Positions 1-64,000 of a stretch of 64,000 nucleotides of DNA are shown piece after piece. Below the pieces are notes generated by a model. That model made no database searches and was not told the origin of the DNA. It saw nothing but the letters and a program-made list of their open reading frames with translations. Origin of the DNA: a phage. Positions within the stretch are counted from its first letter, which is position 1, and each line of letters begins with the position of its first letter. The stretch lies in NCBI GenBank assembly GCA_017864995.1, contig GCA_017864995.1_4097.1; one strand, 5' to 3'. Both the position numbers and the translations under genes were made by a program.

Positions 1-35
1 AAAAAAAAAGCCAGTATCAAGTACTGGCATTCAAT

Positions 36-1202
36 TTATTGTAAAAAGGACATATCTACTTCTGTATAATTAAGAACGTTCTGTCCAGAAATACCACCCA
101 TTACTACTATTGCAAGGCCACAATAATATAATTTTCCAGTATCCGTAAGTATAAGTGATCCAGATGAACTGCGTACCAAATCACACGAACTATTAAAAGA
201 AGTATAAGAAGGAGTATAGGAGTACTGATTATTATTATTACCAACACCTAATTGCCCAAACCCATTCGATCCAGAAGCATATAGAACTTCATCTGCTTTG
301 ACAATATGTGATGCCATGTTACCAACACAAGTATATAGAGTATAAACTCCTGAACTCAATAATGTCGGAGTTTTATATTGTATATCTGTAGATGTAGAAG
401 TACCACCTGTACCAAATTCGTTCCCATATTGTGCACCGAACTGTTTACCACAAGCGTACAAATTATTATCCGATTTGATAAAAAATGTACTCTGATAACT
501 TACATTAAAATCTATAACATCCGAAGAAATCATCGTCACCCCAGTAATAGAAGTTTGATTACCCGTGCCCAACTGGTAGTAATAGTTAAAACCACAACCC
601 CATAAAGTATTATCTTCTCGCAAATAAATGTTACCAACTGCCTTTTTAACCGAAGTTATAGTATCTACTCTTTTGAATGTGTTAAAAGAATTAATGTTTG
701 TGCCATCACCAAATGATGATATGTTCGATATATTGTTAGTTCCACAACAATACAATGTACCATCGTTTGTTATCAAATTCACCTTCATATCATAAAAACT
801 ACTCATGTATTTTATATCAGAAACATTAATACCACTTGATGTTATCCACGTAGTACAGTCCGTCCACAAAGTTTTTCTATCAGTTACACCAGTGAATGCC
901 TTCGTGTTACCAGTGATAAAAACTTTTCCAGTACCTTTCTCTTCATACAATTGACAATCACTACTGTTATCTTCCAATAGAACTCGTTTAACATTCTCCG
1001 CACAAAGAATAAATTTACTCGATGTTACACCTGTACCAGTACCCCAATTCGCCGCAGAAGATGCATACAACTTATCAGTATAAGTATCATGAAGATACAT
1101 AGAATCACTGGAATATATTTTAAAACGCCCAGAGTTGGTAGGTGCTTCATTCCCATAATCAAACATTCTAACAAAAGGTAACATATTTCCTCCTTTATTC
1201 AT
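36..1202 (-). CDS. RCC1-like repeat (beta-propeller) protein
   Basis: 388-aa ORF, only convincing minus-strand gene; repeated LYACG/LWGCG/LYCCG/LYYCG and G-x-G-QLG-x-G units; alternative start M7 at 1184 preceded by AAAGGAGG. Confidence 0.6.
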   Translation of the reverse strand: MNKGGNMLPFVRMFDYGNEAPTNSGRFKIYSSDSMYLHDTYTDKLYASSAANWGTGTGVTSSKFILCAENVKRVLLEDNSSDCQLYEEKGTGKVFITGNTKAFTGVTDRKTLWTDCTTWITSSGINVSDIKYMSSFYDMKVNLITNDGTLYCCGTNNISNISSFGDGTNINSFNTFKRVDTITSVKKAVGNIYLREDNTLWGCGFNYYYQLGTGNQTSITGVTMISSDVIDFNVSYQSTFFIKSDNNLYACGKQFGAQYGNEFGTGGTSTSTDIQYKTPTLLSSGVYTLYTCVGNMASHIVKADEVLYASGSNGFGQLGVGNNNNQYSYTPSYTSFNSSCDLVRSSSGSLILTDTGKLYYCGLAIVVMGGISGQNVLNYTEVDMSFLQ

Positions 1203-1232
1203 TATATCATATTTACCCCATAAACAAAACCC

Positions 1233-1261
1233 TTGACATCCTTTCAGTACTGGTGTACTAT
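1233..1261 (+). promoter_or_regulatory. sigma70-like promoter for Fam1 array
   Basis: TTGACA-17nt-TACTAT, then AAGGAG RBS and ATG at 1287. Confidence 0.45.
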
Positions 1262-1286
1262 AGAAGGAATATAAGGAGAACTGTAC

Positions 1287-1514
1287 ATGACAACTACACT
1301 TAAGTACTACATTAATACTCTAAATGAACTAGAGTACGCGAAGTTTCTCGCGGATAGTTCGTGGCTAATTGAGCTAAAAACACATAACAGTACTGGATGT
1401 AACCTTATGCTGAACAATGCACTTGATACCCTTGTAGTGAGTATTTTACACAGCAACATCTGCGGGGATAGAAACAAACAATTATCAAAAATCTTAGTAC
1501 TGGTAGCTCTATGA
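1287..1514 (+). CDS. Fam1 small protein
   Basis: 75 aa; LKYYINTL N-term; first gene of tandem array. Confidence 0.5.
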   Translation: MTTTLKYYINTLNELEYAKFLADSSWLIELKTHNSTGCNLMLNNALDTLVVSILHSNICGDRNKQLSKILVLVAL

Positions 1515-1723
1515 ACACTATGAACATTGAACAGTACTACATTGATGCACTACCAACAAAAGGTCTACGAGAAAGCCTACTGTATACACAAAATAATTAT
1601 ATAAACCTCAAACATTGTCCTAAACTCTTGAACTCGTACAGGAATAATAAAATAAGAAATGCTGTACAAGGGGTAGAAAGTATGCAATACTATTACATCC
1701 TAACCCTTTTAATCGAACACTAA
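1511..1723 (+). CDS. Fam1 small protein
   Basis: MNTMNIEQYYIDAL; ATGA stop/start overlap with upstream gene. Confidence 0.55.
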   Translation: MNTMNIEQYYIDALPTKGLRESLLYTQNNYINLKHCPKLLNSYRNNKIRNAVQGVESMQYYYILTLLIEH

Positions 1724-1724
1724 T

Positions 1725-1910
1725 ATGTATAAAGAATTCTACTGTAGTAAGCTGCACAAACAATACAGAGATTCATTTCCCAATGAACCTATGGATATGA
1801 ATAGTCCCTTTTATAAATTTGACTTCAGACTGGAGACACGTTATGCAATAGAACATCAATTTCCTGAAACTAAGTACTTATCTATCATGAACCTCATCTT
1901 TAAGTTCTAA
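1725..1910 (+). CDS. Fam1 small protein
   Basis: MYKEFYCSKL; C-term MNLIFKF. Confidence 0.55.
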   Translation: MYKEFYCSKLHKQYRDSFPNEPMDMNSPFYKFDFRLETRYAIEHQFPETKYLSIMNLIFKF

Positions 1911-1921
1911 AAGAGTACTAT

Positions 1922-2134
1922 ATGAAAACAATGAACATACACCAGTACTACTTAGATATTCTCCCTAAAGATGTACAGTTCATCCTTAAACAAGAATACA
2001 GTACTTTAAAAAACCTTAAAAGAACCGCACCGAATGTATTAATCCTGCACCAAGAAAATGTAGTTGATAATATTCTACAAGGTGTACCAGGGACCGAGTA
2101 CTTTAACATAATCAGGCTAATTACATTACCATGA
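1922..2134 (+). CDS. Fam1 small protein
   Basis: MKTMNIHQYYLDIL; paralog of 1511. Confidence 0.55.
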   Translation: MKTMNIHQYYLDILPKDVQFILKQEYSTLKNLKRTAPNVLILHQENVVDNILQGVPGTEYFNIIRLITLP

Positions 2135-2316
2135 ATCATATATTATACTATTACCAAAATCTATCCGACAGGGACAAGTACACCCACAACTCCAATGTAT
2201 GGTACTACAAACGCGGTAGTATAAGAGACAAACAACATTACTTCTGTATTGCTATAAAAGAAGCACTAACAACTAAGTACACGTACAGAGCAGTACTGAA
2301 ACTTATTGATATGTAA
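2131..2316 (+). CDS. Fam1 small protein
   Basis: MNHILYYYQNL; C-term AVLKLIDM. Confidence 0.5.
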   Translation: MNHILYYYQNLSDRDKYTHNSNVWYYKRGSIRDKQHYFCIAIKEALTTKYTYRAVLKLIDM

Positions 2317-2326
2317 AGAGAATACT

Positions 2327-2509
2327 ATGAGCATTGAATTGTACTTAAGTAAATTACAGCCTGGCGATAGATTCATCTACAATAAGTTCGAATTCAACTA
2401 CAAGAACGGGAGCAACAAATATCGTCGAGGATACCTATATACAAGCACAAGAGATGCACAAAACGAAAAGTACACATACAGAGAAGTACTTAAACTAATC
2501 TCTATTTGA
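2327..2509 (+). CDS. Fam1 small protein
   Basis: start moved to internal Met MSIELYLSKL (track 2306); C-term EVLKLISI. Confidence 0.5.
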   Translation: MSIELYLSKLQPGDRFIYNKFEFNYKNGSNKYRRGYLYTSTRDAQNEKYTYREVLKLISI

Positions 2510-2517
2510 GGTAATAT

Positions 2518-2703
2518 ATGAATACATTTGAGTACTATACAAATAAACTATCTATGCCTGAAAGATCTCACCTCTATGTGTGGAGAAATGCGTATAAAAG
2601 CGGCAATAAACGTATACAAAGAAATTCCCTTACAGTGTGTACAAATTTAATTAAAGCAGAGTACCGCACATATATTGAAGTACTCAAACTGATAGCAATC
2701 TAA
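2518..2703 (+). CDS. Fam1 small protein
   Basis: MNTFEYYTNKL; C-term EVLKLIAI. Confidence 0.55.
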   Translation: MNTFEYYTNKLSMPERSHLYVWRNAYKSGNKRIQRNSLTVCTNLIKAEYRTYIEVLKLIAI

Positions 2704-2711
2704 GGTACTCT

Positions 2712-2891
2712 ATGCAAGAATTCTATATCTATAACCTCCAGCACAAAGATAGATACAACTATAATAAATTCCAAAGGTACTACACAGTCGGGAACAAAAG
2801 AGATAAAAAACGTTATCTACTCTCGTGTACAGTAGAAGCACAAAACGAAAAGTACACGTACAGAGAAGTACTTAAACTAATCTCAATCTAA
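2712..2891 (+). CDS. Fam1 small protein (59 aa, below track cutoff)
   Basis: hand-translated MQEFYIYNL...EVLKLISI; fills gap in array. Confidence 0.5.
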   Translation: MQEFYIYNLQHKDRYNYNKFQRYYTVGNKRDKKRYLLSCTVEAQNEKYTYREVLKLISI

Positions 2892-2898
2892 GGTAGAC

Positions 2899-3087
2899 AT
2901 GAACACTTTTGAGTACTACTTCAATAAACTAAACCACATAGAACAAAGTATGCACAACTCATTTATTCAGCACCATCAATCATCTGCACATGGAATTAAA
3001 AATATATCGATTGAGATTATCACTACCCGTGTACTGTCATCTGAACGTTATATGTATATTGATGTACTGAAACTCATCTCTATGTAA
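2899..3087 (+). CDS. Fam1 small protein
   Basis: MNTFEYYFNKL; C-term DVLKLISM. Confidence 0.55.
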   Translation: MNTFEYYFNKLNHIEQSMHNSFIQHHQSSAHGIKNISIEIITTRVLSSERYMYIDVLKLISM

Positions 3088-3095
3088 GGAATAAT

Positions 3096-3275
3096 ATGCA
3101 AGAATACTATATAGAACACATAAGCATTAAAGACCGTTTCATGTACGACACCTTCGTGAAGTACTACAACCTGGCAACTAACAGTACTAAAAATATTAAT
3201 CTCAATAGCTGCATTCATCACGCACTAACAAAAGATAATCCCTTCAGGGAAATCCTCGCACTAGCATCTGTATAA
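3096..3275 (+). CDS. Fam1 small protein (59 aa, below track cutoff)
   Basis: hand-translated MQEYYIEHISIKD...; fills gap in array. Confidence 0.5.
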   Translation: MQEYYIEHISIKDRFMYDTFVKYYNLATNSTKNINLNSCIHHALTKDNPFREILALASV

Positions 3276-3286
3276 AGGAAAACCAA

Positions 3287-3946
3287 ATGAAACTTAATGC
3301 ACACAGCAAACAATACCTTAAGCACTTTAAGTACCTCAACAGTATTCAAGCAGAATCTTTTACACCAGTATATACTTACGACCCGAATGTACTAAAGAAA
3401 CGAAATAAAAAGAAAAAATCCAGAAATGTTCTCGTATCTAAGAACCTCAAATCGTACTTGAAGAAAAATAATATAGCTCTTGCTTTTATTAATATCTATA
3501 ATACTGATTTAAAAGTATTGAGTACTAATACCAGCACAAAAGCACTAAAGAATGCATCTATCTATATACACATGGATAATATCCCGTGCACTATAATTCT
3601 ATCTTTCGGGAATGTATACTTCTTCGGGAATTGTAATAGCACCCATGATATCAGTACTGCACAATTCCAAATCGGAGATATGTACTGCATGGGTTCAGAA
3701 AAAATACACGATAACATGCACTTCTTCCAAAAGCAACGTACTAACGAAACTGATACAGTACTGCAATTCCTCAAAGAACTAGAACACAAAGAATTATCCG
3801 ACGAAGAAGAATTCATGTACAGTACTGTAATCGATAATCCAGGACTCTATAAAAACGCGTACAAACTAACAAAACATGTACAGGAACTTATCAGTACTGA
3901 TAAGAAATTTCATCACCTCATTACGTATATTACAAACTATGTATAA
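3287..3946 (+). CDS. hypothetical protein (219 aa) embedded in Fam1 array
   Basis: long ORF, RBS AAAGGA upstream; Lys-rich N-terminal region; no family motif. Confidence 0.5.
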   Translation: MKLNAHSKQYLKHFKYLNSIQAESFTPVYTYDPNVLKKRNKKKKSRNVLVSKNLKSYLKKNNIALAFINIYNTDLKVLSTNTSTKALKNASIYIHMDNIPCTIILSFGNVYFFGNCNSTHDISTAQFQIGDMYCMGSEKIHDNMHFFQKQRTNETDTVLQFLKELEHKELSDEEEFMYSTVIDNPGLYKNAYKLTKHVQELISTDKKFHHLITYITNYV

Positions 3947-4124
3947 AGAATACTACATAGATAAACTCCCAATGCATCTACAATACCTTGTACCAACAGA
4001 ACCATTGGGTATAGAAAAAGACTACGAAAAAGACTACTTCGTTAAGTGCACTAAATCCTCGATAGATATTGACGACTATAATCGAGTACTGTATCACATC
4101 ATTTTACTAATATATAAGTACTAA
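3939..4124 (+). CDS. Fam1 small protein
   Basis: start at internal Met MYKEYYIDKLPMHL (track 3876); ATGTATAA overlap with upstream stop. Confidence 0.55.
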   Translation: MYKEYYIDKLPMHLQYLVPTEPLGIEKDYEKDYFVKCTKSSIDIDDYNRVLYHIILLIYKY

Positions 4125-4125
4125 T

Positions 4126-4305
4126 ATGCACAAACATAAAGAATTCTACTTGTCGTACCTTAATTCCGATATAGTAACATCCAATACCTTCAGTACTAAA
4201 ATTATCTATAATGAATTAATGAAAGAATGTATTAAAGGTGCTATTAACCCTAAAGATACGTATGACTTGTACTATGCAGTACTAACCCTTGTTTTCACGA
4301 AATAA
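4126..4305 (+). CDS. Fam1 small protein (59 aa, below track cutoff)
   Basis: hand-translated MHKHKEFYLSYL... Confidence 0.5.
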   Translation: MHKHKEFYLSYLNSDIVTSNTFSTKIIYNELMKECIKGAINPKDTYDLYYAVLTLVFTK

Positions 4306-4313
4306 CACATAAT

Positions 4314-4502
4314 ATGAATAACCACAAAGAATACTACATAGAGAAACTCCCAATGTATCTCCAGAGCCAGATACCAAACGTTGCATTGGGCATAAAAGAT
4401 GACGCAAAAACAATGTTCCAAGAATGTACTAAGTACACCCTAATGTACGAGGATAGAACATATAAACTGTATTACATCCTCGCCCTAATATTCAAGTACT
4501 AA
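4314..4502 (+). CDS. Fam1 small protein
   Basis: MNNHKEYYIEKLPMYL; C-term YYILALIFKY. Confidence 0.55.
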   Translation: MNNHKEYYIEKLPMYLQSQIPNVALGIKDDAKTMFQECTKYTLMYEDRTYKLYYILALIFKY

Positions 4503-4512
4503 AGAGAACAAT

Positions 4513-4701
4513 ATGAATAACCACAAAGAATACTACACACAATTTCTCCCCAGTATTTTTGAACACTACGCCAGATATAAAGTCCCCCTGGATAACGATT
4601 TGGCAGTACTGGGATTCAATAATTGCATAGAACGCAGTATAGAAAATAGTAGTAGCTATGACCAATTATATAACACTATCCTACTTATATTCAGGTACTA
4701 A
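4513..4701 (+). CDS. Fam1 small protein
   Basis: MNNHKEYYTQFL; C-term ILLIFRY. Confidence 0.55.
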   Translation: MNNHKEYYTQFLPSIFEHYARYKVPLDNDLAVLGFNNCIERSIENSSSYDQLYNTILLIFRY

Positions 4702-4702
4702 T

Positions 4703-4891
4703 ATGCATAAAGAATACTACACAAAATATTTCCCAATGTACCTCAGTACTAATCTATTAGATAAACCTCGCGGTATCAATGCTCAAAACGATAAAGTGTA
4801 CTTTACTATGTGCACTAAAGCATGTATACTAGATTTTGATAGCTATCATCGAGTACTGTATCATACACTGTACCTAGCTTTCGTGTACTAA
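4703..4891 (+). CDS. Fam1 small protein
   Basis: start at internal Met MHKEYYTKYFPMYL (track 4658). Confidence 0.55.
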   Translation: MHKEYYTKYFPMYLSTNLLDKPRGINAQNDKVYFTMCTKACILDFDSYHRVLYHTLYLAFVY

Positions 4892-4901
4892 AGAGGCCAA
4901 T

Positions 4902-5108
4902 ATGAACGAACAGAAAGAATTTTACACCAAACACCTCAGTGCATCAGAACAAATGTTTCTAAGGAGTGTATCACCTTTACGTTTAGATACACCTCACGCC
5001 AGAGATTGCTTTAATAATTGTATACGTATTACTCTAGAAGCTTTAGAAAACAATAACAAAAATATTCAGTACTCAGGCGTAATGGGACTAATATTCTTCT
5101 ATGAATAA
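4902..5108 (+). CDS. Fam1 small protein
   Basis: MNEQKEFYTKHLSASEQMFL. Confidence 0.55.
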   Translation: MNEQKEFYTKHLSASEQMFLRSVSPLRLDTPHARDCFNNCIRITLEALENNNKNIQYSGVMGLIFFYE

Positions 5109-5289
5109 CAAAGAATTCTACTTAAACCATCTGGAACTAAACTCCCAAATGCTTATACCACTAAACCCAATAGATATCAAGGATAAGAAAAATACCAAAC
5201 AATTCCACTATCACACACTATGTGCTATCAACCCAGATTATAATACATATAAACTGTACTACATTCTCGCCCTAATATATAGGTACTAA
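5101..5289 (+). CDS. Fam1 small protein
   Basis: MNNKEFYLNHL; C-term ALIYRY. Confidence 0.55.
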   Translation: MNNKEFYLNHLELNSQMLIPLNPIDIKDKKNTKQFHYHTLCAINPDYNTYKLYYILALIYRY

Positions 5290-5290
5290 C

Positions 5291-5476
5291 ATGCATAGAG
5301 AATACTACACACAATTTGTTAAAGGGAACTACAAACACGCCGTCCCCGTAAACCCCTTAAATTCTAATGACCCAAGTACTATATTCTTGTTCCATGACGC
5401 AATACGTACAGTACTCAATACTAAAGATGAACAGGTGCAGTACGTATTCTTACTATTACTTATATACAGACACTAA
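5291..5476 (+). CDS. Fam1 small protein
   Basis: MHREYYTQFV; C-term LLLIYRH. Confidence 0.55.
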   Translation: MHREYYTQFVKGNYKHAVPVNPLNSNDPSTIFLFHDAIRTVLNTKDEQVQYVFLLLLIYRH

Positions 5477-5481
5477 CTAAT

Positions 5482-5691
5482 ATGAATAAAGAACATAAAG
5501 AATTCTACTCCAAACACCTCAGCCCCACAGAACAAATGTTTCTAAGGACTACAGCACCTTTAAGTACTGATACATATTTCGGCAGAGTATGCTACAATAA
5601 TTGTATTCAAATGACTTTAAACGCAAACGACAATAATAACAGTACTAATATGTACTCCGGCATCATAGGTATACTATTTCTATATGAATAA
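5482..5691 (+). CDS. Fam1 small protein
   Basis: MNKEHKEFYSKHLSPTEQMFL; close paralog of 4902. Confidence 0.55.
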   Translation: MNKEHKEFYSKHLSPTEQMFLRTTAPLSTDTYFGRVCYNNCIQMTLNANDNNNSTNMYSGIIGILFLYE

Positions 5692-5866
5692 AGAACATAA
5701 AGACTTCTACATAAGAAAACTAACATTCGTCCCCGTAAAAATATATAAAGAATGCGACCCAAGATTATACCTATGGCACTTCAATGAGTGCATAAAAGAT
5801 TCTATATACCCTAAGAACTATAAAGAACATTTGTTCTCAGTACTAACACTAGTACTATCATATTAA
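5684..5866 (+). CDS. Fam1 small protein
   Basis: MNKEHKDFYIRKL. Confidence 0.55.
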   Translation: MNKEHKDFYIRKLTFVPVKIYKECDPRLYLWHFNECIKDSIYPKNYKEHLFSVLTLVLSY

Positions 5867-5879
5867 TAGAGATAATACT

Positions 5880-6062
5880 ATGTATAAAGACTTCTATATA
5901 AGTAAACTCAAAGAGAATGAACAAGCATGGGTTAACAATTTAATCCCCCTGGCAATGACTCAATACGAATTTAATATGTGTACAAAGATTGTTTTAACTA
6001 CTAATGATATCTCTAATACGTACTACTTCCTATTAAGAGTACTATATGGTACTTTGAAATAA
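5880..6062 (+). CDS. Fam1 small protein
   Basis: MYKDFYISKLKENEQAWV. Confidence 0.55.
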   Translation: MYKDFYISKLKENEQAWVNNLIPLAMTQYEFNMCTKIVLTTNDISNTYYFLLRVLYGTLK

Positions 6063-6073
6063 TAAGGTATACT

Positions 6074-6280
6074 ATGCAGAACATAAAAAACTATAAAGAG
6101 TACTATATAAGTAAACTACCACCGACTGACCAAGCATGGATTAGATCTATAATAGTACTGGCATTTAATAGATATGCATTTAACAGATGTACCGAGATTG
6201 CTATAGACCCTTATAATATTAAAGAGAATGTACAGCATAATCAGTACTACTATATGTTAATGCTTATATATAGGAAGTAA
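6074..6280 (+). CDS. Fam1 small protein
   Basis: MQNIKNYKEYYISKLPPTDQAWI; last member. Confidence 0.55.
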   Translation: MQNIKNYKEYYISKLPPTDQAWIRSIIVLAFNRYAFNRCTEIAIDPYNIKENVQHNQYYYMLMLIYRK

Positions 6281-6289
6281 TTCAACATA

Positions 6290-8230
6290 TAGACAGGGGA
6301 AGCTCCGCAGGGAAAGCATTGGACAGGCTTTAACATATGTTATATATGTTAAAATTCAGCCTGGACAAATGCGATCACTAGGATTCTCCCCAGGCTAAAC
6401 CCCGTAATCATATGTAGTCATAAGTAATCATATATAAACATTTATATGAGCACCGTAGAATCACAGAATGATTATATATGATTCAGTACTGATTATTATA
6501 GACAAGATTACTCAAGAATGCTAGGGAAGGATTCAGTACTGCCCCAAAAGTATTCAGTACTGAAGGTGTCGATATGCCACTAAGTAGGCAGAGGAAGTCT
6601 GCCGTACTTTGTAGTTTCCAAGCTCCTTTTCCAATTTGCAAATTACATCAAATGTAATCAAAAGTAATCACGCAATGATTAGTACTGAATTATTACTTTC
6701 ACCTTAATTACAATTACCCTTTTACCCTTCGGGGTAAAATTCAATTACCCCTTGAGGCTCCAGCAAAAAGTTGGTTAGTACTCCATCCTAAATCTCGATC
6801 CTAAAAATTTTGGAGTACCTATGAAATAAAAGTTGGATCTTCGAAAGTTGAAATTTACGTTGGGACGTTTATGATTTGTGGGATATAATGATGTTTGTAG
6901 TCGGGTAGTTCTCAAGAATATCAGTACTGAAAGATGAAAGAAAGTTATTGACTTTATGATTCAGTACTGTATAATGTTCTACATAGGGTGATGAGTTGCT
7001 GCGAACAATTCATTTACTCTACCTCCTGTCGTGAGACAGTACAGAAAAGATAGTTCCTCCTGTGGTGGTGGTACATCTTTTTGAACCTCATATGAAAATC
7101 GTAATAACAGTACTGATATTAACAGAATGGTGTCAGTACTGATTTTAATCTAAAGCATTATGCCACCAGCTTGTGCTGGTGGATTCCCTCTAACAGTATT
7201 CAGTACTACATGATGGTCTTCATCCTCCTAGGGTAACATAGTGAGGGCTATGATGGCAGTACTGAATACTCCCTTTCAAAAGATAGATCTATGGTATAGT
7301 ACTGACGGATTTTGGGTGTAGTTACCCTGGATGGATTTTGGACGTAGATATGTCTAGCCCTCCAGAAGTCTGGAAGTAAAGATGGCTATCCATCTAGACG
7401 GCTAAACGGCTAGATTTCTGGATGGCTGGATGGCTAGACGTTTGGACGGCTAAACGGCTAGATGGTTACACGTCTGGAAGTATAGACGGCTAAATCAAAA
7501 TTTTATTTTGTTTTTTCCAATAGTTCCCCTACCGCGTGGGGATAGTTTCCCCGCAGTATCTGGTGTTAGATTTTTCTGAATCTGGAATCATTATCTTATA
7601 AACTGGGGGCAATGTCAACGACCTGGACGGATATTTTTAAAAATTTTTTCAGTACTGAATTTTGGGCGTAACTATGCACCCGGTGGGCTTGAGTCTTTCT
7701 CGACTTGATGGAACTATTATACAGTACTGAAAAAATAAAGCAATACCCTGGAAGCAAAAAAGTTTTAATTAATTTGCTTGCTATCCTGGGCCGGACTATG
7801 GTACTATATTTCAGTACTGAGAAAGTGCGTTTACCTGCTAGGGTGCGGGAGTGTATCCTTTTTTTATATCTTGAATTTTGGGCGTAATTCCGCACCCTCT
7901 GGGGTTTCCGCTTTCTCGCGTCTATGTAGTAATTATACGCTTTTTCAGGATCAAGTCAATACCTAAAAACAAAATAATTGAAAATAATTTAACGCGTTTA
8001 AACTGCCCGTAACGCCCTGGAATGATTGGAATGGTGCAAATGTATAGCTTAGGTGTACTAATGCGTTAGAATGCGTCTGAGGCCGTTTTACGGGGTATAG
8101 GGATGATTTAGTGGATTGATTCAGTACTGAATAATAGTACTACTATATAGAAAGATAGTTCCCCTGGATGGTTGCAGTACTGAATGATAGTTTCCCTATA
8201 TAGAAAGAAAACTATTTTAAAAGTATTTGT
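6290..8230. other. ~2 kb non-coding hub with dense palindromes and repeats
   Basis: no RBS-supported ORF; many CAGTACTG palindromes; hairpins incl. TTTTACCC-ttcg-GGGTAAAA at 6720-6739; track ORFs here rejected. Confidence 0.5.
7360..7500. repeat. iteron-like direct repeats (GGCTA core)
   Basis: about 8 copies of r-GA-y-GGCTA-r incl. ACGGCTAAACGGCTAGAT x2 and GTCTGGAAGTA-A/T-AGA-y-GGCTA x2. Confidence 0.5.
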
Positions 8231-8239
8231 AGAAAGTAC

Positions 8240-8267
8240 TTGCACCGTACTGATAAAAGCGTATAAT
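8240..8267 (+). promoter_or_regulatory. class I promoter (TTGCAC-16-TATAAT, then GTTTTACATC)
   Basis: near-consensus hexamers; same cassette recurs upstream of many genes. Confidence 0.6.
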
Positions 8268-8281
8268 GTTTTACATCGAGA

Positions 8282-8298
8282 GCGGGAACTCTTCCCGC
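8282..8298 (+). promoter_or_regulatory. 5'-UTR hairpin GCGGGAA-ctc-TTCCCGC
   Basis: perfect 7-bp inverted repeat ~15 nt after -10; no U-run; RBS follows. Confidence 0.5.
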
Positions 8299-8322
8299 TA
8301 CACTTTAAGAGAGATTAAAACG

Positions 8323-8685
8323 ATGGCAACTCAAATCACCAAAATTATTGCTAACCTGGTTAACTTCCGCGACGAGATGAAAGATCTTCCGGCGGTAACG
8401 GTTAAAACTCACATTGACGCATACCGCGAACTGATTAAAATGCTGCCGCTTAAGCGTGAACAATACGCCGCTACCGTGATGCTTGATGCGATGATCCATA
8501 AGATGATCTCCCATGATTTAACGATGGTTTATCAGTACATGGGCGAAAATTTCGCGGTGTGTAGTACGCCAGTACCAGGGATGGCAACAACTGAGGAATT
8601 GCACGGTTTAAATTTAAAACAAGATGCATGGGATAATATGCCTCGTTTCCTGGTATGGGCTGACAGTGGCAAAATTTACAAATAA
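8323..8685 (+). CDS. hypothetical protein (120 aa)
   Basis: start MATQITK after RBS TAAGAGAG (track start 8266 lies in hairpin). Confidence 0.6.
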   Translation: MATQITKIIANLVNFRDEMKDLPAVTVKTHIDAYRELIKMLPLKREQYAATVMLDAMIHKMISHDLTMVYQYMGENFAVCSTPVPGMATTEELHGLNLKQDAWDNMPRFLVWADSGKIYK

Positions 8686-8699
8686 GTTTAATAAAGTAC

Positions 8700-8727
8700 T
8701 TGCAAACTATGTTTAAAAGCGTATAAT
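8700..8727 (+). promoter_or_regulatory. class I promoter (TTGCAA-16-TATAAT)
   Basis: followed by hairpin GGGGAA-tag-TTCCCC at 8742-8756. Confidence 0.6.
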
Positions 8728-8779
8728 GTTTTACATCAGGTGGGGAATAGTTCCCCACTATAATTAAGAGATTAATTGT

Positions 8780-9013
8780 ATGAGTACTATTTTAACTGTT
8801 TCTCAATCCGTTGCACTGACTGACCTATTAAACGCTTTAAGCCGTTGCACTGAGGTTGGCTTGTTTGATGCGGTTGACGTTGCACCGGACGTTATTAATC
8901 ATTTTTGTGATGCGATGGAAGAATGTAAGGAAGATGATAGCCGTATGATGGCGGTCGCCTTTGAGGAAGTACAGCCAGGTGAGATCAAAGGTTTACCAGT
9001 ACTGAAAAAATAG
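8780..9013 (+). CDS. hypothetical protein (77 aa)
   Basis: MSTILTVSQ; RBS AAGAG; Cys/acidic-rich. Confidence 0.6.
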   Translation: MSTILTVSQSVALTDLLNALSRCTEVGLFDAVDVAPDVINHFCDAMEECKEDDSRMMAVAFEEVQPGEIKGLPVLKK

Positions 9014-9016
9014 TAC

Positions 9017-9044
9017 TTGCAAACTATGTTTAAAGGCGTATAAT
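9017..9044 (+). promoter_or_regulatory. class I promoter (TTGCAA-16-TATAAT)
   Basis: followed by hairpin GGGGAA-tag-TTCCCC at 9059-9073. Confidence 0.6.
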
Positions 9045-9095
9045 GTTTTACATCAGGTGGGGAATAGTTCCCCACTATATAAGAGGATTAAAAAA

Positions 9096-9335
9096 ATGGC
9101 TAAATCAAAAATGTTCTTAGGTCACAAAAACAAAACTCATTGGAATGTAAGCCTTTGGATTAATAACGATGAGGGATTGTATCGGTTGGCCCTGGATTTT
9201 ATTAACGATAACACTAATCGCAATGATGCGGCCCGTCATATGATGTTATTTTTAGAACAGACTGGACAAGATAAAACACCGGACGGATTCAAATATAGCA
9301 CTACTGCGATCCGTGCGGCGATGGTTGGAATGTAA
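9096..9335 (+). CDS. hypothetical protein, paralog of 11133-11372
   Basis: MAKSKMFLGHKNKTHWNVSLWINN...TPDGFKYSTTAIRAAMVGM shared with 11133 gene. Confidence 0.6.
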   Translation: MAKSKMFLGHKNKTHWNVSLWINNDEGLYRLALDFINDNTNRNDAARHMMLFLEQTGQDKTPDGFKYSTTAIRAAMVGM

Positions 9336-9349
9336 TAGAATTTATTTAA

Positions 9350-9383
9350 AGTACTATCATTTTTTGCGATAGTACTTTATAAT
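9350..9383 (+). promoter_or_regulatory. class II promoter (AGTACT...AGTACT-tt-TATAAT)
   Basis: two AGTACT hexamers 21 bp apart, second abutting TATAAT; weak -35. Confidence 0.4.
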
Positions 9384-9420
9384 AGTGTTTTATTCATACA
9401 CCAACGATAAGGGCAACAGC

Positions 9421-9687
9421 ATGAATATTAAGTATTTTGCGACGCGTGAACAAGCTCGGATCGCCGCACGCCAGGACGGGGCAACGTTTAAAGATATGGG
9501 CGTACAATCGGAACGTGGTAAACGTTGGGCCATTGTAAAGCGTAGTACCGCCAGATCATTACAGTACTGGTTAGCGGCCTTAAAAAGTCCCGATAGTGTA
9601 TCGCGTCGAGTGGTAGAAATAAAGCTCGACCGAAAGGGCAACCGCGTGACCGTGTACCGTACTAAAAAGATTGCAGTACTTGAATAA
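9421..9687 (+). CDS. hypothetical protein, paralog of 21258-21653
   Basis: MNIKYFATREQARIAARQDGATFKDMG...RKGNRVTVYRTKK shared with 21258 gene. Confidence 0.6.
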   Translation: MNIKYFATREQARIAARQDGATFKDMGVQSERGKRWAIVKRSTARSLQYWLAALKSPDSVSRRVVEIKLDRKGNRVTVYRTKKIAVLE

Positions 9688-9694
9688 AAAGTAC

Positions 9695-9722
9695 TTGCAA
9701 ACTATGTTTAAAGGCGTATAAT
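9695..9722 (+). promoter_or_regulatory. class I promoter (TTGCAA-16-TATAAT)
   Basis: followed by hairpin GCGGGAA-ctc-TTCCCGC at 9737-9753. Confidence 0.6.
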
Positions 9723-9774
9723 GTTTTACATCGAGAGCGGGAACTCTTCCCGCCTATAACCTGGAGTAATAAAA

Positions 9775-10005
9775 ATGACTAATATGTATATGACTGAAGT
9801 TAAAACCGTAAAAGATACTACCACGAATAAAACTACTTACTTACAGCGGATCTGTGGTGTATGGCAACGTATCAGCAAATCAAAGTACTTTAAATTAACA
9901 TCATATGCAAATCGTTCGGATTCATTCAGTACTGAAATAAAAGGTAATAAAGTACACCAATACGGCACTTATTATTATTATAGCCTGGACGCGATTGCAG
10001 TATAA
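9775..10005 (+). CDS. hypothetical protein (76 aa)
   Basis: MTNMYMTEVK; RBS CTGGAG. Confidence 0.55.
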   Translation: MTNMYMTEVKTVKDTTTNKTTYLQRICGVWQRISKSKYFKLTSYANRSDSFSTEIKGNKVHQYGTYYYYSLDAIAV

Positions 10006-10252
10006 GCAGTTTACAAATCTTTACAATTGCCGGTATTGACTTATTTTGTCAGTACTGGCATAATGTATTCATTGGCAGATAAGCCGTAGCCCATAGGGTG
10101 CGGGAGTGTATCTATAGCAAAATTAGTTTAGTATAGTTACAATTGTGCACCCGGTGGGTTAGCTGTTGTCATGGGGTATATTATGCCAGTACTTGATAAT
10201 GCTGTCAATACTTTTTTACTATTCAGTACTGAAAACTATTTTTAAAAAGTAC

Positions 10253-10280
10253 TTGCAAACTATGTTTAAAGGCGTATAAT
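10253..10280 (+). promoter_or_regulatory. class I promoter (TTGCAA-16-TATAAT)
   Basis: drives conserved leader element 10291-10369. Confidence 0.5.
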
Positions 10281-10290
10281 GTTTTACATC

Positions 10291-10369
10291 AGGACGGGGA
10301 ACGAAATAAGTAACTTCCCGTTAAGTAGCCCAGGAGTAAGGCACACGAAAAACTCCCCTGATAAAATAG
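10291..10369 (+). ncRNA. candidate structured leader/sRNA element (copy 1)
   Basis: AGGACGGGGAACGAAATAAGTAAC..CCCGTTAAGTAG..CAGGAGTAAG..ACGAAAAACTCCCCTG; near-identical copy at 20066-20143. Confidence 0.3.
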
Positions 10370-10370
10370 T

Positions 10371-10398
10371 TTGACAATAGAAAGTAAAAGCGTATAAT
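10371..10398 (+). promoter_or_regulatory. promoter TTGACA-16-TATAAT
   Basis: second promoter immediately upstream of 10431 gene. Confidence 0.5.
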
Positions 10399-10430
10399 AC
10401 TTACATCAACTACTGAATGAGGGTTACAAA

Positions 10431-11042
10431 ATGAAAACTATCACTACTACTACTTTTGTTATGGCTTTTTCTGAACTGAACGCAGAACAAAAAACGGCGG
10501 CTATCGAACTGGTTCGGGATCGTGAGCGTTCATGTGAGGATAATTTCTTTGCTGAGGGCGTTATCGAGTACTATAAAGAAACAGTACTACCAGAATACGG
10601 CATAGATGAAGCTGAATTGCAATACAGTGGTTTTTGGTCGCAAGGTGACGGTGCATCAATCAGTACTGACCACGTTGACGCAGTGAAGTTTTTACGCAAG
10701 GTAAGAGCATTAACTAAGTATCGCTCAATCCGTCACTTGCTGAATGAAGATGATTTGGCGATGAGTGTAGAACGTTCACACTCTCGCTACGCACACGAAA
10801 ACACGGTAAGCGGGTACATTGAATCGGCTTACACTGATTTAACCGCAAAACAAGAAACGTTAGTTAATGAGCTTGAGGAACTACTCACTGATACTATTCG
10901 TGAATTGTCCCGCAAGTTGTACCGTGATTTAGAGAATGCATATGAGGATCAATTCACTACTGAAAACATTACGGCACTGATTGAGGGTAACGAATATCAA
11001 TTCAATGTTATTGATGGCGTAGTGGAATCAATCGAATATTAA
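10431..11042 (+). CDS. hypothetical acidic protein (203 aa)
   Basis: MKTITTTTFVMAF; largest gene in this block; function unknown. Confidence 0.6.
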   Translation: MKTITTTTFVMAFSELNAEQKTAAIELVRDRERSCEDNFFAEGVIEYYKETVLPEYGIDEAELQYSGFWSQGDGASISTDHVDAVKFLRKVRALTKYRSIRHLLNEDDLAMSVERSHSRYAHENTVSGYIESAYTDLTAKQETLVNELEELLTDTIRELSRKLYRDLENAYEDQFTTENITALIEGNEYQFNVIDGVVESIEY

Positions 11043-11054
11043 TTTAAAAAGTAC

Positions 11055-11082
11055 TTGCAAACTAAGTTTAAAAGCGTATAAT
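11055..11082 (+). promoter_or_regulatory. class I promoter (TTGCAA-16-TATAAT)
   Basis: followed by hairpin GGCGGGGA..TCCCCGC. Confidence 0.6.
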
Positions 11083-11132
11083 ACTTTACATCAAGGCGGG
11101 GAGTGGTTCCCCGCTCAAACGAGGATTTAAAA

Positions 11133-11372
11133 ATGGCTAGTACTAAAACTTACAACGGACACAAAAACAAAACTCATTGGAATGTAAGCCTTTGGATTAA
11201 TAACGGTGAGTCATTGTATCGGCTTGCTCAAAGTTGCATCGCACAAAGTAGAACTAAAGATATTGCTGCGGAATGTATGTACCGCAGATTAAAAGCCAAC
11301 GGTACTACTACAACGCCGGACGGCTTTAAGTATAGCACTACTGCGATCCGTGCTGCAATGGTTGGAATGTAA
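11133..11372 (+). CDS. hypothetical protein, paralog of 9096-9335
   Basis: MASTKTYNGHKNKTHWNVSLWINN...; start at RBS-supported internal Met. Confidence 0.6.
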   Translation: MASTKTYNGHKNKTHWNVSLWINNGESLYRLAQSCIAQSRTKDIAAECMYRRLKANGTTTTPDGFKYSTTAIRAAMVGM

Positions 11373-11392
11373 TATTCAGTACTGAGATAATG

Positions 11393-11415
11393 GCGGGTAA
11401 TAGTTCCCGCCTTTA
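11393..11415 (+). terminator. intergenic hairpin GGCGGG-N7-CCCGCC (weak terminator or processing site)
   Basis: same hairpin type as the 5'-UTR hairpins but no promoter; weak T-run. Confidence 0.3.
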
Positions 11416-11429
11416 CTGAGGGTTATCTA

Positions 11430-11690
11430 ATGAGTAAAGTAATTAGCTATACAGCACTAAGCAAGACATTATCTATTAGCCAGTGCACCGATGGTTATTG
11501 GCTATTTGATGAAACGCGTGGCATGAATTTAGCCATGCGTGCAAAAACTGCTGAGGCGGCGTATCTTGAAGCATTGGAATACTACCAGGAACGTTTAAAG
11601 GAAGTAGAAGAAGATTATAAAAGCCTCAAAGCGAAAGTAGATCATTTCGTCGGTCAATTCATCGAGGAAGACGACGACAAACAATATTGA
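11430..11690 (+). CDS. hypothetical protein (86 aa)
   Basis: MSKVISYTALSK; RBS GAGGG. Confidence 0.55.
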   Translation: MSKVISYTALSKTLSISQCTDGYWLFDETRGMNLAMRAKTAEAAYLEALEYYQERLKEVEEDYKSLKAKVDHFVGQFIEEDDDKQY

Positions 11691-11776
11691 AAAAGTACTT
11701 GCAATTAGTTTTCAGTACTGTATAATGGTTTACATCAAAGGGAGAAATGGTTCTCCCTGGTAATGAGGAAAATACA

Positions 11777-11998
11777 ATGGCTAATATCACTACTCTTTCC
11801 CAACTGGAAGCACTGGTTAAATCTATGCGGGAACATGCCGACAAAATCGGCGTACAAGATCCAGCCGTTTGCTTCTGCGACGAATTGAATGATGATACCC
11901 TGGTAATAGCAGAAGTCCAGGACGTTTCTAACTATTCCTCGCGTTACACTGGCGGCGTAGCAAATAAAGGCGACTTCTGTTTATACCTTACAAAATAA
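11777..11998 (+). CDS. hypothetical protein (73 aa)
   Basis: start MANITTLSQ after class I promoter plus hairpin GGGAGAA..TTCTCCC. Confidence 0.55.
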   Translation: MANITTLSQLEALVKSMREHADKIGVQDPAVCFCDELNDDTLVIAEVQDVSNYSSRYTGGVANKGDFCLYLTK

Positions 11999-12002
11999 CA
12001 AC

Positions 12003-12035
12003 GCGGGGAGATAATAACTCCCCGTTACTTTTTCA
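12003..12035 (+). terminator. rho-independent terminator
   Basis: GGGGAG-ataataa-CTCCCC followed by TTACTTTTT. Confidence 0.5.
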
Positions 12036-12240
12036 GTACTGAATCATTTAATAGACGGATCTCGGCACCCGGTGGGTTAGTGACTGTTTCGTCTTGATGT
12101 AGTAATTATGCCAGTACTGGATGCACTTGTCAACAACTATTTTTCAAATACTTTTTATTAAAATACTTGCAATTAGTTTTTAAACGCGTATAATGTTTTG
12201 CATAGGGGGAGCGGTTCCCCTGGTAACTAAGGATAATCAA

Positions 12241-12540
12241 ATGAAAATTACAATCATCGCCCTGGCTTTATCTGTTTCCTCTTTCGCTGTTAATGCGTCA
12301 TTAGATGTAAGTAGTGAAAAATTCATTCAGTGCACTGTTGCAATGACCGATGAAAGTACTGGCGAGATTGTATTAAAGGATCTGGAGATTCAGCCGGAAG
12401 CATTTAAAAACGGCCCGTTCCATGAAGAAGACGAAAACGGTAGCACGACAATTTATTATGATGCCAGTACTAAACGCGGTTCGGTCACTGTCATGGATAC
12501 TGAGAAAGTAACTCATACCGGCGTTATTAATTGCCGTTGA
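12241..12540 (+). CDS. small secreted/periplasmic protein (signal peptide)
   Basis: start MKITIIALALSVSSFAVNA-SLD, typical signal peptide; class I promoter plus hairpin upstream. Confidence 0.55.
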   Translation: MKITIIALALSVSSFAVNASLDVSSEKFIQCTVAMTDESTGEIVLKDLEIQPEAFKNGPFHEEDENGSTTIYYDASTKRGSVTVMDTEKVTHTGVINCR

Positions 12541-12561
12541 TAGATACTACGGGGTAACATC

Positions 12562-12792
12562 ATGACTAAGCGAATTGTTTTACTTAACGAAAGCAGTACT
12601 ACACAACTACTTAACGCCGTGCATTATGATATTGAAACGAGCGTTAATCTTATCAGTACTGTAGTACTGTTGGACACTGGAAAGGTCGCCAATGATAAAG
12701 CGATTGCAGGTATATTAACGGATCTTGAGCCTGGTCGCAGTGCACCAATAACGTTAAATTGTAAAGTGTTTAATATTTTACTCACTGATTAA
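12562..12792 (+). CDS. hypothetical protein (76 aa)
   Basis: MTKRIVLLNESS; followed by strong terminator. Confidence 0.5.
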   Translation: MTKRIVLLNESSTTQLLNAVHYDIETSVNLISTVVLLDTGKVANDKAIAGILTDLEPGRSAPITLNCKVFNILLTD

Positions 12793-12798
12793 GTACAT

Positions 12799-12826
12799 AG
12801 CCCACCTGGTGGGCTTTTTTGTTTTT
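12799..12826 (+). terminator. rho-independent terminator
   Basis: AGCCCACC-t-GGTGGGCT then TTTTTTGTTTTT. Confidence 0.7.
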
Positions 12827-12874
12827 GTAGTATCGTAGTACTGAGATACTTTGAAAATAGTTTTAAGAAAGTAG

Positions 12875-12902
12875 TTGACATTACCGCAGAAAAGCGTAGA
12901 AT
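12875..12902 (+). promoter_or_regulatory. promoter TTGACA-16-TAGAAT
   Basis: followed by ~110-nt leader related to the 10291/20066 elements. Confidence 0.45.
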
Positions 12903-13031
12903 GTATTACATCAAGACGGGGAGCACTAAGTAGACCGCCAGTAAGTCGAACGAAAAACTGGACACGTCGAGAAAACTTTGATACACTAATAAACGTAAAC
13001 GTAAACTTAACTTTAATTGAGGATTTATAAA

Positions 13032-13514
13032 ATGGCTAATGTAAAATCATTCATCAAAGCACTGGTAGCAAATGAAACTAACGTCGCGGCTGAGATCCTG
13101 GCTGAACTGGATAACGATACCATGAAAGCGGTACGCAATAATTTTAACATCGCGTACAGTACTGCGAAAGAACTACAAGCAAATAAAGCGGCAGAAATTG
13201 AAGCGGCAAAGGCGGCCCGTGAAGCAGAACTAAAAGCAACAATTGAAAGTATCCAGGCGGCAGTAGTTGGATTGGATCTGGAAGTAGTTACAGAGATGGC
13301 ACAAAAAGCCCTGGCGGTTAAGTATGGGGAAGACAAGCCAGAAGTAAAAGCCAAAAAATGGATTCAGGAACGCGTAGCGGTAGTACTGGACAACGGGGAA
13401 GAATATCTGATTCCGGTGCGTGGTAACTGCATTGCGGTAGTACTGGACGCGATTAACTCCAGTGGTATGACTCGCGAGGAATGGATCGAAGCTCATCGCA
13501 AAGTTGAAGCATAA
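13032..13514 (+). CDS. hypothetical Ala/Glu/Lys-rich coiled-coil-like protein
   Basis: MANVKSFIKAL...AAEIEAAKAAREAELKATIESIQAA; RBS GAGGA. Confidence 0.6.
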   Translation: MANVKSFIKALVANETNVAAEILAELDNDTMKAVRNNFNIAYSTAKELQANKAAEIEAAKAAREAELKATIESIQAAVVGLDLEVVTEMAQKALAVKYGEDKPEVKAKKWIQERVAVVLDNGEEYLIPVRGNCIAVVLDAINSSGMTREEWIEAHRKVEA

Positions 13515-13535
13515 CAATTAAAGTACTGAATCACT

Positions 13536-13566
13536 AGCCCACCTTAAACGGTGGGCTTTTTTGTGT
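13536..13566 (+). terminator. rho-independent terminator
   Basis: AGCCCACC-ttaaac-GGTGGGCT then TTTTTTGTGTTT. Confidence 0.7.
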
Positions 13567-13716
13567 TTATCGTTTACCAGGCCACCAGCACCGCCTAGAA
13601 ACGATTCTAACGCATTAAACTGATTATCTGATGCATTGCCCTAGCTGGTGGCGGTAAGGTCGTTGTAATGCGATTGAGAGCGTTTAAAGTATTTTGCAAA
13701 AAGTAATAAAAAGTAC

Positions 13717-13744
13717 TTGCACGATTAAGAGATTAGCGTATAAT
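13717..13744 (+). promoter_or_regulatory. class I promoter (TTGCAC-16-TATAAT)
   Basis: followed by hairpin GAGAGGGGGAA..TTCTCC. Confidence 0.55.
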
Positions 13745-13799
13745 GTTTTACATCGAGAGGGGGAAACGGTTCTCCTTCCAAATCAAAGGAATCAAAACA

Positions 13800-14027
13800 A
13801 TGGCTATTATCATTACTCGCGTATCTGGTACTACTGGCAACGAACAAGTAGTTGCAGTCATTACCATCAAGGAAGGTGCGGAATTGCAAAATGCAATGAA
13901 TACCTGGGCCGTTAATGAGTTCGGTCAGTGGGCAAGTGTAGCATACATTGAAACCTATCAAGTGCCGTCGATTAGTTTAACTGATTTGGGCGTTGAGCGT
14001 ATCCTTTGCCTTGATGAATTAAATTAA
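13800..14027 (+). CDS. hypothetical protein (75 aa)
   Basis: start MAIIITRVSG (track start 13743 lies in promoter/hairpin). Confidence 0.55.
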   Translation: MAIIITRVSGTTGNEQVVAVITIKEGAELQNAMNTWAVNEFGQWASVAYIETYQVPSISLTDLGVERILCLDELN

Positions 14028-14112
14028 AAAGTACTTGCAAAGTAAATCGAATAAAGTATAATACATTACATCAAGGGGAGAAAATGGTTCTCCCCACTAC
14101 AAGGAAACTAAA

Positions 14113-14256
14113 ATGAAAACTTGTCAATGTGGTCAGAAATCTATTACTGGTTTAAAGCGGGGCGTTGCACTTTGCCAGTACCATTATAATTTACAAGTAT
14201 GGGGTAAAGAATGGGCCGACCAGGTGGAAGCAGCAAAGAAAGCAAAAAGTAAGTAA
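14113..14256 (+). CDS. tiny Cys-containing protein (47 aa, below track cutoff)
   Basis: MKTCQCGQKS...LCQYHYN; own class I promoter plus hairpin upstream. Confidence 0.45.
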   Translation: MKTCQCGQKSITGLKRGVALCQYHYNLQVWGKEWADQVEAAKKAKSK

Positions 14257-14275
14257 AAATATTATCACAGTACTA

Positions 14276-14304
14276 TTGACATAGTTTGATAGTACTGGCA
14301 TAAT
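14276..14304 (+). promoter_or_regulatory. class II promoter (AGTACTaTTGACA-N9-gatAGTACTGg-CATAAT)
   Basis: TTGACA-17-CATAAT flanked by two AGTACT; near-identical copies at 17116 and 25293. Confidence 0.5.
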
Positions 14305-14345
14305 AGATTTTATCAAGACAACATATTAATTTAAGGAATACTAAA

Positions 14346-14669
14346 ATGGCTAAAACTATCATTAACACCGTTTCCCTGGCTGCAATCCGTGCAATCAATG
14401 TTGACGGTAAACGTTGGACTGATTCATATGGCAATACTTATCATTCTTGTCATGTAAGCGTCGAACTGGATAACGGTTTGAATGATCTGGCGGTTGAATC
14501 ATTTACTTATGGCTATGAAGATGCATATCAACAAACGGCGTTAGATCTATTAAAGGAATCAGTAGACGGGCTTAATACTGATGAAACCTCCCTTACTCGT
14601 TTGTGCAATGATCTTAATATCCCGTTGCATTGTACTGTACATAATGTTAAACGCAAAAAAGATCTTTAA
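14346..14669 (+). CDS. hypothetical protein, paralog of 20839-21162
   Basis: shared RWTDSYGNTYHSC..FTYGY..VKRKKD with 20839 gene. Confidence 0.6.
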   Translation: MAKTIINTVSLAAIRAINVDGKRWTDSYGNTYHSCHVSVELDNGLNDLAVESFTYGYEDAYQQTALDLLKESVDGLNTDETSLTRLCNDLNIPLHCTVHNVKRKKDL

Positions 14670-14749
14670 TTAGCTTTACTTTATGCAGATACTTTGATAT
14701 AGTGTCTGCATAGGGGAAAGAAATTAAATTAACTTAAGAGGAACGTATA

Positions 14750-15019
14750 ATGAAAAATATCAGTACTTTAATCGATGCAGGTACTCATGTTCGTCGGTCT
14801 ATGGTTGCAACCAGTACTACAAAACAAGTACCAAGCGGTTATCTTGTATTTGTGTACGATGGTAAACTCCTGGAACGTTCAATCAATTTTGATGTTAAAA
14901 ACAATTGCCGTTTTATTATCTTTAAGCGTGAACAATATAAAATTGATTTACCAGCAAAGCCCATAAGCGGGGCGTACAACGTGCAATCATTGTTTGAACG
15001 TCAACCATACACCTATTAA
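14750..15019 (+). CDS. hypothetical protein (89 aa)
   Basis: MKNISTLIDAG; RBS AAGAGGAA. Confidence 0.55.
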   Translation: MKNISTLIDAGTHVRRSMVATSTTKQVPSGYLVFVYDGKLLERSINFDVKNNCRFIIFKREQYKIDLPAKPISGAYNVQSLFERQPYTY

Positions 15020-15070
15020 TCAAAACATCGTTAGCGGTCGATTTAGGCCGCTTATATTGGGGATTATACC

Positions 15071-15343
15071 ATGAACGTTAATCAAGTACTGAATGAAGTT
15101 GAAAGCATCATTAAACCAATGAAACGCATTGATGCTATGTTAACACCGGAAGAATGCCGCCTTTATGAGCGTTACAGCGTCGAACAAGTCCAGGCGATGG
15201 CTATGGCTACCCCAGCCGTTAAACCGCCTGAGAATGCGTTACAGGACGTTACAGGGGATTATATCATCAATCCAGTACTAGGGAAGATGGCTGCAATCAC
15301 CGAAGATCAACAAGACTACTTAAGCCAGTACTTAAAAGGTTAA
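15071..15343 (+). CDS. hypothetical protein (90 aa)
   Basis: MNVNQVLNEVES; RBS GGGGA. Confidence 0.55.
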   Translation: MNVNQVLNEVESIIKPMKRIDAMLTPEECRLYERYSVEQVQAMAMATPAVKPPENALQDVTGDYIINPVLGKMAAITEDQQDYLSQYLKG

Positions 15344-15348
15344 TTAAT

Positions 15349-15558
15349 ATGCTTACTGTACAGGATAAGATCGACATCTTAAAGGTTAATATGTATGTGA
15401 TTGATGCAGTACCTGGTAAAGTATTTGCATACGATGACACCACTGTAAGCGATTTCTACTATAGCCAGGACGTGGGGGATCTTTCTGTACAGTCGGTTAT
15501 TGAAAACGTAGTTAATGCAGCGTATGAGCATTTACTTTCAAATAGTACTTGCAATTAG
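15349..15558 (+). CDS. hypothetical protein (69 aa)
   Basis: MLTVQDKIDILK; closely follows upstream gene. Confidence 0.5.
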   Translation: MLTVQDKIDILKVNMYVIDAVPGKVFAYDDTTVSDFYYSQDVGDLSVQSVIENVVNAAYEHLLSNSTCN

Positions 15559-15627
15559 TTTTTAAACGCGTATAATGTTTTACATGAAGGGGAGAAATGA
15601 TTCTCCCCACTAATTAAGGAATATGAA

Positions 15628-15774
15628 ATGAAAGCATCAAAAAAGAGTAATACTAAGAAAGCACGTTCACCTTTCGCTGGGGTATTCCCTTTACGTTTCG
15701 TTGATGAAGTAGTTTCCTACCCGCCGGGCCTTACTCCTGAGATGGTAGAAAGTTTGCGTAAATCTAAAAAATAG
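15628..15774 (+). CDS. small basic protein (48 aa, below track cutoff)
   Basis: MKASKKSNTKKARSPFAG...; class I promoter plus hairpin GGGGAGAA..TTCTCCCC upstream. Confidence 0.45.
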   Translation: MKASKKSNTKKARSPFAGVFPLRFVDEVVSYPPGLTPEMVESLRKSKK

Positions 15775-15855
15775 TACTTGCAATTAGTTTTTAGTACTGT
15801 ATAATGTTTTACATGAAGGGGAGAAATGATTCTCCCCAATAACAGGAGAATCAAA

Positions 15856-16008
15856 ATGAAACAATACAACGCTCGGTTTGATGTTACTATCGGTAACGGC
15901 AAAGGTCAATTCTCTTTCAGTACTCGCAAAAGTTATACAGAAAACTTCCTGCGTAATTGTGCACTGACCGCCGCACAAATTAAACATTATTTTCAGGCTA
16001 AAAAATGA
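15856..16008 (+). CDS. hypothetical protein (50 aa)
   Basis: start MKQYNARFD after RBS CAGGAGAA; class I promoter plus hairpin upstream. Confidence 0.5.
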   Translation: MKQYNARFDVTIGNGKGQFSFSTRKSYTENFLRNCALTAAQIKHYFQAKK

Positions 16009-16094
16009 AAACATTAGCTTACTATAGTTCGGCCCTGGTCGGTGCATTGATCGCGGCGTTGTTAGTAACCTATCTATTCTTTATGGTGATTTAA
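16005..16094 (+). CDS. candidate 29-aa single-pass membrane peptide
   Basis: MKTLAYYSSALVGALIAALLVTYLFFMVI; ATGA overlap with upstream stop. Confidence 0.35.
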   Translation: MKTLAYYSSALVGALIAALLVTYLFFMVI

Positions 16095-16238
16095 ATGAAT
16101 CCAACAGGTTTAAACTATAAAAGTTGTTCGGCATTTACGAAAGCAAATAAAGCGAATGCACGTAAAGCGAAAGTACAAGAATACATCAAGCAAGGCATGA
16201 CGCGAAAGGCGGCGATTCTAAAAGCTAAAAATAAATGA
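16095..16238 (+). CDS. small basic protein (47 aa)
   Basis: MNPTGLNYKSCSAFTKANKANARKAKVQEYIKQG; abuts upstream ORF. Confidence 0.4.
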   Translation: MNPTGLNYKSCSAFTKANKANARKAKVQEYIKQGMTRKAAILKAKNK

Positions 16239-16459
16239 AAAAAGTGGTTGACTCCGGTCAGCCATTTTGCTATTATATATTCATTGAGAGATAGCTCACT
16301 AGCCCACAGGGTGCATAAGTGTATCTATTATATAAGTATTGAGTACTGAAAACTATTTTAAAAGTATTTGTAGAAAGTACTTGCAAACTATCTCAATAAG
16401 CGTATAATGTTTTACATCGAAAGGGGAAACGGTTTCCCCTGGTAATAAGGAAACGAATC

Positions 16460-16801
16460 ATGACTATCTCAATTGCTCAATCTAACTTTGAAAATGAAAT
16501 CATCGCCCAGGCACTGCGTTTAAATGATGGTCGGGCCGAAATTAATTACGGTTTCAATTCAGGCGGTTGCGAAAACTATCAGTACTTTGTAACGGCTGAT
16601 GGCGGTGTCCTGGGTATCAATACAGTTATTGTAAACATCCAAAAAATTAATTTCAATGATCCAGACGATAGCCAGTTTTACATCACTGGCGTAGACGTGA
16701 ACTATGAGGATGACTCACTAACTGATGATTACACTGGCGAGCGGTTAGAAAGTGCATACGGTGAAGATGATTATCAGTCCGGTCCAGAAGATTTCGAATA
16801 A
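16460..16801 (+). CDS. hypothetical acidic protein (113 aa)
   Basis: MTISIAQSNF; Asp/Glu-rich C-term; class I promoter plus hairpin upstream. Confidence 0.6.
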   Translation: MTISIAQSNFENEIIAQALRLNDGRAEINYGFNSGGCENYQYFVTADGGVLGINTVIVNIQKINFNDPDDSQFYITGVDVNYEDDSLTDDYTGERLESAYGEDDYQSGPEDFE

Positions 16802-16897
16802 TATAAAAAAATAGTTTGACAATAGATTATAGTACTGTATAATAGTTTACATCAAGGGGAGAGATGATTCTCCCCACTAACAGAGAGAGAAAACAAA

Positions 16898-17110
16898 ATG
16901 GCTAATATCTGCACTGTACTGAAAAATGCAAAACAAGTTTTATTTTCTGATCACGATCATTTAAACAAGGATATTACTGGCGTTCGGAATATCAAAGATG
17001 TAAAAAGTGTTATGGGTATCTATTGCAATATGAAACGTGTTGGAACGTTCGGCGACAAAGTACTATACCAGGCAGGGGATTACAATTTTACACTGACTAT
17101 CATTAACTAA
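16898..17110 (+). CDS. hypothetical protein (70 aa)
   Basis: MANICTVLKNAK; promoter TTGACA-16-TATAAT plus hairpin upstream. Confidence 0.55.
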   Translation: MANICTVLKNAKQVLFSDHDHLNKDITGVRNIKDVKSVMGIYCNMKRVGTFGDKVLYQAGDYNFTLTIIN

Positions 17111-17193
17111 AAATATTATCACAGTACTATTGACATAGTTTGATAGTACTGACATAATAACTTTTATCAACTACACTACTAAGGAATTAAAAA

Positions 17194-17373
17194 ATGGCTA
17201 TCATCGCAAAAACTGAAATCGTTGGTCTGGATTCTATCATCATGACGTTTGAAGATCAAAAAGGTATGTATGTAGTTTCATATGGTGATTATGTTCGGGA
17301 GTATGAAACGGTAGACGAAGCCTTTGAAAGTTATATTCGCCAGGTGAATAAAGCATACGACGACTACCGCTAA
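17194..17373 (+). CDS. hypothetical protein (59 aa, below track cutoff)
   Basis: MAIIAKTEIVGLD; class II promoter upstream; RBS AAGGAA. Confidence 0.5.
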   Translation: MAIIAKTEIVGLDSIIMTFEDQKGMYVVSYGDYVREYETVDEAFESYIRQVNKAYDDYR

Positions 17374-17463
17374 AATATATTACCAGTACTATTGACAACG
17401 TTTGATAGTACTGTATAATAAGTTTTATAAACAGTAGTTAACTTAACCTAAGAGAGAAATAAA

Positions 17464-17607
17464 ATGATCGCACTGGATTCATTCATCGACGCAGTACTGG
17501 CAAAAACTGGCGAGGATCTGACCGCAGAACAATACGCGATGATCGAGCAATGTCAGCAAAACGGTAAATCGGTGAAAGATACTGTTAAGATTATCCGCAA
17601 GATGTAA
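17464..17607 (+). CDS. hypothetical protein (47 aa)
   Basis: MIALDSFIDAVLAK; class II promoter upstream; terminator downstream. Confidence 0.45.
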   Translation: MIALDSFIDAVLAKTGEDLTAEQYAMIEQCQQNGKSVKDTVKIIRKM

Positions 17608-17613
17608 TATTAT

Positions 17614-17643
17614 AGCCCACTGGTTAACGCTGGTGGGCTTTAA
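17614..17643 (+). terminator. terminator-like hairpin
   Basis: AGCCCAC-N12-GTGGGCT then TTTAATC; stem contains GCTGGTGG. Confidence 0.45.
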
Positions 17644-17706
17644 TCATTTACCCTATACAATGCCAGTACTCAACCGTTTATCTCGTTAGAATGCGTTACA
17701 GGACGT

Positions 17707-17919
17707 TTGACAATGATTAGCATGAAATCAGTACAAAAACAAATAGAAACATTATCAAAAATTAAACGTAAACAGTACTCGTTAGAATATACAATCAATG
17801 GTAACTATCATCTAATGAAAGAGAATAATTTCATTGTCATTGATGAATCATTGCAAGTTATTAGTATAGTACTGAAAGCATTAATCAATGACAGAAAAAA
17901 AATTAAAATAATCTATTGA
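17707..17919 (+). CDS. hypothetical protein (70 aa)
   Basis: ORF only; weak RBS and no clear promoter. Confidence 0.3.
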   Translation: MTMISMKSVQKQIETLSKIKRKQYSLEYTINGNYHLMKENNFIVIDESLQVISIVLKALINDRKKIKIIY

Positions 17920-18240
17920 CAATATCCTCCAGTACTGGCATAATACTTACATCAAGACGAGAACGTCACTAACCCATAGGGTGCACAAATGTAACTATAT
18001 AATATCGATCAATAAATGATCAAAAAAGTACTGGATCAATTTAGCATAAGGCGTATAATTCTGATCAATTCTTGATCAAAGGCAATATACGCAGTTGAAT
18101 TTATATAGACAGTACAAAGGCGTTACTATCCGTGGTAATGCTGGTGGATATGTAGTATCATGTGGTTTGAATAAGATTAGCACTAGTAGTATTATTGTAG
18201 CATTACAGTACTATAGTATTTTTATAATGAGGTTAAAATA

Positions 18241-18498
18241 ATGGCAGTAGGATACGCGAAAGACGGGGCCGAACAAGACGAGATTAACGCAGTGATTCAG
18301 GCAGCCGTTAACCACGCTAGAAAGCAAATTAACGCACAAAGAGAATCACTGGTACATTGCCTCGACTGCGGCGATAAAATCCCTGAGAATCGACGCCAGG
18401 CCGTTATAGGGTGCATGTATTGTATTACTTGCCAGGAGGATCATGATAGTACTTTTAAAAGAGATCCGCGTAATTGTTGGCATAGATCTATGAGATAA
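18241..18498 (+). CDS. TraR/DksA-family C4 zinc-finger protein
   Basis: RKQINAQ...CLDCGDKIPENRRQAVIGCMYCITCQ matches the TraR-type C-x2-C-G-x2-IPE-x-RR...C-x2-CQ pattern. Confidence 0.7.
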   Translation: MAVGYAKDGAEQDEINAVIQAAVNHARKQINAQRESLVHCLDCGDKIPENRRQAVIGCMYCITCQEDHDSTFKRDPRNCWHRSMR

Positions 18499-18505
18499 AA
18501 AGTAA

Positions 18506-18533
18506 TTGACAGTACTGAAAGATAGTGTATAAT
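18506..18533 (+). promoter_or_regulatory. promoter TTGACA-16-TATAAT
   Basis: AGTACTG in spacer; upstream of GNAT-like gene. Confidence 0.5.
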
Positions 18534-18562
18534 GTTTTATATCTTAACTGAGGATAGTAATC

Positions 18563-18919
18563 ATGGGAATACAACATATCACGCGTACTACTGACAATGG
18601 CGAGATCACTGGTTATCAGGTACAGGGCAAAGTAGCACAATTGCAGTACTGGTTTGTTAAACGTGGAATCATTGCACCGGATCTTGATTATGACCGTGTA
18701 GCGTTTATTGATTCTCTTTATGTTGATCCTGATAGTCGGGGCAATGGTGAAGGTAACGAATTAATGAATGCCTTTATTGATGCCGCCGATGATTCAGATT
18801 GTATCATCTTAGAATGCGATACGGGAGAAGATAACGCCTTTAATCTTAAAGAATGGTACGAAGGTTTCGGATTCGAGGTATTGATAGATAGTGAATATCC
18901 TATCATGATTTTATCATAG
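18563..18919 (+). CDS. putative GNAT-like acetyltransferase (small)
   Basis: LYVDPDSRGNGEGNELMNAFIDAA resembles GNAT motif A (R-x-x-G-x-G/A); weak call. Confidence 0.35.
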   Translation: MGIQHITRTTDNGEITGYQVQGKVAQLQYWFVKRGIIAPDLDYDRVAFIDSLYVDPDSRGNGEGNELMNAFIDAADDSDCIILECDTGEDNAFNLKEWYEGFGFEVLIDSEYPIMILS

Positions 18920-18996
18920 TACTTGCATTTAGTTTTCAGTACTGTTATAGTACTTGCATCAAGGGGAAATATCTTCCCCTACTAAGAGGAAATAAA

Positions 18997-19185
18997 ATGG
19001 AAAACTTATCAAGTATTTTAGTACAAGATGATTTCGGTAATCCTGGAAGTGCTATCATTGTTCGGGGCAATAAAGCAACGTTTGTTATTGCTGGTGGACC
19101 CGTACAGCGTAGCATTAAAAATAATGCTGTTACCATTAATAATGTACGCTATCGCTTAGATAAAGAATTAATTCATAAACTGTAA
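18997..19185 (+). CDS. hypothetical protein (62 aa)
   Basis: MENLSSILVQDD; promoter plus hairpin GGGGAAAT..TTCCCC upstream. Confidence 0.55.
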   Translation: MENLSSILVQDDFGNPGSAIIVRGNKATFVIAGGPVQRSIKNNAVTINNVRYRLDKELIHKL

Positions 19186-19270
19186 AAAAGTACTGGACAA
19201 TAGATTATAGTACTGTATAATAGTTTACATGAAGGGGAGAAATGATTCTCCCCACTAAGAGGAAAGAAAA

Positions 19271-19483
19271 ATGCAAGGTCAACTAATCGTTCGTAAATGG
19301 TCTGATACTAACGAAAAACCGTGGGATGTACAATACATCGCCCCCAATGGTGAATCCAGATATCAACCAGGTGTAACGCATAGTACTGAGCAATTCGCCG
19401 CCGCTCATCGCGAACGTCTGTTACAATCAATGCAGCAAGGTTCCGGTGAAAAATTCATTCAGGATCATTGGCTGAAAGATTAA
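19271..19483 (+). CDS. hypothetical protein (70 aa)
   Basis: MQGQLIVRKW; promoter plus hairpin upstream. Confidence 0.55.
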   Translation: MQGQLIVRKWSDTNEKPWDVQYIAPNGESRYQPGVTHSTEQFAAAHRERLLQSMQQGSGEKFIQDHWLKD

Positions 19484-19569
19484 AAAGTACTTGCACAGTA
19501 CTGAATAAAGTGTATAATGTTTTATATCGGAAGGGGAATAGTTCCCCTCCGAACAAAGAGGAAAGTATA

Positions 19570-19743
19570 ATGGTCCAGGTAGAATTAACAGTACTGAAAG
19601 ATCTGTTTTATCGGATTGGTACTACTGGCGAATATCCGAAGGGTGATAATGCAAAACTTTACGTATCACTCGACTTATGGCAACGCGAACAATTAGCAAC
19701 AGCCTGGCGTAAAGGCAAAGCAGATAGCGAGGTGAAAGCATGA
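19570..19743 (+). CDS. hypothetical protein (57 aa)
   Basis: start MVQVELTVLK after RBS AAAGAGGAAAG; track start 19468 lies in promoter. Confidence 0.5.
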   Translation: MVQVELTVLKDLFYRIGTTGEYPKGDNAKLYVSLDLWQREQLATAWRKGKADSEVKA

Positions 19744-19889
19744 AAGAATTCTTATTTGAAGTAGTGTTTCAAGGTGTCGGCAATAACCAACTGATTCGAT
19801 CAAGTGGTTATAATGTTAACCAGGCATGGAATAACATTAAACAAATGTACCCGAACGCTATCACATATCGCAACCCGAAAGAAGTTTAA
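19740..19889 (+). CDS. hypothetical protein (49 aa)
   Basis: MKEFLFEVVFQGVGNN; ATGA overlap with upstream stop. Confidence 0.4.
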   Translation: MKEFLFEVVFQGVGNNQLIRSSGYNVNQAWNNIKQMYPNAITYRNPKEV

Positions 19890-20204
19890 AAAATAATTGA
19901 AAAAGGGATTGACTCCGGTCAGTCCCTTTGCTATTATATACGCATAGAAACAAATCAGCCCACCGGGTGCATAAATGTATCTATTGTTTGCTGGTGGCTA
20001 GTACTGAAAACTATTTTTAAAAAGTACTTGCATTGTACTTATAATCAAGTATAATGTTTTACATCAGGACGGGGAACGAAATAAGTAACCCCGTTAAGTA
20101 GTCCAGGAGTAAGACATACGAAAAACTCCCCTGATAAAATAGTTTGACAATAGAAAGTAAACGAGTATAATACTTACATCAACCACTGATAAGGAAACAT
20201 AAAA

Positions 20205-20480
20205 ATGCGGATTCTACTGACAGCTAACGAAATCGAACAAGTACTGACTACTAACCTGGAAGACTGGAAACGTGAAGCAGATATCCAGGCGGTTCAATGG
20301 TTAAATGATAAGTTAACGCCGGATGACTTAAGCAAGATTGTAGATCCTCAATTCTACGAAGATATCCACGACACCGCGTTAAGCGTCGAGGATGTACTAG
20401 ATAAGCACTTTATTGATACTGATTTGCAGGTTTACGGTCGTAAAAACTTTATCACTATTCACGACATTTACAATAATTAA
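20205..20480 (+). CDS. hypothetical protein (91 aa)
   Basis: MRILLTANEIEQ; downstream of leader element copy 2 and a second promoter. Confidence 0.55.
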   Translation: MRILLTANEIEQVLTTNLEDWKREADIQAVQWLNDKLTPDDLSKIVDPQFYEDIHDTALSVEDVLDKHFIDTDLQVYGRKNFITIHDIYNN

Positions 20481-20567
20481 GTATTGACAAAGTATCTTAG
20501 TACTGTATAATAGTTTACATCGAGAGGGGGGAATGGTTCCCCTCCTAACTAAAAGAGAGAAATAAAA

Positions 20568-20750
20568 ATGGCTAAGTGCACTATCTGCAAGAAAGAAATA
20601 GTATTAGTTCCAAGTGCCCGTGAACGTGCCGCTCGGTTCGGTGGCAAAGCGTCAGACTATACAAAAATGTTTACTACCCATACAGCTTGCCAGGTAGCAA
20701 AACGTTCACAAGAAAGCGTAGAATTAATGCGTAAACTTTCCAAAAAATAA
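20568..20750 (+). CDS. small Cys-containing protein (possible zinc ribbon)
   Basis: MAKCTICKKE...HTAC; promoter plus hairpin upstream. Confidence 0.5.
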   Translation: MAKCTICKKEIVLVPSARERAARFGGKASDYTKMFTTHTACQVAKRSQESVELMRKLSKK

Positions 20751-20838
20751 GTATTGACAAAGTATCTTAGTACTGTATAATAGTTTACATCAAGTGAGGG
20801 GAAACGGTTCCCCTCCTAACAAAGAGAGAGAAATAAAA

Positions 20839-21162
20839 ATGGCTATGATCCTTGCCCAGAAAGTAGAATTGAAAATTGTAACCTCCTTTGACATTAACGT
20901 TAATCGGTGGACTGATTCACACGGCAATACTTACCACTCTTGCTACGTGTCTGCGTTAATTGGCGACCGCTGGGAAGACCTGGGACACGAAACCTTTACA
21001 TACGGTTACGGTACACAAGGCGAATACACGGGCTTGGAGATCATTAAAGAAACCGTTATAGGTTTCAACCCGAAAGAAAAAGTTATTCACCGCATCGAGG
21101 AAGAGATCAACAAAGAAATAACAGTTCGCTACCACGATGTAAAACGTAAGAAAGACATGTAA
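20839..21162 (+). CDS. hypothetical protein, paralog of 14346-14669
   Basis: MAMILAQKVEL..NRWTDSHGNTYHSC..FTYGYG..VKRKKDM. Confidence 0.6.
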   Translation: MAMILAQKVELKIVTSFDINVNRWTDSHGNTYHSCYVSALIGDRWEDLGHETFTYGYGTQGEYTGLEIIKETVIGFNPKEKVIHRIEEEINKEITVRYHDVKRKKDM

Positions 21163-21257
21163 TAGAATCCATTTAAAGTACTATTTGACATTGCCCAGAT
21201 AGTACTTTATAATAGACTCTAACTTGTAGTACTAACTCAACCAATAGGATGTATACC

Positions 21258-21653
21258 ATGATTACTAAATTCTACGCTACCCGTGAAGCTGCCCGTATTG
21301 TTGCACGCGAGGAAGGAGCAGCATTTAAAGACATGGGAACGACAGCACCGAAAGGTCAACGCTGGGCCGTACAGTTCAAAGAAATCTCTGATATTGTGAA
21401 TTCACCTGAGCCAGTACTAACAGCAGCAGAACTAAAACGAGCGGATATGCTGGCGGCAATACTTGACGCACAAGATGAGTTTATCGCTGATTCTGATATC
21501 AAAGTACAGGTAAACCACACCGCATGGACTCACGCGGATCACCTGGCAAACCTTAAGCGTCCAAGTGAACTGATTCGCAACCAGAAAGAGATCCGACATG
21601 ATCGTAAGGGTAATCGTGTAACAGTATACAGTAAACGCCGCCAGGTTATCTAA
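21258..21653 (+). CDS. hypothetical protein, paralog of 9421-9687
   Basis: MITKFYATREAARIVAREEGAAFKDMG...RKGNRVTVYSKRR. Confidence 0.6.
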   Translation: MITKFYATREAARIVAREEGAAFKDMGTTAPKGQRWAVQFKEISDIVNSPEPVLTAAELKRADMLAAILDAQDEFIADSDIKVQVNHTAWTHADHLANLKRPSELIRNQKEIRHDRKGNRVTVYSKRRQVI

Positions 21654-21675
21654 TAACTTGCAGTACTAACAACAC

Positions 21676-21700
21676 GGCGGGATCAGTTCCCGCCTTTTTT
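21676..21700 (+). terminator. rho-independent terminator
   Basis: GGCGGG-atcagtt-CCCGCC then TTTTTT. Confidence 0.65.
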
Positions 21701-21714
21701 ATAGGACAAACAAA

Positions 21715-21969
21715 ATGATTAAGGTTCAACTATATAAAGATAACATCTTACGGGTACACTATAAAGCACCGAAGAGAATCATCACAAAGGCCGTACAGCT
21801 TGCTAATGAGTTTATTAATGGTAACCTATTACCTAGGAAGTTAAGCAACGGGAAACTGCGTGTAATCGACGTGGACACTAACAACAGGATAGTAATCGAG
21901 AACACAGGAAAGATAAACCTTTATGAGCATCAACAATACAATAAGAAAATAAAACTAATATCACGTTGA
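21715..21969 (+). CDS. hypothetical basic protein (84 aa)
   Basis: MIKVQLYKDN; RBS AGGA. Confidence 0.5.
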   Translation: MIKVQLYKDNILRVHYKAPKRIITKAVQLANEFINGNLLPRKLSNGKLRVIDVDTNNRIVIENTGKINLYEHQQYNKKIKLISR

Positions 21970-22022
21970 CAGTACTCAATTGTTTTAGTACTATGTACAC
22001 ATACCAACACGGGAGAAACAAA

Positions 22023-22241
22023 ATGAAATTATCTAAAATCGAAAAGAAAACTATTGATGAAGCAGTTAAGCACGGTTATACCTTTCGTAATGATTCACAT
22101 TTTACCAATTTTCAACAAGGGTATCGTACTATTAAAAAACTAATTGACAAAGGTTTATTAGTTGAAGTCAATAACGGTAACGGTATCGAGTATCAACCAA
22201 CACAGGACGCATTTTATTTTAAGAAATATAATATTATCTAA
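22023..22241 (+). CDS. hypothetical protein (72 aa)
   Basis: start MKLSKIEKK; shares a duplicated ~60-nt promoter/leader with 22299 gene. Confidence 0.5.
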   Translation: MKLSKIEKKTIDEAVKHGYTFRNDSHFTNFQQGYRTIKKLIDKGLLVEVNNGNGIEYQPTQDAFYFKKYNII

Positions 22242-22298
22242 TTGACAGTACTCAAATGTTTTAGTACTATATGTACATACCAACACGGGGGAAACAAA

Positions 22299-22541
22299 AT
22301 GATTACTTTAGAAAAACGTATCAAAGAAACTACATCGCTGGTGGAACTGTTAACAGTACTCAAATGTAAAACAACACCATTCAGCACGCCGGACTTTATT
22401 AATATGGTTGATGTTAATGGTCGCTATCGTATCACGGTCGAACAAGGAGCGGCGAAAGTATTCAGTACTAAAAACACGAAGGAAGTGATCCACGCCGTTA
22501 ATGTTAAAAAAGTAGTTGCCATTGATAGTAAAGTACTGTAA
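22299..22541 (+). CDS. hypothetical protein (80 aa)
   Basis: start MITLEKRIKE; promoter/leader 22243-22301 near-identical to 21966-22025. Confidence 0.5.
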   Translation: MITLEKRIKETTSLVELLTVLKCKTTPFSTPDFINMVDVNGRYRITVEQGAAKVFSTKNTKEVIHAVNVKKVVAIDSKVL

Positions 22542-22572
22542 TATAGTTTCATTAACTCAAGGAGAACATGCA

Positions 22573-23157
22573 ATGCGTAATTATACAAAATTCATCCGTA
22601 CACTGTCAGAAATGGAAACCAACAAAGAGATCCTTTCAGCTTGTCGGTTAGCTGACCTGGAGATCATCGGTGCTGGTTCTTCCCGTATAGTTTTCGCTTT
22701 AAATGATCGGTTAGTGATTAAGGTCGCGAATTGTGATGCGGGTGTCGAACAAAATGAAACTGAATGTAAGGTATGGAATTTTTTAGACTATGACCGCCCT
22801 CAGTTGAAACAGTACTTTGCAAAGGTGCATATGCATTTATGCGATCCTGATAATATGTTTATCGTTATGGATCGGTTGAGTACTGCAAGCAAAGGCAGTG
22901 TGAAGCACGTAAACGCGTGCAATGAATTAAAGTACAATATTAAACGTAATGCAATCGAACGCCAGCACCGCTTTGCTGATGCACTACAACACGTTGATGA
23001 TACATTATCAACACTAACGATAAGAGATATCAGAAAACAGAATATCGGCCAGGATCGTAATGGACTTATTAAAGTACTTGATTACGGTTTAACCAGCAAT
23101 ATCTGGAATCAGTACTATAAAAAGCGTGATGTGGCAGCAAGTAAAGTAACACGATAA
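22573..23157 (+). CDS. putative protein-kinase-like protein
   Basis: IGAGSSRIVF (Gly-rich loop), VIKVA (Lys), IRDIRKQNIG (HRD-like loop), LDYG (DFG-like); RBS AAGGAGAA. Confidence 0.4.
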   Translation: MRNYTKFIRTLSEMETNKEILSACRLADLEIIGAGSSRIVFALNDRLVIKVANCDAGVEQNETECKVWNFLDYDRPQLKQYFAKVHMHLCDPDNMFIVMDRLSTASKGSVKHVNACNELKYNIKRNAIERQHRFADALQHVDDTLSTLTIRDIRKQNIGQDRNGLIKVLDYGLTSNIWNQYYKKRDVAASKVTR

Positions 23158-23378
23158 AAAAGATTAAAAAAGGGATTGACTTCGGTCAGTCCCTTTGCTA
23201 TTATATATTCATTGAGAGATAACTCACTGACCCATAGGGTGCGGAAGTGTATCTATTATATAAGTATTCAGTACTGAAAACTATTTTTAAAAAAGTACTT
23301 GCATTGTACTTAGAATCAAGTATAATGTTTTATATCGAGAGGGGGAAATGGTTCTCCCTGGCAATAAGGAATAAAATC

Positions 23379-23600
23379 ATGACTACAATGACTTGCATTT
23401 ACGCTTCCAATCGTCTGAATGATGCGGCCTTTAATGTTGATTCAGAATATCAATGTTATCGGGATGAAAATAAAAAAGTTTTTGTAGTTGATAATAATGG
23501 TTTCCATATTGAATTGCAATCCGGCTTCACTGGCGTTGATGGTAAATCAGTATGGGGCGTACAGGATGATAAAGGTACATATCATTTTAAACGTAATTAA
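23379..23600 (+). CDS. hypothetical protein (73 aa)
   Basis: start MTTMTCIYASN after promoter plus hairpin. Confidence 0.5.
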   Translation: MTTMTCIYASNRLNDAAFNVDSEYQCYRDENKKVFVVDNNGFHIELQSGFTGVDGKSVWGVQDDKGTYHFKRN

Positions 23601-23683
23601 GTATTGACAAAGTATCTTAGTACTGTATAATAGTTTACATCAAGGGGAGAATAGTTCTCCCCAATACAATAAGGAATAAAATC

Positions 23684-24091
23684 ATGTCTACTACTACTAA
23701 TCTCGCTCGGAACATCACTAACGATAAAAATCATGCTGCAATGGTCGCTGGTTACATTGAAGCTATGCAATTCAGTACTGTACATAATGATAACGGCGAT
23801 TACCTGGAAGATTATGAGTTATCTGATGAAGCACGTCAAGCGGCGGTGATTGCATGTTCTCGCTTCATTGAGAAACACGGTAATGATCTGGAAGTAGTTC
23901 GCGGTATGTTTATTGATTACGGTTATGAGCAAGCTGGTCATGATCTGTTCCTTACCCGCGAAGGTCACGGAACTGGTTTTTGGGATCGTGGTTTAGGTCA
24001 CTATGGCGATGTATTCACGAAGTACTGCGAAGAAATCAACGTTTGCGATCCCTATGTAGGCGATGATAACTTAATCTATATGGGCGAATAA
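23684..24091 (+). CDS. hypothetical acidic protein (135 aa)
   Basis: MSTTTNLARN; promoter plus hairpin GGGGAGAA..TTCTCCCC upstream. Confidence 0.6.
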   Translation: MSTTTNLARNITNDKNHAAMVAGYIEAMQFSTVHNDNGDYLEDYELSDEARQAAVIACSRFIEKHGNDLEVVRGMFIDYGYEQAGHDLFLTREGHGTGFWDRGLGHYGDVFTKYCEEINVCDPYVGDDNLIYMGE

Positions 24092-24178
24092 AAGTATTTG
24101 ACAAAGTATATCAGTACTGTATAATAGTTTACATCAAGGGGAGAACTATTCTCCCCACCAATAAAAGGAAACAAAATT

Positions 24179-24451
24179 ATGTCCAGCTACTCCGCTACTA
24201 TGATCATTAAAGATATGAACGGTAATCCTACTTCTGCTGGTGGATCATTTGGAAATATTAACTTAGATGGGCGGTTATCCATGCAATCAGCCATCGATGC
24301 AGCGAAAGAAGTTTTTAAGAATGAATGTACTGTTAGTAAGCTGGATTATATGGGATTCGCTATCGAGAAAACTACTCGTTTTGTGAACTACAAAAATCCA
24401 CTGATGATTGATACTAACCTGAAAGCTAACGAAGTGGGGTACTTATTATGA
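24179..24451 (+). CDS. hypothetical protein (90 aa)
   Basis: MSSYSATMIIKD; promoter plus hairpin upstream. Confidence 0.55.
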   Translation: MSSYSATMIIKDMNGNPTSAGGSFGNINLDGRLSMQSAIDAAKEVFKNECTVSKLDYMGFAIEKTTRFVNYKNPLMIDTNLKANEVGYLL

Positions 24452-24639
24452 CAGTAGAAGAAGTTAAAAAAGTACTGGCAGTACTACGATATCATAATCA
24501 TTGCAAGGTGAAGAATGATCCTGATTATCTTGATTCATCCCTGGAGGAAGACACCTTGAACGCTATAAGCCATATGCAGACATTAGCAAAGCGTATGACT
24601 GAAAAGAACATGCCGGACTATATCGGAAATAAAATTTAA
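24448..24639 (+). CDS. hypothetical protein (63 aa)
   Basis: MTVEEVKKVLAV; ATGA overlap with upstream stop. Confidence 0.5.
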   Translation: MTVEEVKKVLAVLRYHNHCKVKNDPDYLDSSLEEDTLNAISHMQTLAKRMTEKNMPDYIGNKI

Positions 24640-24726
24640 AAAGTACTTGCATTGTAGTTAGATTAACGTATAATGTTTTATATCGAGAGGGGGAAATGGT
24701 TTCCCCTCAAGTCCAGGAGATACACC

Positions 24727-24990
24727 ATGAACACTATCGAAATCACTATCAATGCACACGTATACGACAACGTAGTACTGCAAACTACTATGACCGCCAA
24801 TGATACCAGTACTTTGCGGAATACTGTTATTAGTGCCGTATGTGCCGCTATCGGTGATGTCGCCCTGGAAAATGCAAAACACGTAAACGATGGTTTCACT
24901 ATGTGCAAACGTGATAACGCAAAACATATCATCGTGGAAGGTTACGGCGGTGTAGAATTTAATGTTTATATGAAAAAAGTACTTGCATAA
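24727..24990 (+). CDS. hypothetical protein (87 aa)
   Basis: start MNTIEITINAH after RBS CAGGAGA; track start 24673 lies in promoter. Confidence 0.55.
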   Translation: MNTIEITINAHVYDNVVLQTTMTANDTSTLRNTVISAVCAAIGDVALENAKHVNDGFTMCKRDNAKHIIVEGYGGVEFNVYMKKVLA

Positions 24991-25057
24991 TAACTAAAAC
25001 AAAGTATAATGTTTTGCATAGGGGGAGATATCCTCCCCCACTAAAAGGAGTAATAAA

Positions 25058-25282
25058 ATGGCTAACTTTGATGAACTGATGCGGGAAGTAGCTAACCTGG
25101 CAGAAGAGAAGAAATCATTCGATTCTATCTATAACACCGCTCACCGTGATTCAGTACTGGCATGTAACCAGGAACAAAAAGATGAACTAATCGCCACCTA
25201 TCATGAAGCATGGAAGTACTACCGACAATGGGAGAAAGAAGAAAGTGAGTCTACCATTGACGGCCTCAATAATCTAATCTAA
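25058..25282 (+). CDS. hypothetical protein (74 aa)
   Basis: MANFDELMREVA; promoter plus hairpin GGGGGAGATATCCTCCCCC upstream. Confidence 0.55.
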   Translation: MANFDELMREVANLAEEKKSFDSIYNTAHRDSVLACNQEQKDELIATYHEAWKYYRQWEKEESESTIDGLNNLI

Positions 25283-25358
25283 AAGTTTTATTTCAGTACT
25301 ATTGACATAGCTTGATAGTACTGATGTAATAACTTTACTAACTACAAGGGGAAACATA

Positions 25359-25616
25359 ATGGATCAGTTCACACAATATCGGGTAAATCCTCAAGCTATG
25401 GCCTACGTAGAAGACCATAAAACGTTACCAGTACTGCAACCAGTTAAAGGCCATATCTATCGTGCAATGTCGTGGTGTACGGCCCAGGATGGCTATAAAA
25501 CCGTAGCCGTTGGTATGTATTGCGGTAATGGTGAATGGTTTGATCCAAATAATCCGGTAGCCATTGACAGTACTGAAAAAATGAAATGGGCCGACTACAT
25601 CGAAGATATTTCATAA
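25359..25616 (+). CDS. hypothetical protein (85 aa)
   Basis: MDQFTQYRVNPQ; class II promoter upstream. Confidence 0.55.
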   Translation: MDQFTQYRVNPQAMAYVEDHKTLPVLQPVKGHIYRAMSWCTAQDGYKTVAVGMYCGNGEWFDPNNPVAIDSTEKMKWADYIEDIS

Positions 25617-25706
25617 AAACTATTTGACAGTACTAACCAGTAATGTATAATGTTTTACATAGAGCGGGGGAATAGTTCTCCCGCCAATAGTTTGGAGTAA
25701 AACATT

Positions 25707-25907
25707 ATGTCTATCGCTATCGCCCTGGTTGAAGTACTGAAAGAAGCTAAAGCCAACCAGATCGACGTAAAGATCCAGGAACTACAAAACGGCTTAATCG
25801 GCTGTACTTGTACCGCTGGTGGAGCGGCAGACTATCGAGAACACGAATCACTCGAATCACTGGTTCGGTATCTTACCATGATCGTTGATGATTGGAGAAT
25901 CATCTAA
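25707..25907 (+). CDS. hypothetical protein (66 aa)
   Basis: MSIAIALVEVLK; promoter plus hairpin GCGGGGGAA..TTCTCCCGC upstream. Confidence 0.55.
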   Translation: MSIAIALVEVLKEAKANQIDVKIQELQNGLIGCTCTAGGAADYREHESLESLVRYLTMIVDDWRII

Positions 25908-26152
25908 CAAAAAAGAATAAAAAAAGGGATTGACTCCGGTCAGTCCCTTTGCTATTATATACGCATAGACAAAAACTAGCCCACAGGGTGCATAGGTGTA
26001 TCCAAAATATATAGTTAATAACGGTGAGTAACTATCTGCTGGTGGAGTGAAAACTATTAATAAAAAAGTATTGACAAAGTATATCAGTACTGCGATAATG
26101 TATCTCGTAGGGCGGCAATGGTGCGACGGCCCACAAAGTTAGGAGATTCACC

Positions 26153-26488
26153 ATGAGTACTTCAATCGCTATCGTTAAAGCTTTCATCCGTACCAATGAT
26201 TCATCTGTATACTGCGACGGCCTTGATCGTAAAGTATCATTCTCATTCATTGTCGCACAAACGGCTGACGGTTCTCGGTATATCCTTAACGATAGCGAAG
26301 TAAATCATTACTACTTCACTAAAGCTACTGGCTTTAAACGCATCGATGCTGATGTAGTATACGCTAAGATGAATAAGCTGGTAGATAAGATTAACGCTAA
26401 AGGGACTATCGATTTACTGTACTGGACCGAAACCGATCCAGAATACGGCTCTCACCGTTACCTGAATCCAGGTATTAAAATGAAATAG
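26153..26488 (+). CDS. hypothetical protein (111 aa)
   Basis: MSTSIAIVKAF; RBS AGGAGA. Confidence 0.55.
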   Translation: MSTSIAIVKAFIRTNDSSVYCDGLDRKVSFSFIVAQTADGSRYILNDSEVNHYYFTKATGFKRIDADVVYAKMNKLVDKINAKGTIDLLYWTETDPEYGSHRYLNPGIKMK

Positions 26489-26573
26489 TACTTGCATAGT
26501 ACTTAGATTCATGTATAATGTTTTACATAGAGAGGGGGAAATGGTTCTCCCTCCTAAATTAAGGAGTTTTATC

Positions 26574-26975
26574 ATGACCTTCTCAATCACTTCCTTCGCT
26601 GACGTTTTAGTACTGGCCCGGACTTTTGGTAAAGCTGGCCTTGAACACGCTGTAAGTAATGGTCATATGCACCCTGAATATTGCCGCATCATTGGAAGCT
26701 GCAAACGTTGGGCAGTGTCCCGTAATATTGAGATTGAAAACTTCAATGACGGCAACAACGAATATACAGTTGATGCAGTATTCGAAGCCGTTGATCTCGG
26801 CGGTATCTATAACACTAACCTGAATGATGTGCGTATCGTTCGCACGGGGTTCGGTGCTTATGATGTATCTATCCGTGACGCTATGGACAAGGGATACATT
26901 AGCAAGGACCAGTTAGCTTACATCATGCAGCAAACTAAGGAGCGTAATGAAGCACGTACTATCTTAGGGTTGTAA
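26574..26975 (+). CDS. hypothetical protein (133 aa)
   Basis: start MTFSITSFADV after RBS AAGGAG; promoter plus hairpin upstream. Confidence 0.55.
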   Translation: MTFSITSFADVLVLARTFGKAGLEHAVSNGHMHPEYCRIIGSCKRWAVSRNIEIENFNDGNNEYTVDAVFEAVDLGGIYNTNLNDVRIVRTGFGAYDVSIRDAMDKGYISKDQLAYIMQQTKERNEARTILGL

Positions 26976-27033
26976 GCGTTACACATCATAGGCCGCTCTC
27001 TAGCGGCCTTAACTATATCAGGAGTACATACAC

Positions 27034-27243
27034 ATGATCTATACAGTATATAGCGTTCTAGGCACTATTACAGGCGTACATGATAACGTCGATGGTGCTA
27101 TGCGTACAGTACTGCAACAGGTTCCACTAAAGCCTAAGACCATTAAGCAGATGACAGCACGACTAACCAGGGCGACGGCTGGCGTGGAAGTATGGCAGGA
27201 CTATGGGGATACACAGATAATCGTAAGCGTAACGAAGGATTAA
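27034..27243 (+). CDS. hypothetical protein (69 aa)
   Basis: MIYTVYSVLGTI; RBS CAGGAG. Confidence 0.5.
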   Translation: MIYTVYSVLGTITGVHDNVDGAMRTVLQQVPLKPKTIKQMTARLTRATAGVEVWQDYGDTQIIVSVTKD

Positions 27244-27271
27244 TGCGTAAAGGGATTTAGTACTGAATCAT

Positions 27272-27335
27272 AAAAAAGTCAAGGCATTTTTAAACTTCAG
27301 CGTTAAAAAAATGCATAGGTAATCCCTTGACTTTT
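27272..27335. repeat. nested inverted repeat (large palindrome)
   Basis: AAAAAGTCAAGG..GCATTTTTAAAC-ttcagc-GTTAAAAAAATGC..CCTTGACTTTT. Confidence 0.45.
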
Positions 27336-27434
27336 ATGAATAAAAAGGGATTGGACTATGGCAAAATGCGTAGGGGGCTAAAGGGCGGGTAACCTTAGCG
27401 ACTTCGATAAAGGGGTATTACTAATAAAATGTTA

Positions 27435-27462
27435 TTGACTTTTTATACGAATCGTATATTAT
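27435..27462 (+). promoter_or_regulatory. promoter TTGACT-16-TATTAT for Fam2 array
   Basis: only clear promoter between 27250 and the first Fam2 gene. Confidence 0.5.
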
Positions 27463-27492
27463 AGGATTGATATTATTTTTAATGGAGTCCCT

Positions 27493-27690
27493 ATGCGTAT
27501 TTTAACTCAAGAAGAGCACAACCACACACTCATATCCAACATGGCATATATCCTACATATGTCACATATCCGTGGTATTGCATATAAGCGTGAATTGGTT
27601 ATGAAACTTTTCATAGGAACTAACTATCAAGAAAAGTATATCGAACTATACTTACAAGAATTACGAAGGGACATAAAAGGTAGACTATGA
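27493..27690 (+). CDS. Fam2 small protein
   Basis: motif FIGTNYQEKYI; first of tandem array. Confidence 0.55.
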   Translation: MRILTQEEHNHTLISNMAYILHMSHIRGIAYKRELVMKLFIGTNYQEKYIELYLQELRRDIKGRL

Positions 27691-27881
27691 TAATTTTAAA
27701 TAAAGAAGAATATCAAGAACTGTTACGTAAAAACTACGTAAAGATTTACAATACAGACACACACGTAGAACGAATGGAGTTATACCTTTTGATTACTTTG
27801 GGAACTAACTATCAGGAAAGATGGGTGATTCAATATATGGATACATTGAAAAATAAAATATTGTCCACGAGGAAACAATGA
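27687..27881 (+). CDS. Fam2 small protein
   Basis: ITLGTNYQERWV; ATGA overlap. Confidence 0.55.
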   Translation: MIILNKEEYQELLRKNYVKIYNTDTHVERMELYLLITLGTNYQERWVIQYMDTLKNKILSTRKQ

Positions 27882-28087
27882 AAACTATAACACGAACCCA
27901 ATCATTCGGTCTTATCTTGAAATACATGGACTTAATGTTTGATATCAGCAAAGACCTTTCTAAAACTGAAATCCAAGTTGCAAGAGCAGAGATCCGCATG
28001 TTGGCTGTACTGAACACAAACCATCAGGAAGAGTATGTTGACGATTGGATTCATTTTTTAATAGAAGATATTAAGAGTAAACTATGA
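27878..28087 (+). CDS. Fam2 small protein
   Basis: AVLNTNHQEEYV. Confidence 0.55.
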   Translation: MKTITRTQSFGLILKYMDLMFDISKDLSKTEIQVARAEIRMLAVLNTNHQEEYVDDWIHFLIEDIKSKL

Positions 28088-28296
28088 TTTTTTTAACACC
28101 AGAAGAATATAAGATACGTTTTGTTTCTGTCCAGAATAAAATCTTAATTATATACAATTCAAATGCAGACCTTAACTTATCAAGGGTATTAGAAAAAGAT
28201 TTACTTATGGGTGCATTTTTGGATACAGACTTTCAGGAGTATTATGTAGGGGAATACTTAATTGCACTCCAGAATTACATTAAGAGTAAACTATGA
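28084..28296 (+). CDS. Fam2 small protein
   Basis: GAFLDTDFQEYYV. Confidence 0.55.
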   Translation: MIFLTPEEYKIRFVSVQNKILIIYNSNADLNLSRVLEKDLLMGAFLDTDFQEYYVGEYLIALQNYIKSKL

Positions 28297-28505
28297 ATAG
28301 CATTAACTCAAATCTATATACCGAACGCGTCGCTGCAAGACAACTTGAAATTCTCATAGTATATGAAGAGACTGATGATTTAAACTTAGCATTAGTATTG
28401 GAAAATGATATACTATTGGGTGCATTCCTCGGCACAGATTATCAGGAGCACTTCTTGAATGAGTATATAATTGCACTCCAGAAATACATTAAGAGCAAAC
28501 TATGA
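28293..28505 (+). CDS. Fam2 small protein
   Basis: GAFLGTDYQEHFL; close paralog of 28084. Confidence 0.55.
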   Translation: MNSINSNLYTERVAARQLEILIVYEETDDLNLALVLENDILLGAFLGTDYQEHFLNEYIIALQKYIKSKL

Positions 28506-28720
28506 AACATTTAAGTAATTCCGAGAAGAATAAAATTATCATTGCTGCAATAAACAAATATTTTACACTTCCTCACACAGAAGGTTTATGTGTAAGGGAA
28601 CACAGGATAAACACCACCGATATACGCATGATGGCTGTACTGGGGACGAACTTTCAGGAAGAGTATGTTGTTGCACACATAGTTGCCCTCACTGATCTAA
28701 TAAGGGACAAATGTAAATGA
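28502..28720 (+). CDS. Fam2 small protein
   Basis: AVLGTNFQEEYV. Confidence 0.55.
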   Translation: MKHLSNSEKNKIIIAAINKYFTLPHTEGLCVREHRINTTDIRMMAVLGTNFQEEYVVAHIVALTDLIRDKCK

Positions 28721-28974
28721 AACACTTAACTGATGATGAATTTGAAACTATAATTCGTAAACTAACCCCCATCACAAGGATAGTCTACGGTGACCCCAGC
28801 CTTACATGGAACCAAATGCGAGCTAAAGTTAATGAGCTATGGTTGCTGTACTTTATGGGGACTCAATATCAAGATAAGTTTTGCACAGAATATATCGAAC
28901 AATTAACGAATGTTATACAGGATAAACTAGATGATTATTTGCTCACAAAACATGAAGACTTTATCAGGAGTTGA
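28717..28974 (+). CDS. Fam2 small protein
   Basis: YFMGTQYQDKFC. Confidence 0.55.
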   Translation: MKHLTDDEFETIIRKLTPITRIVYGDPSLTWNQMRAKVNELWLLYFMGTQYQDKFCTEYIEQLTNVIQDKLDDYLLTKHEDFIRS

Positions 28975-29203
28975 GTATCAAACTGCCCTATTCTCTTTAA
29001 TCCATGCCCTTAGAAAAAACAATGCCTTATATGGTGCACCTGAAGTGGATGTTATCAACGGTGAACTTTATCTTATGAAATTCATTGGAACAAACTATCA
29101 AGATCTGTTCATTCAACGATACTTATCAGCATTAAGAAACCAAATCCAATATAAAACCATCAAGGCAAAAAAAGAATGGAATAAACAATGCGACACAGAC
29201 TAA
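28931..29203 (+). CDS. Fam2 small protein
   Basis: KFIGTNYQDLFI; alternative start at 28952. Confidence 0.5.
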   Translation: MIICSQNMKTLSGVEYQTALFSLIHALRKNNALYGAPEVDVINGELYLMKFIGTNYQDLFIQRYLSALRNQIQYKTIKAKKEWNKQCDTD

Positions 29204-29439
29204 ATCACAAAATGTATTGTAAACTATTGCAGACACTGGCACAGAAACACTATGACACGGTATCTGGAATATTACCCTATGATATCATGCGTTTACTTCA
29301 CTGTGAGGCCGAGATGCTTGTACTGATGACAGGCACAGATAAAAAAGCAATTGCCAAATCAATAGATATGTTCATCGAAGCACAATGTCAACACATTAGA
29401 ACCGAGATATGGAGGCGAGAGAATGATAACACTAAATGA
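29188..29439 (+). CDS. Fam2-like small protein (degenerate motif)
   Basis: LMTGTDKKAI in motif position. Confidence 0.45.
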   Translation: MRHRLNHKMYCKLLQTLAQKHYDTVSGILPYDIMRLLHCEAEMLVLMTGTDKKAIAKSIDMFIEAQCQHIRTEIWRRENDNTK

Positions 29440-29638
29440 GTATCAGTATCATTGGAGGTTACAAGCTATAAGAAGGAAAGTTGTTAGTATTTCTTTAGAC
29501 AAGTCTATTGCACAAGAGGACAAATGTGTTATAATAGCTGAAATGAAGTTGGGTGCTTTCGTAGGAACAAACTATCAAAACATCTACACTGACGTATTGT
29601 TAAGTGCCTTACGTAACAAGGTGATATCAAAAGAATGA
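29423..29638 (+). CDS. Fam2 small protein
   Basis: AFVGTNYQNIYT. Confidence 0.55.
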   Translation: MITLNEYQYHWRLQAIRRKVVSISLDKSIAQEDKCVIIAEMKLGAFVGTNYQNIYTDVLLSALRNKVISKE

Positions 29639-29853
29639 GAAAATTACAAGGCTTTGAATACATCAGACTCCTGAAAACATGTGCCAACAGAAGAGTAAAG
29701 ATTCAATCTGATAAGAGCATCCCTGCCAACCTAAAACATGCATTGATAGCTGAACTCTATGCAGGGGCACTCATAGGGACAAACTATCAACAAATGTATA
29801 TAGACATGTGGGTTGATGCATTAGTCAAGGAGGTCAAAAGTAAATGCAAATGA
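29635..29853 (+). CDS. Fam2 small protein
   Basis: ALIGTNYQQMYI. Confidence 0.55.
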   Translation: MRKLQGFEYIRLLKTCANRRVKIQSDKSIPANLKHALIAELYAGALIGTNYQQMYIDMWVDALVKEVKSKCK

Positions 29854-30062
29854 TTAATTTAAGTAAAGATGAATATTATGAACGTCTTGCAAAAACTTAT
29901 CCAGCACGTAACGCCGTTTATAATAGTAACATTATTGAACGCTCAAAGAAGTTGATTGTAGTAAATGAGATTAAGATGCTTTCAGTCTTAGGAACAAACT
30001 ATCAAGAGAATGCTGTACTGTTGTTAATTGATGCCCTCAAGAGAGAGATACAAAGTAAATGA
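29844..30062 (+). CDS. Fam2 small protein
   Basis: SVLGTNYQENAV; N-term MQMINLSKDEY. Confidence 0.55.
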   Translation: MQMINLSKDEYYERLAKTYPARNAVYNSNIIERSKKLIVVNEIKMLSVLGTNYQENAVLLLIDALKREIQSK

Positions 30063-30307
30063 TTAATTTATCTTTCCATGAATATCAAAAACGTTTAAAT
30101 GCATCAAGGGATATAAGGATTCAAATCTTTAATAACAAAAGATTGAAACCTGACACCAGAAGAATCAAAATAATAGAAGCAGAGTTATGCAACTTCCTGG
30201 GGACGAACCATCAGGAAGGTAAGATAAAAAACTATCTTAGAGAACTCATGATTTGTATCGAAAATAAATGTGAGGTTGATGAACATGCAAATGATCAATT
30301 TAAGTAA
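30059..30307 (+). CDS. Fam2 small protein
   Basis: NFLGTNHQEGKI. Confidence 0.55.
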   Translation: MINLSFHEYQKRLNASRDIRIQIFNNKRLKPDTRRIKIIEAELCNFLGTNHQEGKIKNYLRELMICIENKCEVDEHANDQFK

Positions 30308-30548
30308 AGATGAATATACCGAGCGTATGACAAAAATTACACACAAACGTAATACAATCTATCACGACCAAAAAATTCAACACAGTAAGAAAATGATTAT
30401 GATGCGTGAGTTAAAGATGGGTGTATTCTTGGGAACAAACTATCAAGAGCCAGAAGTAAATCGCTTAATCGCGGAGTTACTACTGGAAATCAGAGGTAAG
30501 CTGTACTTTCATCAAATGACCCAACCACTGAGGTGTACTGATCGATGA
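30285..30548 (+). CDS. Fam2 small protein
   Basis: VFLGTNYQEPEV; start MQMINLSKDEY as in 29844 gene (track 30270). Confidence 0.5.
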   Translation: MQMINLSKDEYTERMTKITHKRNTIYHDQKIQHSKKMIMMRELKMGVFLGTNYQEPEVNRLIAELLLEIRGKLYFHQMTQPLRCTDR

Positions 30549-30796
30549 ATGCGATGAATAAAATTAATAACATCAGAATAGCAGAAAGATTTGATAGACT
30601 TGGGGAAGCTCTGAGACGATACGATAAGGAATATGGTCATTTGAGCTTTTCTATAGAAAAGAGATATGAACTTGAAGCAGAGTTTAAAATGCAGTTCCTT
30701 TTAGGTACACAGTATCAAAACCAATATGTAGAAAAATGGATTTCACTTTTAATCCAGACAATTTACGTAAGGAACATTAAATGCAAAATGAAATGA
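30545..30796 (+). CDS. Fam2 small protein
   Basis: FLLGTQYQNQYV. Confidence 0.55.
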   Translation: MNAMNKINNIRIAERFDRLGEALRRYDKEYGHLSFSIEKRYELEAEFKMQFLLGTQYQNQYVEKWISLLIQTIYVRNIKCKMK

Positions 30797-31017
30797 TATA
30801 CTTAACACATGATGAGTTAACAGAAAGACTAGATAAATCCAAAAAACTTACAAAATATCTTCCACACAACCCAAACCAAACCCCAGCAGAAAGGAGTGCA
30901 GAAGTTTTATTTCATCAACTATCATACCTTCTTGGAACTGATAGACAAGAGTATCACATTGAACGTATAATTAAATATCTTAAAATTACTATTATGGAAA
31001 AAGTAAATGCAAAGTGA
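30781..31017 (+). CDS. Fam2 small protein
   Basis: YLLGTDRQEYHI; N-term MQNEMIYLTHDE. Confidence 0.55.
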   Translation: MQNEMIYLTHDELTERLDKSKKLTKYLPHNPNQTPAERSAEVLFHQLSYLLGTDRQEYHIERIIKYLKITIMEKVNAK

Positions 31018-31237
31018 AATGATATACTTAACGAATGAAGAATTTCAAGAGAAGATGTTAAAAGCCAATAACATTACTCTTAAGTTCGTTCCAAATCAAT
31101 CAATATATGAAATGTCTGCGAATGTATTGTTTCAGAAGCTACCATACGTTCTTGGAACTGATAAACAAGAATTTATGGTTCAAAATATGATTGAACATCT
31201 TGTAATGAGTATTAAGGAAAAAGTAAATGCAAAATGA
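31007..31237 (+). CDS. Fam2 small protein
   Basis: YVLGTDKQEFMV; N-term MQSEMIYLTNEE. Confidence 0.55.
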   Translation: MQSEMIYLTNEEFQEKMLKANNITLKFVPNQSIYEMSANVLFQKLPYVLGTDKQEFMVQNMIEHLVMSIKEKVNAK

Positions 31238-31484
31238 AATGAAATACTTAACAGACGATGAGTTAAAAGAACGATTAATTAAATCCAGAAAACTTACAAA
31301 TCAACTTCCAAACGACACAAACAAGTCACATGCCGAAAGGAGTGCAGAAGTTTTATACATTCAACTCCTGTACTTTCTTGGAACTGACAGACAAGAGTAT
31401 TACATTGAAAGTATGCTTCGATATCTTAAATTCTCTATAAAGGAAAAGATACATGCTCAAGAATTTAAAAATCCTAACAGTTAA
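31227..31484 (+). CDS. Fam2 small protein
   Basis: YFLGTDRQEYYI; N-term MQNEMKYLTDDE. Confidence 0.55.
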   Translation: MQNEMKYLTDDELKERLIKSRKLTNQLPNDTNKSHAERSAEVLYIQLLYFLGTDRQEYYIESMLRYLKFSIKEKIHAQEFKNPNS

Positions 31485-31695
31485 TGAATATCATAAGATT
31501 GTAATGAAAACTAATAGTGCAATTTCTAAAAAATCAAACCCAAAGTACATACTGGAACACACATTTGAAGAACGTCAATTAGCTTTAGTTGAAGCAAAAC
31601 TTCTTGCACTCCTAGGAACAAACTACCAAGAAGAATACATCAGAAAACTAATATACCTTTTAACTAAACACATCAGGAAAAGAAAAAAAGCATGA
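31453..31695 (+). CDS. Fam2 small protein
   Basis: ALLGTNYQEEYI. Confidence 0.55.
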   Translation: MLKNLKILTVNEYHKIVMKTNSAISKKSNPKYILEHTFEERQLALVEAKLLALLGTNYQEEYIRKLIYLLTKHIRKRKKA

Positions 31696-31922
31696 AGCAC
31701 TTGACAGATGATGAACATGGGCTTATAGTAATGGATGTAATCAACATCGAATACAAAAAGTTGATACGCTACCGTTGTTATGAAGATAAGCAACTCGTTC
31801 TAGCAGAACAGAAGTTGTTTCGACTCTTAAACACAAACTTCCAAGCACAATACGAAGAATCGTATATGTACCTTTTGGCGAGGAAAGCAAAAAGAGATTA
31901 TGAAAATTTTAAACCACAGTGA
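31692..31922 (+). CDS. Fam2 small protein
   Basis: RLLNTNFQAQYE. Confidence 0.5.
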   Translation: MKHLTDDEHGLIVMDVINIEYKKLIRYRCYEDKQLVLAEQKLFRLLNTNFQAQYEESYMYLLARKAKRDYENFKPQ

Positions 31923-32115
31923 ACAAACAGAATTGTTAATCTTTAATACAAGTAAATTCTTAAACATAACATTGTCTGATATAGATGAGGATGAAAAAGA
32001 GTTACTTAGAGCAGATTTAAGAGTTCTTTTATATGTTGGAACTAACTTCCAAGAGCAATTCGTTGAGGACTACATCGATGAACTTAAAGAATCTGTACTG
32101 AGAACATGCAAATGA
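31900..32115 (+). CDS. Fam2 small protein
   Basis: LYVGTNFQEQFV. Confidence 0.55.
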   Translation: MKILNHSEQTELLIFNTSKFLNITLSDIDEDEKELLRADLRVLLYVGTNFQEQFVEDYIDELKESVLRTCK

Positions 32116-32321
32116 AAATCCTTTCACCAAGTGAATACCACGAACTATTAAGTAGTTTAATTCTAAAATTGTATATAGCAAAGACCACAGATTTACCTGA
32201 TGAAGAAAAAAATATTCTAATGAGTGAAATCTATGTTCAAGCTACCCTAGGGACTAACTATCAAGAATGTAATATTAATGATTACATCAAAGAACTAAAA
32301 AGGTTTATCCAATGCAAATGA
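32106..32321 (+). CDS. Fam2 small protein
   Basis: ATLGTNYQECNI. Confidence 0.55.
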   Translation: MQMKILSPSEYHELLSSLILKLYIAKTTDLPDEEKNILMSEIYVQATLGTNYQECNINDYIKELKRFIQCK

Positions 32322-32563
32322 AAATCATTACCGAAGCAGAATACCTAACAATCATAAATGGACTGTTTTCGAAGTTATTTGCCATTAACACATCAAAACT
32401 TCCAGATACTGATAAAATTATTAAGTTAAATGAAATCTACGTTCAAGCAACTCTAGGAACAAACTATCAAGAAGCCAATGTGTATAATTACATTAATACA
32501 CTCAAAAGGGTAATACAATTAAAATGCACAGACAGCACAAACAGCCAATACACAAACCCCTAG
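32312..32563 (+). CDS. Fam2 small protein
   Basis: ATLGTNYQEANV; close paralog of 32106. Confidence 0.55.
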   Translation: MQMKIITEAEYLTIINGLFSKLFAINTSKLPDTDKIIKLNEIYVQATLGTNYQEANVYNYINTLKRVIQLKCTDSTNSQYTNP

Positions 32564-32763
32564 GAACAGCAGAATACATTGAACTAATGGCTGCAAACTT
32601 CTCATCCTTTAAGAAACTGATGCAAGAATCAAATAATGATTTAGAATATCATATCAAAAGTTCAGATTTAAGATTACTACTCACTCTAGGAACAGACAGT
32701 CAGTACAAATTCGTACAGGAACATATTAGAGCACTTTTAAATGGCATCAGGGATAAACTATGA
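32524..32763 (+). CDS. Fam2 small protein
   Basis: LTLGTDSQYKFV. Confidence 0.5.
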   Translation: MHRQHKQPIHKPLGTAEYIELMAANFSSFKKLMQESNNDLEYHIKSSDLRLLLTLGTDSQYKFVQEHIRALLNGIRDKL

Positions 32764-32975
32764 AGGAAATATCAAATCAAGAGTACTTGGCACTATTCAG
32801 GAAGAATAATCACAAATATATGGCACTTGATTCAAGAACTGATATAAGTGAACTTGAAAAAAATCTTTTGCGTTCAGAGATGATAGTACTGACACTCTTA
32901 GGAACACAGCATCAAGAGAGAACTGTTAATTCACACATAGGTATTCTTATACAGATAGTACAGGAAAAGATATGA
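32760..32975 (+). CDS. Fam2 small protein
   Basis: LLGTQHQERTV. Confidence 0.55.
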   Translation: MKEISNQEYLALFRKNNHKYMALDSRTDISELEKNLLRSEMIVLTLLGTQHQERTVNSHIGILIQIVQEKI

Positions 32976-33193
32976 GAATCATAACACAACAAGATATTCT
33001 TAAGTTCACAAGGGTTCATGCATCTGAATTTGATGCTATATTATCAAAAAGTTACAACAACCCTTATACAGAAGATGTACACTACAATGAATTATGGATG
33101 TATATACTTTTAGGTACAGATCATCAAGAGCAAGCAGTACAGAAGTATTTGTTAGCTTTACGTGATGCTACTGCTAATGGAGTACGTGTTTAA
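32972..33193 (+). CDS. Fam2 small protein
   Basis: ILLGTDHQEQAV. Confidence 0.55.
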   Translation: MRIITQQDILKFTRVHASEFDAILSKSYNNPYTEDVHYNELWMYILLGTDHQEQAVQKYLLALRDATANGVRV

Positions 33194-33194
33194 T

Positions 33195-33446
33195 ATGAAA
33201 GTACTGACAGAACTAGAAATGTATCATAGATTTAATAAGTACTATCATTTACTTAAGCCTATACAGAGAATTAAATGTCCATTTGAAGAGAAACAGGTTT
33301 TAATCTATGAGCACAAGTTCTTTGTATCATTAGGTACAGATCAACAAGAGTACTATTTGACGTTGTACTTGATTACATTAATAGATTTCATTCACTATAA
33401 AACCACACAATCTAAACAAGCTAAGAAAGAGCAATATGAAAACTAA
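33195..33446 (+). CDS. Fam2 small protein
   Basis: VSLGTDQQEYYL; start MKVLTELEMY (track 33162). Confidence 0.5.
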   Translation: MKVLTELEMYHRFNKYYHLLKPIQRIKCPFEEKQVLIYEHKFFVSLGTDQQEYYLTLYLITLIDFIHYKTTQSKQAKKEQYEN

Positions 33447-33774
33447 TATAAAACTCAAGGTATATAAATCATTTGCAAGTACATACATCAAATGCCATAC
33501 ATGTAACTCTGTAATGGACTACAAAGGTAAGCCATTTGCACTTACTTATGATAATACAAGAGGTTTTTATATATCTTTTGCTGATTACAAATATAACATA
33601 TACGAACACATTGACATTGAAGATTTAAGTACTTTATCCGAAGAGGAATACTTTCAAGAATCATTAGTATGGGATTTGGAGTTTCCTATGCCATTAGTAC
33701 ATAAGATGATAGTACTAATAAAAGAAACTAAACCTGTACCTAATGGTTATGAAGAACACATTATTGAGTATTAA
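33436..33774 (+). CDS. Fam3 protein (E-E-x-Y-F-Q motif family)
   Basis: motif LSEEEYFQESLVWD; N-term MKTNIKLKVY. Confidence 0.6.
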   Translation: MKTNIKLKVYKSFASTYIKCHTCNSVMDYKGKPFALTYDNTRGFYISFADYKYNIYEHIDIEDLSTLSEEEYFQESLVWDLEFPMPLVHKMIVLIKETKPVPNGYEEHIIEY

Positions 33775-33788
33775 TATATAAGGTAACT

Positions 33789-34130
33789 ATGAAAACTAAT
33801 ATACAACTCAATGTATACAGTTCAGAAGAACATACATATATCAAATGTAGTCTATGTAAAGATGTAATGGACTACAAAGGTAAGCCATTCACAATTACCT
33901 ATGATTCTGATGTTAATGATTTATATATATCATTTCTTAATTACGAAAATAAAATATACAAGCACGTTGATATTAAAGATTTAAGTACTTTATCACCAGA
34001 GGAATACTTTCAGGAATCGTTAGTATGGGATTTGGAGTTTCCTATGTCATTAGTACATAAAATGGTAGTCCAAATGAAAGAAGCTAAACCAGAGTTTAAC
34101 GGTTATGAAGAACACACAATTGAGTATTAA
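33789..34130 (+). CDS. Fam3 protein
   Basis: SPEEYFQESLVWD; close paralog of 33436. Confidence 0.6.
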   Translation: MKTNIQLNVYSSEEHTYIKCSLCKDVMDYKGKPFTITYDSDVNDLYISFLNYENKIYKHVDIKDLSTLSPEEYFQESLVWDLEFPMSLVHKMVVQMKEAKPEFNGYEEHTIEY

Positions 34131-34133
34131 ACC

Positions 34134-34349
34134 ATGAAAAGATTATCATACGAAGATTATCGCAAGATTCGCGGTATGTTGCGACCAGAAATTCAAAGAA
34201 TTAATTCACTTCCTATATCTAATGCAGAATGTTCAGTACTGAAAGATGAGTTAATATTAAAACACACAGTAGGAACTAACTATCAAGCTGATAGTGTTCG
34301 ATATCTAATTTGGGGATTAATATGCATAATAAAGTCCAGACAAGCTTGA
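34134..34349 (+). CDS. Fam2 small protein (dispersed copy)
   Basis: HTVGTNYQADSV. Confidence 0.5.
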   Translation: MKRLSYEDYRKIRGMLRPEIQRINSLPISNAECSVLKDELILKHTVGTNYQADSVRYLIWGLICIIKSRQA

Positions 34350-34374
34350 CAGTACTTTTCATTACTGATATAGT
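34346..34374 (+). promoter_or_regulatory. promoter TTGACA-17-TGaTATAGT
   Basis: extended -10; upstream of 34404 ORF. Confidence 0.5.
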
Positions 34375-34403
34375 ACCTGTACGTTAATCATGGGGTAAAA
34401 ATT

Positions 34404-34649
34404 ATGTTGAATTTTTTAAATTTCCTTATCGTCTTGTGTATTGTTCTTGGGATTGCACCATTTGTATTGTATTTCATGGAGTCCGATGAAATGCAAAAGA
34501 TGAATTGCACAAGGACAGGACAGAGTAGAGAAGAGACGATTCTTATGCCTGTTACCGTTATTGTTAATAATATGCCCATTACAAACATGGTCCCTACCCT
34601 AACGACAACGTACCAGTACTCTTGTACAGACGGAGAGAGGTGGAGATAA
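34404..34649 (+). CDS. small membrane protein (N-terminal TM helix)
   Basis: MLNFLNFLIVLCIVLGIAPFVLYF hydrophobic segment; own promoter. Confidence 0.45.
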   Translation: MLNFLNFLIVLCIVLGIAPFVLYFMESDEMQKMNCTRTGQSREETILMPVTVIVNNMPITNMVPTLTTTYQYSCTDGERWR

Positions 34650-34972
34650 TGCGTAAGTTCAATTGTATTGTACGTAAGAATTCATGTTACATTGTAGTAG
34701 CTGATTTTAATACAGGTTCTGGGTTGAAGATATTTGAGTACAGAAAATGCAATAATTCTTTTCATTGGAAATTGGGTGCAAGAAAAGCAAAAACAATTTC
34801 AGTACCGAATTTATGTTCTATCTCTGAAGAAGAAGAGTTTCAGTACTTGTTAGTACATGATGATTCTTTAGGATTTACATTCGAAGACATGAAGGAAGTA
34901 CAAAAGCAGATGATTGCACATTGTCATCTTCCAAAGAATTTTGTTCAACACGTATGTGAATTCTACATATAA
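34649..34972 (+). CDS. Fam3 protein
   Basis: SEEEEFQYLLVHDD; start MRKFNCIV after RBS GAGAGAGGTGGAG (track 34622). Confidence 0.55.
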   Translation: MRKFNCIVRKNSCYIVVADFNTGSGLKIFEYRKCNNSFHWKLGARKAKTISVPNLCSISEEEEFQYLLVHDDSLGFTFEDMKEVQKQMIAHCHLPKNFVQHVCEFYI

Positions 34973-34981
34973 GAGAAGAAT

Positions 34982-35293
34982 ATGAAATTTAATATAGCAA
35001 AAACATCGAGTATATGTATTTTTGGTTATGCAGAAGAGTTAGGTGATATTGACATTCTTTTGTACAAAAAAGATGGTGTTATGCATTTCAAGTACCAGGA
35101 TGAAGAGGCAGACAATTATCTTTTACCTAATTTAGTACAAATGCAGGAAGAGGAATTATTCCAGTACAGCTTAATATACGACATTGATATTTGCACGATG
35201 CCAGTATTAATTAGTATTCAAAAAGTGATGCTCGATATGTATGATAAGCTAATACAAGGTATGTCAGGGAGGATCATTGAAATCGATATATAA
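34982..35293 (+). CDS. Fam3 protein
   Basis: QEEELFQYSLIYD. Confidence 0.55.
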   Translation: MKFNIAKTSSICIFGYAEELGDIDILLYKKDGVMHFKYQDEEADNYLLPNLVQMQEEELFQYSLIYDIDICTMPVLISIQKVMLDMYDKLIQGMSGRIIEIDI

Positions 35294-35312
35294 GAATATA
35301 CCTAATGCATAT

Positions 35313-35489
35313 ATGTTGAAGTACAAAGAGTTTATTAAAGATGTATATGTAGATCCTTTCAATATAAAATTATCAGAGTTCGAAGTATCATTTTATCTAG
35401 GGACAATAGTACAGGATCAATACGTTGATAATCTAATAAGGTGCATGAAAAAGGAGATACAATGCAGACCCAAAGGTATAAAAAGATAG
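35313..35489 (+). CDS. Fam2-like small protein
   Basis: FYLGTIVQDQYV; track start 35277 is TTG, ATG at 35313 preferred. Confidence 0.4.
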   Translation: MLKYKEFIKDVYVDPFNIKLSEFEVSFYLGTIVQDQYVDNLIRCMKKEIQCRPKGIKR

Positions 35490-35725
35490 ATGCTTATTTG
35501 TATGCTTCAAAGTACAGGGATTTTTGTTTACGAGGGGGAGAGGAAGATTTCGCTCTGAGATTATCTGAATTTAATATGTTATTTTATCTTGGTACAAAAG
35601 AACAAGAAGATACAGTACAGAAATTTCTCAATCATCTTGTACAAAAAATTAATATGCAAATTTTGATGCATAAGTTACAGAATGAGATAAATGAATATGA
35701 ATCCAGAAATAGTTCAGGATCTTAA
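35462..35725 (+). CDS. Fam2-like small protein
   Basis: FYLGTKEQEDTV; start MQTQRYKK after RBS AAGGAGA (track 35441 is GTG). Confidence 0.45.
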   Translation: MQTQRYKKIDAYLYASKYRDFCLRGGEEDFALRLSEFNMLFYLGTKEQEDTVQKFLNHLVQKINMQILMHKLQNEINEYESRNSSGS

Positions 35726-36101
35726 AAAAGTAATATTTCTTTTGAATACAAGAAGCTCTTTATATAAGGAGTTCAAGGATATTAAAACATCGTGTAATAT
35801 AGATTTTTTTGAAACCATACATGCGGAGTTTCGTGATTTAATTGCAGATGCATTGTTTGAATTTTCCGAGAAATATCAAGGTACAGTCTTCGGTGTTAAG
35901 AATGTTCTTCGTCCAAGTACAGGTACAAGGAAGATTGAGTTATCACATTTTACAATTGGTAACAACGATTTATTCAGTTATAACCCCAGTACATCTTTAT
36001 ATTTTATTCCTGTTTCAGACAAAAATCATCCTATTCATTACGGATGGATTATATCTTATACAATAAATGGAACGGAGTATCCTATTAAATGGCACGATTA
36101 G
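35691..36101 (+). CDS. hypothetical protein (136 aa)
   Basis: MNMNPEIVQDLK; no family motif. Confidence 0.5.
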   Translation: MNMNPEIVQDLKKVIFLLNTRSSLYKEFKDIKTSCNIDFFETIHAEFRDLIADALFEFSEKYQGTVFGVKNVLRPSTGTRKIELSHFTIGNNDLFSYNPSTSLYFIPVSDKNHPIHYGWIISYTINGTEYPIKWHD

Positions 36102-36240
36102 GGTGTGAAGATTATAATATGAATATATTATTAAGAAATATTAATGCAGATTATTGTGTATGGGTTAAGAATAGAGATATGATGTATTATGATTTTTATT
36201 TAGATTGTGCCATTAAGCGTTTTTTAAGAGAAGAACATTA

Positions 36241-36423
36241 ATGAAAACCGTTAATACAAAAGCAATAAATGATTTAAATGATTCTTTATTAGTAAGTATC
36301 AAGATGTATTACAATATACATTTAAAGGGTGGTATAGATAATTACAATTATTATCTTTCATTAGTTACAATAGAACATTTAAATTATATAGATCAGTTAT
36401 TACATCCAAATCCACCAAATTAA
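36241..36423 (+). CDS. hypothetical protein (60 aa)
   Basis: MKTVNTKAINDL; no motif. Confidence 0.4.
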   Translation: MKTVNTKAINDLNDSLLVSIKMYYNIHLKGGIDNYNYYLSLVTIEHLNYIDQLLHPNPPN

Positions 36424-36434
36424 GGAATACCAAT

Positions 36435-36995
36435 ATGAATGATATTGAGTTATTGGTACATAAGATTTGCACAATATCGTTAGTGCTGAACAATGCGAAT
36501 ACAGTACAGAGTTCCCTTTTAAGAATTAATAAAGTTGGGAGTAGTTTATATTTGGAAGTAAAAGCTGGTTTTGCAGGACAGTACAATGATAAAATCAAAG
36601 AAGAAGTTAAGGGAAATGAAGATGCTTACATTGAGGTTTGTGCAACAGTTGGTTCAAATCCAATTTCAGTATCACCTTTAATGCGAAATGAAAATCCAGA
36701 ATTTGATTCCAGTTTTGAAGGTTATTTGTGGTACAATTATGGTGATGATTATTTTATATATCAGAATTCCAAAACGGATTATAGTGAAGAAGGTATAAAA
36801 TTCATTGATCCTTACAATGAAGCAGAAGTATTTCAGACATCCCTAATATACAATACAAATCAAATGAAGTATCTTATGTTGTTTAGTACAATGCATTTGA
36901 ATCCATTGAAAGATAATTTAAAATTTTTCATTCGTTTAGAATTAGTTGATATTGCTTATGATCTTTTAATGCAAGGATATAGTTATGAAGTATAA
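36435..36995 (+). CDS. Fam3 protein
   Basis: NEAEVFQTSLIYN; C-term DLLMQGYSYEV shared with 37072 gene. Confidence 0.6.
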   Translation: MNDIELLVHKICTISLVLNNANTVQSSLLRINKVGSSLYLEVKAGFAGQYNDKIKEEVKGNEDAYIEVCATVGSNPISVSPLMRNENPEFDSSFEGYLWYNYGDDYFIYQNSKTDYSEEGIKFIDPYNEAEVFQTSLIYNTNQMKYLMLFSTMHLNPLKDNLKFFIRLELVDIAYDLLMQGYSYEV

Positions 36996-37065
36996 AATGC
37001 TTTATACAAAAGATATGATTTATGTTGAATTAGAAGACAATGACGATGTATCCATCAATAGGTAA
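36985..37065 (+). pseudogene. truncated remnant of MKYKxLYT..IYVELE-type Fam3 gene
   Basis: 26-aa ORF MKYKMLYTKDMIYVELEDNDD matches N-termini of 37568 and 37885 genes, then stops. Confidence 0.35.
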
Positions 37066-37071
37066 TAATAT

Positions 37072-37578
37072 ATGAATGAGATAGAATTATTAGCACACAA
37101 GATTAGTACAGTAATGCTTATGCTCAAGAATAATCATTCTATGCATAAGTACATTTTTATAGGTGATTTACGCATAGAAGATAGATATGATAAATTATCG
37201 TTTATGTTTAAAGATGAAAGTAATGCAAAAGTTTGTTTTGCAGCATTTGCCCAAGGCAATCCAGAACAAGCATCTCCTGTTATATACGAAAATAGTGAAG
37301 GGTATTTGTGGGTCAACACAAACGATTATTTCTTTTATGTTTTGAAACAAGATGATGAAGTAGAAGCACGAATTGATTTAATTGATATTAGTTCAGATTG
37401 TAGTGCTGAATTATTTCAGAAATCGTTATTATACAGTCCTCGTCAAATACATTATCTAAAGTTATTCAGTTCATTGTACGCGAATCCTTTAATTAAGGGT
37501 TTTAAATTTTATATCAAAATTCCGCACCTTTCAAACGTTTATGATTTATTAATGCAAGGATATAGTTATGAAGTATAA
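37072..37578 (+). CDS. Fam3 protein
   Basis: SAELFQKSLLYS; paralog of 36435. Confidence 0.6.
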   Translation: MNEIELLAHKISTVMLMLKNNHSMHKYIFIGDLRIEDRYDKLSFMFKDESNAKVCFAAFAQGNPEQASPVIYENSEGYLWVNTNDYFFYVLKQDDEVEARIDLIDISSDCSAELFQKSLLYSPRQIHYLKLFSSLYANPLIKGFKFYIKIPHLSNVYDLLMQGYSYEV

Positions 37579-37879
37579 AATTCTTTATACATTAACATTA
37601 ATATATGTAGAATTAGAATCCGATTCAGATGCATGGAATTTGGTTAAAGAGGTCGATACCAATCAATGGTACATGGCAAATTTAGACGAACATGTTGTTA
37701 CGGATTATTTTATAGATTTTAATACATTATCTGAAGAAGAATTTTTCCAAATGCAATTGGTGGTTGACATGTACGGACATGACATGGTAACATTAAGAAA
37801 TATACAGAAAGTCGTTAATGAATTCCAAAGCAAGAAAGATTATGAGGTAGGAGCGTATTATGACATCGACGTACAGTGA
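37568..37879 (+). CDS. Fam3 protein
   Basis: SEEEFFQMQLVVD; N-term MKYKILYTLTLIYVELE. Confidence 0.6.
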   Translation: MKYKILYTLTLIYVELESDSDAWNLVKEVDTNQWYMANLDEHVVTDYFIDFNTLSEEEFFQMQLVVDMYGHDMVTLRNIQKVVNEFQSKKDYEVGAYYDIDVQ

Positions 37880-37884
37880 AAGCA

Positions 37885-38226
37885 ATGAGTACAATAGTTA
37901 TGATATATAAAATGCTTTATACAGTATCGGGGATATATGTAGAATTAGAACCCGATTATCCAGATGGATGGAATTTTATTAAACGCTCCGAAAGAAATAC
38001 ATGGCACATGGCACATTTGGATAATGACGTAATATTAGACAATTTTGTGGATTTTAATACATTATCAGAAGAAGAATTCTTCCAAATGCAATGTGTGCTT
38101 GACACAAAAGGATTTGATGTGCTATTATTAAAGAATATACAGAAAGCTGTTAACGAATTAATATCCAATGACGAGTTAGGCAAAGTGAGGCTGTTCCATG
38201 ATCTCGAAGTACAGTACCAGCAATGA
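37885..38226 (+). CDS. Fam3 protein
   Basis: SEEEFFQMQCVLD; paralog of 37568; track start 37876 is GTG, ATG 37885 or 37900 likely. Confidence 0.55.
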   Translation: MSTIVMIYKMLYTVSGIYVELEPDYPDGWNFIKRSERNTWHMAHLDNDVILDNFVDFNTLSEEEFFQMQCVLDTKGFDVLLLKNIQKAVNELISNDELGKVRLFHDLEVQYQQ

Positions 38227-38767
38227 AATTCAGTACACCTACGCTAATGCAATCCTAATGGGACAAAAGTTAGCTTGTATTGTTGCAGCCTTATATAATG
38301 TACAAAAAGCAGCACATAATAAAAAACCATATACAAGAATCATTAACGCATTCATGGGGTTTAAACCATCTGATTTTGATTCACATATTGCGTGCACAAG
38401 TTATTTTGACAAACGATTCAATACACCTGATACCCCAAATGCCCGTAGTGTTATTAGTCTTTTACAGTTTAATCCAACACCAGTTATATCAAAGAATGAT
38501 TTGGATTACACTTGGTACAATTCAAATCAAGATTCATTTTATTCTAATGATCAATCGATTGAATATAATAAAATTAAATCAGAGGAAGCATTTTTTCAGG
38601 AATCATTATTTACACATGAACGTTCTTTGTTTTATAGTGTTATGTTGAGTACAGTATACAATAGTCCATTACACAAGAATAACAAAATTAATTTCAGTTT
38701 TTGTGCTTATGCGATTGATGGTGTTTATGAGTGCTTAATGGAGGTATTGAGTTATGAAGCTGAATAA
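38198..38767 (+). CDS. Fam3 protein
   Basis: SEEAFFQESLFTHE. Confidence 0.55.
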   Translation: MISKYSTSNEIQYTYANAILMGQKLACIVAALYNVQKAAHNKKPYTRIINAFMGFKPSDFDSHIACTSYFDKRFNTPDTPNARSVISLLQFNPTPVISKNDLDYTWYNSNQDSFYSNDQSIEYNKIKSEEAFFQESLFTHERSLFYSVMLSTVYNSPLHKNNKINFSFCAYAIDGVYECLMEVLSYEAE

Positions 38768-39095
38768 TACATTTGATATTAAGAAGTTAAGAGAATGGTT
38801 TTATAGTATTGAAATTGAAGCCATTCCTTATCATAGATATGAACAAAGTGATTTACAAAGTATTGATATCAGAGAGTTGTACAAATATTATCAGAGTGCA
38901 TTAGAGATGCATAAGTTATTTTTGAGTACAAATTTCATTCTAAATTACAATTTTGAGGAATTTAATAATTATAATTTAGTACAGAAATATGTAGTAGCAA
39001 AGTACATGTACAATCAAGGTATCAAAGGTTGCATCGAATTCAATACCGTTCTTATTTTAGTTGAGGTAATTTTATGCACCGCATGTCTGATTTAG
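38754..39095 (+). CDS. hypothetical protein (113 aa)
   Basis: MKLNNTFDIKKL; no clear motif. Confidence 0.5.
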   Translation: MKLNNTFDIKKLREWFYSIEIEAIPYHRYEQSDLQSIDIRELYKYYQSALEMHKLFLSTNFILNYNFEEFNNYNLVQKYVVAKYMYNQGIKGCIEFNTVLILVEVILCTACLI

Positions 39096-39571
39096 AGTTC
39101 AGTTTAGATGCAGCCTTTAAATTTGTTCACAAAATAGAAACAATATATCGTACATTATGTGCAATAACATCAGTATCAAAAGAGTTTGATGTTGGTGAAA
39201 GGTATCAGGTGTGGAATAATTCATTTTATAATAAAGAACATTCTGCGACGGCATTTTATATTTTAGCATTTAATCCCAGCAATTGTTACCCAGAGAAGCA
39301 TGAACGTTATCCAAATGACGACATGTGGTTTGAGTACAAAGAAGATGCTGATATGTCGTCAATTGTAGTTCCTGATGATTTTAATGCACAAGATTTAACA
39401 GAAGAGTGGTGGTTCCAGCAGAATTTAGTACATGATGATATTGATTTATTTTTCTATATTGCATTTAAAATGCTTTATCACAACAATATAGTTAAAGAAA
39501 GTTTATCGTTTTCATGTCTATATATTGATGATTTGTACAATGAAATTCAAATAAACATGCCTGTATCGTAA
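39074..39571 (+). CDS. Fam3 protein
   Basis: TEEWWFQQNLVHDD. Confidence 0.55.
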   Translation: MHRMSDLEFSLDAAFKFVHKIETIYRTLCAITSVSKEFDVGERYQVWNNSFYNKEHSATAFYILAFNPSNCYPEKHERYPNDDMWFEYKEDADMSSIVVPDDFNAQDLTEEWWFQQNLVHDDIDLFFYIAFKMLYHNNIVKESLSFSCLYIDDLYNEIQINMPVS

Positions 39572-39589
39572 GATATGGGCTTTTTTTGT

Positions 39590-39618
39590 TTGACACGAGT
39601 ACAAATGCATGGTACAAT
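39590..39618 (+). promoter_or_regulatory. promoter TTGACA-17-TACAAT (internal to Fam3 array)
   Basis: follows G/C segment plus T-run (possible terminator) at 39575-39588. Confidence 0.5.
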
Positions 39619-39643
39619 GTGTAATCATTTTAAGGAGATACCT

Positions 39644-40219
39644 ATGGAAAATTTTAAAATACCAGATGATTTCAATTCAGTACAAGAGATTGTACACAAG
39701 GTTCATTATATTTTTAATGAATTAATTATTGCCAATTCATCCGGTATGCAAATTGAGTTAAAGGATATTGATAGAGAAGAAGTTTTTTTGGGTTCCCCAA
39801 ATTCAATCATTCCTTTTTATGGACAAGATCGTTTATGGTTCATGAGAGATATCCCAATTGACAAATACAAAATACAAACAAAATCAGATTTTTATTCTAT
39901 TTTTGAATATCTTAATATTACATTACAAACACAAGATATAAGTGCAATAAATGCAATGAGTGCAGAGGAATATTTTCAGTACAGTACATTGCATAGTCCA
40001 GAAGAAATCTTTGTTGTTATGCTCGTTGCAAAATTGAGTACAGTTGATTTTGGGACGTACCCAAATAAATCATTCAAGATTATTATTCCTGCATTCGTCG
40101 ATCTTTATGATTTCATTGTGCACAAGAAAGAAAGTACAGTGTACGATATGTATCGTTCAAATATCAGTTTATTTGCATCAAGTGCAGTAAATGCAGTGAT
40201 TACAGGGGAATTAAAATGA
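39644..40219 (+). CDS. Fam3 protein
   Basis: SAEEYFQYSTLHSPEE; start MENFKIPDD after RBS TAAGGAGA (track 39575 lies in promoter). Confidence 0.6.
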   Translation: MENFKIPDDFNSVQEIVHKVHYIFNELIIANSSGMQIELKDIDREEVFLGSPNSIIPFYGQDRLWFMRDIPIDKYKIQTKSDFYSIFEYLNITLQTQDISAINAMSAEEYFQYSTLHSPEEIFVVMLVAKLSTVDFGTYPNKSFKIIIPAFVDLYDFIVHKKESTVYDMYRSNISLFASSAVNAVITGELK

Positions 40220-40824
40220 ACATAGATCAATTAATGAAGTACAGTACAAATACAATTCCAGTGCTAAGTAAAGCATTAGATGCATTCAATGCTAAGTACC
40301 CTGAAGGTTCAGAGTTAAATATTCCTTTTACCACAGAAGGGATTGTTGATACGTACATTGTAAACATTAGTAGTACAGGTATTGTTTTGAAGCAAAAGTA
40401 CGGCGAAAGTGAATATTATGGATTGAAGCTGGATAATATTTCAGGAGAGAAGACACCTTATGAGTTTTGGGTTCCGAATAACATTGAGTCATGGAAAACA
40501 AATATTAATAAGAGAGACGAAAGAAATTTACCTCTTGTACAAAATAATGAAAAAAGAATTGACGTATTTTATTATTACAGTACAGCCCAGTTTCCAGAAG
40601 AGATTTATTTAAATTCAGAGGTGCATGAAGATATTGAATCATTTTTCTTTCAGTTATCATTGGTACAGGATATCATGCCTGTGCAAATGTTCAGGGATGA
40701 AATAAATTTAGCGAAAGAGATTTCGGATATGTTACCTGAATTTAGTGTTCTTTATGGTAGTAGAGCTTTACCTGAAAATGTTTACAAAGAATTTATTTCC
40801 ATTGTTAAAGGGTTGAATATATAA
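40216..40824 (+). CDS. Fam3 protein
   Basis: ESFFFQLSLVQD. Confidence 0.55.
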   Translation: MNIDQLMKYSTNTIPVLSKALDAFNAKYPEGSELNIPFTTEGIVDTYIVNISSTGIVLKQKYGESEYYGLKLDNISGEKTPYEFWVPNNIESWKTNINKRDERNLPLVQNNEKRIDVFYYYSTAQFPEEIYLNSEVHEDIESFFFQLSLVQDIMPVQMFRDEINLAKEISDMLPEFSVLYGSRALPENVYKEFISIVKGLNI

Positions 40825-40825
40825 T

Positions 40826-41020
40826 ATGACCGCCTATGATATCAAACAAAGGCATACGAAGTTTGATTTGTTCACATACCAATTCCACAATGATATAGTG
40901 AATTTTAACATCAATGCGTCCTTGCATCCTACATCACAAGATGATTTTGACAACAGAGTGCTTAACATAGTGGTGCTTTTGTGTTATAATCATTTCAGTG
41001 AATATTTTAACACAAGATAA
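40826..41020 (+). CDS. hypothetical small protein (64 aa)
   Basis: MTAYDIKQRHTK; no motif. Confidence 0.4.
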   Translation: MTAYDIKQRHTKFDLFTYQFHNDIVNFNINASLHPTSQDDFDNRVLNIVVLLCYNHFSEYFNTR

Positions 41021-41033
41021 GGTTGAGGCACAC

Positions 41034-41552
41034 ATGTATCAGGCCAAGTACAATACATCATATGCATTTGCACACAACATTTTGAAGATCATCAAAGCGT
41101 TAGAGGGTGGATTGCTTAGTCATAAGTACACCAAAGTAGGTGACAATTGGTTCAGAAATGATGATGAGTTCAGAAGTCATAAGATTGTTTACAGCAATAA
41201 TTACAGTGCAAATTACCTTCAGGATGTTGCTATGTGCTTCGAATACGTGTTACAGTTCAGGGGTTCCATCAGTTCTGAGCTAAGAGAACACATGTACATT
41301 CGATACCTACCAATGCTTAAGGATGAGAAATCAATATTCAATTCAGTACACCACAGAGTACGAGAGAGAACATTCAGGGATATTTTAGAAGATGAAGCTG
41401 CATATTTCCAGCAATCATTGATTGATGCTCCTGATGTGTTACAGATGCAGAATTTGTATAATGTATTAGATGTGAACATCGATACGGATATCTTTTTTTC
41501 CTTAAGTGATTATGAAACATTTTTGGAAGATTTAAAGGAAATAGGATTATGA
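41034..41552 (+). CDS. Fam3 protein
   Basis: DEAAYFQQSLIDAPD; start MYQAKYNTSY after RBS AAGGTTGAGG (track 40998). Confidence 0.55.
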   Translation: MYQAKYNTSYAFAHNILKIIKALEGGLLSHKYTKVGDNWFRNDDEFRSHKIVYSNNYSANYLQDVAMCFEYVLQFRGSISSELREHMYIRYLPMLKDEKSIFNSVHHRVRERTFRDILEDEAAYFQQSLIDAPDVLQMQNLYNVLDVNIDTDIFFSLSDYETFLEDLKEIGL

Positions 41553-41893
41553 GTAGATTTTCAGTTTATATAGTAAACGTCAGTAAAGATGGTAGTTTAA
41601 TTGAATTTGATGTAGTTGATAACAATGATAATTCATATGGTATTAAGGTACAGGACAATGATGTACAGTTCAGTACAAGGACAAATTTTGAGAATCCAGT
41701 CCAAGTTCCGCATTTCATAGAAGATGAAGCTGCACGATTCCAACACGAAACGGCCTTTGATAATTTAGCGATGCATATTATTATGCAACAGAGTTTAGTT
41801 CAATTGCTTCAGGTATTCAGACAAAATATATATGTACATGAAGTGTCGATTAATGGCATTCAAAGTTCCGTTTTATTCGGTACAAATATGTAA
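41549..41893 (+). CDS. Fam3 protein
   Basis: DEAARFQHETAFDN. Confidence 0.5.
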   Translation: MSRFSVYIVNVSKDGSLIEFDVVDNNDNSYGIKVQDNDVQFSTRTNFENPVQVPHFIEDEAARFQHETAFDNLAMHIIMQQSLVQLLQVFRQNIYVHEVSINGIQSSVLFGTNM

Positions 41894-41903
41894 GGAAAGT
41901 ACA

Positions 41904-42458
41904 ATGAGTTCAATGAGTTTATTAGATACATTAGAAAAAGACAGAAGTGCCATTAAGAGATTAAAAAATCTTGTCCAGAGCATTGCGAACAATGCTGAGA
42001 AGTTCAGTGACAATCTTAGTATAGGTGATATAACCAGTACAGGAATAAAATCCCTGAAGTCAGATTTATTAATTCATAAGGAAGATAAATTATTATTTGT
42101 ATTGAGTTCAGATTTAATGGTTGCAAGTAATGGTTTCAATTCGATATCAACACAAGATGGTAGCACAGGATTATATCTATCACAGGGTGTCCAGACGAAC
42201 GAACAAAAGTGTTTTAGTTCAGGAGTACAGAATCCCTTTAAGTTCAGTACAGAACAAGCTACAGAGCTTTTAGATGCTTCAGAAGAGATGTTATTTCAGT
42301 ACAAAACGGTTCATACAGATTTTGAATTACGATGCATGTACGCTGTTAAGCATTATGTTCAGGAGTTCGAGGATTTAAGTTATCTTTTAGTTCGAACGAA
42401 TACAAAGAACATTGGTGCATTAGAAGATTACATTTCAAAAGTTGTTAAAGGGTGCTAA
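41904..42458 (+). CDS. Fam3 protein
   Basis: SEEMLFQYKTVHTD; start MSSMSLLD after RBS AAGGAAAG (track 41832). Confidence 0.55.
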   Translation: MSSMSLLDTLEKDRSAIKRLKNLVQSIANNAEKFSDNLSIGDITSTGIKSLKSDLLIHKEDKLLFVLSSDLMVASNGFNSISTQDGSTGLYLSQGVQTNEQKCFSSGVQNPFKFSTEQATELLDASEEMLFQYKTVHTDFELRCMYAVKHYVQEFEDLSYLLVRTNTKNIGALEDYISKVVKGC

Positions 42459-42621
42459 AGTGTGCTGATGAAAGAGTTATTTGAAGAACAGTTCGATACA
42501 TATGTGGATAATATTCTTTATTCTAGTCGTGCTAGTCAACGAGGAAATCGTGCTTACAACATAGATTACCTATTAACGGTGCTGAGTTCACAGTACACCT
42601 ACGCTGTGCAGAGGACATATT

Positions 42622-42825
42622 ATGGATAATTTTAGAGATGTTGCAAAGGAGAAGTTCAAGTGCAGTTTAGATTACGGTTTAAATGATTTTCTTACATGCA
42701 CAATGTACAGGAATGATGATTATGAGCAATCCGTAATTTCGTTGCACAGATATTTCGAAATAATTTACGCAAGATATCTTAGAAGGTTAGATGGGATAGG
42801 GGATTGGAATTATGATTACGTTTGA
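42622..42825 (+). CDS. hypothetical small protein (67 aa)
   Basis: MDNFRDVAKEKF; no motif. Confidence 0.45.
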   Translation: MDNFRDVAKEKFKCSLDYGLNDFLTCTMYRNDDYEQSVISLHRYFEIIYARYLRRLDGIGDWNYDYV

Positions 42826-43027
42826 AGAGCCGGAAGTGGTATATTGCTATAGTGTGAAAGGTTTTGAATACATGATGGATTCGATTTTGAAGGATACATA
42901 TTTGGTTCAGATTGCAGTTGCAGATGATGCAGTACAACGAGTATTGAATATATACGAGAAGACGAGTCGAAGGCTTTGTGCGATGAAAAGGATTGAAGAA
43001 ATCAAGCTTTCTAGGCTGAATAAATAG
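42812..43027 (+). CDS. hypothetical small protein (71 aa)
   Basis: MITFEEPEVVYC; no motif; followed by ~190 nt non-coding stretch. Confidence 0.45.
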   Translation: MITFEEPEVVYCYSVKGFEYMMDSILKDTYLVQIAVADDAVQRVLNIYEKTSRRLCAMKRIEEIKLSRLNK

Positions 43028-43222
43028 AGACGTTTCGTTTTCACAGGCCGCAGGGGGGGTCAAAAAAATTTTCGCTGAAAAACATGTTAAGGTATATGTT
43101 TAATATAAAGTTTTAAAATGTGTTTTCAGAGTACAGTTCATGTTTCCTGAAACAAAAAATACCCCGCCGCGAACGTTCTCCTTATATTGGAGTTTACCTT
43201 ATTAATTACAGTAGAGATTATT

Positions 43223-43600
43223 ATGGAAATAAAATATAAAGAATTTAGTATAGGGACATGGATGTACACGGGTGAGTTGATTACGTGTTGTAATTTGTAC
43301 AAAGGTGATTTAAACTACACAAGGGGCAAGGTTATAAAGTTCTGGAATTCACAATTTTATTTAATGGATCTTGGTACTGGATTTAGTTGTAAAGCAACCG
43401 ATATGCTGGACTATACCTTAATGGATGATGCTGCACTATTTCAGGAGTCATTAGTATTTGACAAGAAGTACATCTGTACATTAGAAGAGATTGTTGAAAT
43501 CCAGCGTAGAATTAAATGCATTCACAGGGAATGTATAGATAAATGGTGTAAAACTGGTGAAACTAATTTTAGTAATCATTTCAATCTAGGGGAAGAGTGA
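43223..43600 (+). CDS. Fam3 protein
   Basis: DDAALFQESLVFDKKY; start MEIKYKEF (track 43187). Confidence 0.55.
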   Translation: MEIKYKEFSIGTWMYTGELITCCNLYKGDLNYTRGKVIKFWNSQFYLMDLGTGFSCKATDMLDYTLMDDAALFQESLVFDKKYICTLEEIVEIQRRIKCIHRECIDKWCKTGETNFSNHFNLGEE

Positions 43601-43956
43601 TGGAATTTGATTTTGTAATATCAGTACATTCTTTTAAGAACAGTTTTCAGTACTTTTGTAATTTAAACAAAGGTGATTTGATGCACAGTGCGAATGAGTA
43701 TATTCATTACACTCAGGGTAAATTTACATTCATTGATTACAGTTCATTACAGTATCCACACCAAGATATGCCGGACTATACATTAATGGATACCGCAGAA
43801 CTATTCCAAGAATCATTAGTATTTGATAAGAAGTACTTGTGTACATTTGAAGAAGTTATTGCAATACAAAATGAAATGAAAGAGTATGCTGCTTTGCATA
43901 AACCCAATGCAAGTATTAATCAAGAATACAAATTCAATTTAGGAATTCAAGAATGA
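43597..43956 (+). CDS. Fam3 protein
   Basis: DTAELFQESLVFDKKY; paralog of 43223. Confidence 0.6.
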   Translation: MMEFDFVISVHSFKNSFQYFCNLNKGDLMHSANEYIHYTQGKFTFIDYSSLQYPHQDMPDYTLMDTAELFQESLVFDKKYLCTFEEVIAIQNEMKEYAALHKPNASINQEYKFNLGIQE

Positions 43957-44312
43957 CATATGATTATTCTATGTACTATTATAAGTTACCTAAAGGATGG
44001 GACTTGTGCTGTAATCTTATTAAGGGCGACTCGGAACATGAGTTGAGTTTATATATGCATTACAAAGATTCTTGTTTTAAATTTATTCATGTATCACATG
44101 ATGACTATGACTATGAATCTGAGAGTCTTATAGATTATACAGTACTGGACGATGGTGAACTATTTCAGGCTGCATTAGTGTTTGATAAGAATAAGTACTC
44201 CTGTACATTTGAAGAAATGGTTTCTTTGCAAAATGAAATGAAGAGATTTGAAAAAGAAAACGTATTTAATCCATCCCCATCAAGAACGAATAATTATTAT
44301 TTCAATATATGA
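43953..44312 (+). CDS. Fam3 protein
   Basis: DDGELFQAALVFDKNKY; paralog of 43223. Confidence 0.6.
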   Translation: MTYDYSMYYYKLPKGWDLCCNLIKGDSEHELSLYMHYKDSCFKFIHVSHDDYDYESESLIDYTVLDDGELFQAALVFDKNKYSCTFEEMVSLQNEMKRFEKENVFNPSPSRTNNYYFNI

Positions 44313-44321
44313 GATTATAAA

Positions 44322-44813
44322 ATGACATTACAGAGTTCATTGGAAAAAGCAAAGAAGATTCATGAGTACATGAATATGGCAAAAGAAGGTTCAGTTTACG
44401 GTGTTTTCAAAGACACAAGTACTCAATATTATGTACCGGATAACCTCCTTTATAATGACTGCTCAGATACAGAAACGTGCGTACTGGATACAGAAACGTG
44501 CATACTAGATACCGACCCTAATGATTATGAATGCTACATTAATATGCATAATGAGTACATGGTCTATATTAATGATACAAATACCATCTACAGTACTGAC
44601 AGCGATTCCGATGACATTATAATTCCGAGTGAAGTACTGGAAGGTCCGTGGGATAGTGAAGAGTATTACTTCCAACAAAGTACTGTTTACGATGATGAAG
44701 TACTTGATGTTATTATAATTATGTGGTACTTTAAAAGTATTGGTTCTGGGAACTTCTATTTCGATTACAAATACGTAAAGAAAACTGTAGATAACGGTAT
44801 TAACAGGGGTTAA
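44322..44813 (+). CDS. Fam3 protein (MSLxSAL subfamily)
   Basis: WDSEEYYFQQSTVYDDE; N-term MTLQSSLEKAKKIHEYM. Confidence 0.6.
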   Translation: MTLQSSLEKAKKIHEYMNMAKEGSVYGVFKDTSTQYYVPDNLLYNDCSDTETCVLDTETCILDTDPNDYECYINMHNEYMVYINDTNTIYSTDSDSDDIIIPSEVLEGPWDSEEYYFQQSTVYDDEVLDVIIIMWYFKSIGSGNFYFDYKYVKKTVDNGINRG

Positions 44814-44814
44814 A

Positions 44815-45285
44815 ATGAGTTTAGAAAGAGCATTAGAGATTGCGAAGTTAATTGATTTATGTAAAAAGGAAATAGTACTCAATCAACTCAATGGGTATCT
44901 ATTCAAGGAAGGTAAAGCTTATTGTCGAATGATATACGATGACAGTAGTGAGTACATTCACATGTACGAAGAAAACTTAGATTCTTCTGAAACAACACTC
45001 ACTGGGTGTGATGTTAATCTGGAAGATAATTACATGTACTTCTGTCGTGATGCTGATATTTTAATACAATATACTGACATTATAACTGGTGCAGCAGAGA
45101 AACATCTTCCGTATTCAGTACTGGATAATGACTGGGGAAGTGAAGAGTTCTACTTCCAGCAGAATACTATCTACGAGGAATATGTGCTTGACAAGCTTGT
45201 CATTCTGTGGTACTTTAATAATACCGATTGTCCTAGCTTCTATCTGGACTTGGATCTACTACGAGTTATTAAAGAGGATATATGA
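44815..45285 (+). CDS. Fam3 protein (MSLxSAL subfamily)
   Basis: WGSEEFYFQQNTIYEEY. Confidence 0.6.
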   Translation: MSLERALEIAKLIDLCKKEIVLNQLNGYLFKEGKAYCRMIYDDSSEYIHMYEENLDSSETTLTGCDVNLEDNYMYFCRDADILIQYTDIITGAAEKHLPYSVLDNDWGSEEFYFQQNTIYEEYVLDKLVILWYFNNTDCPSFYLDLDLLRVIKEDI

Positions 45286-45722
45286 GTTTAGCAAGTGCAC
45301 TTAAACTGGCACACAAAATACATCACTTCCACGATAACATAAAAAGTGGTTTCTATGGTGATAAAGTAAGTGCATTTGGTAATGAGTATTATCTATCAGG
45401 TATAAAGACATACTCTGATGATATTTTACTTATGGGCCATGATAAAGACAATACTATACAGTACTCTTCATGTAGTCAATATACTAGTTTTTTTGTATAT
45501 ATTCCAGGTACTAAGATTACTTTTGACACATCAAATACACCTGTTGACTTCGGGGTACTTGATGGGCCGTGGGGTACTGAAGAGTATTACTTCCAACAGA
45601 GTCTTATTTTTAACCAAGAAATGCTTGATTCCTTGGTTGTTTTGTGGTACTTTAAGGAATTGAATTTTGAACCCTTCTTCCTTGACTGGGGAGCATGTGA
45701 ATATTTAAGTACAGGGGATTAG
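45282..45722 (+). CDS. Fam3 protein (MSLxSAL subfamily)
   Basis: WGTEEYYFQQSLIFNQE. Confidence 0.6.
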   Translation: MSLASALKLAHKIHHFHDNIKSGFYGDKVSAFGNEYYLSGIKTYSDDILLMGHDKDNTIQYSSCSQYTSFFVYIPGTKITFDTSNTPVDFGVLDGPWGTEEYYFQQSLIFNQEMLDSLVVLWYFKELNFEPFFLDWGACEYLSTGD

Positions 45723-45724
45723 TA

Positions 45725-46213
45725 ATGTCATTAGAAAGTGCATTGAAAGAAGCAAAGAAGATTCATGAGTACATGATTATGGTACAAGAAGGTTCAGTGC
45801 CTGGTGTGTATAAAACATCTGATACTGAATTTTTTGTAAAAGACCGCGACGATTATGATGAGTCAGAGATATGTGCAGAAACGTTAGTACTACACACTGA
45901 TACGGGTGATACTGATGACTGTGAATATCATATGTACAATCAGTACATTAGTTATTGTAGAGATGAAGATATTATAATTTACAGCCCTGATTACGATGAT
46001 GATGACACAATCATTCCGTATTCAGTACTGGAAGGTCCGTGGGATAGTGAAGAATATTACTTCCAGAACAGTACTGTGTACAATGAAGAAGAATTAGATG
46101 TTATTGTAATTATGTGGTACTTTAAAAGTATTGGTTCTTGTAGTTTCTATTTCGATTATGAATACGTAGAGAATACTGTAGGGGAAGATAATGTCATTAC
46201 GAAGTGCTCTTGA
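45725..46213 (+). CDS. Fam3 protein (MSLxSAL subfamily)
   Basis: WDSEEYYFQNSTVYNEE; close paralog of 44322. Confidence 0.6.
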   Translation: MSLESALKEAKKIHEYMIMVQEGSVPGVYKTSDTEFFVKDRDDYDESEICAETLVLHTDTGDTDDCEYHMYNQYISYCRDEDIIIYSPDYDDDDTIIPYSVLEGPWDSEEYYFQNSTVYNEEELDVIVIMWYFKSIGSCSFYFDYEYVENTVGEDNVITKCS

Positions 46214-46634
46214 TAAAGCAAAAGAACTACAGGCATATATTGAAGATATTAAGGCTGGGAAGTTCGAAGAAGTATACAAAGCCGAGAATGGTAACTACTA
46301 CAAGGATTGTGATTTTGCTACAACTACAGTTATTCTTGGGTTGAATTCCAAAAGTCCCGCAGATTTTTCACAATACAATCCAGATGCAGAATTTATCAGT
46401 TATGCTTATGGTGGTGAAATCCGTTTTTATAATCGCAGCAGACCTTTAAAATTGAACTTTGAAGTACTGAAAGGTCCGTGGGATAGTGAAGAGTATTACT
46501 TTCAGAATAGTACTTTGTATGATGATGAAGTACTAGATACTTTAGTTATTATGTGGTACTTTAAAAGTATTGATAGCACAAGATTTTATTTGGATTATGA
46601 ATATGTACGTGCAGCACATAAGGGTAAACGATGA
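46191..46634 (+). CDS. Fam3 protein (MSLxSAL subfamily)
   Basis: WDSEEYYFQNSTLYDDE. Confidence 0.6.
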   Translation: MSLRSALDKAKELQAYIEDIKAGKFEEVYKAENGNYYKDCDFATTTVILGLNSKSPADFSQYNPDAEFISYAYGGEIRFYNRSRPLKLNFEVLKGPWDSEEYYFQNSTLYDDEVLDTLVIMWYFKSIDSTRFYLDYEYVRAAHKGKR

Positions 46635-46945
46635 AATTATTATACAGTATTCAGTACATTCCAGGTACAATTAGTTTAATGTATTTCTTCGATCATGATA
46701 ATTTCCAGCACCTTGCCGTTAGAAGATGTAATGAATCTTTAATGATTGAATATCTTCACGATTGTGATTATATTCCTGACTTCCTTGAATGTGATTACAG
46801 AGATGATCATGAAACATTTCTTTTTCAGGAATCACTTGTATGGGATAAGAGAATTAATTTTTATGCTTTACTTGAGATACAAAAACAAGTGAAGTACTAC
46901 TGGGATTACTTAATTACCCAAAAATATATAGAGATTGAAATATAA
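46631..46945 (+). CDS. Fam3 protein
   Basis: DHETFLFQESLVWDKR. Confidence 0.55.
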   Translation: MKLLYSIQYIPGTISLMYFFDHDNFQHLAVRRCNESLMIEYLHDCDYIPDFLECDYRDDHETFLFQESLVWDKRINFYALLEIQKQVKYYWDYLITQKYIEIEI

Positions 46946-47394
46946 TGTACGAAAGTGATCTTAAGCACGCTGAAGAATTAGTTAATATAGTAAAGTTCTT
47001 TCAAAATAATGTAAAGTACTTAGACTATAAAGGGGCATATATTAGTACTATAAGTGTTGGTACAGATATACTAGGATTAGGTAATGAATATAAGTACGAG
47101 TCCCATGATTATGATTTGGAATTCAAGTACTTCGTATGGGATTCTGGAACTTTCTATTCTATAGAGGAAGATGGCAAATATTTTGAATTCACAGAAGAAG
47201 AAGTACTATTTTTAAATTCAGAAGATGCTTACTTCCAGTACAGTACTATATACCCAAATGGGGCGTTAAGAGCTTTAGTAGTTTTTAATGCATTCCTGAA
47301 AGAGAACTTTAATAATTCTATATTCATTGATTTAGATTATGTATATGAACTAAATCAGGTAATATATATGGAGTCCAGAAAAAATGAGTTATGA
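46945..47394 (+). CDS. Fam3 protein
   Basis: SEDAYFQYSTIYPNG. Confidence 0.55.
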   Translation: MYESDLKHAEELVNIVKFFQNNVKYLDYKGAYISTISVGTDILGLGNEYKYESHDYDLEFKYFVWDSGTFYSIEEDGKYFEFTEEEVLFLNSEDAYFQYSTIYPNGALRALVVFNAFLKENFNNSIFIDLDYVYELNQVIYMESRKNEL

Positions 47395-47830
47395 AAGTGC
47401 AATCAAGAAAGCAAATGATATTCTAAAAGTTGTTAAGTTCTTCAAAGAAAATCCTGAATACGTAGATGATGAACGAAGAGAAGTTTCTAATGGCACGAAG
47501 ATTACAATTGATTCTTTATTTGACACTAGCAACAACAACTGTAGTACTATTGAATTAGCATACGATTATATTTCATTGAACAGAAAATATGATGAAGTTA
47601 CGATAGAGCATCATGAGAATGAAGAATCTTTTAAAATTTCTGATATTTTATCTCTGAGTACAGAAGAAGGGTACTTCCAGGGAAGTACTGTTTATAATGA
47701 AGGAACACTTGACAATCTATGTACATTTAGTGTACTATATCAGAAGTCAGTACTGGATATATTTTATCTAGACACTGAAAAACTTGATAGGTTAGTTGAT
47801 TTCGTTACTATAGAAGAGGCATCCTTTTGA
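47384..47830 (+). CDS. Fam3 protein
   Basis: STEEGYFQGSTVYNEG (closest instance to E-x-x-Y-x-Q-G). Confidence 0.55.
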   Translation: MSYESAIKKANDILKVVKFFKENPEYVDDERREVSNGTKITIDSLFDTSNNNCSTIELAYDYISLNRKYDEVTIEHHENEESFKISDILSLSTEEGYFQGSTVYNEGTLDNLCTFSVLYQKSVLDIFYLDTEKLDRLVDFVTIEEASF

Positions 47831-48363
47831 GAAAAATTAACATTAATGATTATGATGCATTACAAGATTTATCAAAAAAGATTCGCACTATCGTACCAGT
47901 ACTGAAGAAATGCAGTACTGGATTAATCGATCCTAGTACTGTTGTTAATGAGAAGTACAATTTTCATTATGTATTACAGGGTACTGGGGCATTCCAGAAG
48001 TGTGAGGTGCGTGAGAAACACGTAATTGATACATCATTGTTTTCTATTGGTGCACCTATGTCGAATAATACTATTTTCCTGGATGACGCAGGAAATATTC
48101 AACAATTAACATTTAAGAAAAGGAAAAAGAACAATAACATTGGTGTGTACGCGATGAAGTGGGGTCAACCTGATTTGAAGCGTGAAATTCACATCCCTAA
48201 GTACAATTACAATTCATTTGAAGAACAGTGTTTTCAACTATCGTGTACTGACCCTGACTATGCTATCATTCAGTTCTATATGGAATTGCAGATTGCATTT
48301 AACAGTAATTTGTATATTAACTTATTGGCGATGAACATCGATGAAGTATTCAAAAACATTTAA
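47827..48363 (+). CDS. Fam3 protein
   Basis: FEEQCFQLSCTDPDY. Confidence 0.5.
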   Translation: MRKININDYDALQDLSKKIRTIVPVLKKCSTGLIDPSTVVNEKYNFHYVLQGTGAFQKCEVREKHVIDTSLFSIGAPMSNNTIFLDDAGNIQQLTFKKRKKNNNIGVYAMKWGQPDLKREIHIPKYNYNSFEEQCFQLSCTDPDYAIIQFYMELQIAFNSNLYINLLAMNIDEVFKNI

Positions 48364-48559
48364 TCGAATTGAATACATGAGAACTGTGAGTGCAGTGTGG
48401 GACATATGGTTCACTACTAAACCAAAAATGGATTACCATGACTTTAAGCTATTGTTCTTCGTTGGCTCTAACAAACAGGATGTTGCAATGAAGGGTTATA
48501 TTCAGCACTTACAGGAACTAATCCAGAAGAGAATATATGAAAATAATAGACCAAGATGA
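48341..48559 (+). CDS. Fam2-like small protein (dispersed copy)
   Basis: FFVGSNKQDVAM. Confidence 0.4.
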   Translation: MKYSKTFNRIEYMRTVSAVWDIWFTTKPKMDYHDFKLLFFVGSNKQDVAMKGYIQHLQELIQKRIYENNRPR

Positions 48560-48728
48560 TATTGCCAAACTATTCAATATATATTCTTCTAAAATGATGC
48601 AAATTGACTCATATAGTACTGAATTCAAAGAATTAAAAGTACTGATGTATTTGGGTACACAGTATCAGGAACAAGTTGTTAAAGAATATATTGATTCTTT
48701 ACAGAAGGATATCCGTTATGTACAATGA
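48537..48728 (+). CDS. Fam2 small protein (dispersed copy)
   Basis: MYLGTQYQEQVV. Confidence 0.5.
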   Translation: MKIIDQDDIAKLFNIYSSKMMQIDSYSTEFKELKVLMYLGTQYQEQVVKEYIDSLQKDIRYVQ

Positions 48729-49272
48729 ACTTGACTTAGCATTTGAGCGTGTAAAAATCTTCATTGAAACTTATCTTATGCATGAAACTATACTGAAAAC
48801 AAAAGGAATATGGTTCACTGATAAATTTCTTACTCTATCTATGAGAGGTGGAATGAAACATCTGTACTGCACAGATAATGCAAGAATTTCAGTACTGAAT
48901 TATGATGAAAGTGTAGCATCCAGTACCAGTTTAATTTCTACATACAATGATAATGTTATTAGTATTATGTTCAATATGAATGTCCCATCTATTTCTGTAT
49001 ATAAAAACTGTGATAGTTCATTGGAGTACAAGATTGAGCAGTACTTATATCCTAACACAGAAGAAAACATCTTTCAAAATAGTCTTATGTGGGATGATAC
49101 ATCTACTAAGTGCATATATCTTTATAATAAATTAAAAGAGTACATTGTTGATAGTTCAATTAGTACTGCTGTATTCAGTGTTACTGTTTTTAATGATAAT
49201 CGTGAAGATATGAGTTATTACAGAGACATTGTAAGAATACATGCAATGTATAAGGATCTACTATGTTATTAA
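48718..49272 (+). CDS. Fam3 protein
   Basis: TEENIFQNSLMWDD; start MYNELDLAFERV (track 48676). Confidence 0.55.
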   Translation: MYNELDLAFERVKIFIETYLMHETILKTKGIWFTDKFLTLSMRGGMKHLYCTDNARISVLNYDESVASSTSLISTYNDNVISIMFNMNVPSISVYKNCDSSLEYKIEQYLYPNTEENIFQNSLMWDDTSTKCIYLYNKLKEYIVDSSISTAVFSVTVFNDNREDMSYYRDIVRIHAMYKDLLCY

Positions 49273-49865
49273 ATGCAAATAAATGTTGTAGTACTGAGGT
49301 TCATTTGTATTTTAAGAAATTAGTAAATGATATTATCTATATGCAAGAAATCATTTATCACAAAAGAATGGACTTAGAAAAAGCATTAGTTCAGTTCTCT
49401 TTTAATCTCGATGGTGATATATCGTTAGATGGTGATGGATTGCGTATAGCATTTGACGGTAATACAAATAGGGTTTTCTTTTGGATAGATAATAAATTAT
49501 GTTCATCAATATGTCGTACTTTTTATAACCCTATTTCGGACTTATATCAATTGGTGTATTCTAAAGGTGCAGTTGAAGCATCATACGGTGATAGCTTTGC
49601 CCTAGGGAAGAGTATCCCATATATGCAATCATTTGATATTGAATTGGTCAGTACTGATGAAGATGCGATGTTCACAAATGATATAACAATGCAGCGTGAA
49701 TCTGCAATGAGATATATTACAAATTCTATGCATACATTCTTCGAAAGAACAGAATTTGATAATGTGTATATAGCAAATGTAAATATTTTTACTGACCTTT
49801 GTCAGTTCTTGAGAAGTATTTTTGATTTCGATGAAAGCTATTGTAAGCTTTATACTGAGGTTTAA
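49263..49865 (+). CDS. Fam3-like protein (degenerate motif)
   Basis: DEDAMFTNDITMQ in motif position. Confidence 0.45.
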   Translation: MLLNANKCCSTEVHLYFKKLVNDIIYMQEIIYHKRMDLEKALVQFSFNLDGDISLDGDGLRIAFDGNTNRVFFWIDNKLCSSICRTFYNPISDLYQLVYSKGAVEASYGDSFALGKSIPYMQSFDIELVSTDEDAMFTNDITMQRESAMRYITNSMHTFFERTEFDNVYIANVNIFTDLCQFLRSIFDFDESYCKLYTEV

Positions 49866-49870
49866 ATGCC

Positions 49871-50230
49871 ATGAATACCATTAGTATTACGTACTACACA
49901 ACGAAAAAATACGTTTGTTGTTTACTTTCGTTAAAGACAAATGATGATATGTTTGAAATGGCGGCATATACATTAGAATTATCAGAAGATGGTTTTCAAT
50001 GTCATGAAGCGTACTCAAATACACGTGAAGATACAATTGATACTACGCTAATGCAAGAAGATGAGTTATTTCAAGAAAGTTTAGTATGGGATAAAAAATA
50101 CTATTGTGATTTTGATTTTCTTTGTTTAATCCAGAAAGAAATGAAAAGGATCTTCGACAATTATCCGGTGAAGAGATTGAGTACTAAGCCGGAGCAGTAC
50201 AGGAGAATTTTATTCCGTTATGAAGACTGA
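49871..50230 (+). CDS. Fam3 protein
   Basis: QEDELFQESLVWDKKYYC. Confidence 0.55.
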   Translation: MNTISITYYTTKKYVCCLLSLKTNDDMFEMAAYTLELSEDGFQCHEAYSNTREDTIDTTLMQEDELFQESLVWDKKYYCDFDFLCLIQKEMKRIFDNYPVKRLSTKPEQYRRILFRYED

Positions 50231-50558
50231 ATTAGTAAAAATAATGTACGCAACTCACACTAAGTTATTATTGGTTAAAATGAATTATAACAGAAAACAT
50301 AATGAATTCTGTACATTAATCCGAAATGAGGAATCATTTACATTGCGTACCAATGATAAGCCAATGCTAACTATAAATGATTTTTCATGTTTAGATACAG
50401 GTGAATTGTTCCAGGAGTCATTAGTACTGGATAGTAGTATACATTTGGAAATTGAAGTACTACAACAGTACCAGATACTTTTGAATCGTATTATGGAAAA
50501 TTATCCATGTGAAGTTGGTGGACCAATGCAATTCAAATCAAAGATGTATGAACTATGA
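50220..50558 (+). CDS. Fam3 protein
   Basis: DTGELFQESLVLDSS. Confidence 0.55.
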   Translation: MKTELVKIMYATHTKLLLVKMNYNRKHNEFCTLIRNEESFTLRTNDKPMLTINDFSCLDTGELFQESLVLDSSIHLEIEVLQQYQILLNRIMENYPCEVGGPMQFKSKMYEL

Positions 50559-50565
50559 GGTTAGT

Positions 50566-51099
50566 ATGTTAGATAAAATAAAGAACGAGGGAACTCTATA
50601 CAATCATCTTAAGTTGGATACGTTCGAGGCAGCTATCAGTACTGCACAAGATATAATTGATATTATCAAGTACATTAAAGAAAATAAGATAAAATGTTTA
50701 AAAAAGATAAATCATTCAATGTACAAAGATGACGACATTCATGTATCAGTTCTAAAGCCAAAAGATAAAGTAAATGGGAGAGATTTCTATAATAACAGTG
50801 GACAGTATGAATGTGAATATGATCCCGAATTTAGAGGTGGATTCATGTGCTTCAGTAAAACAGATACTTCACATGTTGAGATACGTACATTAAAAGGTCT
50901 AGGTAGATTTGAGTTCATGGATATAGAACTAAATGAAGAAAACTACTTCCAACAATCATTACTTAATACTGAATACAATTTAGGTGTACTATTCATGTAC
51001 AAGTACTTATATGAGCACTTAAATGAAGACTTCTATCTGGACTTAGAAGATTACCATTTAGTATGGAAAGAAATGGTAGAACTTCGTGAGAACTCTTGA
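50566..51099 (+). CDS. Fam3 protein
   Basis: NEENYFQQSLLNTEY; start MLDKIKNEG (track 50509). Confidence 0.5.
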   Translation: MLDKIKNEGTLYNHLKLDTFEAAISTAQDIIDIIKYIKENKIKCLKKINHSMYKDDDIHVSVLKPKDKVNGRDFYNNSGQYECEYDPEFRGGFMCFSKTDTSHVEIRTLKGLGRFEFMDIELNEENYFQQSLLNTEYNLGVLFMYKYLYEHLNEDFYLDLEDYHLVWKEMVELRENS

Positions 51100-51125
51100 C
51101 ACCCTCCAAATCTTTGTGATATAAT
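51096..51125 (+). promoter_or_regulatory. promoter TTGACA-18-TGaTATAAT (internal to Fam3 array)
   Basis: consensus -35, extended -10; upstream of 51159. Confidence 0.55.
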
Positions 51126-51158
51126 CTCTTTATATTAATTGTAAAGGGTTATATCACA

Positions 51159-51638
51159 ATGTCCAAAGACCTATCATTTAGCAATGCACAAAAAATCGCA
51201 CAAAATATCATTAAACTTCATAAGTTCTTTGTAACAGTTAAAGAGAATATAATTCTCCCACGATGCACACTTTATGCGTACAAAAATTATTTGTCAATGA
51301 ATAGCAATTTGTTGCATACTACAGATGAGAATTTCTGTGGTATTCGTGTACTTGACGATGCACCATCAGGGGATTTTATCTCATATTGTTTCCATACATC
51401 TGATAGTTTTAAGTACTATCATCCTAGATCTGATGATGATGATGAATATGACACATTTAATGTTAGATCAGAAGAAGAATTCTTCCAGTACAGTACTTTG
51501 TACAATGAGAGAATCGTGTTTAGTTCTACAATTTTTACAGTACTTAAAGATGAACTCAATGACGCAAATGATAGATTCTATATGGATTTAAACTTCGTAG
51601 ATGAAATCATTGAGTACATGGAGAAAAATGGTCTATGA
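51159..51638 (+). CDS. Fam3 protein
   Basis: SEEEFFQYSTLYNER. Confidence 0.6.
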   Translation: MSKDLSFSNAQKIAQNIIKLHKFFVTVKENIILPRCTLYAYKNYLSMNSNLLHTTDENFCGIRVLDDAPSGDFISYCFHTSDSFKYYHPRSDDDDEYDTFNVRSEEEFFQYSTLYNERIVFSSTIFTVLKDELNDANDRFYMDLNFVDEIIEYMEKNGL

Positions 51639-52117
51639 TTACAACAGAATATGATTACGATGGTGTTTTAGAATTTGCATCTAACATTCATCGCATTGCA
51701 AAGGAGTTCAGAAGTCCCCAACCTTTCGGTGGAATGCCTTTTGGTGGAATGTTCCAATATGACCAATTCAGTTCAACCAAAGGAAGACTTGCCTTTAAAA
51801 ATAATAAGGGCAATCAAGTATATGCTGAGTTCTTTGACGATAATGACTTTCACTACAGAGCTGAATATATTTCATATTGCCAAGGGTCTGATTTGAAGAT
51901 TAACATTGATACATTTAGAGATTCAGTGTTTATCCCTTATAGTGAGTTAGTTTTCATGACAGAAGAAATGTACTTCCAAGGGTCTTGTATTCATGATGCA
52001 AAAGTACTTAATGCTATATTACTTTATGGTGCACTACTTCATCATTACAAATACAAACAACGATTCTTTATAGATTTAGTTGTATACCATCAATGCGTGG
52101 ATTATTTGAATGCATAA
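51635..52117 (+). CDS. Fam3 protein
   Basis: TEEMYFQGSCIHDAK. Confidence 0.55.
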   Translation: MITTEYDYDGVLEFASNIHRIAKEFRSPQPFGGMPFGGMFQYDQFSSTKGRLAFKNNKGNQVYAEFFDDNDFHYRAEYISYCQGSDLKINIDTFRDSVFIPYSELVFMTEEMYFQGSCIHDAKVLNAILLYGALLHHYKYKQRFFIDLVVYHQCVDYLNA

Positions 52118-52472
52118 TACAACAACAATTCAGTACATGACGGATGGCAATGATTGCTTTGCTTCAAGATATGAATTCATCAAGAACCATTTCGTAACCT
52201 ATATCCCTGAATATAATCAGTTTTATCTACAGATTTACCAAAATGATTCATATATGAATGAGATATATTCTGAAATAAAAATCCCTGATTATAGTACTTT
52301 ATCAGAAGAGGAATTGTTTCAGGAGAGCACTGTCAATACTGAAGATGTGTACGAACTAATGGAATACCAGAAGGTACTTAAATATTTCCATGAAGTTCAG
52401 GATATACAAATGGATAGTGTTAAAACGTGGAATTATAACACATACGAGGTAAATTATGTTCGAAATGATTAA
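52110..52472 (+). CDS. Fam3 protein
   Basis: SEEELFQESTVNTED. Confidence 0.55.
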   Translation: MHNTTTIQYMTDGNDCFASRYEFIKNHFVTYIPEYNQFYLQIYQNDSYMNEIYSEIKIPDYSTLSEEELFQESTVNTEDVYELMEYQKVLKYFHEVQDIQMDSVKTWNYNTYEVNYVRND

Positions 52473-52869
52473 AATTATGCAACGATGCATTGTTGACCAA
52501 CATGGAATATATGGATATAGTTTAAGTGCAGCTATTGACAAAAACAAAACAACATATGTAAGCTATAATGCAGTACTTGGATTTGATATATTCATTAATG
52601 CCAACAATAAAATCAAACAAGCCAAGGATGTATCTATAATGACCCCTGATGAGCTATTTCAGTACAGCTTAGTTCTGCCGGGCTGTATTGATTTACAACG
52701 TCTAGGAGCTATACAGAAGGTTTTACGCGAACATAAAGTACAACCAAATAAAATCACACACATTCCAGAAACATTCTACAAACCCATAGAAGTAGAAACA
52801 CCTGATTATATGTTAAGTGATGATGAGTTCTACAAGAAACACTTCCCTGGTAAAGTTTGGAGAGACTAA
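52456..52869 (+). CDS. Fam3 protein
   Basis: TPDELFQYSLVLPG. Confidence 0.55.
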   Translation: MFEMIKIMQRCIVDQHGIYGYSLSAAIDKNKTTYVSYNAVLGFDIFINANNKIKQAKDVSIMTPDELFQYSLVLPGCIDLQRLGAIQKVLREHKVQPNKITHIPETFYKPIEVETPDYMLSDDEFYKKHFPGKVWRD

Positions 52870-53351
52870 TGAACCGAAAGTACAGAGAAACTATGAAGTT
52901 CGCTAAGGAGTGTTTAGAGACAGTTGATTTCATTTTCGATAACAAAGACTCATTGGGTCGCCACTTCGTAATTACAAAGAAAGAAGATAAGAGATACAAA
53001 TGTCAACGATTAGGATACAGTATTGAGTTCTCCTTAATGATTGATGGTATGATAAACTCCTTATATGAATGTGGTAAGACTGATTACATTTCATTTAGAT
53101 CTTGGAGTGAACGTGTCATGTTCTTGACTCCAAATGGAGTTGTATATCCTTTTCTTGATGATTTATCAGAAGAAAGTTACTTTCAAAATAGTTTAATTTA
53201 CACAGAAAAAGAACTCAAAATGCTATTCATTATGTCGTACTTTAAAAAGTACTGCAAATTTAAATCATTAGCTTTTGAGATTTCTGCAATGAAAGTATTC
53301 ATTAAAAATGTAAAAGAATTAAAGAGGATTTACGATGTACATAGAAAATGA
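52869..53351 (+). CDS. Fam3 protein
   Basis: SEESYFQNSLIYTEK; start MNRKYRE in TAATG overlap (track 52857). Confidence 0.55.
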   Translation: MNRKYRETMKFAKECLETVDFIFDNKDSLGRHFVITKKEDKRYKCQRLGYSIEFSLMIDGMINSLYECGKTDYISFRSWSERVMFLTPNGVVYPFLDDLSEESYFQNSLIYTEKELKMLFIMSYFKKYCKFKSLAFEISAMKVFIKNVKELKRIYDVHRK

Positions 53352-53877
53352 TAATGTAAAATGCATTGCCGACATTTGTATAAAATTAATGAAAATTTTC
53401 ATTAACCCAAAATACAAGACTCGTTCTTTACGTCATGACATTGATGAACATTGTGTAATTACTATTCTAGGTGGTATGCTTGATGTAAAGTACGATGGTA
53501 AATTGTTATTCGGTATACGAGAAGAGAAGATAGATGATGTCTTCTTTTCGCCTAAAGATAAGTTTGAACCTTCTGATTATAAAGTAATTATTCGTGATGA
53601 TAGCATCTACATTAGTAGTGATCATTCAAATTACGTCGAACAGATATACACTGAAAATGTTGACTACAACCATGAACTACTAGATTTACCAAAATCAGAC
53701 ATAGATATGGAGAGAATCAAATTTTCATTATCAAATAATGAGTACTTAGGTATACAAACATATTATGCACTTCAGGGAAAGATTCCACCTGCGATGTATA
53801 TAAGAATTGAGATTGGTAATGTATTCAGTGATAAGGTTATATCAATTGCTGATAAAATATTGAAGGTACAATTATGA
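53335..53877 (+). CDS. Fam3-like protein (motif not clear)
   Basis: MYIENDNVKC; in array, same orientation. Confidence 0.45.
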   Translation: MYIENDNVKCIADICIKLMKIFINPKYKTRSLRHDIDEHCVITILGGMLDVKYDGKLLFGIREEKIDDVFFSPKDKFEPSDYKVIIRDDSIYISSDHSNYVEQIYTENVDYNHELLDLPKSDIDMERIKFSLSNNEYLGIQTYYALQGKIPPAMYIRIEIGNVFSDKVISIADKILKVQL

Positions 53878-54440
53878 ATTTTATGAATTTTACTAATTAT
53901 AATTTCCATAGACTTGAATTACGTCATTGTATTGCATTTGCAAAAACATTAATGTGCATCATTGATACACTATCATCTAAAACTTTTCGAAAGGATAATG
54001 ATTTATGCCTTAAAAAAGGTAAAGTACAAAAATACGATTATACAGATGAAACGTATTTTTATATCTTTTTGGGAACAAATGATAGTACAAGAGTAGGATG
54101 TTTGGGAACAGTTGGAACACATTGCTTTACATGGAATCCAAATTCAAGTACAGTACGAATTGACACCAACGATACATGTTATGCTGACCTTAGTACTGAA
54201 TCTGATTTAGAATCAGTTATGTTCCAACACATGTTAATTCATAAACCAAATGAAATTCTTTATCTTGTTGCTTTTAGTTATCTCTTACAAAATTATAAAT
54301 CAGGTTTTACTATTGAAACTGATATCGATGAGATTATGGATGAGATTCCTAGTTTAAAAGATATTCTTGAAGAAAAAGATTTCTATCAGGACTTTAGAGA
54401 TTTATACAACATGCACAGGGAGTTATCTGATAATGAATAA
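53874..54440 (+). CDS. Fam3 protein
   Basis: DLESVMFQHMLIHKPN. Confidence 0.5.
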   Translation: MNFMNFTNYNFHRLELRHCIAFAKTLMCIIDTLSSKTFRKDNDLCLKKGKVQKYDYTDETYFYIFLGTNDSTRVGCLGTVGTHCFTWNPNSSTVRIDTNDTCYADLSTESDLESVMFQHMLIHKPNEILYLVAFSYLLQNYKSGFTIETDIDEIMDEIPSLKDILEEKDFYQDFRDLYNMHRELSDNE

Positions 54441-54951
54441 AGATGATATTCTAATCAGACTAATCAACAGTCTGTTAAAATTCGTGAATAGTGATAGCGA
54501 TACACACAATGTAGGTGACATTGAATTCAAATCATTTGGAATGTACGGTGAGGACAAAACATATTATGCATCAATGAAATTCCAAGATTATTATGAAATG
54601 TTAATTGCGTTAACATACGAAGATGTGGACCCAAGATGGAGTTCCAGTATTTCTCTGTCGAGAATGGTAATTCGTAGTAAACATCGTTACATTTCGTCAA
54701 AGAATACTCCTAATTTGTTTGATATTGTTTTGAATGAAAATACCAACCCCCCATCTAAACATGATATCGTACCTTTAACTGATGAAGTACAGTTTCAATT
54801 GAGTACCATTTGTGATGAAGATGTGATATCATGTATGAAAATTTACGAGAAGATTGGTAGTGATATCCCTAAGAACTATTACATAACAATAGATGGAACG
54901 TACCTCCGAGATGAGGCTCTAGCGTACATTGACAGCGTTTTACCAAAATAA
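54433..54951 (+). CDS. Fam3 protein
   Basis: TDEVQFQLSTICDED; start MNKDDILIRL (track 54367). Confidence 0.5.
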   Translation: MNKDDILIRLINSLLKFVNSDSDTHNVGDIEFKSFGMYGEDKTYYASMKFQDYYEMLIALTYEDVDPRWSSSISLSRMVIRSKHRYISSKNTPNLFDIVLNENTNPPSKHDIVPLTDEVQFQLSTICDEDVISCMKIYEKIGSDIPKNYYITIDGTYLRDEALAYIDSVLPK

Positions 54952-54972
54952 AGACCCTTATGGGTCTTTTTG
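54952..54972 (+). terminator. rho-independent terminator
   Basis: AAGACCC-ttat-GGGTCTT then TTTTGTGTTT. Confidence 0.65.
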
Positions 54973-54982
54973 TGTTTAGTGC

Positions 54983-55011
54983 TTTACAGGAGCATTCAGG
55001 TGTGTTATAAT
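54983..55011 (+). promoter_or_regulatory. promoter TTTACA-17-TGtTATAAT
   Basis: extended -10; RBS CAGGAGAAG then ATG 55039. Confidence 0.5.
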
Positions 55012-55038
55012 CGCTTTTAACAGAGTACAGGAGAAGAT

Positions 55039-55602
55039 ATGAGTACTGAATTAATTAAAGAAATCACATTGTTGGTAAAGCATTGTTTTAAGTTCATTGA
55101 TGATAATGGTTCACGCCAGTACATTAAAGTTAATGAGAAATATAACATTAACGTCCTAAAGAATGAAACCGTTAACAGTTATGCAAACATTGAGTTAGAT
55201 GTTGAGGACAAATACACAGCATTACACATCATTTCGTCCGGCGATAGAAAACAAGATTATCGTTCTACATTTTATGATGATAGTGTTACTGTTGGTTATA
55301 AATTTCATAAAAATAAAATTGCTTATAAGAATACATACACACATGAAGTAATTGAAGAGTACAATTATAAAATTAAAAAAGACGAGTACGATGTACTTTT
55401 ATTCAATGCGAACCTCATACACAACGCTGGAACTGTTCGCAATCTTATGTTAGCATATGAAATTCCAAAGATTATAGAAAGAAATGAATTGATAATCTTT
55501 AAAACTATATTAAAATTCAGTACGGAAGAATTAGAAGATCTAGTACTGGCTCTTAAGACGTTCATCAATGAACATGTACCTGTTAAATTAGAGGACTTAT
55601 AA
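55039..55602 (+). CDS. Fam3-like protein (degenerate motif)
   Basis: MSTELIKEITLL; KDEYDVLLFNANLIHN in motif position. Confidence 0.45.
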   Translation: MSTELIKEITLLVKHCFKFIDDNGSRQYIKVNEKYNINVLKNETVNSYANIELDVEDKYTALHIISSGDRKQDYRSTFYDDSVTVGYKFHKNKIAYKNTYTHEVIEEYNYKIKKDEYDVLLFNANLIHNAGTVRNLMLAYEIPKIIERNELIIFKTILKFSTEELEDLVLALKTFINEHVPVKLEDL

Positions 55603-56186
55603 TGCAAGCTGAACACATTCAAATTATGAAATTGATGCATGACATTGCAGAACTATCTGAAAAGCACAACATTACTGAACATGAGCCTATTGGAAATTAT
55701 CGTCTTAAAGTTGAATGCAAATCACCATATCGTTTTGGTTCAGTAGTACTGGAGTCTTATAAAGTTTACGATTATGGAACGACGAAAAAAGGTTCATGGG
55801 ATACTATGGCAATGTATATCCGCACATCAAGGCATAGTGAGCGAATCGGTTCCATTACCCCAAACATGATATTTGTCAATGCTTTACATGAAGATATTAA
55901 TCGAATTGTCGAATCCAATTTTGATGACGTAGAGAATGATACATATTTGGAAATTCCACCAGAACTAGATCAATGTGAAGACATTCGCGAAGGATACATT
56001 TTTCAGAGATCAGTACTTGACAACTTCAAGGAGTTTGAGTACATGATGCTTTGCTATGAAACTGCAAAAGCTATTGACACTGGTGAATTGGTAATGTATA
56101 GTAAGTTCATTAACTGTGAATCCGATACATTAAAAGAGCTACACACGGCAATCAAAAACATCAAGGATACATATGAACGCTTATAG
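55602..56186 (+). CDS. Fam3 protein
   Basis: REGYIFQRSVLDNFKE. Confidence 0.5.
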   Translation: MQAEHIQIMKLMHDIAELSEKHNITEHEPIGNYRLKVECKSPYRFGSVVLESYKVYDYGTTKKGSWDTMAMYIRTSRHSERIGSITPNMIFVNALHEDINRIVESNFDDVENDTYLEIPPELDQCEDIREGYIFQRSVLDNFKEFEYMMLCYETAKAIDTGELVMYSKFINCESDTLKELHTAIKNIKDTYERL

Positions 56187-56751
56187 TTATATGACAGCCC
56201 GACACCAACAGCTATATGATATCAGTACAAAGATGCTACACATTGTTGGTAGTGCCAAAGAAATTAACAAACATTACCTCATCCGTGATGTGTCATTTTC
56301 ATCTAAATGTATGTCCAAAGAATATTACGATCACGGTATTCTTACTATTTCTGGTGCCAGGAATATTTGTATTGTAAAAAATAATAGTAAAAGTAATGAA
56401 GAGTGCGAGATTAGATCCGATATCCAAATTAATGATGATGGAAGTTTTTCACACCATCCATTTCATATTAGTACTGTTGGTGTTTTATATAATATTAAAG
56501 TACTATTCGGTGATAAAGAGTATGAGTTAAAAGCTATCAATCCAGAATCAAGTACAGTTGATGAAGAACTGTTTCAGATGAGCACCGTTATACCGGAAGA
56601 GGTTCTTAGTACTGTTGTTTTTTGTAGTTTAATTTATCACACATACAAAAAGAACCAGTTCGATTTCCACATTTTAGGAACGTACATCTTCAATACTTTG
56701 AATGTTGATCGTTTAAAAGCATTAAATGCAGCAATGGACAAGGTGCTATAA
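56173..56751 (+). CDS. Fam3 protein
   Basis: VDEELFQMSTVIPEE. Confidence 0.55.
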   Translation: MNAYSYMTARHQQLYDISTKMLHIVGSAKEINKHYLIRDVSFSSKCMSKEYYDHGILTISGARNICIVKNNSKSNEECEIRSDIQINDDGSFSHHPFHISTVGVLYNIKVLFGDKEYELKAINPESSTVDEELFQMSTVIPEEVLSTVVFCSLIYHTYKKNQFDFHILGTYIFNTLNVDRLKALNAAMDKVL

Positions 56752-57179
56752 TGACAAGAGATGAATGCTTATACATATGGGATATAATTGAAACTACACT
56801 TTCAAATCCAGAAAATTATAAAACAAAAAAAAGACAACGACACAAAATATGGATAGATTTGTTCGTTGAGGGCACACACGCAGTGACTATTTGGGATTCA
56901 CCGAGGGCATCATCATCTACTCTGTTGGACAATGAATGCATTGATTGCATTAATTCCAATTTTCATCTCCACGGTACTACATATTTCGGCACATTTCTGG
57001 ATATTGAAAGTAAAGATGATATTGATTCACTTGCTTTACAATACGGAGTACTGTATGATACTAAATTAATTTACGATTTAGTACTAGCTTCTTATGTGTA
57101 TAAATTAATGATGAAATACAATCACATTTCTGTATCAGTTTATACTAAGGATATTCTTTCATTAAGAGACAAAACATGA
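56751..57179 (+). CDS. Fam3-like protein (degenerate motif)
   Basis: IDSLALQYGVLYDTK. Confidence 0.45.
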   Translation: MTRDECLYIWDIIETTLSNPENYKTKKRQRHKIWIDLFVEGTHAVTIWDSPRASSSTLLDNECIDCINSNFHLHGTTYFGTFLDIESKDDIDSLALQYGVLYDTKLIYDLVLASYVYKLMMKYNHISVSVYTKDILSLRDKT

Positions 57180-57682
57180 GTTTATTAAATGCACGAGAAT
57201 TAGTTGAGATGTATGAGATCTTATCTTCATATAAAAATTCCCCAAAAGATGTAATTCTAAACAAAAAGTTCCATGTCAATGTTGATCATATGAAAAATAT
57301 AGATATGATTTCTTTAGTGGAAAGTCGTAAATCGGGTATTGAGCGTGATATCATGCGTTTGATTTATATTACCAAACCATCATATACTAATGATAGTTCA
57401 ATTAGTAATGAGACGTTTTTGTACACTCCTTATACTGATTGTACTTTAGTTTCAATGTCTAATCAGAAACAAGATACTATCCAATTCATCAATACCAGTA
57501 CTGATAACATTGAAGAAAATGAATTCCAAAACAATACATTAAGTTCATGTAGTAGTGTTATAACCTTTATGTCATATCTGTGGTCAATCAAATCAAATGC
57601 AATTGTATATAGTTCTAATTACACACAAGATTGTATTGTTGAATCATTTAAAGTTCTAAAGGAATACTATGAAAATAACTAA
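57176..57682 (+). CDS. Fam3 protein
   Basis: IEENEFQNNTLSSCS. Confidence 0.5.
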   Translation: MSLLNARELVEMYEILSSYKNSPKDVILNKKFHVNVDHMKNIDMISLVESRKSGIERDIMRLIYITKPSYTNDSSISNETFLYTPYTDCTLVSMSNQKQDTIQFINTSTDNIEENEFQNNTLSSCSSVITFMSYLWSIKSNAIVYSSNYTQDCIVESFKVLKEYYENN

Positions 57683-58250
57683 TGATTTTATTAGAAGCTT
57701 AGTGCACCCTATGCTTGGTGTTATGAAAAAACTACAGACTCTACCTGAAGACAACGATTACAAGTTTAATCGTTTTGATTCGGATGTGTTTTGTATTGAA
57801 ATGGAAATTAATAACAATCGTTATTTTCATTTAAAATTCAAAGAATCGTCGAGTTCGCACTACAACTTTGACATGAATTTTAAAATAAGCAATGATATTG
57901 AAGAAAACGCAATATCAAATCATATTAGCAGAAATGGTTTCATGCATAGAACTAATATGTTCAATAATAAAAACAGTATTATATCTAAATGGAATCATCA
58001 ATTCACTAAAATTTGTGATATTGATTGCAGTACATTTGGTGAAGAACAATACTTTCAGTTAAGTACAATACATGAACTTCCACCATATGATTGTGTAAAA
58101 ACATGGTTTGATATTCATAATATAATTGATGATGCAATCGTACTTCCATTTGGGTTGTCAATATCATATACTGCACCTAAAACGTTTGTTTTTACTGAAG
58201 ATATGATTATGAAAAAGATATGGGCGATGATGCCACTTATGCTTGATTAA
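57669..58250 (+). CDS. Fam3 protein
   Basis: GEEQYFQLSTIHELP. Confidence 0.55.
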   Translation: MKITNDFIRSLVHPMLGVMKKLQTLPEDNDYKFNRFDSDVFCIEMEINNNRYFHLKFKESSSSHYNFDMNFKISNDIEENAISNHISRNGFMHRTNMFNNKNSIISKWNHQFTKICDIDCSTFGEEQYFQLSTIHELPPYDCVKTWFDIHNIIDDAIVLPFGLSISYTAPKTFVFTEDMIMKKIWAMMPLMLD

Positions 58251-58261
58251 CGGAGAACTAC

Positions 58262-58813
58262 ATGAATCAAAGTCATGATCTTTTTAAATTATGTGCATCC
58301 AAAGATGTGGAAGGATGGGCAGATAAAATCAATACAATTATCAACCGTTATCTTGGCTTCTGTGCACGATCACGAAGTGAAGGTTCAATGCGTTTCCAAA
58401 TAACCATGACAATCGATGGTGTTACGATTTATGTCAACGAAGAGCGTCTTGGTATTAATCTCTATGATAGTTGTGTCTTTGCTATTCACCAGAAAATGGG
58501 GGCAGGTTGGGGTTGTAATAATATGAACACCAATGCTTTTTTCTGGGTAGGTCATAGCAACACAGTACTTGATCCTTCAACTAAATCAAACCTATTAGAT
58601 GATAATATCGTATATGATTTAGCTTACTCTGAAGAACAACATTTTCAGTTAAGTACATTGCATAATTTAGTCAAATATGAAGATTGTATCAAAGCATTAG
58701 AATTATGTCATTCACTTGAACTTAAAGAAAAATTGATACAAATTTACCCGTTGTTCTTCCATGAAGAAGTTCAATGCACTTTAGATCATATTTTATATGG
58801 GTACGACAAATGA
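58262..58813 (+). CDS. Fam3 protein
   Basis: SEEQHFQLSTLHNLV; paralog of 57669. Confidence 0.55.
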   Translation: MNQSHDLFKLCASKDVEGWADKINTIINRYLGFCARSRSEGSMRFQITMTIDGVTIYVNEERLGINLYDSCVFAIHQKMGAGWGCNNMNTNAFFWVGHSNTVLDPSTKSNLLDDNIVYDLAYSEEQHFQLSTLHNLVKYEDCIKALELCHSLELKEKLIQIYPLFFHEEVQCTLDHILYGYDK

Positions 58814-59412
58814 GAAAAAGTTATCAAGAAGCTATTGACCTAATTCGAGAAGTTATTAAGGTGGCTCCTGATGCGATAGCATTCAAGAAGTCCCTATATA
58901 AAAAGTATGGTCCCATGTCAAGTATGTGCTGTCAAAAGAAACGTAGTAAATTCACTACGCAGTACTGGCATGATTCTATTATCCTGAGTAATGAACATCA
59001 GCGTATTTTAACAATCGAATCAGTAGATAATCAATATGGTGAAGGAATGATTTGTGTTCCTGACTATGATGAAATTAATTTCAATTGTGGAGATTATGAG
59101 ACTACATTATTATTACACGAGGGTTACCCTGAAGGTGATGTAATGGCAGAGTATAACCCAAAAACCAAAATACTGAAACGTGGTATGCAGTTCAAAATCA
59201 ATAACAAAGATGATGTGGAAGCAGCACTAATGCAACTTAGTACTAGTGAACCTATCACTATTGATGTAGAAGAGTTATGGGGCATCATTTCAGTACTTAA
59301 TGAGTGTTATAAAATTAAATCATTACACAAGTACGCTATCATTTTACATACTAATTGTGCAATGATAAAATGCAAGAACATACAAGAGATGGCGGTTCCA
59401 GATGAACTTTAA
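58810..59412 (+). CDS. Fam3-like protein (degenerate motif)
   Basis: VEAALMQLSTSEPI; start MRKSYQEAI (track 58774). Confidence 0.45.
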   Translation: MRKSYQEAIDLIREVIKVAPDAIAFKKSLYKKYGPMSSMCCQKKRSKFTTQYWHDSIILSNEHQRILTIESVDNQYGEGMICVPDYDEINFNCGDYETTLLLHEGYPEGDVMAEYNPKTKILKRGMQFKINNKDDVEAALMQLSTSEPITIDVEELWGIISVLNECYKIKSLHKYAIILHTNCAMIKCKNIQEMAVPDEL

Positions 59413-59986
59413 AGAAATAGAAAGTAAAATTAAGTACTTTAAAGATATTAAAAAACTTTGGGAAAAGTATAAAATTGATTATCAATTCCAAGATGATGAT
59501 ACTGTTCAAAACATTGATATTAATATTCGTGTAAAGTTCAAGAATGGCAATTATGGCGAAGTTAAATTGAATGCTATTGGTGTATTCCTTAAGGATTATG
59601 ATGGTTCTTCACTCGCTCAATTCGATTTCACACCTGATCCTGATGATATGTTATTGAGTGAAGTCAATGCATATGACCTTGAGATGTTTAATGGTAAACC
59701 TTTACTATTCCGCTTATCAGATGAATGGGATGAGATTTACTACACATACAAAGATGGTGTGATTCGAGACGCAAATGATGAAGTAGTAAATGATATGGAA
59801 GAACGTCTATTTCAAGAATCATGTGTGTCATCGGAGTCATATACATATCAATATCTACTTGACATGTTCGATTTGTATAGTAAAATAGATTCAGAAATGA
59901 GTACATTGGGTATTCATTATCTTACAATCAACGACTTTGCACAACTTGAAACAGCGGTTAAAGCCCTGGTCAAAGTACTGAAATAG
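59402..59986 (+). CDS. Fam3 protein
   Basis: MEERLFQESCVSSES. Confidence 0.55.
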   Translation: MNFKEIESKIKYFKDIKKLWEKYKIDYQFQDDDTVQNIDINIRVKFKNGNYGEVKLNAIGVFLKDYDGSSLAQFDFTPDPDDMLLSEVNAYDLEMFNGKPLLFRLSDEWDEIYYTYKDGVIRDANDEVVNDMEERLFQESCVSSESYTYQYLLDMFDLYSKIDSEMSTLGIHYLTINDFAQLETAVKALVKVLK

Positions 59987-59995
59987 GAATGAATT

Positions 59996-60409
59996 ATGAA
60001 ACTGTATCATGCGAGTACTGTAAAAATTGATAACTTTTATATCCCGTATGGTGGCCTTCATATGGGAGGTAAACACAGTGCTTTAGAAGCTGCATTACGC
60101 AAGCTGAGAAGCCCACTGAACGTTGTTGACGCTGATACAGTATACTTGCATACCTTAGAAGTTGATGTTGATAACGTGCTTCTGTGGACGGATATGGGCA
60201 GTGACGACGAATGGCGTGGAGTGATTGAGTACTGCGAAATTAACGGCTATGATGCAGTTCAGTACAAAAACGATTACGAACCAGATACAGTTCCTAGCTA
60301 TATGATTTGGGATACGTCTAAGGTTCGCATTGTTGAAGTTGATGCTATGCACATGGATGACGCAGAAATGATCATCGAAGATTTCCTTGATGAATATGAA
60401 GGTGTATAA
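59996..60409 (+). CDS. hypothetical acidic protein (137 aa)
   Basis: MKLYHASTVKID; no FQ motif; higher GC than neighbours. Confidence 0.55.
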   Translation: MKLYHASTVKIDNFYIPYGGLHMGGKHSALEAALRKLRSPLNVVDADTVYLHTLEVDVDNVLLWTDMGSDDEWRGVIEYCEINGYDAVQYKNDYEPDTVPSYMIWDTSKVRIVEVDAMHMDDAEMIIEDFLDEYEGV

Positions 60410-60927
60410 TGATTGAACCTATGACAGTACTAGCACGTACTAAATTATTATTGAAGATTGCTGAAATATTCACTGTTCTTATGTACAATAATAAAGACAT
60501 AAATGACTTAGATATTAAGCAACCGTGGCAAATTACAAAGTTCACGGCGTTCCACCGATTGTCATATAATGGTGAAACTGTTCTTGATTTTAATCCAAAA
60601 GCCAAGTTCGTGAATTACGCTGCATTATATGGATGTAATGGTGGATTAACAAATGACTTCACTAAAATAAAAGTACAATCAGAATCATTAGAATTTAATG
60701 ACTTACTATATCCAGAATTTAAGTTAACTGAAGAATCACTATTTCAGTACTCACTAATTATAAAAGATGTATATGATCTTGAGTACTACAAAGAGTTAGT
60801 AGATATTTTTAAGAATACTCGACTTTCAAAAGATATTGTGATATTCTGGTATGTTGAGTATGTTACAGAGGAATTGCTTGAAGAATTTCTTCTAAATATG
60901 ACAGCAATCAAGGAGAAGTTATGTTAG
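60409..60927 (+). CDS. Fam3 protein
   Basis: TEESLFQYSLIIKD. Confidence 0.55.
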   Translation: MIEPMTVLARTKLLLKIAEIFTVLMYNNKDINDLDIKQPWQITKFTAFHRLSYNGETVLDFNPKAKFVNYAALYGCNGGLTNDFTKIKVQSESLEFNDLLYPEFKLTEESLFQYSLIIKDVYDLEYYKELVDIFKNTRLSKDIVIFWYVEYVTEELLEEFLLNMTAIKEKLC

Positions 60928-61394
60928 ACATTTTAGGAAACATCGATACAGCAAATTATTTTATTCAAGATGCACTGTTCAATACAGTACAGAAAGGGTT
61001 GGATGTACGATGTAATATCCATCAGGGAGATGGGTATTTTGTTGATATCACTGAAACACGCAAGAACGTGTTCAATTTAAACATTACCACATTGACACGT
61101 CAGAACATTGCACGTATTTTGGTTAATAAAGATGAAATAGTTCTTCGTTATAATTCCAAATTCTTGTTCACATACAAGAAGAAGACTGACATGTTCAGTA
61201 CTAATTTGTTTGATGAACCCTTCAATCTGGAAGACTTAGAAGCAACTTTCTTTACACAGAACACTATGCTGAAATTCAATGATGTTGAATTTTCATCAGA
61301 AGTAATGTCTGAAACACTACAAATGGTTAAGGTAGTATTCTATGCTTTTCAACAGTTTAACGAAGAACGAAACAAGGTTAACAACAACAGATGA
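60921..61394 (+). CDS. Fam3-like protein (degenerate motif)
   Basis: LEATFFTQNTMLKFN. Confidence 0.45.
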   Translation: MLDILGNIDTANYFIQDALFNTVQKGLDVRCNIHQGDGYFVDITETRKNVFNLNITTLTRQNIARILVNKDEIVLRYNSKFLFTYKKKTDMFSTNLFDEPFNLEDLEATFFTQNTMLKFNDVEFSSEVMSETLQMVKVVFYAFQQFNEERNKVNNNR

Positions 61395-61755
61395 ACTAAT
61401 CGCGGCGATGGAAGCCAATGAGAAATACTTCAATGGGATTCATTTTTTTAAAACGGATCTTAGTGAAAGTAAAGTACTATATGTGTATGGCTCCCAGTAC
61501 TGCATTGTTACAAAGCACCCCGATGCGATTTCACTAAAATTTAATACTTATTCAAAAAACTTCTTGACGATTAATAAAAGCAATGTTACTATGTCTGGTA
61601 TAGGGAATCAGGTTGTTGAGATTCCTTTGGACTCAATTGATTCTATTGAGTTCTTTCAATACGAGTGCTTAGGTGTTGATTTTGGTACTGTCAGTACTGA
61701 ATCTATGCGAACATTAATTAATTTACTTAAAGGTAAAGTTCATGCTTTTAACTAA
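61342..61755 (+). CDS. Fam3 protein
   Basis: DSIEFFQYECLGVDF; start uncertain. Confidence 0.45.
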   Translation: MLFNSLTKNETRLTTTDELIAAMEANEKYFNGIHFFKTDLSESKVLYVYGSQYCIVTKHPDAISLKFNTYSKNFLTINKSNVTMSGIGNQVVEIPLDSIDSIEFFQYECLGVDFGTVSTESMRTLINLLKGKVHAFN

Positions 61756-62242
61756 TTCGATGAAGTATTCATTTAAAATTATCAAAGAAATACTAAATGG
61801 ATCTAAAAATCATAGTGGGTCTTCCTTTACTAGTGACCAGATCCAACACAGTACAAAGGATTGTACTGTAATCTTTGGGTTACATAGTCTGCGTTTGACA
61901 ATAGTAAATAATATTGATAACACAGCAATTGTAATCACCCCATGTCATATTCAGAATGATACTGGTGTATACTTACACCACATGGGGACTGTATTCTACA
62001 TCTTCAATACTGAAGAAAACATTGTTAAAGAATACAACACACTCAATGTTGATGCAGGTGAGTTATTCCAATTGAGTACTGTCAATGATTGTAACTTCAG
62101 TGACAATGCAGAAGTACTTCCATTGTTTCTAAGTCTTCTCAATAACATGGAAAAACTAACCACTGCATACAACAAAAGTGACGTACCGCAAGCAGTATTG
62201 AATATCACCGAAGCAATGGAGAAATACAAAGCTGTGACCTAA
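61742..62242 (+). CDS. Fam3 protein
   Basis: DAGELFQLSTVNDCN. Confidence 0.55.
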   Translation: MLLTNSMKYSFKIIKEILNGSKNHSGSSFTSDQIQHSTKDCTVIFGLHSLRLTIVNNIDNTAIVITPCHIQNDTGVYLHHMGTVFYIFNTEENIVKEYNTLNVDAGELFQLSTVNDCNFSDNAEVLPLFLSLLNNMEKLTTAYNKSDVPQAVLNITEAMEKYKAVT

Positions 62243-62284
62243 TATATGTGCACATGGAGTGCCTTTGAAGATCAAGGATAGATC

Positions 62285-62758
62285 ATGGAGATTAAAACTG
62301 TTGAGAATGGAAAGATAGATGACATTTTAGAGTTGGACGCATTCAAAGTTCATGATATAATGTTCAATGTAAAGGACATAATTCAGTGCTTGTTTTTATG
62401 CAGTAAAACTATGCACGACTTCTTTCACAATCCAAATACTAATGTTTTCATACTAACAATCAGTACTAGTAATTCGTTTATCATGGGTATGCCTATGAGT
62501 ACAAATGACGAGTACATTGATTGTGTTATTCGTAACAATGATAATATTACCCCACAATCTGAAGTACGTAAGAAAAAGAATACATACACCATCAAAGATG
62601 ATAAAATCATGATGTGTTGTAGTAAAGGGTTTATTTTGGATAATTTTAAAGTGAAAGATAGTTATCATGATTTTAAAGTATCAGAGACACAAACTAATGT
62701 AGTTCTTTACGCAAGTGATATTGAAAGCCTAACAGTTAAAGATCCCGATTTGGAGTAA
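62285..62758 (+). CDS. hypothetical protein (157 aa)
   Basis: MEIKTVENGKID; no clear motif. Confidence 0.5.
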   Translation: MEIKTVENGKIDDILELDAFKVHDIMFNVKDIIQCLFLCSKTMHDFFHNPNTNVFILTISTSNSFIMGMPMSTNDEYIDCVIRNNDNITPQSEVRKKKNTYTIKDDKIMMCCSKGFILDNFKVKDSYHDFKVSETQTNVVLYASDIESLTVKDPDLE

Positions 62759-62760
62759 GT

Positions 62761-62892
62761 ATGGCTAAAAATGTAAACAACTTTGTACAAAAGCATATGA
62801 ATGAGTTTAATAAACCTCAAACACATGTGGACCGTAAAAAAGCAATGAAGAATGGTAAAGTAAAACACAAGTCGAGATTTATTCTCGACTAA
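62761..62892 (+). CDS. small basic protein (43 aa, below track cutoff)
   Basis: MAKNVNNFVQKHMNEFNKPQTHVDRKKAMKNGKVKHKSRFILD; 2 nt after upstream stop. Confidence 0.35.
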   Translation: MAKNVNNFVQKHMNEFNKPQTHVDRKKAMKNGKVKHKSRFILD

Positions 62893-62925
62893 TTTTTTGT
62901 CCGAAATTTAGGAGATTGTATTACG

Positions 62926-63771
62926 ATGGATATCGCAGATTTTCGTAATTTCAAAAAGTATTCAGTACTTGAGCATATAAATGAATTTCTGAATTCCCCA
63001 ACACCGTTTGGTATCAGTTCATCAGATGTATACGATGGGTATACAATCTTCCCATGCAATGACTTTCAAATTTCTGTCAAAAAAGGTACTTCAAAAGAAG
63101 TTGCAATTCGTGATGTAGTACTGTATAGCGATTCTTCTATTTCTTACTGTCATGATGTGAACAAGTTTGAATCTCTTGCAACACCTAATTGTTCATACTA
63201 CAAATCACATGACACGATGATGTATAAAGAACAACATATCAATGGTGTTTCGTTCTATAAAACTAGCAGTGATAAATCATATACATCTAGAGATGATTTT
63301 GGAAAATACACATGTACTATGCACACGGATAATGAAAAAACAAATTACACTCATTCATTCGAGACAAAATTCCAAGAGAGTGAAGTTTCAAATATCACTA
63401 TACGAGAACAGGTTTCAGAAGGCATTGTATATCGTAGCACTGCATTCTTTCGCATGAAAGATATTGCCACAGGCAGACCAATGATGTACAATATTGAGAT
63501 ATACATGAAAGGTGATATATCCGAAGTAGTGATTAGTACTGGTTATCGTACCAACTACACATTTACAATGGAATCACCTGATGCATCGTTGGTACATCTA
63601 TTCAACAATTTATATACTTTCCAATTCGAACTTGGTTTCGAAACAAATGAATATCAAATATTTGAGATATTAAAAAGTAATATTATTAATAAATTGGAAT
63701 ATTACTTCAAGTTAGGTGGGAAGATGAACATAGTTAATACTATGTTACGCAACATAAAAGAAACAATGTAA
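62926..63771 (+). CDS. hypothetical protein (281 aa)
   Basis: MDIADFRNFKKY; RBS AGGAG; largest + strand gene in array. Confidence 0.6.
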   Translation: MDIADFRNFKKYSVLEHINEFLNSPTPFGISSSDVYDGYTIFPCNDFQISVKKGTSKEVAIRDVVLYSDSSISYCHDVNKFESLATPNCSYYKSHDTMMYKEQHINGVSFYKTSSDKSYTSRDDFGKYTCTMHTDNEKTNYTHSFETKFQESEVSNITIREQVSEGIVYRSTAFFRMKDIATGRPMMYNIEIYMKGDISEVVISTGYRTNYTFTMESPDASLVHLFNNLYTFQFELGFETNEYQIFEILKSNIINKLEYYFKLGGKMNIVNTMLRNIKETM

Positions 63772-63787
63772 TTATGGAGGATTTGGT

Positions 63788-64000
63788 ATGGATACTAAAT
63801 TCAAACTTATTTTCAAAACAGAGCCGTATATCCCTTATACTGGTGAACGTTTTATTCCACCTGGTGCAGTGGAGATTGAGCATCCTGATGGAACAAAATT
63901 GTATCTCAGCCCATGTTCGTATGAACGTGCAGTTGAAATGCTAATTATGAATAGCAAACATTGTAGTAATAAGTACATTAGCTACTTATACAATGAACAT
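63788..64000 (+). CDS. hypothetical protein, 3'-truncated by window end
   Basis: MDTKFKLIFKTEPYIPYTGE; RBS GGAGGA; open to 64000. Confidence 0.5.
   Translation, partial: MDTKFKLIFKTEPYIPYTGERFIPPGAVEIEHPDGTKLYLSPCSYERAVEMLIMNSKHCSNKYISYLYNEH

Follow-up and report, generated by a model that had tools for sequence, protein, structure and literature searches.

Introduction

In large eukaryotic DNA viruses, multigene families lie close to the genome ends, as in ASFV (MGF110/360/505) and in poxviruses (the Bcl-2-like and ankyrin families). They are tandem, adjoin terminal repeats, vary in copy number between strains, combine a single fold with highly diverged sequences, and have host-range or immune-evasion roles. 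In phages, host-takeover modules are found in or next to terminal repeats, as in the T5 pre-early region and the SPO1 terminal redundancy, where strong host-type promoters at the genome end drive small, inward-reading genes. Jumbo phages also carry multi-copy paralogs. Members of the phiKZ-like head/inner-body family (gp93/162/163, PF12699) are virion proteins that undergo head-protease cleavage and are injected in part, and some phiKZ-type members are dispensable. Tandem gene arrays have been reported in phage 121Q and phage G (Hua et al., 2017; PMC5646251), the latter including a ~35-copy zinc-ribbon expansion (Iyer et al., 2021; PMC7824862).

Here we describe an array of paralogs in a 64,000-nucleotide stretch of phage DNA (contig GCA_017864995.1_4097.1, hereafter the window). 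The array is a lineage-specific multigene family of RaK2-like jumbo phages, which we name the FQ-helix (FQ) family. Its layout may be likened, by analogy alone, to that of the ASFV and poxvirus families, whose hosts and folds differ. The T5 and SPO1 modules contain unrelated genes, whereas the FQ array contains dozens of paralogs; polar DNA entry is, to our knowledge, not known for Asteriusvirus. With the 121Q and phage G arrays it shares the character of a large lineage-specific tandem expansion of small jumbo-phage proteins, but the zinc ribbon of phage G is another fold. Phage 121Q belongs to the same genus as the window, yet the wording of Hua et al. fits a separate 31-member small-protein family at 27493-33446 better than the FQ family, whose paralogs are mostly 10-25% identical. 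The FQ proteins are, like the phiKZ family, multi-copy paralogs, but PF12699 does not match them, and virion proteomics did not detect them (PMC7247149).

Results

The window matches Asteriusvirus genomes at 96-99% DNA identity, and its sequence assigns it to this genus of PBECO4/121Q-like E. coli jumbo phages. As an earlier note on this DNA had described, the interval 33436-62758 is a dense + strand array of head-to-tail genes, which overlap at 49 of 68 junctions, 11 of them of the ATGA type. The array accounts for ~8% of the genome and, mapped onto fEgEco12, starts ~6 kb inward of the left 21-kb direct terminal repeat (20,993 bp, experimentally verified; PMC13070987). The note's figures of 60+ paralogs and ~50 consecutive genes are too high: of ~70 + strand ORFs at 33436-62242, 43 are firm members, interspersed with ~23 ORFs that have no detectable relation to the family, five of which belong to a different small-protein family. 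The gene that ends the interval, 62285-62758, lies outside the family.

The short common motif that the note had picked out holds up well. Across the 43 members (100-215 aa) the consensus is [ST]-E-E-x-[YLF]-F-Q-x-S-[TL]-[VIL]-[YH]-[DN], with the F and Q invariant in 43/43. The expression [FYLH][FYL]Q.[ST][LTVIM] matches 29 of the 70 array ORFs; 500 residue shuffles gave a mean of 0.59 and a maximum of 5, and none of ~100 ORFs in the first 33 kb of the window matches. An HMM iterated within the window recovered the 43 members (E 6e-8 to 6e-22) and none outside the array. Two to four further ORFs may belong: a probable divergent member at 57176-57682 (168 aa, ENEFQNNTLSS; hhalign 54%, E 1e-4, against the long-form alignment), a possible one at 55602-56186 (194 aa, EGYIFQRSVLDN; HMM E 0.048, hhalign probability only 8%), and perhaps 41549 and 61342. 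The motif codons are as varied as had been claimed (F, TTT 24 and TTC 19; Q, CAG 27 and CAA 16; Ser, both AGY (18) and TCN), and the 39-nt motif window averages 50% DNA identity among copies; the sequences thus support selection on the motif at the peptide level. In long forms pooled from four lineages F-Q is invariant in 165/165, and the conserved positions are otherwise hydrophobic core, the exceptions being the polar E-E and Ser of the motif itself and, within the N-terminal helix, a small Ala. FQ proteins are mostly acidic, soluble and cytoplasmic, with a median pI of 4.8 and a median charge of -9; no hydrophobic segment was found in family members.

Members, all on the + strand, come in short and long forms (length in aa and HMM E in brackets). 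The array opens with short forms at 33436-33774 (112, SEEEYFQESLVWD; 1.3e-15) and 33789-34130 (113; 3.4e-15), which are 69% identical and represent a recent duplication, since both have the single gene a3995 of the related phage phAPEC6 as best match. Short forms follow at 34622-34972 (116, EEEEFQYLLVHD; 1.5e-13) and 34982-35293 (103; 2.3e-14). The long forms 36435-36995 (186; 8.2e-16) and 37072-37578 (168; 4e-18) are paralogs with an identical C-terminus, LLMQGYSYEV. At 36985-37065 lies the truncated remnant that had been noticed before, a 26-aa ORF (MKYKMLYTKDMIYVELEDND...) matching the N-terminus of a short form, 37876-38226 (116; 8.4e-13); the latter is 54% identical to short form 37568-37879 (103; 5.5e-12). 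Long forms occupy 38198-38767 (189; 4.7e-15), 39074-39571 (165, TEEWWFQQNLVHD; 1.8e-11), 39575-40219 (214; 1.2e-13), 40216-40824 (202; 4.6e-10), 40998-41552 (184; 3.3e-9) and 41832-42458 (208; 1.1e-12), and short forms 43187-43600 (137; 1.3e-14), 43597-43956 (119; 4.1e-18) and 43953-44312 (119; 1e-15).

The next long forms are 44322-44813 (163; 5.8e-22), 44815-45285 (156; 2.2e-16), 45282-45722 (146; 1.2e-15), 45725-46213 (162, net charge -30; 1.5e-19), which is 56% identical to 44322, and 46191-46634 (147; 4e-19). After short form 46631-46945 (104; 1.1e-10) come long forms 46945-47394 (149; 3.3e-10), which has no ortholog in phAPEC6 (best match there 26% identical), 47384-47830 (148, TEEGYFQGSTVYN; 1.9e-14), 47827-48363 (178; 7.8e-11) and 48676-49272 (198; 3.5e-13), then short forms 49871-50230 (119; 4.4e-16) and 50220-50558 (112; 4.1e-10), and long forms 50509-51099 (196; 1.6e-12), 51159-51638 (159; 7.8e-18) and 51635-52117 (160; 8e-15). 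Short forms 52110-52472 (120; 2e-12) and 52456-52869 (137; 2.3e-13) are followed by long forms at 52857-53351 (164; 2e-16), 53874-54440 (188; 3.1e-10), 54367-54951 (194; 9.2e-14), 56173-56751 (192; 7.2e-13), 57669-58250 (193; 2.5e-13), 58262-58813 (183, EEQHFQLSTLHN; 3.4e-9), 59402-59986 (194; 4.5e-9) and 60409-60927 (172; 5.9e-8). The last firm member, 61742-62242 (166; 3.6e-9), carries the motif DAGELFQLSTVND; in Salmonella phage Munch the same place is occupied by a family member, m34083, with the matching motif DGGELFQFSTVHD.

Structure prediction, which had been proposed as a check for a common fold, gave one fold around the motif in a long member (44322-44813; AF2 pLDDT 86.1, pTM 0.81) and a short one (43597-43956; pLDDT 88.5, pTM 0.82). 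Both models contain one compact alpha+beta domain, predicted as an antiparallel sheet of ~5 strands, a short motif helix, a long amphipathic helix and a final strand (in 43597-43956, five strands, the motif helix at 66-75, a helix at 84-100 and a strand at 109-113). The motif is a core helix within the best-defined part of both models, and the long forms carry an extra helix at each terminus. The note took the N-terminal parts to be largely unrelated; for the long forms this is incorrect, because an amphipathic N-terminal helix is conserved among them and the whole fold is common. Instead of a C-terminal module on unrelated N-termini, the models suggest one domain with optional helices at either end.

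Syntenic arrays occur in Klebsiella phage RaK2 (at least 29 members) and Salmonella phage Munch (at least 19), both at the same position upstream of dam, and on a metagenomic contig of 25% GC (17 members). Clustering at 50% identity gives 110 family clusters among 1.8 billion proteins. PHROGs already groups these genes, with matches to phrog_9317 (E 5e-64 for 44322), phrog_12674, phrog_13866, phrog_15629 and ~26 others, all of 'unknown function' (E down to 1e-121), but there the family is split into ~30 groups, and the unifying motif, common fold and superfamily relationship are unrecorded. No characterised family matching FQ proteins was found, PF12699 and other Pfam entries included, in agreement with the note, and the FQ proteins have apparently not been described as one family before.

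The family expands and contracts through tandem duplication, loss and gene-by-gene allele replacement. Sub-clusters of closer duplicates (the pairs at 69%, 56% and 54% identity) and ongoing gene birth and death were both correctly anticipated, the latter evident in lineage-specific duplicates missing from phAPEC6, the remnant, and differing copy numbers in RaK2 and Munch. Orthologs of 51159 fall into two allele classes (88-99% and ~57% identical), and dS varies from one array gene to its neighbours, from 0.016 to ~3, in keeping with mosaic exchange; the divergence resembles that of old paralogs whose alleles have also been replaced one gene at a time. The array had also been called diversifying, but there is no sign of positive selection: the median ortholog dN/dS is 0.26, and no protein region reaches 1, with pooled values of 0.16 for the motif, the lowest, and 0.29 for the variable N-terminal part. 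By these sequence measures, every copy is kept under purifying selection.

The FQ genes sit in a few long, overlapping operons. The internal promoters and terminator that had been proposed correspond to promoter-like sites and a hairpin at those places. A terminator-like hairpin at 39559-39580 precedes a sigma-70-like promoter at 39590-39618 (11/12 plus TG); a perfect consensus promoter, TTGACA-18-TATAAT with TG (12/12 plus TG), lies at 51096-51125 in a 59-nt gap before 51159; and an intrinsic-terminator-like hairpin at 54950-54969 is followed by a promoter-like site at 54983-55011 (11/12 plus TG). A further terminator-like hairpin at 62870-62890 closes the operon after the non-member gene. 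Sites within the array lie at 34346, 39590, 40962, 51096 and 54983, and the total of promoter-like sites there does not exceed that of shuffled sequence; the terminal repeat contains 11 perfect sigma-70 promoters. Host RNA polymerase would transcribe the operons by starting at a few sigma-70-type sites and by reading through from the repeat, which is rich in promoters, and we therefore infer, from promoter consensus and genome position, that FQ proteins are made early. The corresponding region of the relative CBB has been proposed to be early (PMC5259590).

Discussion

What are these proteins for? Our leading reading, which we hold tentatively and at somewhat under even odds, is that they are early, non-packaged, host-directed binders. 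Each paralog would bind a different host protein through its own variable sheet and loop surface, while the conserved helix would be the keystone of the fold and possibly a shared docking patch too. Such binding would serve host takeover or the neutralisation of defence systems, which we consider the most plausible function, and no homology tying any FQ member to a host target or defence system was found. Gene-wide positive selection, which an arms-race family might show, is missing, and this counts against a host-directed role. A separate observation is that the polar patch conserved in every copy (E-E, Q, S) could mean one common ligand and not many targets.

An adaptor role is less probable, though it is the strongest competitor. 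Here the patch E-E-x-x-F-Q-x-S would dock on one common partner, either a host hub (protease, RNA polymerase or replisome) or a conserved phage protein, and the variable surface would bring differing substrates. The motif E, E, Q and S are the sole conserved polar residues in the 165 long forms, an invariant Q is unusual at a purely structural position, the motif has the lowest dN/dS, and the non-family genes 59996, 60921 and 62285, conserved inside the array across genera, could be partners. However, a structural role accounts for most of the motif, because S/T-E-E-E at a helix start is a classical N-capping box and the F, [TL] and [VIL] fit core packing.

Two other readings seem improbable to us, and about equally so. 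In the first, paralogs would join through the conserved helix into a heteromeric intracellular material for replication or large-virion assembly, which would agree with the conserved hydrophobic face and with the co-transcription of so many genes for one fold in translationally coupled operons. Strongly acidic proteins would nonetheless repel each other, and a stoichiometric machine would not usually differ in copy number and gene content, as this family does, between close relatives and between genera; FQ members were not found in virions (PMC7247149). In the second, tandem duplicates with little individual function would mainly fill an enlarged capsid (the ratchet of Hua et al., 2017). The share of the genome given to the array fits this idea, as does the interpretation of >30-gene tandem arrays in 121Q as genome expansion by duplication (PMC5646251). 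Yet dN/dS is well below 1 for every ortholog pair, variable parts included, genera at ~29% ANI (PMC13070987) still share the gene order of the array's 3´ part, and the low identity among FQ paralogs argues that they are old and individually retained.

The note had also offered packaged or injected effectors, like the phiKZ-type inner-body/head proteins, an option now largely refuted and very improbable. On this reading the motif would be cut by a maturation protease, given the likeness of E-x-x-Y-x-Q with a following S or G to a TEV-type site; a few copies are literally EEGYFQGS (47384), and phiKZ has paralogous head-protein families (PMC12676376). But the residue after Q is variable, with the S two positions later, the motif lies in a confidently predicted core helix and not in a linker, and no PF12699 or other Pfam entry matches. 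Packaging is contradicted in that none of phAPEC6 gp348-gp548, the orthologous array included, is among the 62 virion proteins identified by mass spectrometry (PMC7247149 Table 1), a single proteome in which low-copy components could be missed.

Equally remote is the idea that the proteins bind the host sliding clamp through the motif, as a short linear motif. Superficially, Q-x-S-L-[VI]-[FYW], seen for instance in QESLVF and QQSLIF, resembles the clamp-binding motif QL[SD]LF, but position +4 is T in 15/43 copies, the +6 aromatic is often replaced by H or N, the invariant F before Q is no requirement of a clamp motif, and the segment lies in a predicted folded helix and turn, not in a disordered tail.

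Composition of the array

Between 33436 and 62758 every long ORF lies on the + strand in close packing, and minus-strand ORFs are nested within + ORFs. The head-to-tail overlaps described in the earlier note are borne out (49 overlaps at 68 junctions, 11 being of the ATGA type), as is the common short motif: a loose regular expression for it matches 29 of 70 array ORFs, against a mean of 0.59 in 500 shuffles, and none of the approximately 100 + strand ORFs of the first 33 kb. The shuffle test, with 29 matches observed and 0.6 expected, rules out a chance low-complexity match. A hidden Markov model (HMM) seeded with motif-centred segments and iterated within the window converged at 43 ORFs, with E values from 6e-8 to 6e-22 and no match in the rest of the window, and the F-Q pair is invariant in 43/43. 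The family itself, which we call the FQ family, therefore stands, but the numbers first proposed for it, 60+ paralogs and about 50 consecutive genes, were too high. An additional member is probable at 57176 (hhalign 54%), with others possible at 55602, 41549 and 61342; when long non-member array ORFs were compared by hhalign as hidden members, all except 57176 stayed at control level. Approximately 23 ORFs of the interval have no detectable relation to the family. A remnant noted at 36985-37065 is indeed a 26-aa ORF left over from the N-terminus of a short member.

Motif codons differ freely between copies (Phe TTT/TTC, 24/19; Gln CAG/CAA, 27/16; Ser from both AGY and TCN), and the 39-nt motif window has just 50% DNA identity. 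Thus, as proposed previously, selection is on the peptide and not on the DNA.

A second paralog family comprises 31 small proteins (60-95 aa; phrog_4148) with the core ...F[YF]LGT..Q.... Its main block, at 27493-33446, holds 26 of these in one unbroken row, while the other five are dispersed within the FQ array, at 34134-34349, 35277-35489, 35441-35725, 48341-48559 and 48537-48728. The family was also detected in the relatives phAPEC6 (21 copies) and RaK2 (12) and in the metagenomic contig L007 (5), and was not found in the segment of Salmonella phage Munch. The published wording on tandem arrays in 121Q (Hua et al., 2017; PMC5646251) fits this small-protein family better than the divergent FQ family.

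A single predicted fold

With the 43 paralogs as input alignment, AlphaFold2 returned confident single domains for both a long member (44322-44813; pLDDT 86, pTM 0.81) and a short member (43597-43956; pLDDT 88.5, pTM 0.82). The two models have a common fold around the motif, in which about five beta strands are followed by a short helix corresponding to the motif, a long amphipathic helix, and one more strand. In the long form, further helices are present at the N-terminus (residues 3-21) and at the C-terminus. The motif region is the most confidently predicted part of both models, helical with pLDDT above 90, and S/T-E-E-E at the helix start looks like a capping box.

An alignment of 168 long forms from the window, phAPEC6, RaK2, Munch and database representatives shows F and Q to be invariant (165/165) and E-E and S to be nearly invariant. 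The remaining conserved columns are all hydrophobic with helical or strand periodicity, bar one small Ala in the N-terminal helix, and hydrophobic conservation extends to the remainder of that helix. Because the conserved columns span the N-terminal helix too, the proteins represent one fold, and the earlier picture of a common C-terminal module joined to unrelated N-terminal parts has to be given up for the long forms, which share this helix.

Database comparisons

The earlier statement that no described family has this signature agrees with our searches. A Pfam-A scan of all 43 members gave 17 families, each with a single member and none credible (best E 0.003), NCBIfam gave no matches, and PADLOC gave three single matches with E above 1e-3; none of the three databases yielded a match at curated thresholds. 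A profile search of PDB sequences found no match to the family. All members match at least one of approximately 30 PHROGs groups (9317, 12674, 13866 and others; E down to 1e-121), and none of these groups has an assigned function. No curated database names the family, and we found no description of it in the literature, only generic remarks on 121Q tandem arrays and on paralogs of RaK2 and CBB, the latter with 22 paralogous ORFs (PMC5259590). Packaged paralogs of the phiKZ type carry PF12699, whereas FQ members have no Pfam match to this domain.

Distribution across phages

When 1.84 billion representative proteins were searched with the profile, 110 clusters were recovered at E up to 1e-3. 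With one exception, these are proteins of 65-215 aa that carry the module towards the C-terminus and keep the [ST]EE..FQ.S[TL] signature intact; the exception, P0127 (773 aa), is a repeat protein and unrelated. Approximately 70 of the 110 clusters are less than 70% identical to anything in the window, phAPEC6 or RaK2. There are 43 copies in the window, 42 in the orthologous region of phAPEC6, at least 29 in RaK2 (ORF363-439) and at least 19 in Munch (genes 054-080). In the latter three phages, dam lies a few genes downstream of the end of the array. Purifying selection has kept the family in at least three enterobacterial jumbo phage groups, namely Asteriusvirus, Alcyoneusvirus and the unclassified Munch group, as well as in uncultured relatives.

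Contig L007 (Logan SRR33442307; 17.5 kb, 24.7% GC) encodes 17 FQ proteins consecutively, preceded by the small-protein family. It represents an uncultured relative with the same two-family layout and a gene order like that of RaK2. A related-locus search with the module sub-alignment returned only RaK2 and 121Q. BLAST found no match in Pseudomonas, Cronobacter and Pectobacterium relatives (HMM scans covered RaK2, Munch and Asteriusvirus segments), and the distant representative P0120 had no relative among phage isolates or IMG/VR. Many database copies of P0003, P0006, P0011, P0014 and other representatives are labelled Escherichia coli and lie on contigs of 347-357 kb, which are whole Asteriusvirus genomes in E. 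coli isolate assemblies, via contamination or a carrier state.

Evolution of the array

At the 3´ end of the array, gene order is kept relative to Munch, with 59996/60921/61742/62285 corresponding to m31608/m33206/m34083/m34615. Non-family genes conserved in other genera lie within or just past the array, at 59996-60409, 60921-61394, 62285-62758 (the last gene of the interval) and 62926-63771; the first three are among those in the same order in Munch, and the fourth has homologs in RaK2-type Klebsiella phages. Their products fall in PHROGs 11632, 15293, 16362 and 27741, all of unknown function and with no Pfam match, and the 59996-60409 product starts MKLYHASTVKIDNFYIPYGGLHMGG.

Lineage-specific duplicates are located in the 5´ two-thirds of the array: 33436/33789, 36435/37072 and 37568/37876 each correspond to a single phAPEC6 gene, and 46945 is without an ortholog there. 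BLAST detects just 58 of the 903 paralog pairs, and most duplications are therefore old. Identity to the phAPEC6 orthologs ranges from 40% to 100%, with dS from 0.016 to approximately 3 in adjacent genes, and 51159 has two discrete allele classes among isolates. Such mosaic divergence is most readily accounted for if genes have been replaced one at a time from a diverged pool.

Tandem expansion of small accessory proteins in particular lineages is already known for giant viruses, and the 121Q arrays had drawn comment. The new element is that the superfamily is now defined, by its signature, its predicted fold, which matches nothing solved, and its size (43 copies, in an array that spends approximately 8% of the 350-kb genome on one protein family), and also by its occurrence in several phage groups and its mode of evolution. 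The array is also a concrete case of jumbo phage genome growth by duplication, with the copies then retained.

Genome position, expression and product location

By Megablast, the window belongs to the genus Asteriusvirus, the PBECO4/121Q/phAPEC6 group of 350-kb E. coli jumbo myophages, with the array region 98-99% identical to EC.P1 and Ecwhy_1 and 97% identical to fEgEco12. The direct terminal repeats of fEgEco12 have been verified by experiment to be 20,993 bp (PMC13070987). Since fEgEco12 351047-355663 maps to window 3500-8500 and fEgEco12 38834-46029 to window 44612-52000, the repeat corresponds to approximately 6.2-27.2 kb of the window. The array (33.4-62.8 kb) therefore starts approximately 6 kb past the repeat, lies roughly 27-57 kb from the left physical end, and is transcribed inward.

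Within the repeat part, perfect TTGACA-16/17-TATAAT promoters number 11, each of them on the + strand; promoter-like sites total 103, where shuffled sequence gives 68.7 +/- 9. Such richness is the mark of a region transcribed by host RNA polymerase. A TTGCAA-16-TATAAT variant also recurs in 6200-27200, in at least 10 copies. The same interval carries a 28-nt hairpin (consensus AAAGGGATTGACTCCGGTCAGTCCCTTT) at 16241, 19902, 23169 and 25923, two copies being identical and two variants, with a -35-like TTGACT within the stem.

In the array, the promoter-like sites previously noted at 39590, 51096 and 54983 are present, that at 51096 being perfect with an extended -10, and the few strong sites (these three, 34346 and 40962) all lie in rare intergenic gaps. 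The strong terminator placed at 54952 was found at 54950, and two others are present at 39559 and 62870. Few strong promoter sites and three terminators thus divide the array into a handful of long operons. The total number of promoter-like sites in the array is not above the shuffled expectation, with only the individual strong gap sites being notable, so we infer early timing from position, orientation and these individual sites. Early expression of the equivalent region was proposed by the authors of the CBB genome (PMC5259590).

Mass spectrometry of purified phAPEC6 virions identified 62 proteins, none between gp347 and gp549 (PMC7247149). The orthologous array, approximately gp402c-gp466c, lies inside this interval. 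Since no ortholog is among the virion proteins, the FQ products are most likely intracellular and not packaged, contrary to the earlier suggestion of packaged or injected effectors.

Possible functions of the FQ proteins

The FQ proteins form a large, old family in which each copy is conserved; they are acidic, cytoplasmic and non-virion, with one fold that combines a fixed core with variable surfaces, and are encoded in inward-reading operons beside a promoter-rich genome end. We tentatively suggest, at somewhat below an even chance, that they would be made early and would act on host proteins, each copy with its own target, the outcome being host takeover or neutralized defenses. Large eukaryotic viruses have terminal multigene families that work in this way, and the FQ array likewise shares with those of large DNA viruses a repeat-adjoining tandem arrangement and variable copy number. 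If the copies are host-directed binders, the array would offer a ready collection of inhibitors directed at proteins or defense systems of E. coli, Klebsiella and Salmonella, would help explain the broad host ranges of these therapeutic-candidate phages, and could yield new reagents.

A purely structural reading leaves just one feature, the invariant Gln, without an obvious account. The main rival, which we regard as rather unlikely, is that a conserved polar patch binds a common partner and the variable part chooses the substrate. A bolder and still less probable proposal is that the array is the phage counterpart of poxvirus and ASFV multigene families: approximately 45 binders sharing a fold not seen before, each adapted to its own bacterial defense or housekeeping protein, with the invariant E-E/F-Q/S patch recruiting a shared host machine such as a protease, such that the proteins would be interchangeable targeting adaptors.

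There is little likelihood that the proteins form a self-assembling scaffold; the members are soluble and for the most part acidic, their pI having a median of 4.8 and their net charge a median of -9 and a minimum of -30, while the other + strand ORFs of the first 33 kb have a median pI of 8.0. Strong acidity is common to FQ proteins and DNA-mimic anti-restriction proteins (Ocr, ArdA), and no match to Ocr or ArdA was found in sequence or fold.

We give equally little credence to neutral 'filler'. Against phAPEC6 orthologs, the median dN/dS of members is 0.26 and never near 1, and values pooled over 37 pairs are 0.16 for the motif, 0.22 for the helix that comes next, 0.29 for the part upstream and 0.27 for the C-terminal part. 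Because dN/dS is low in all regions, each copy, its variable part included, must be individually maintained; gene-wide positive selection was not found by dN/dS.

Two further readings of the motif are essentially excluded: packaged effectors with a protease site, by virion data, structure and residue statistics, and clamp binding, by structure and residue statistics. A TEV/3C-type site (E-x-x-Y-x-Q, then G/S) needs an accessible linker, and the FQ motif is structured, with Q followed by E, Y, Q, L, N or M and by G in few copies. The clamp-binding QL[SD]LF lies in a disordered terminus, while the FQ consensus, F-Q-x-S-[LT]-[VIL]-[YH], is internal.

Other features of the window

No tRNA genes or Rfam families were detected within the 64-kb window. 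A third array, directly ahead of the terminal repeat at 1287-6280 on the + strand, consists of approximately 25 ORFs, each about 60 aa long and ending in sequences such as ...VLKLISI or ...LIFKY, and has negative GC skew despite its + strand genes. It is broken up by a 219-aa protein (3287-3946) with LSDEEEFMYSTVIDN 40 residues ahead of the C-terminus, an FQ-like signature in which the Gln is lost. The hhalign probability of this protein to the FQ family is 6%, the top value among controls, and it may be a degenerate distant FQ relative at the opposite genome end. The sole clear minus-strand gene of the window, at 36-1202, is a 388-aa ORF with RCC1-like glycine-rich repeats, whose product resembles proteins annotated 'DNA condensation protein' that are present in the phAPEC6 virion (gp549, gp551).
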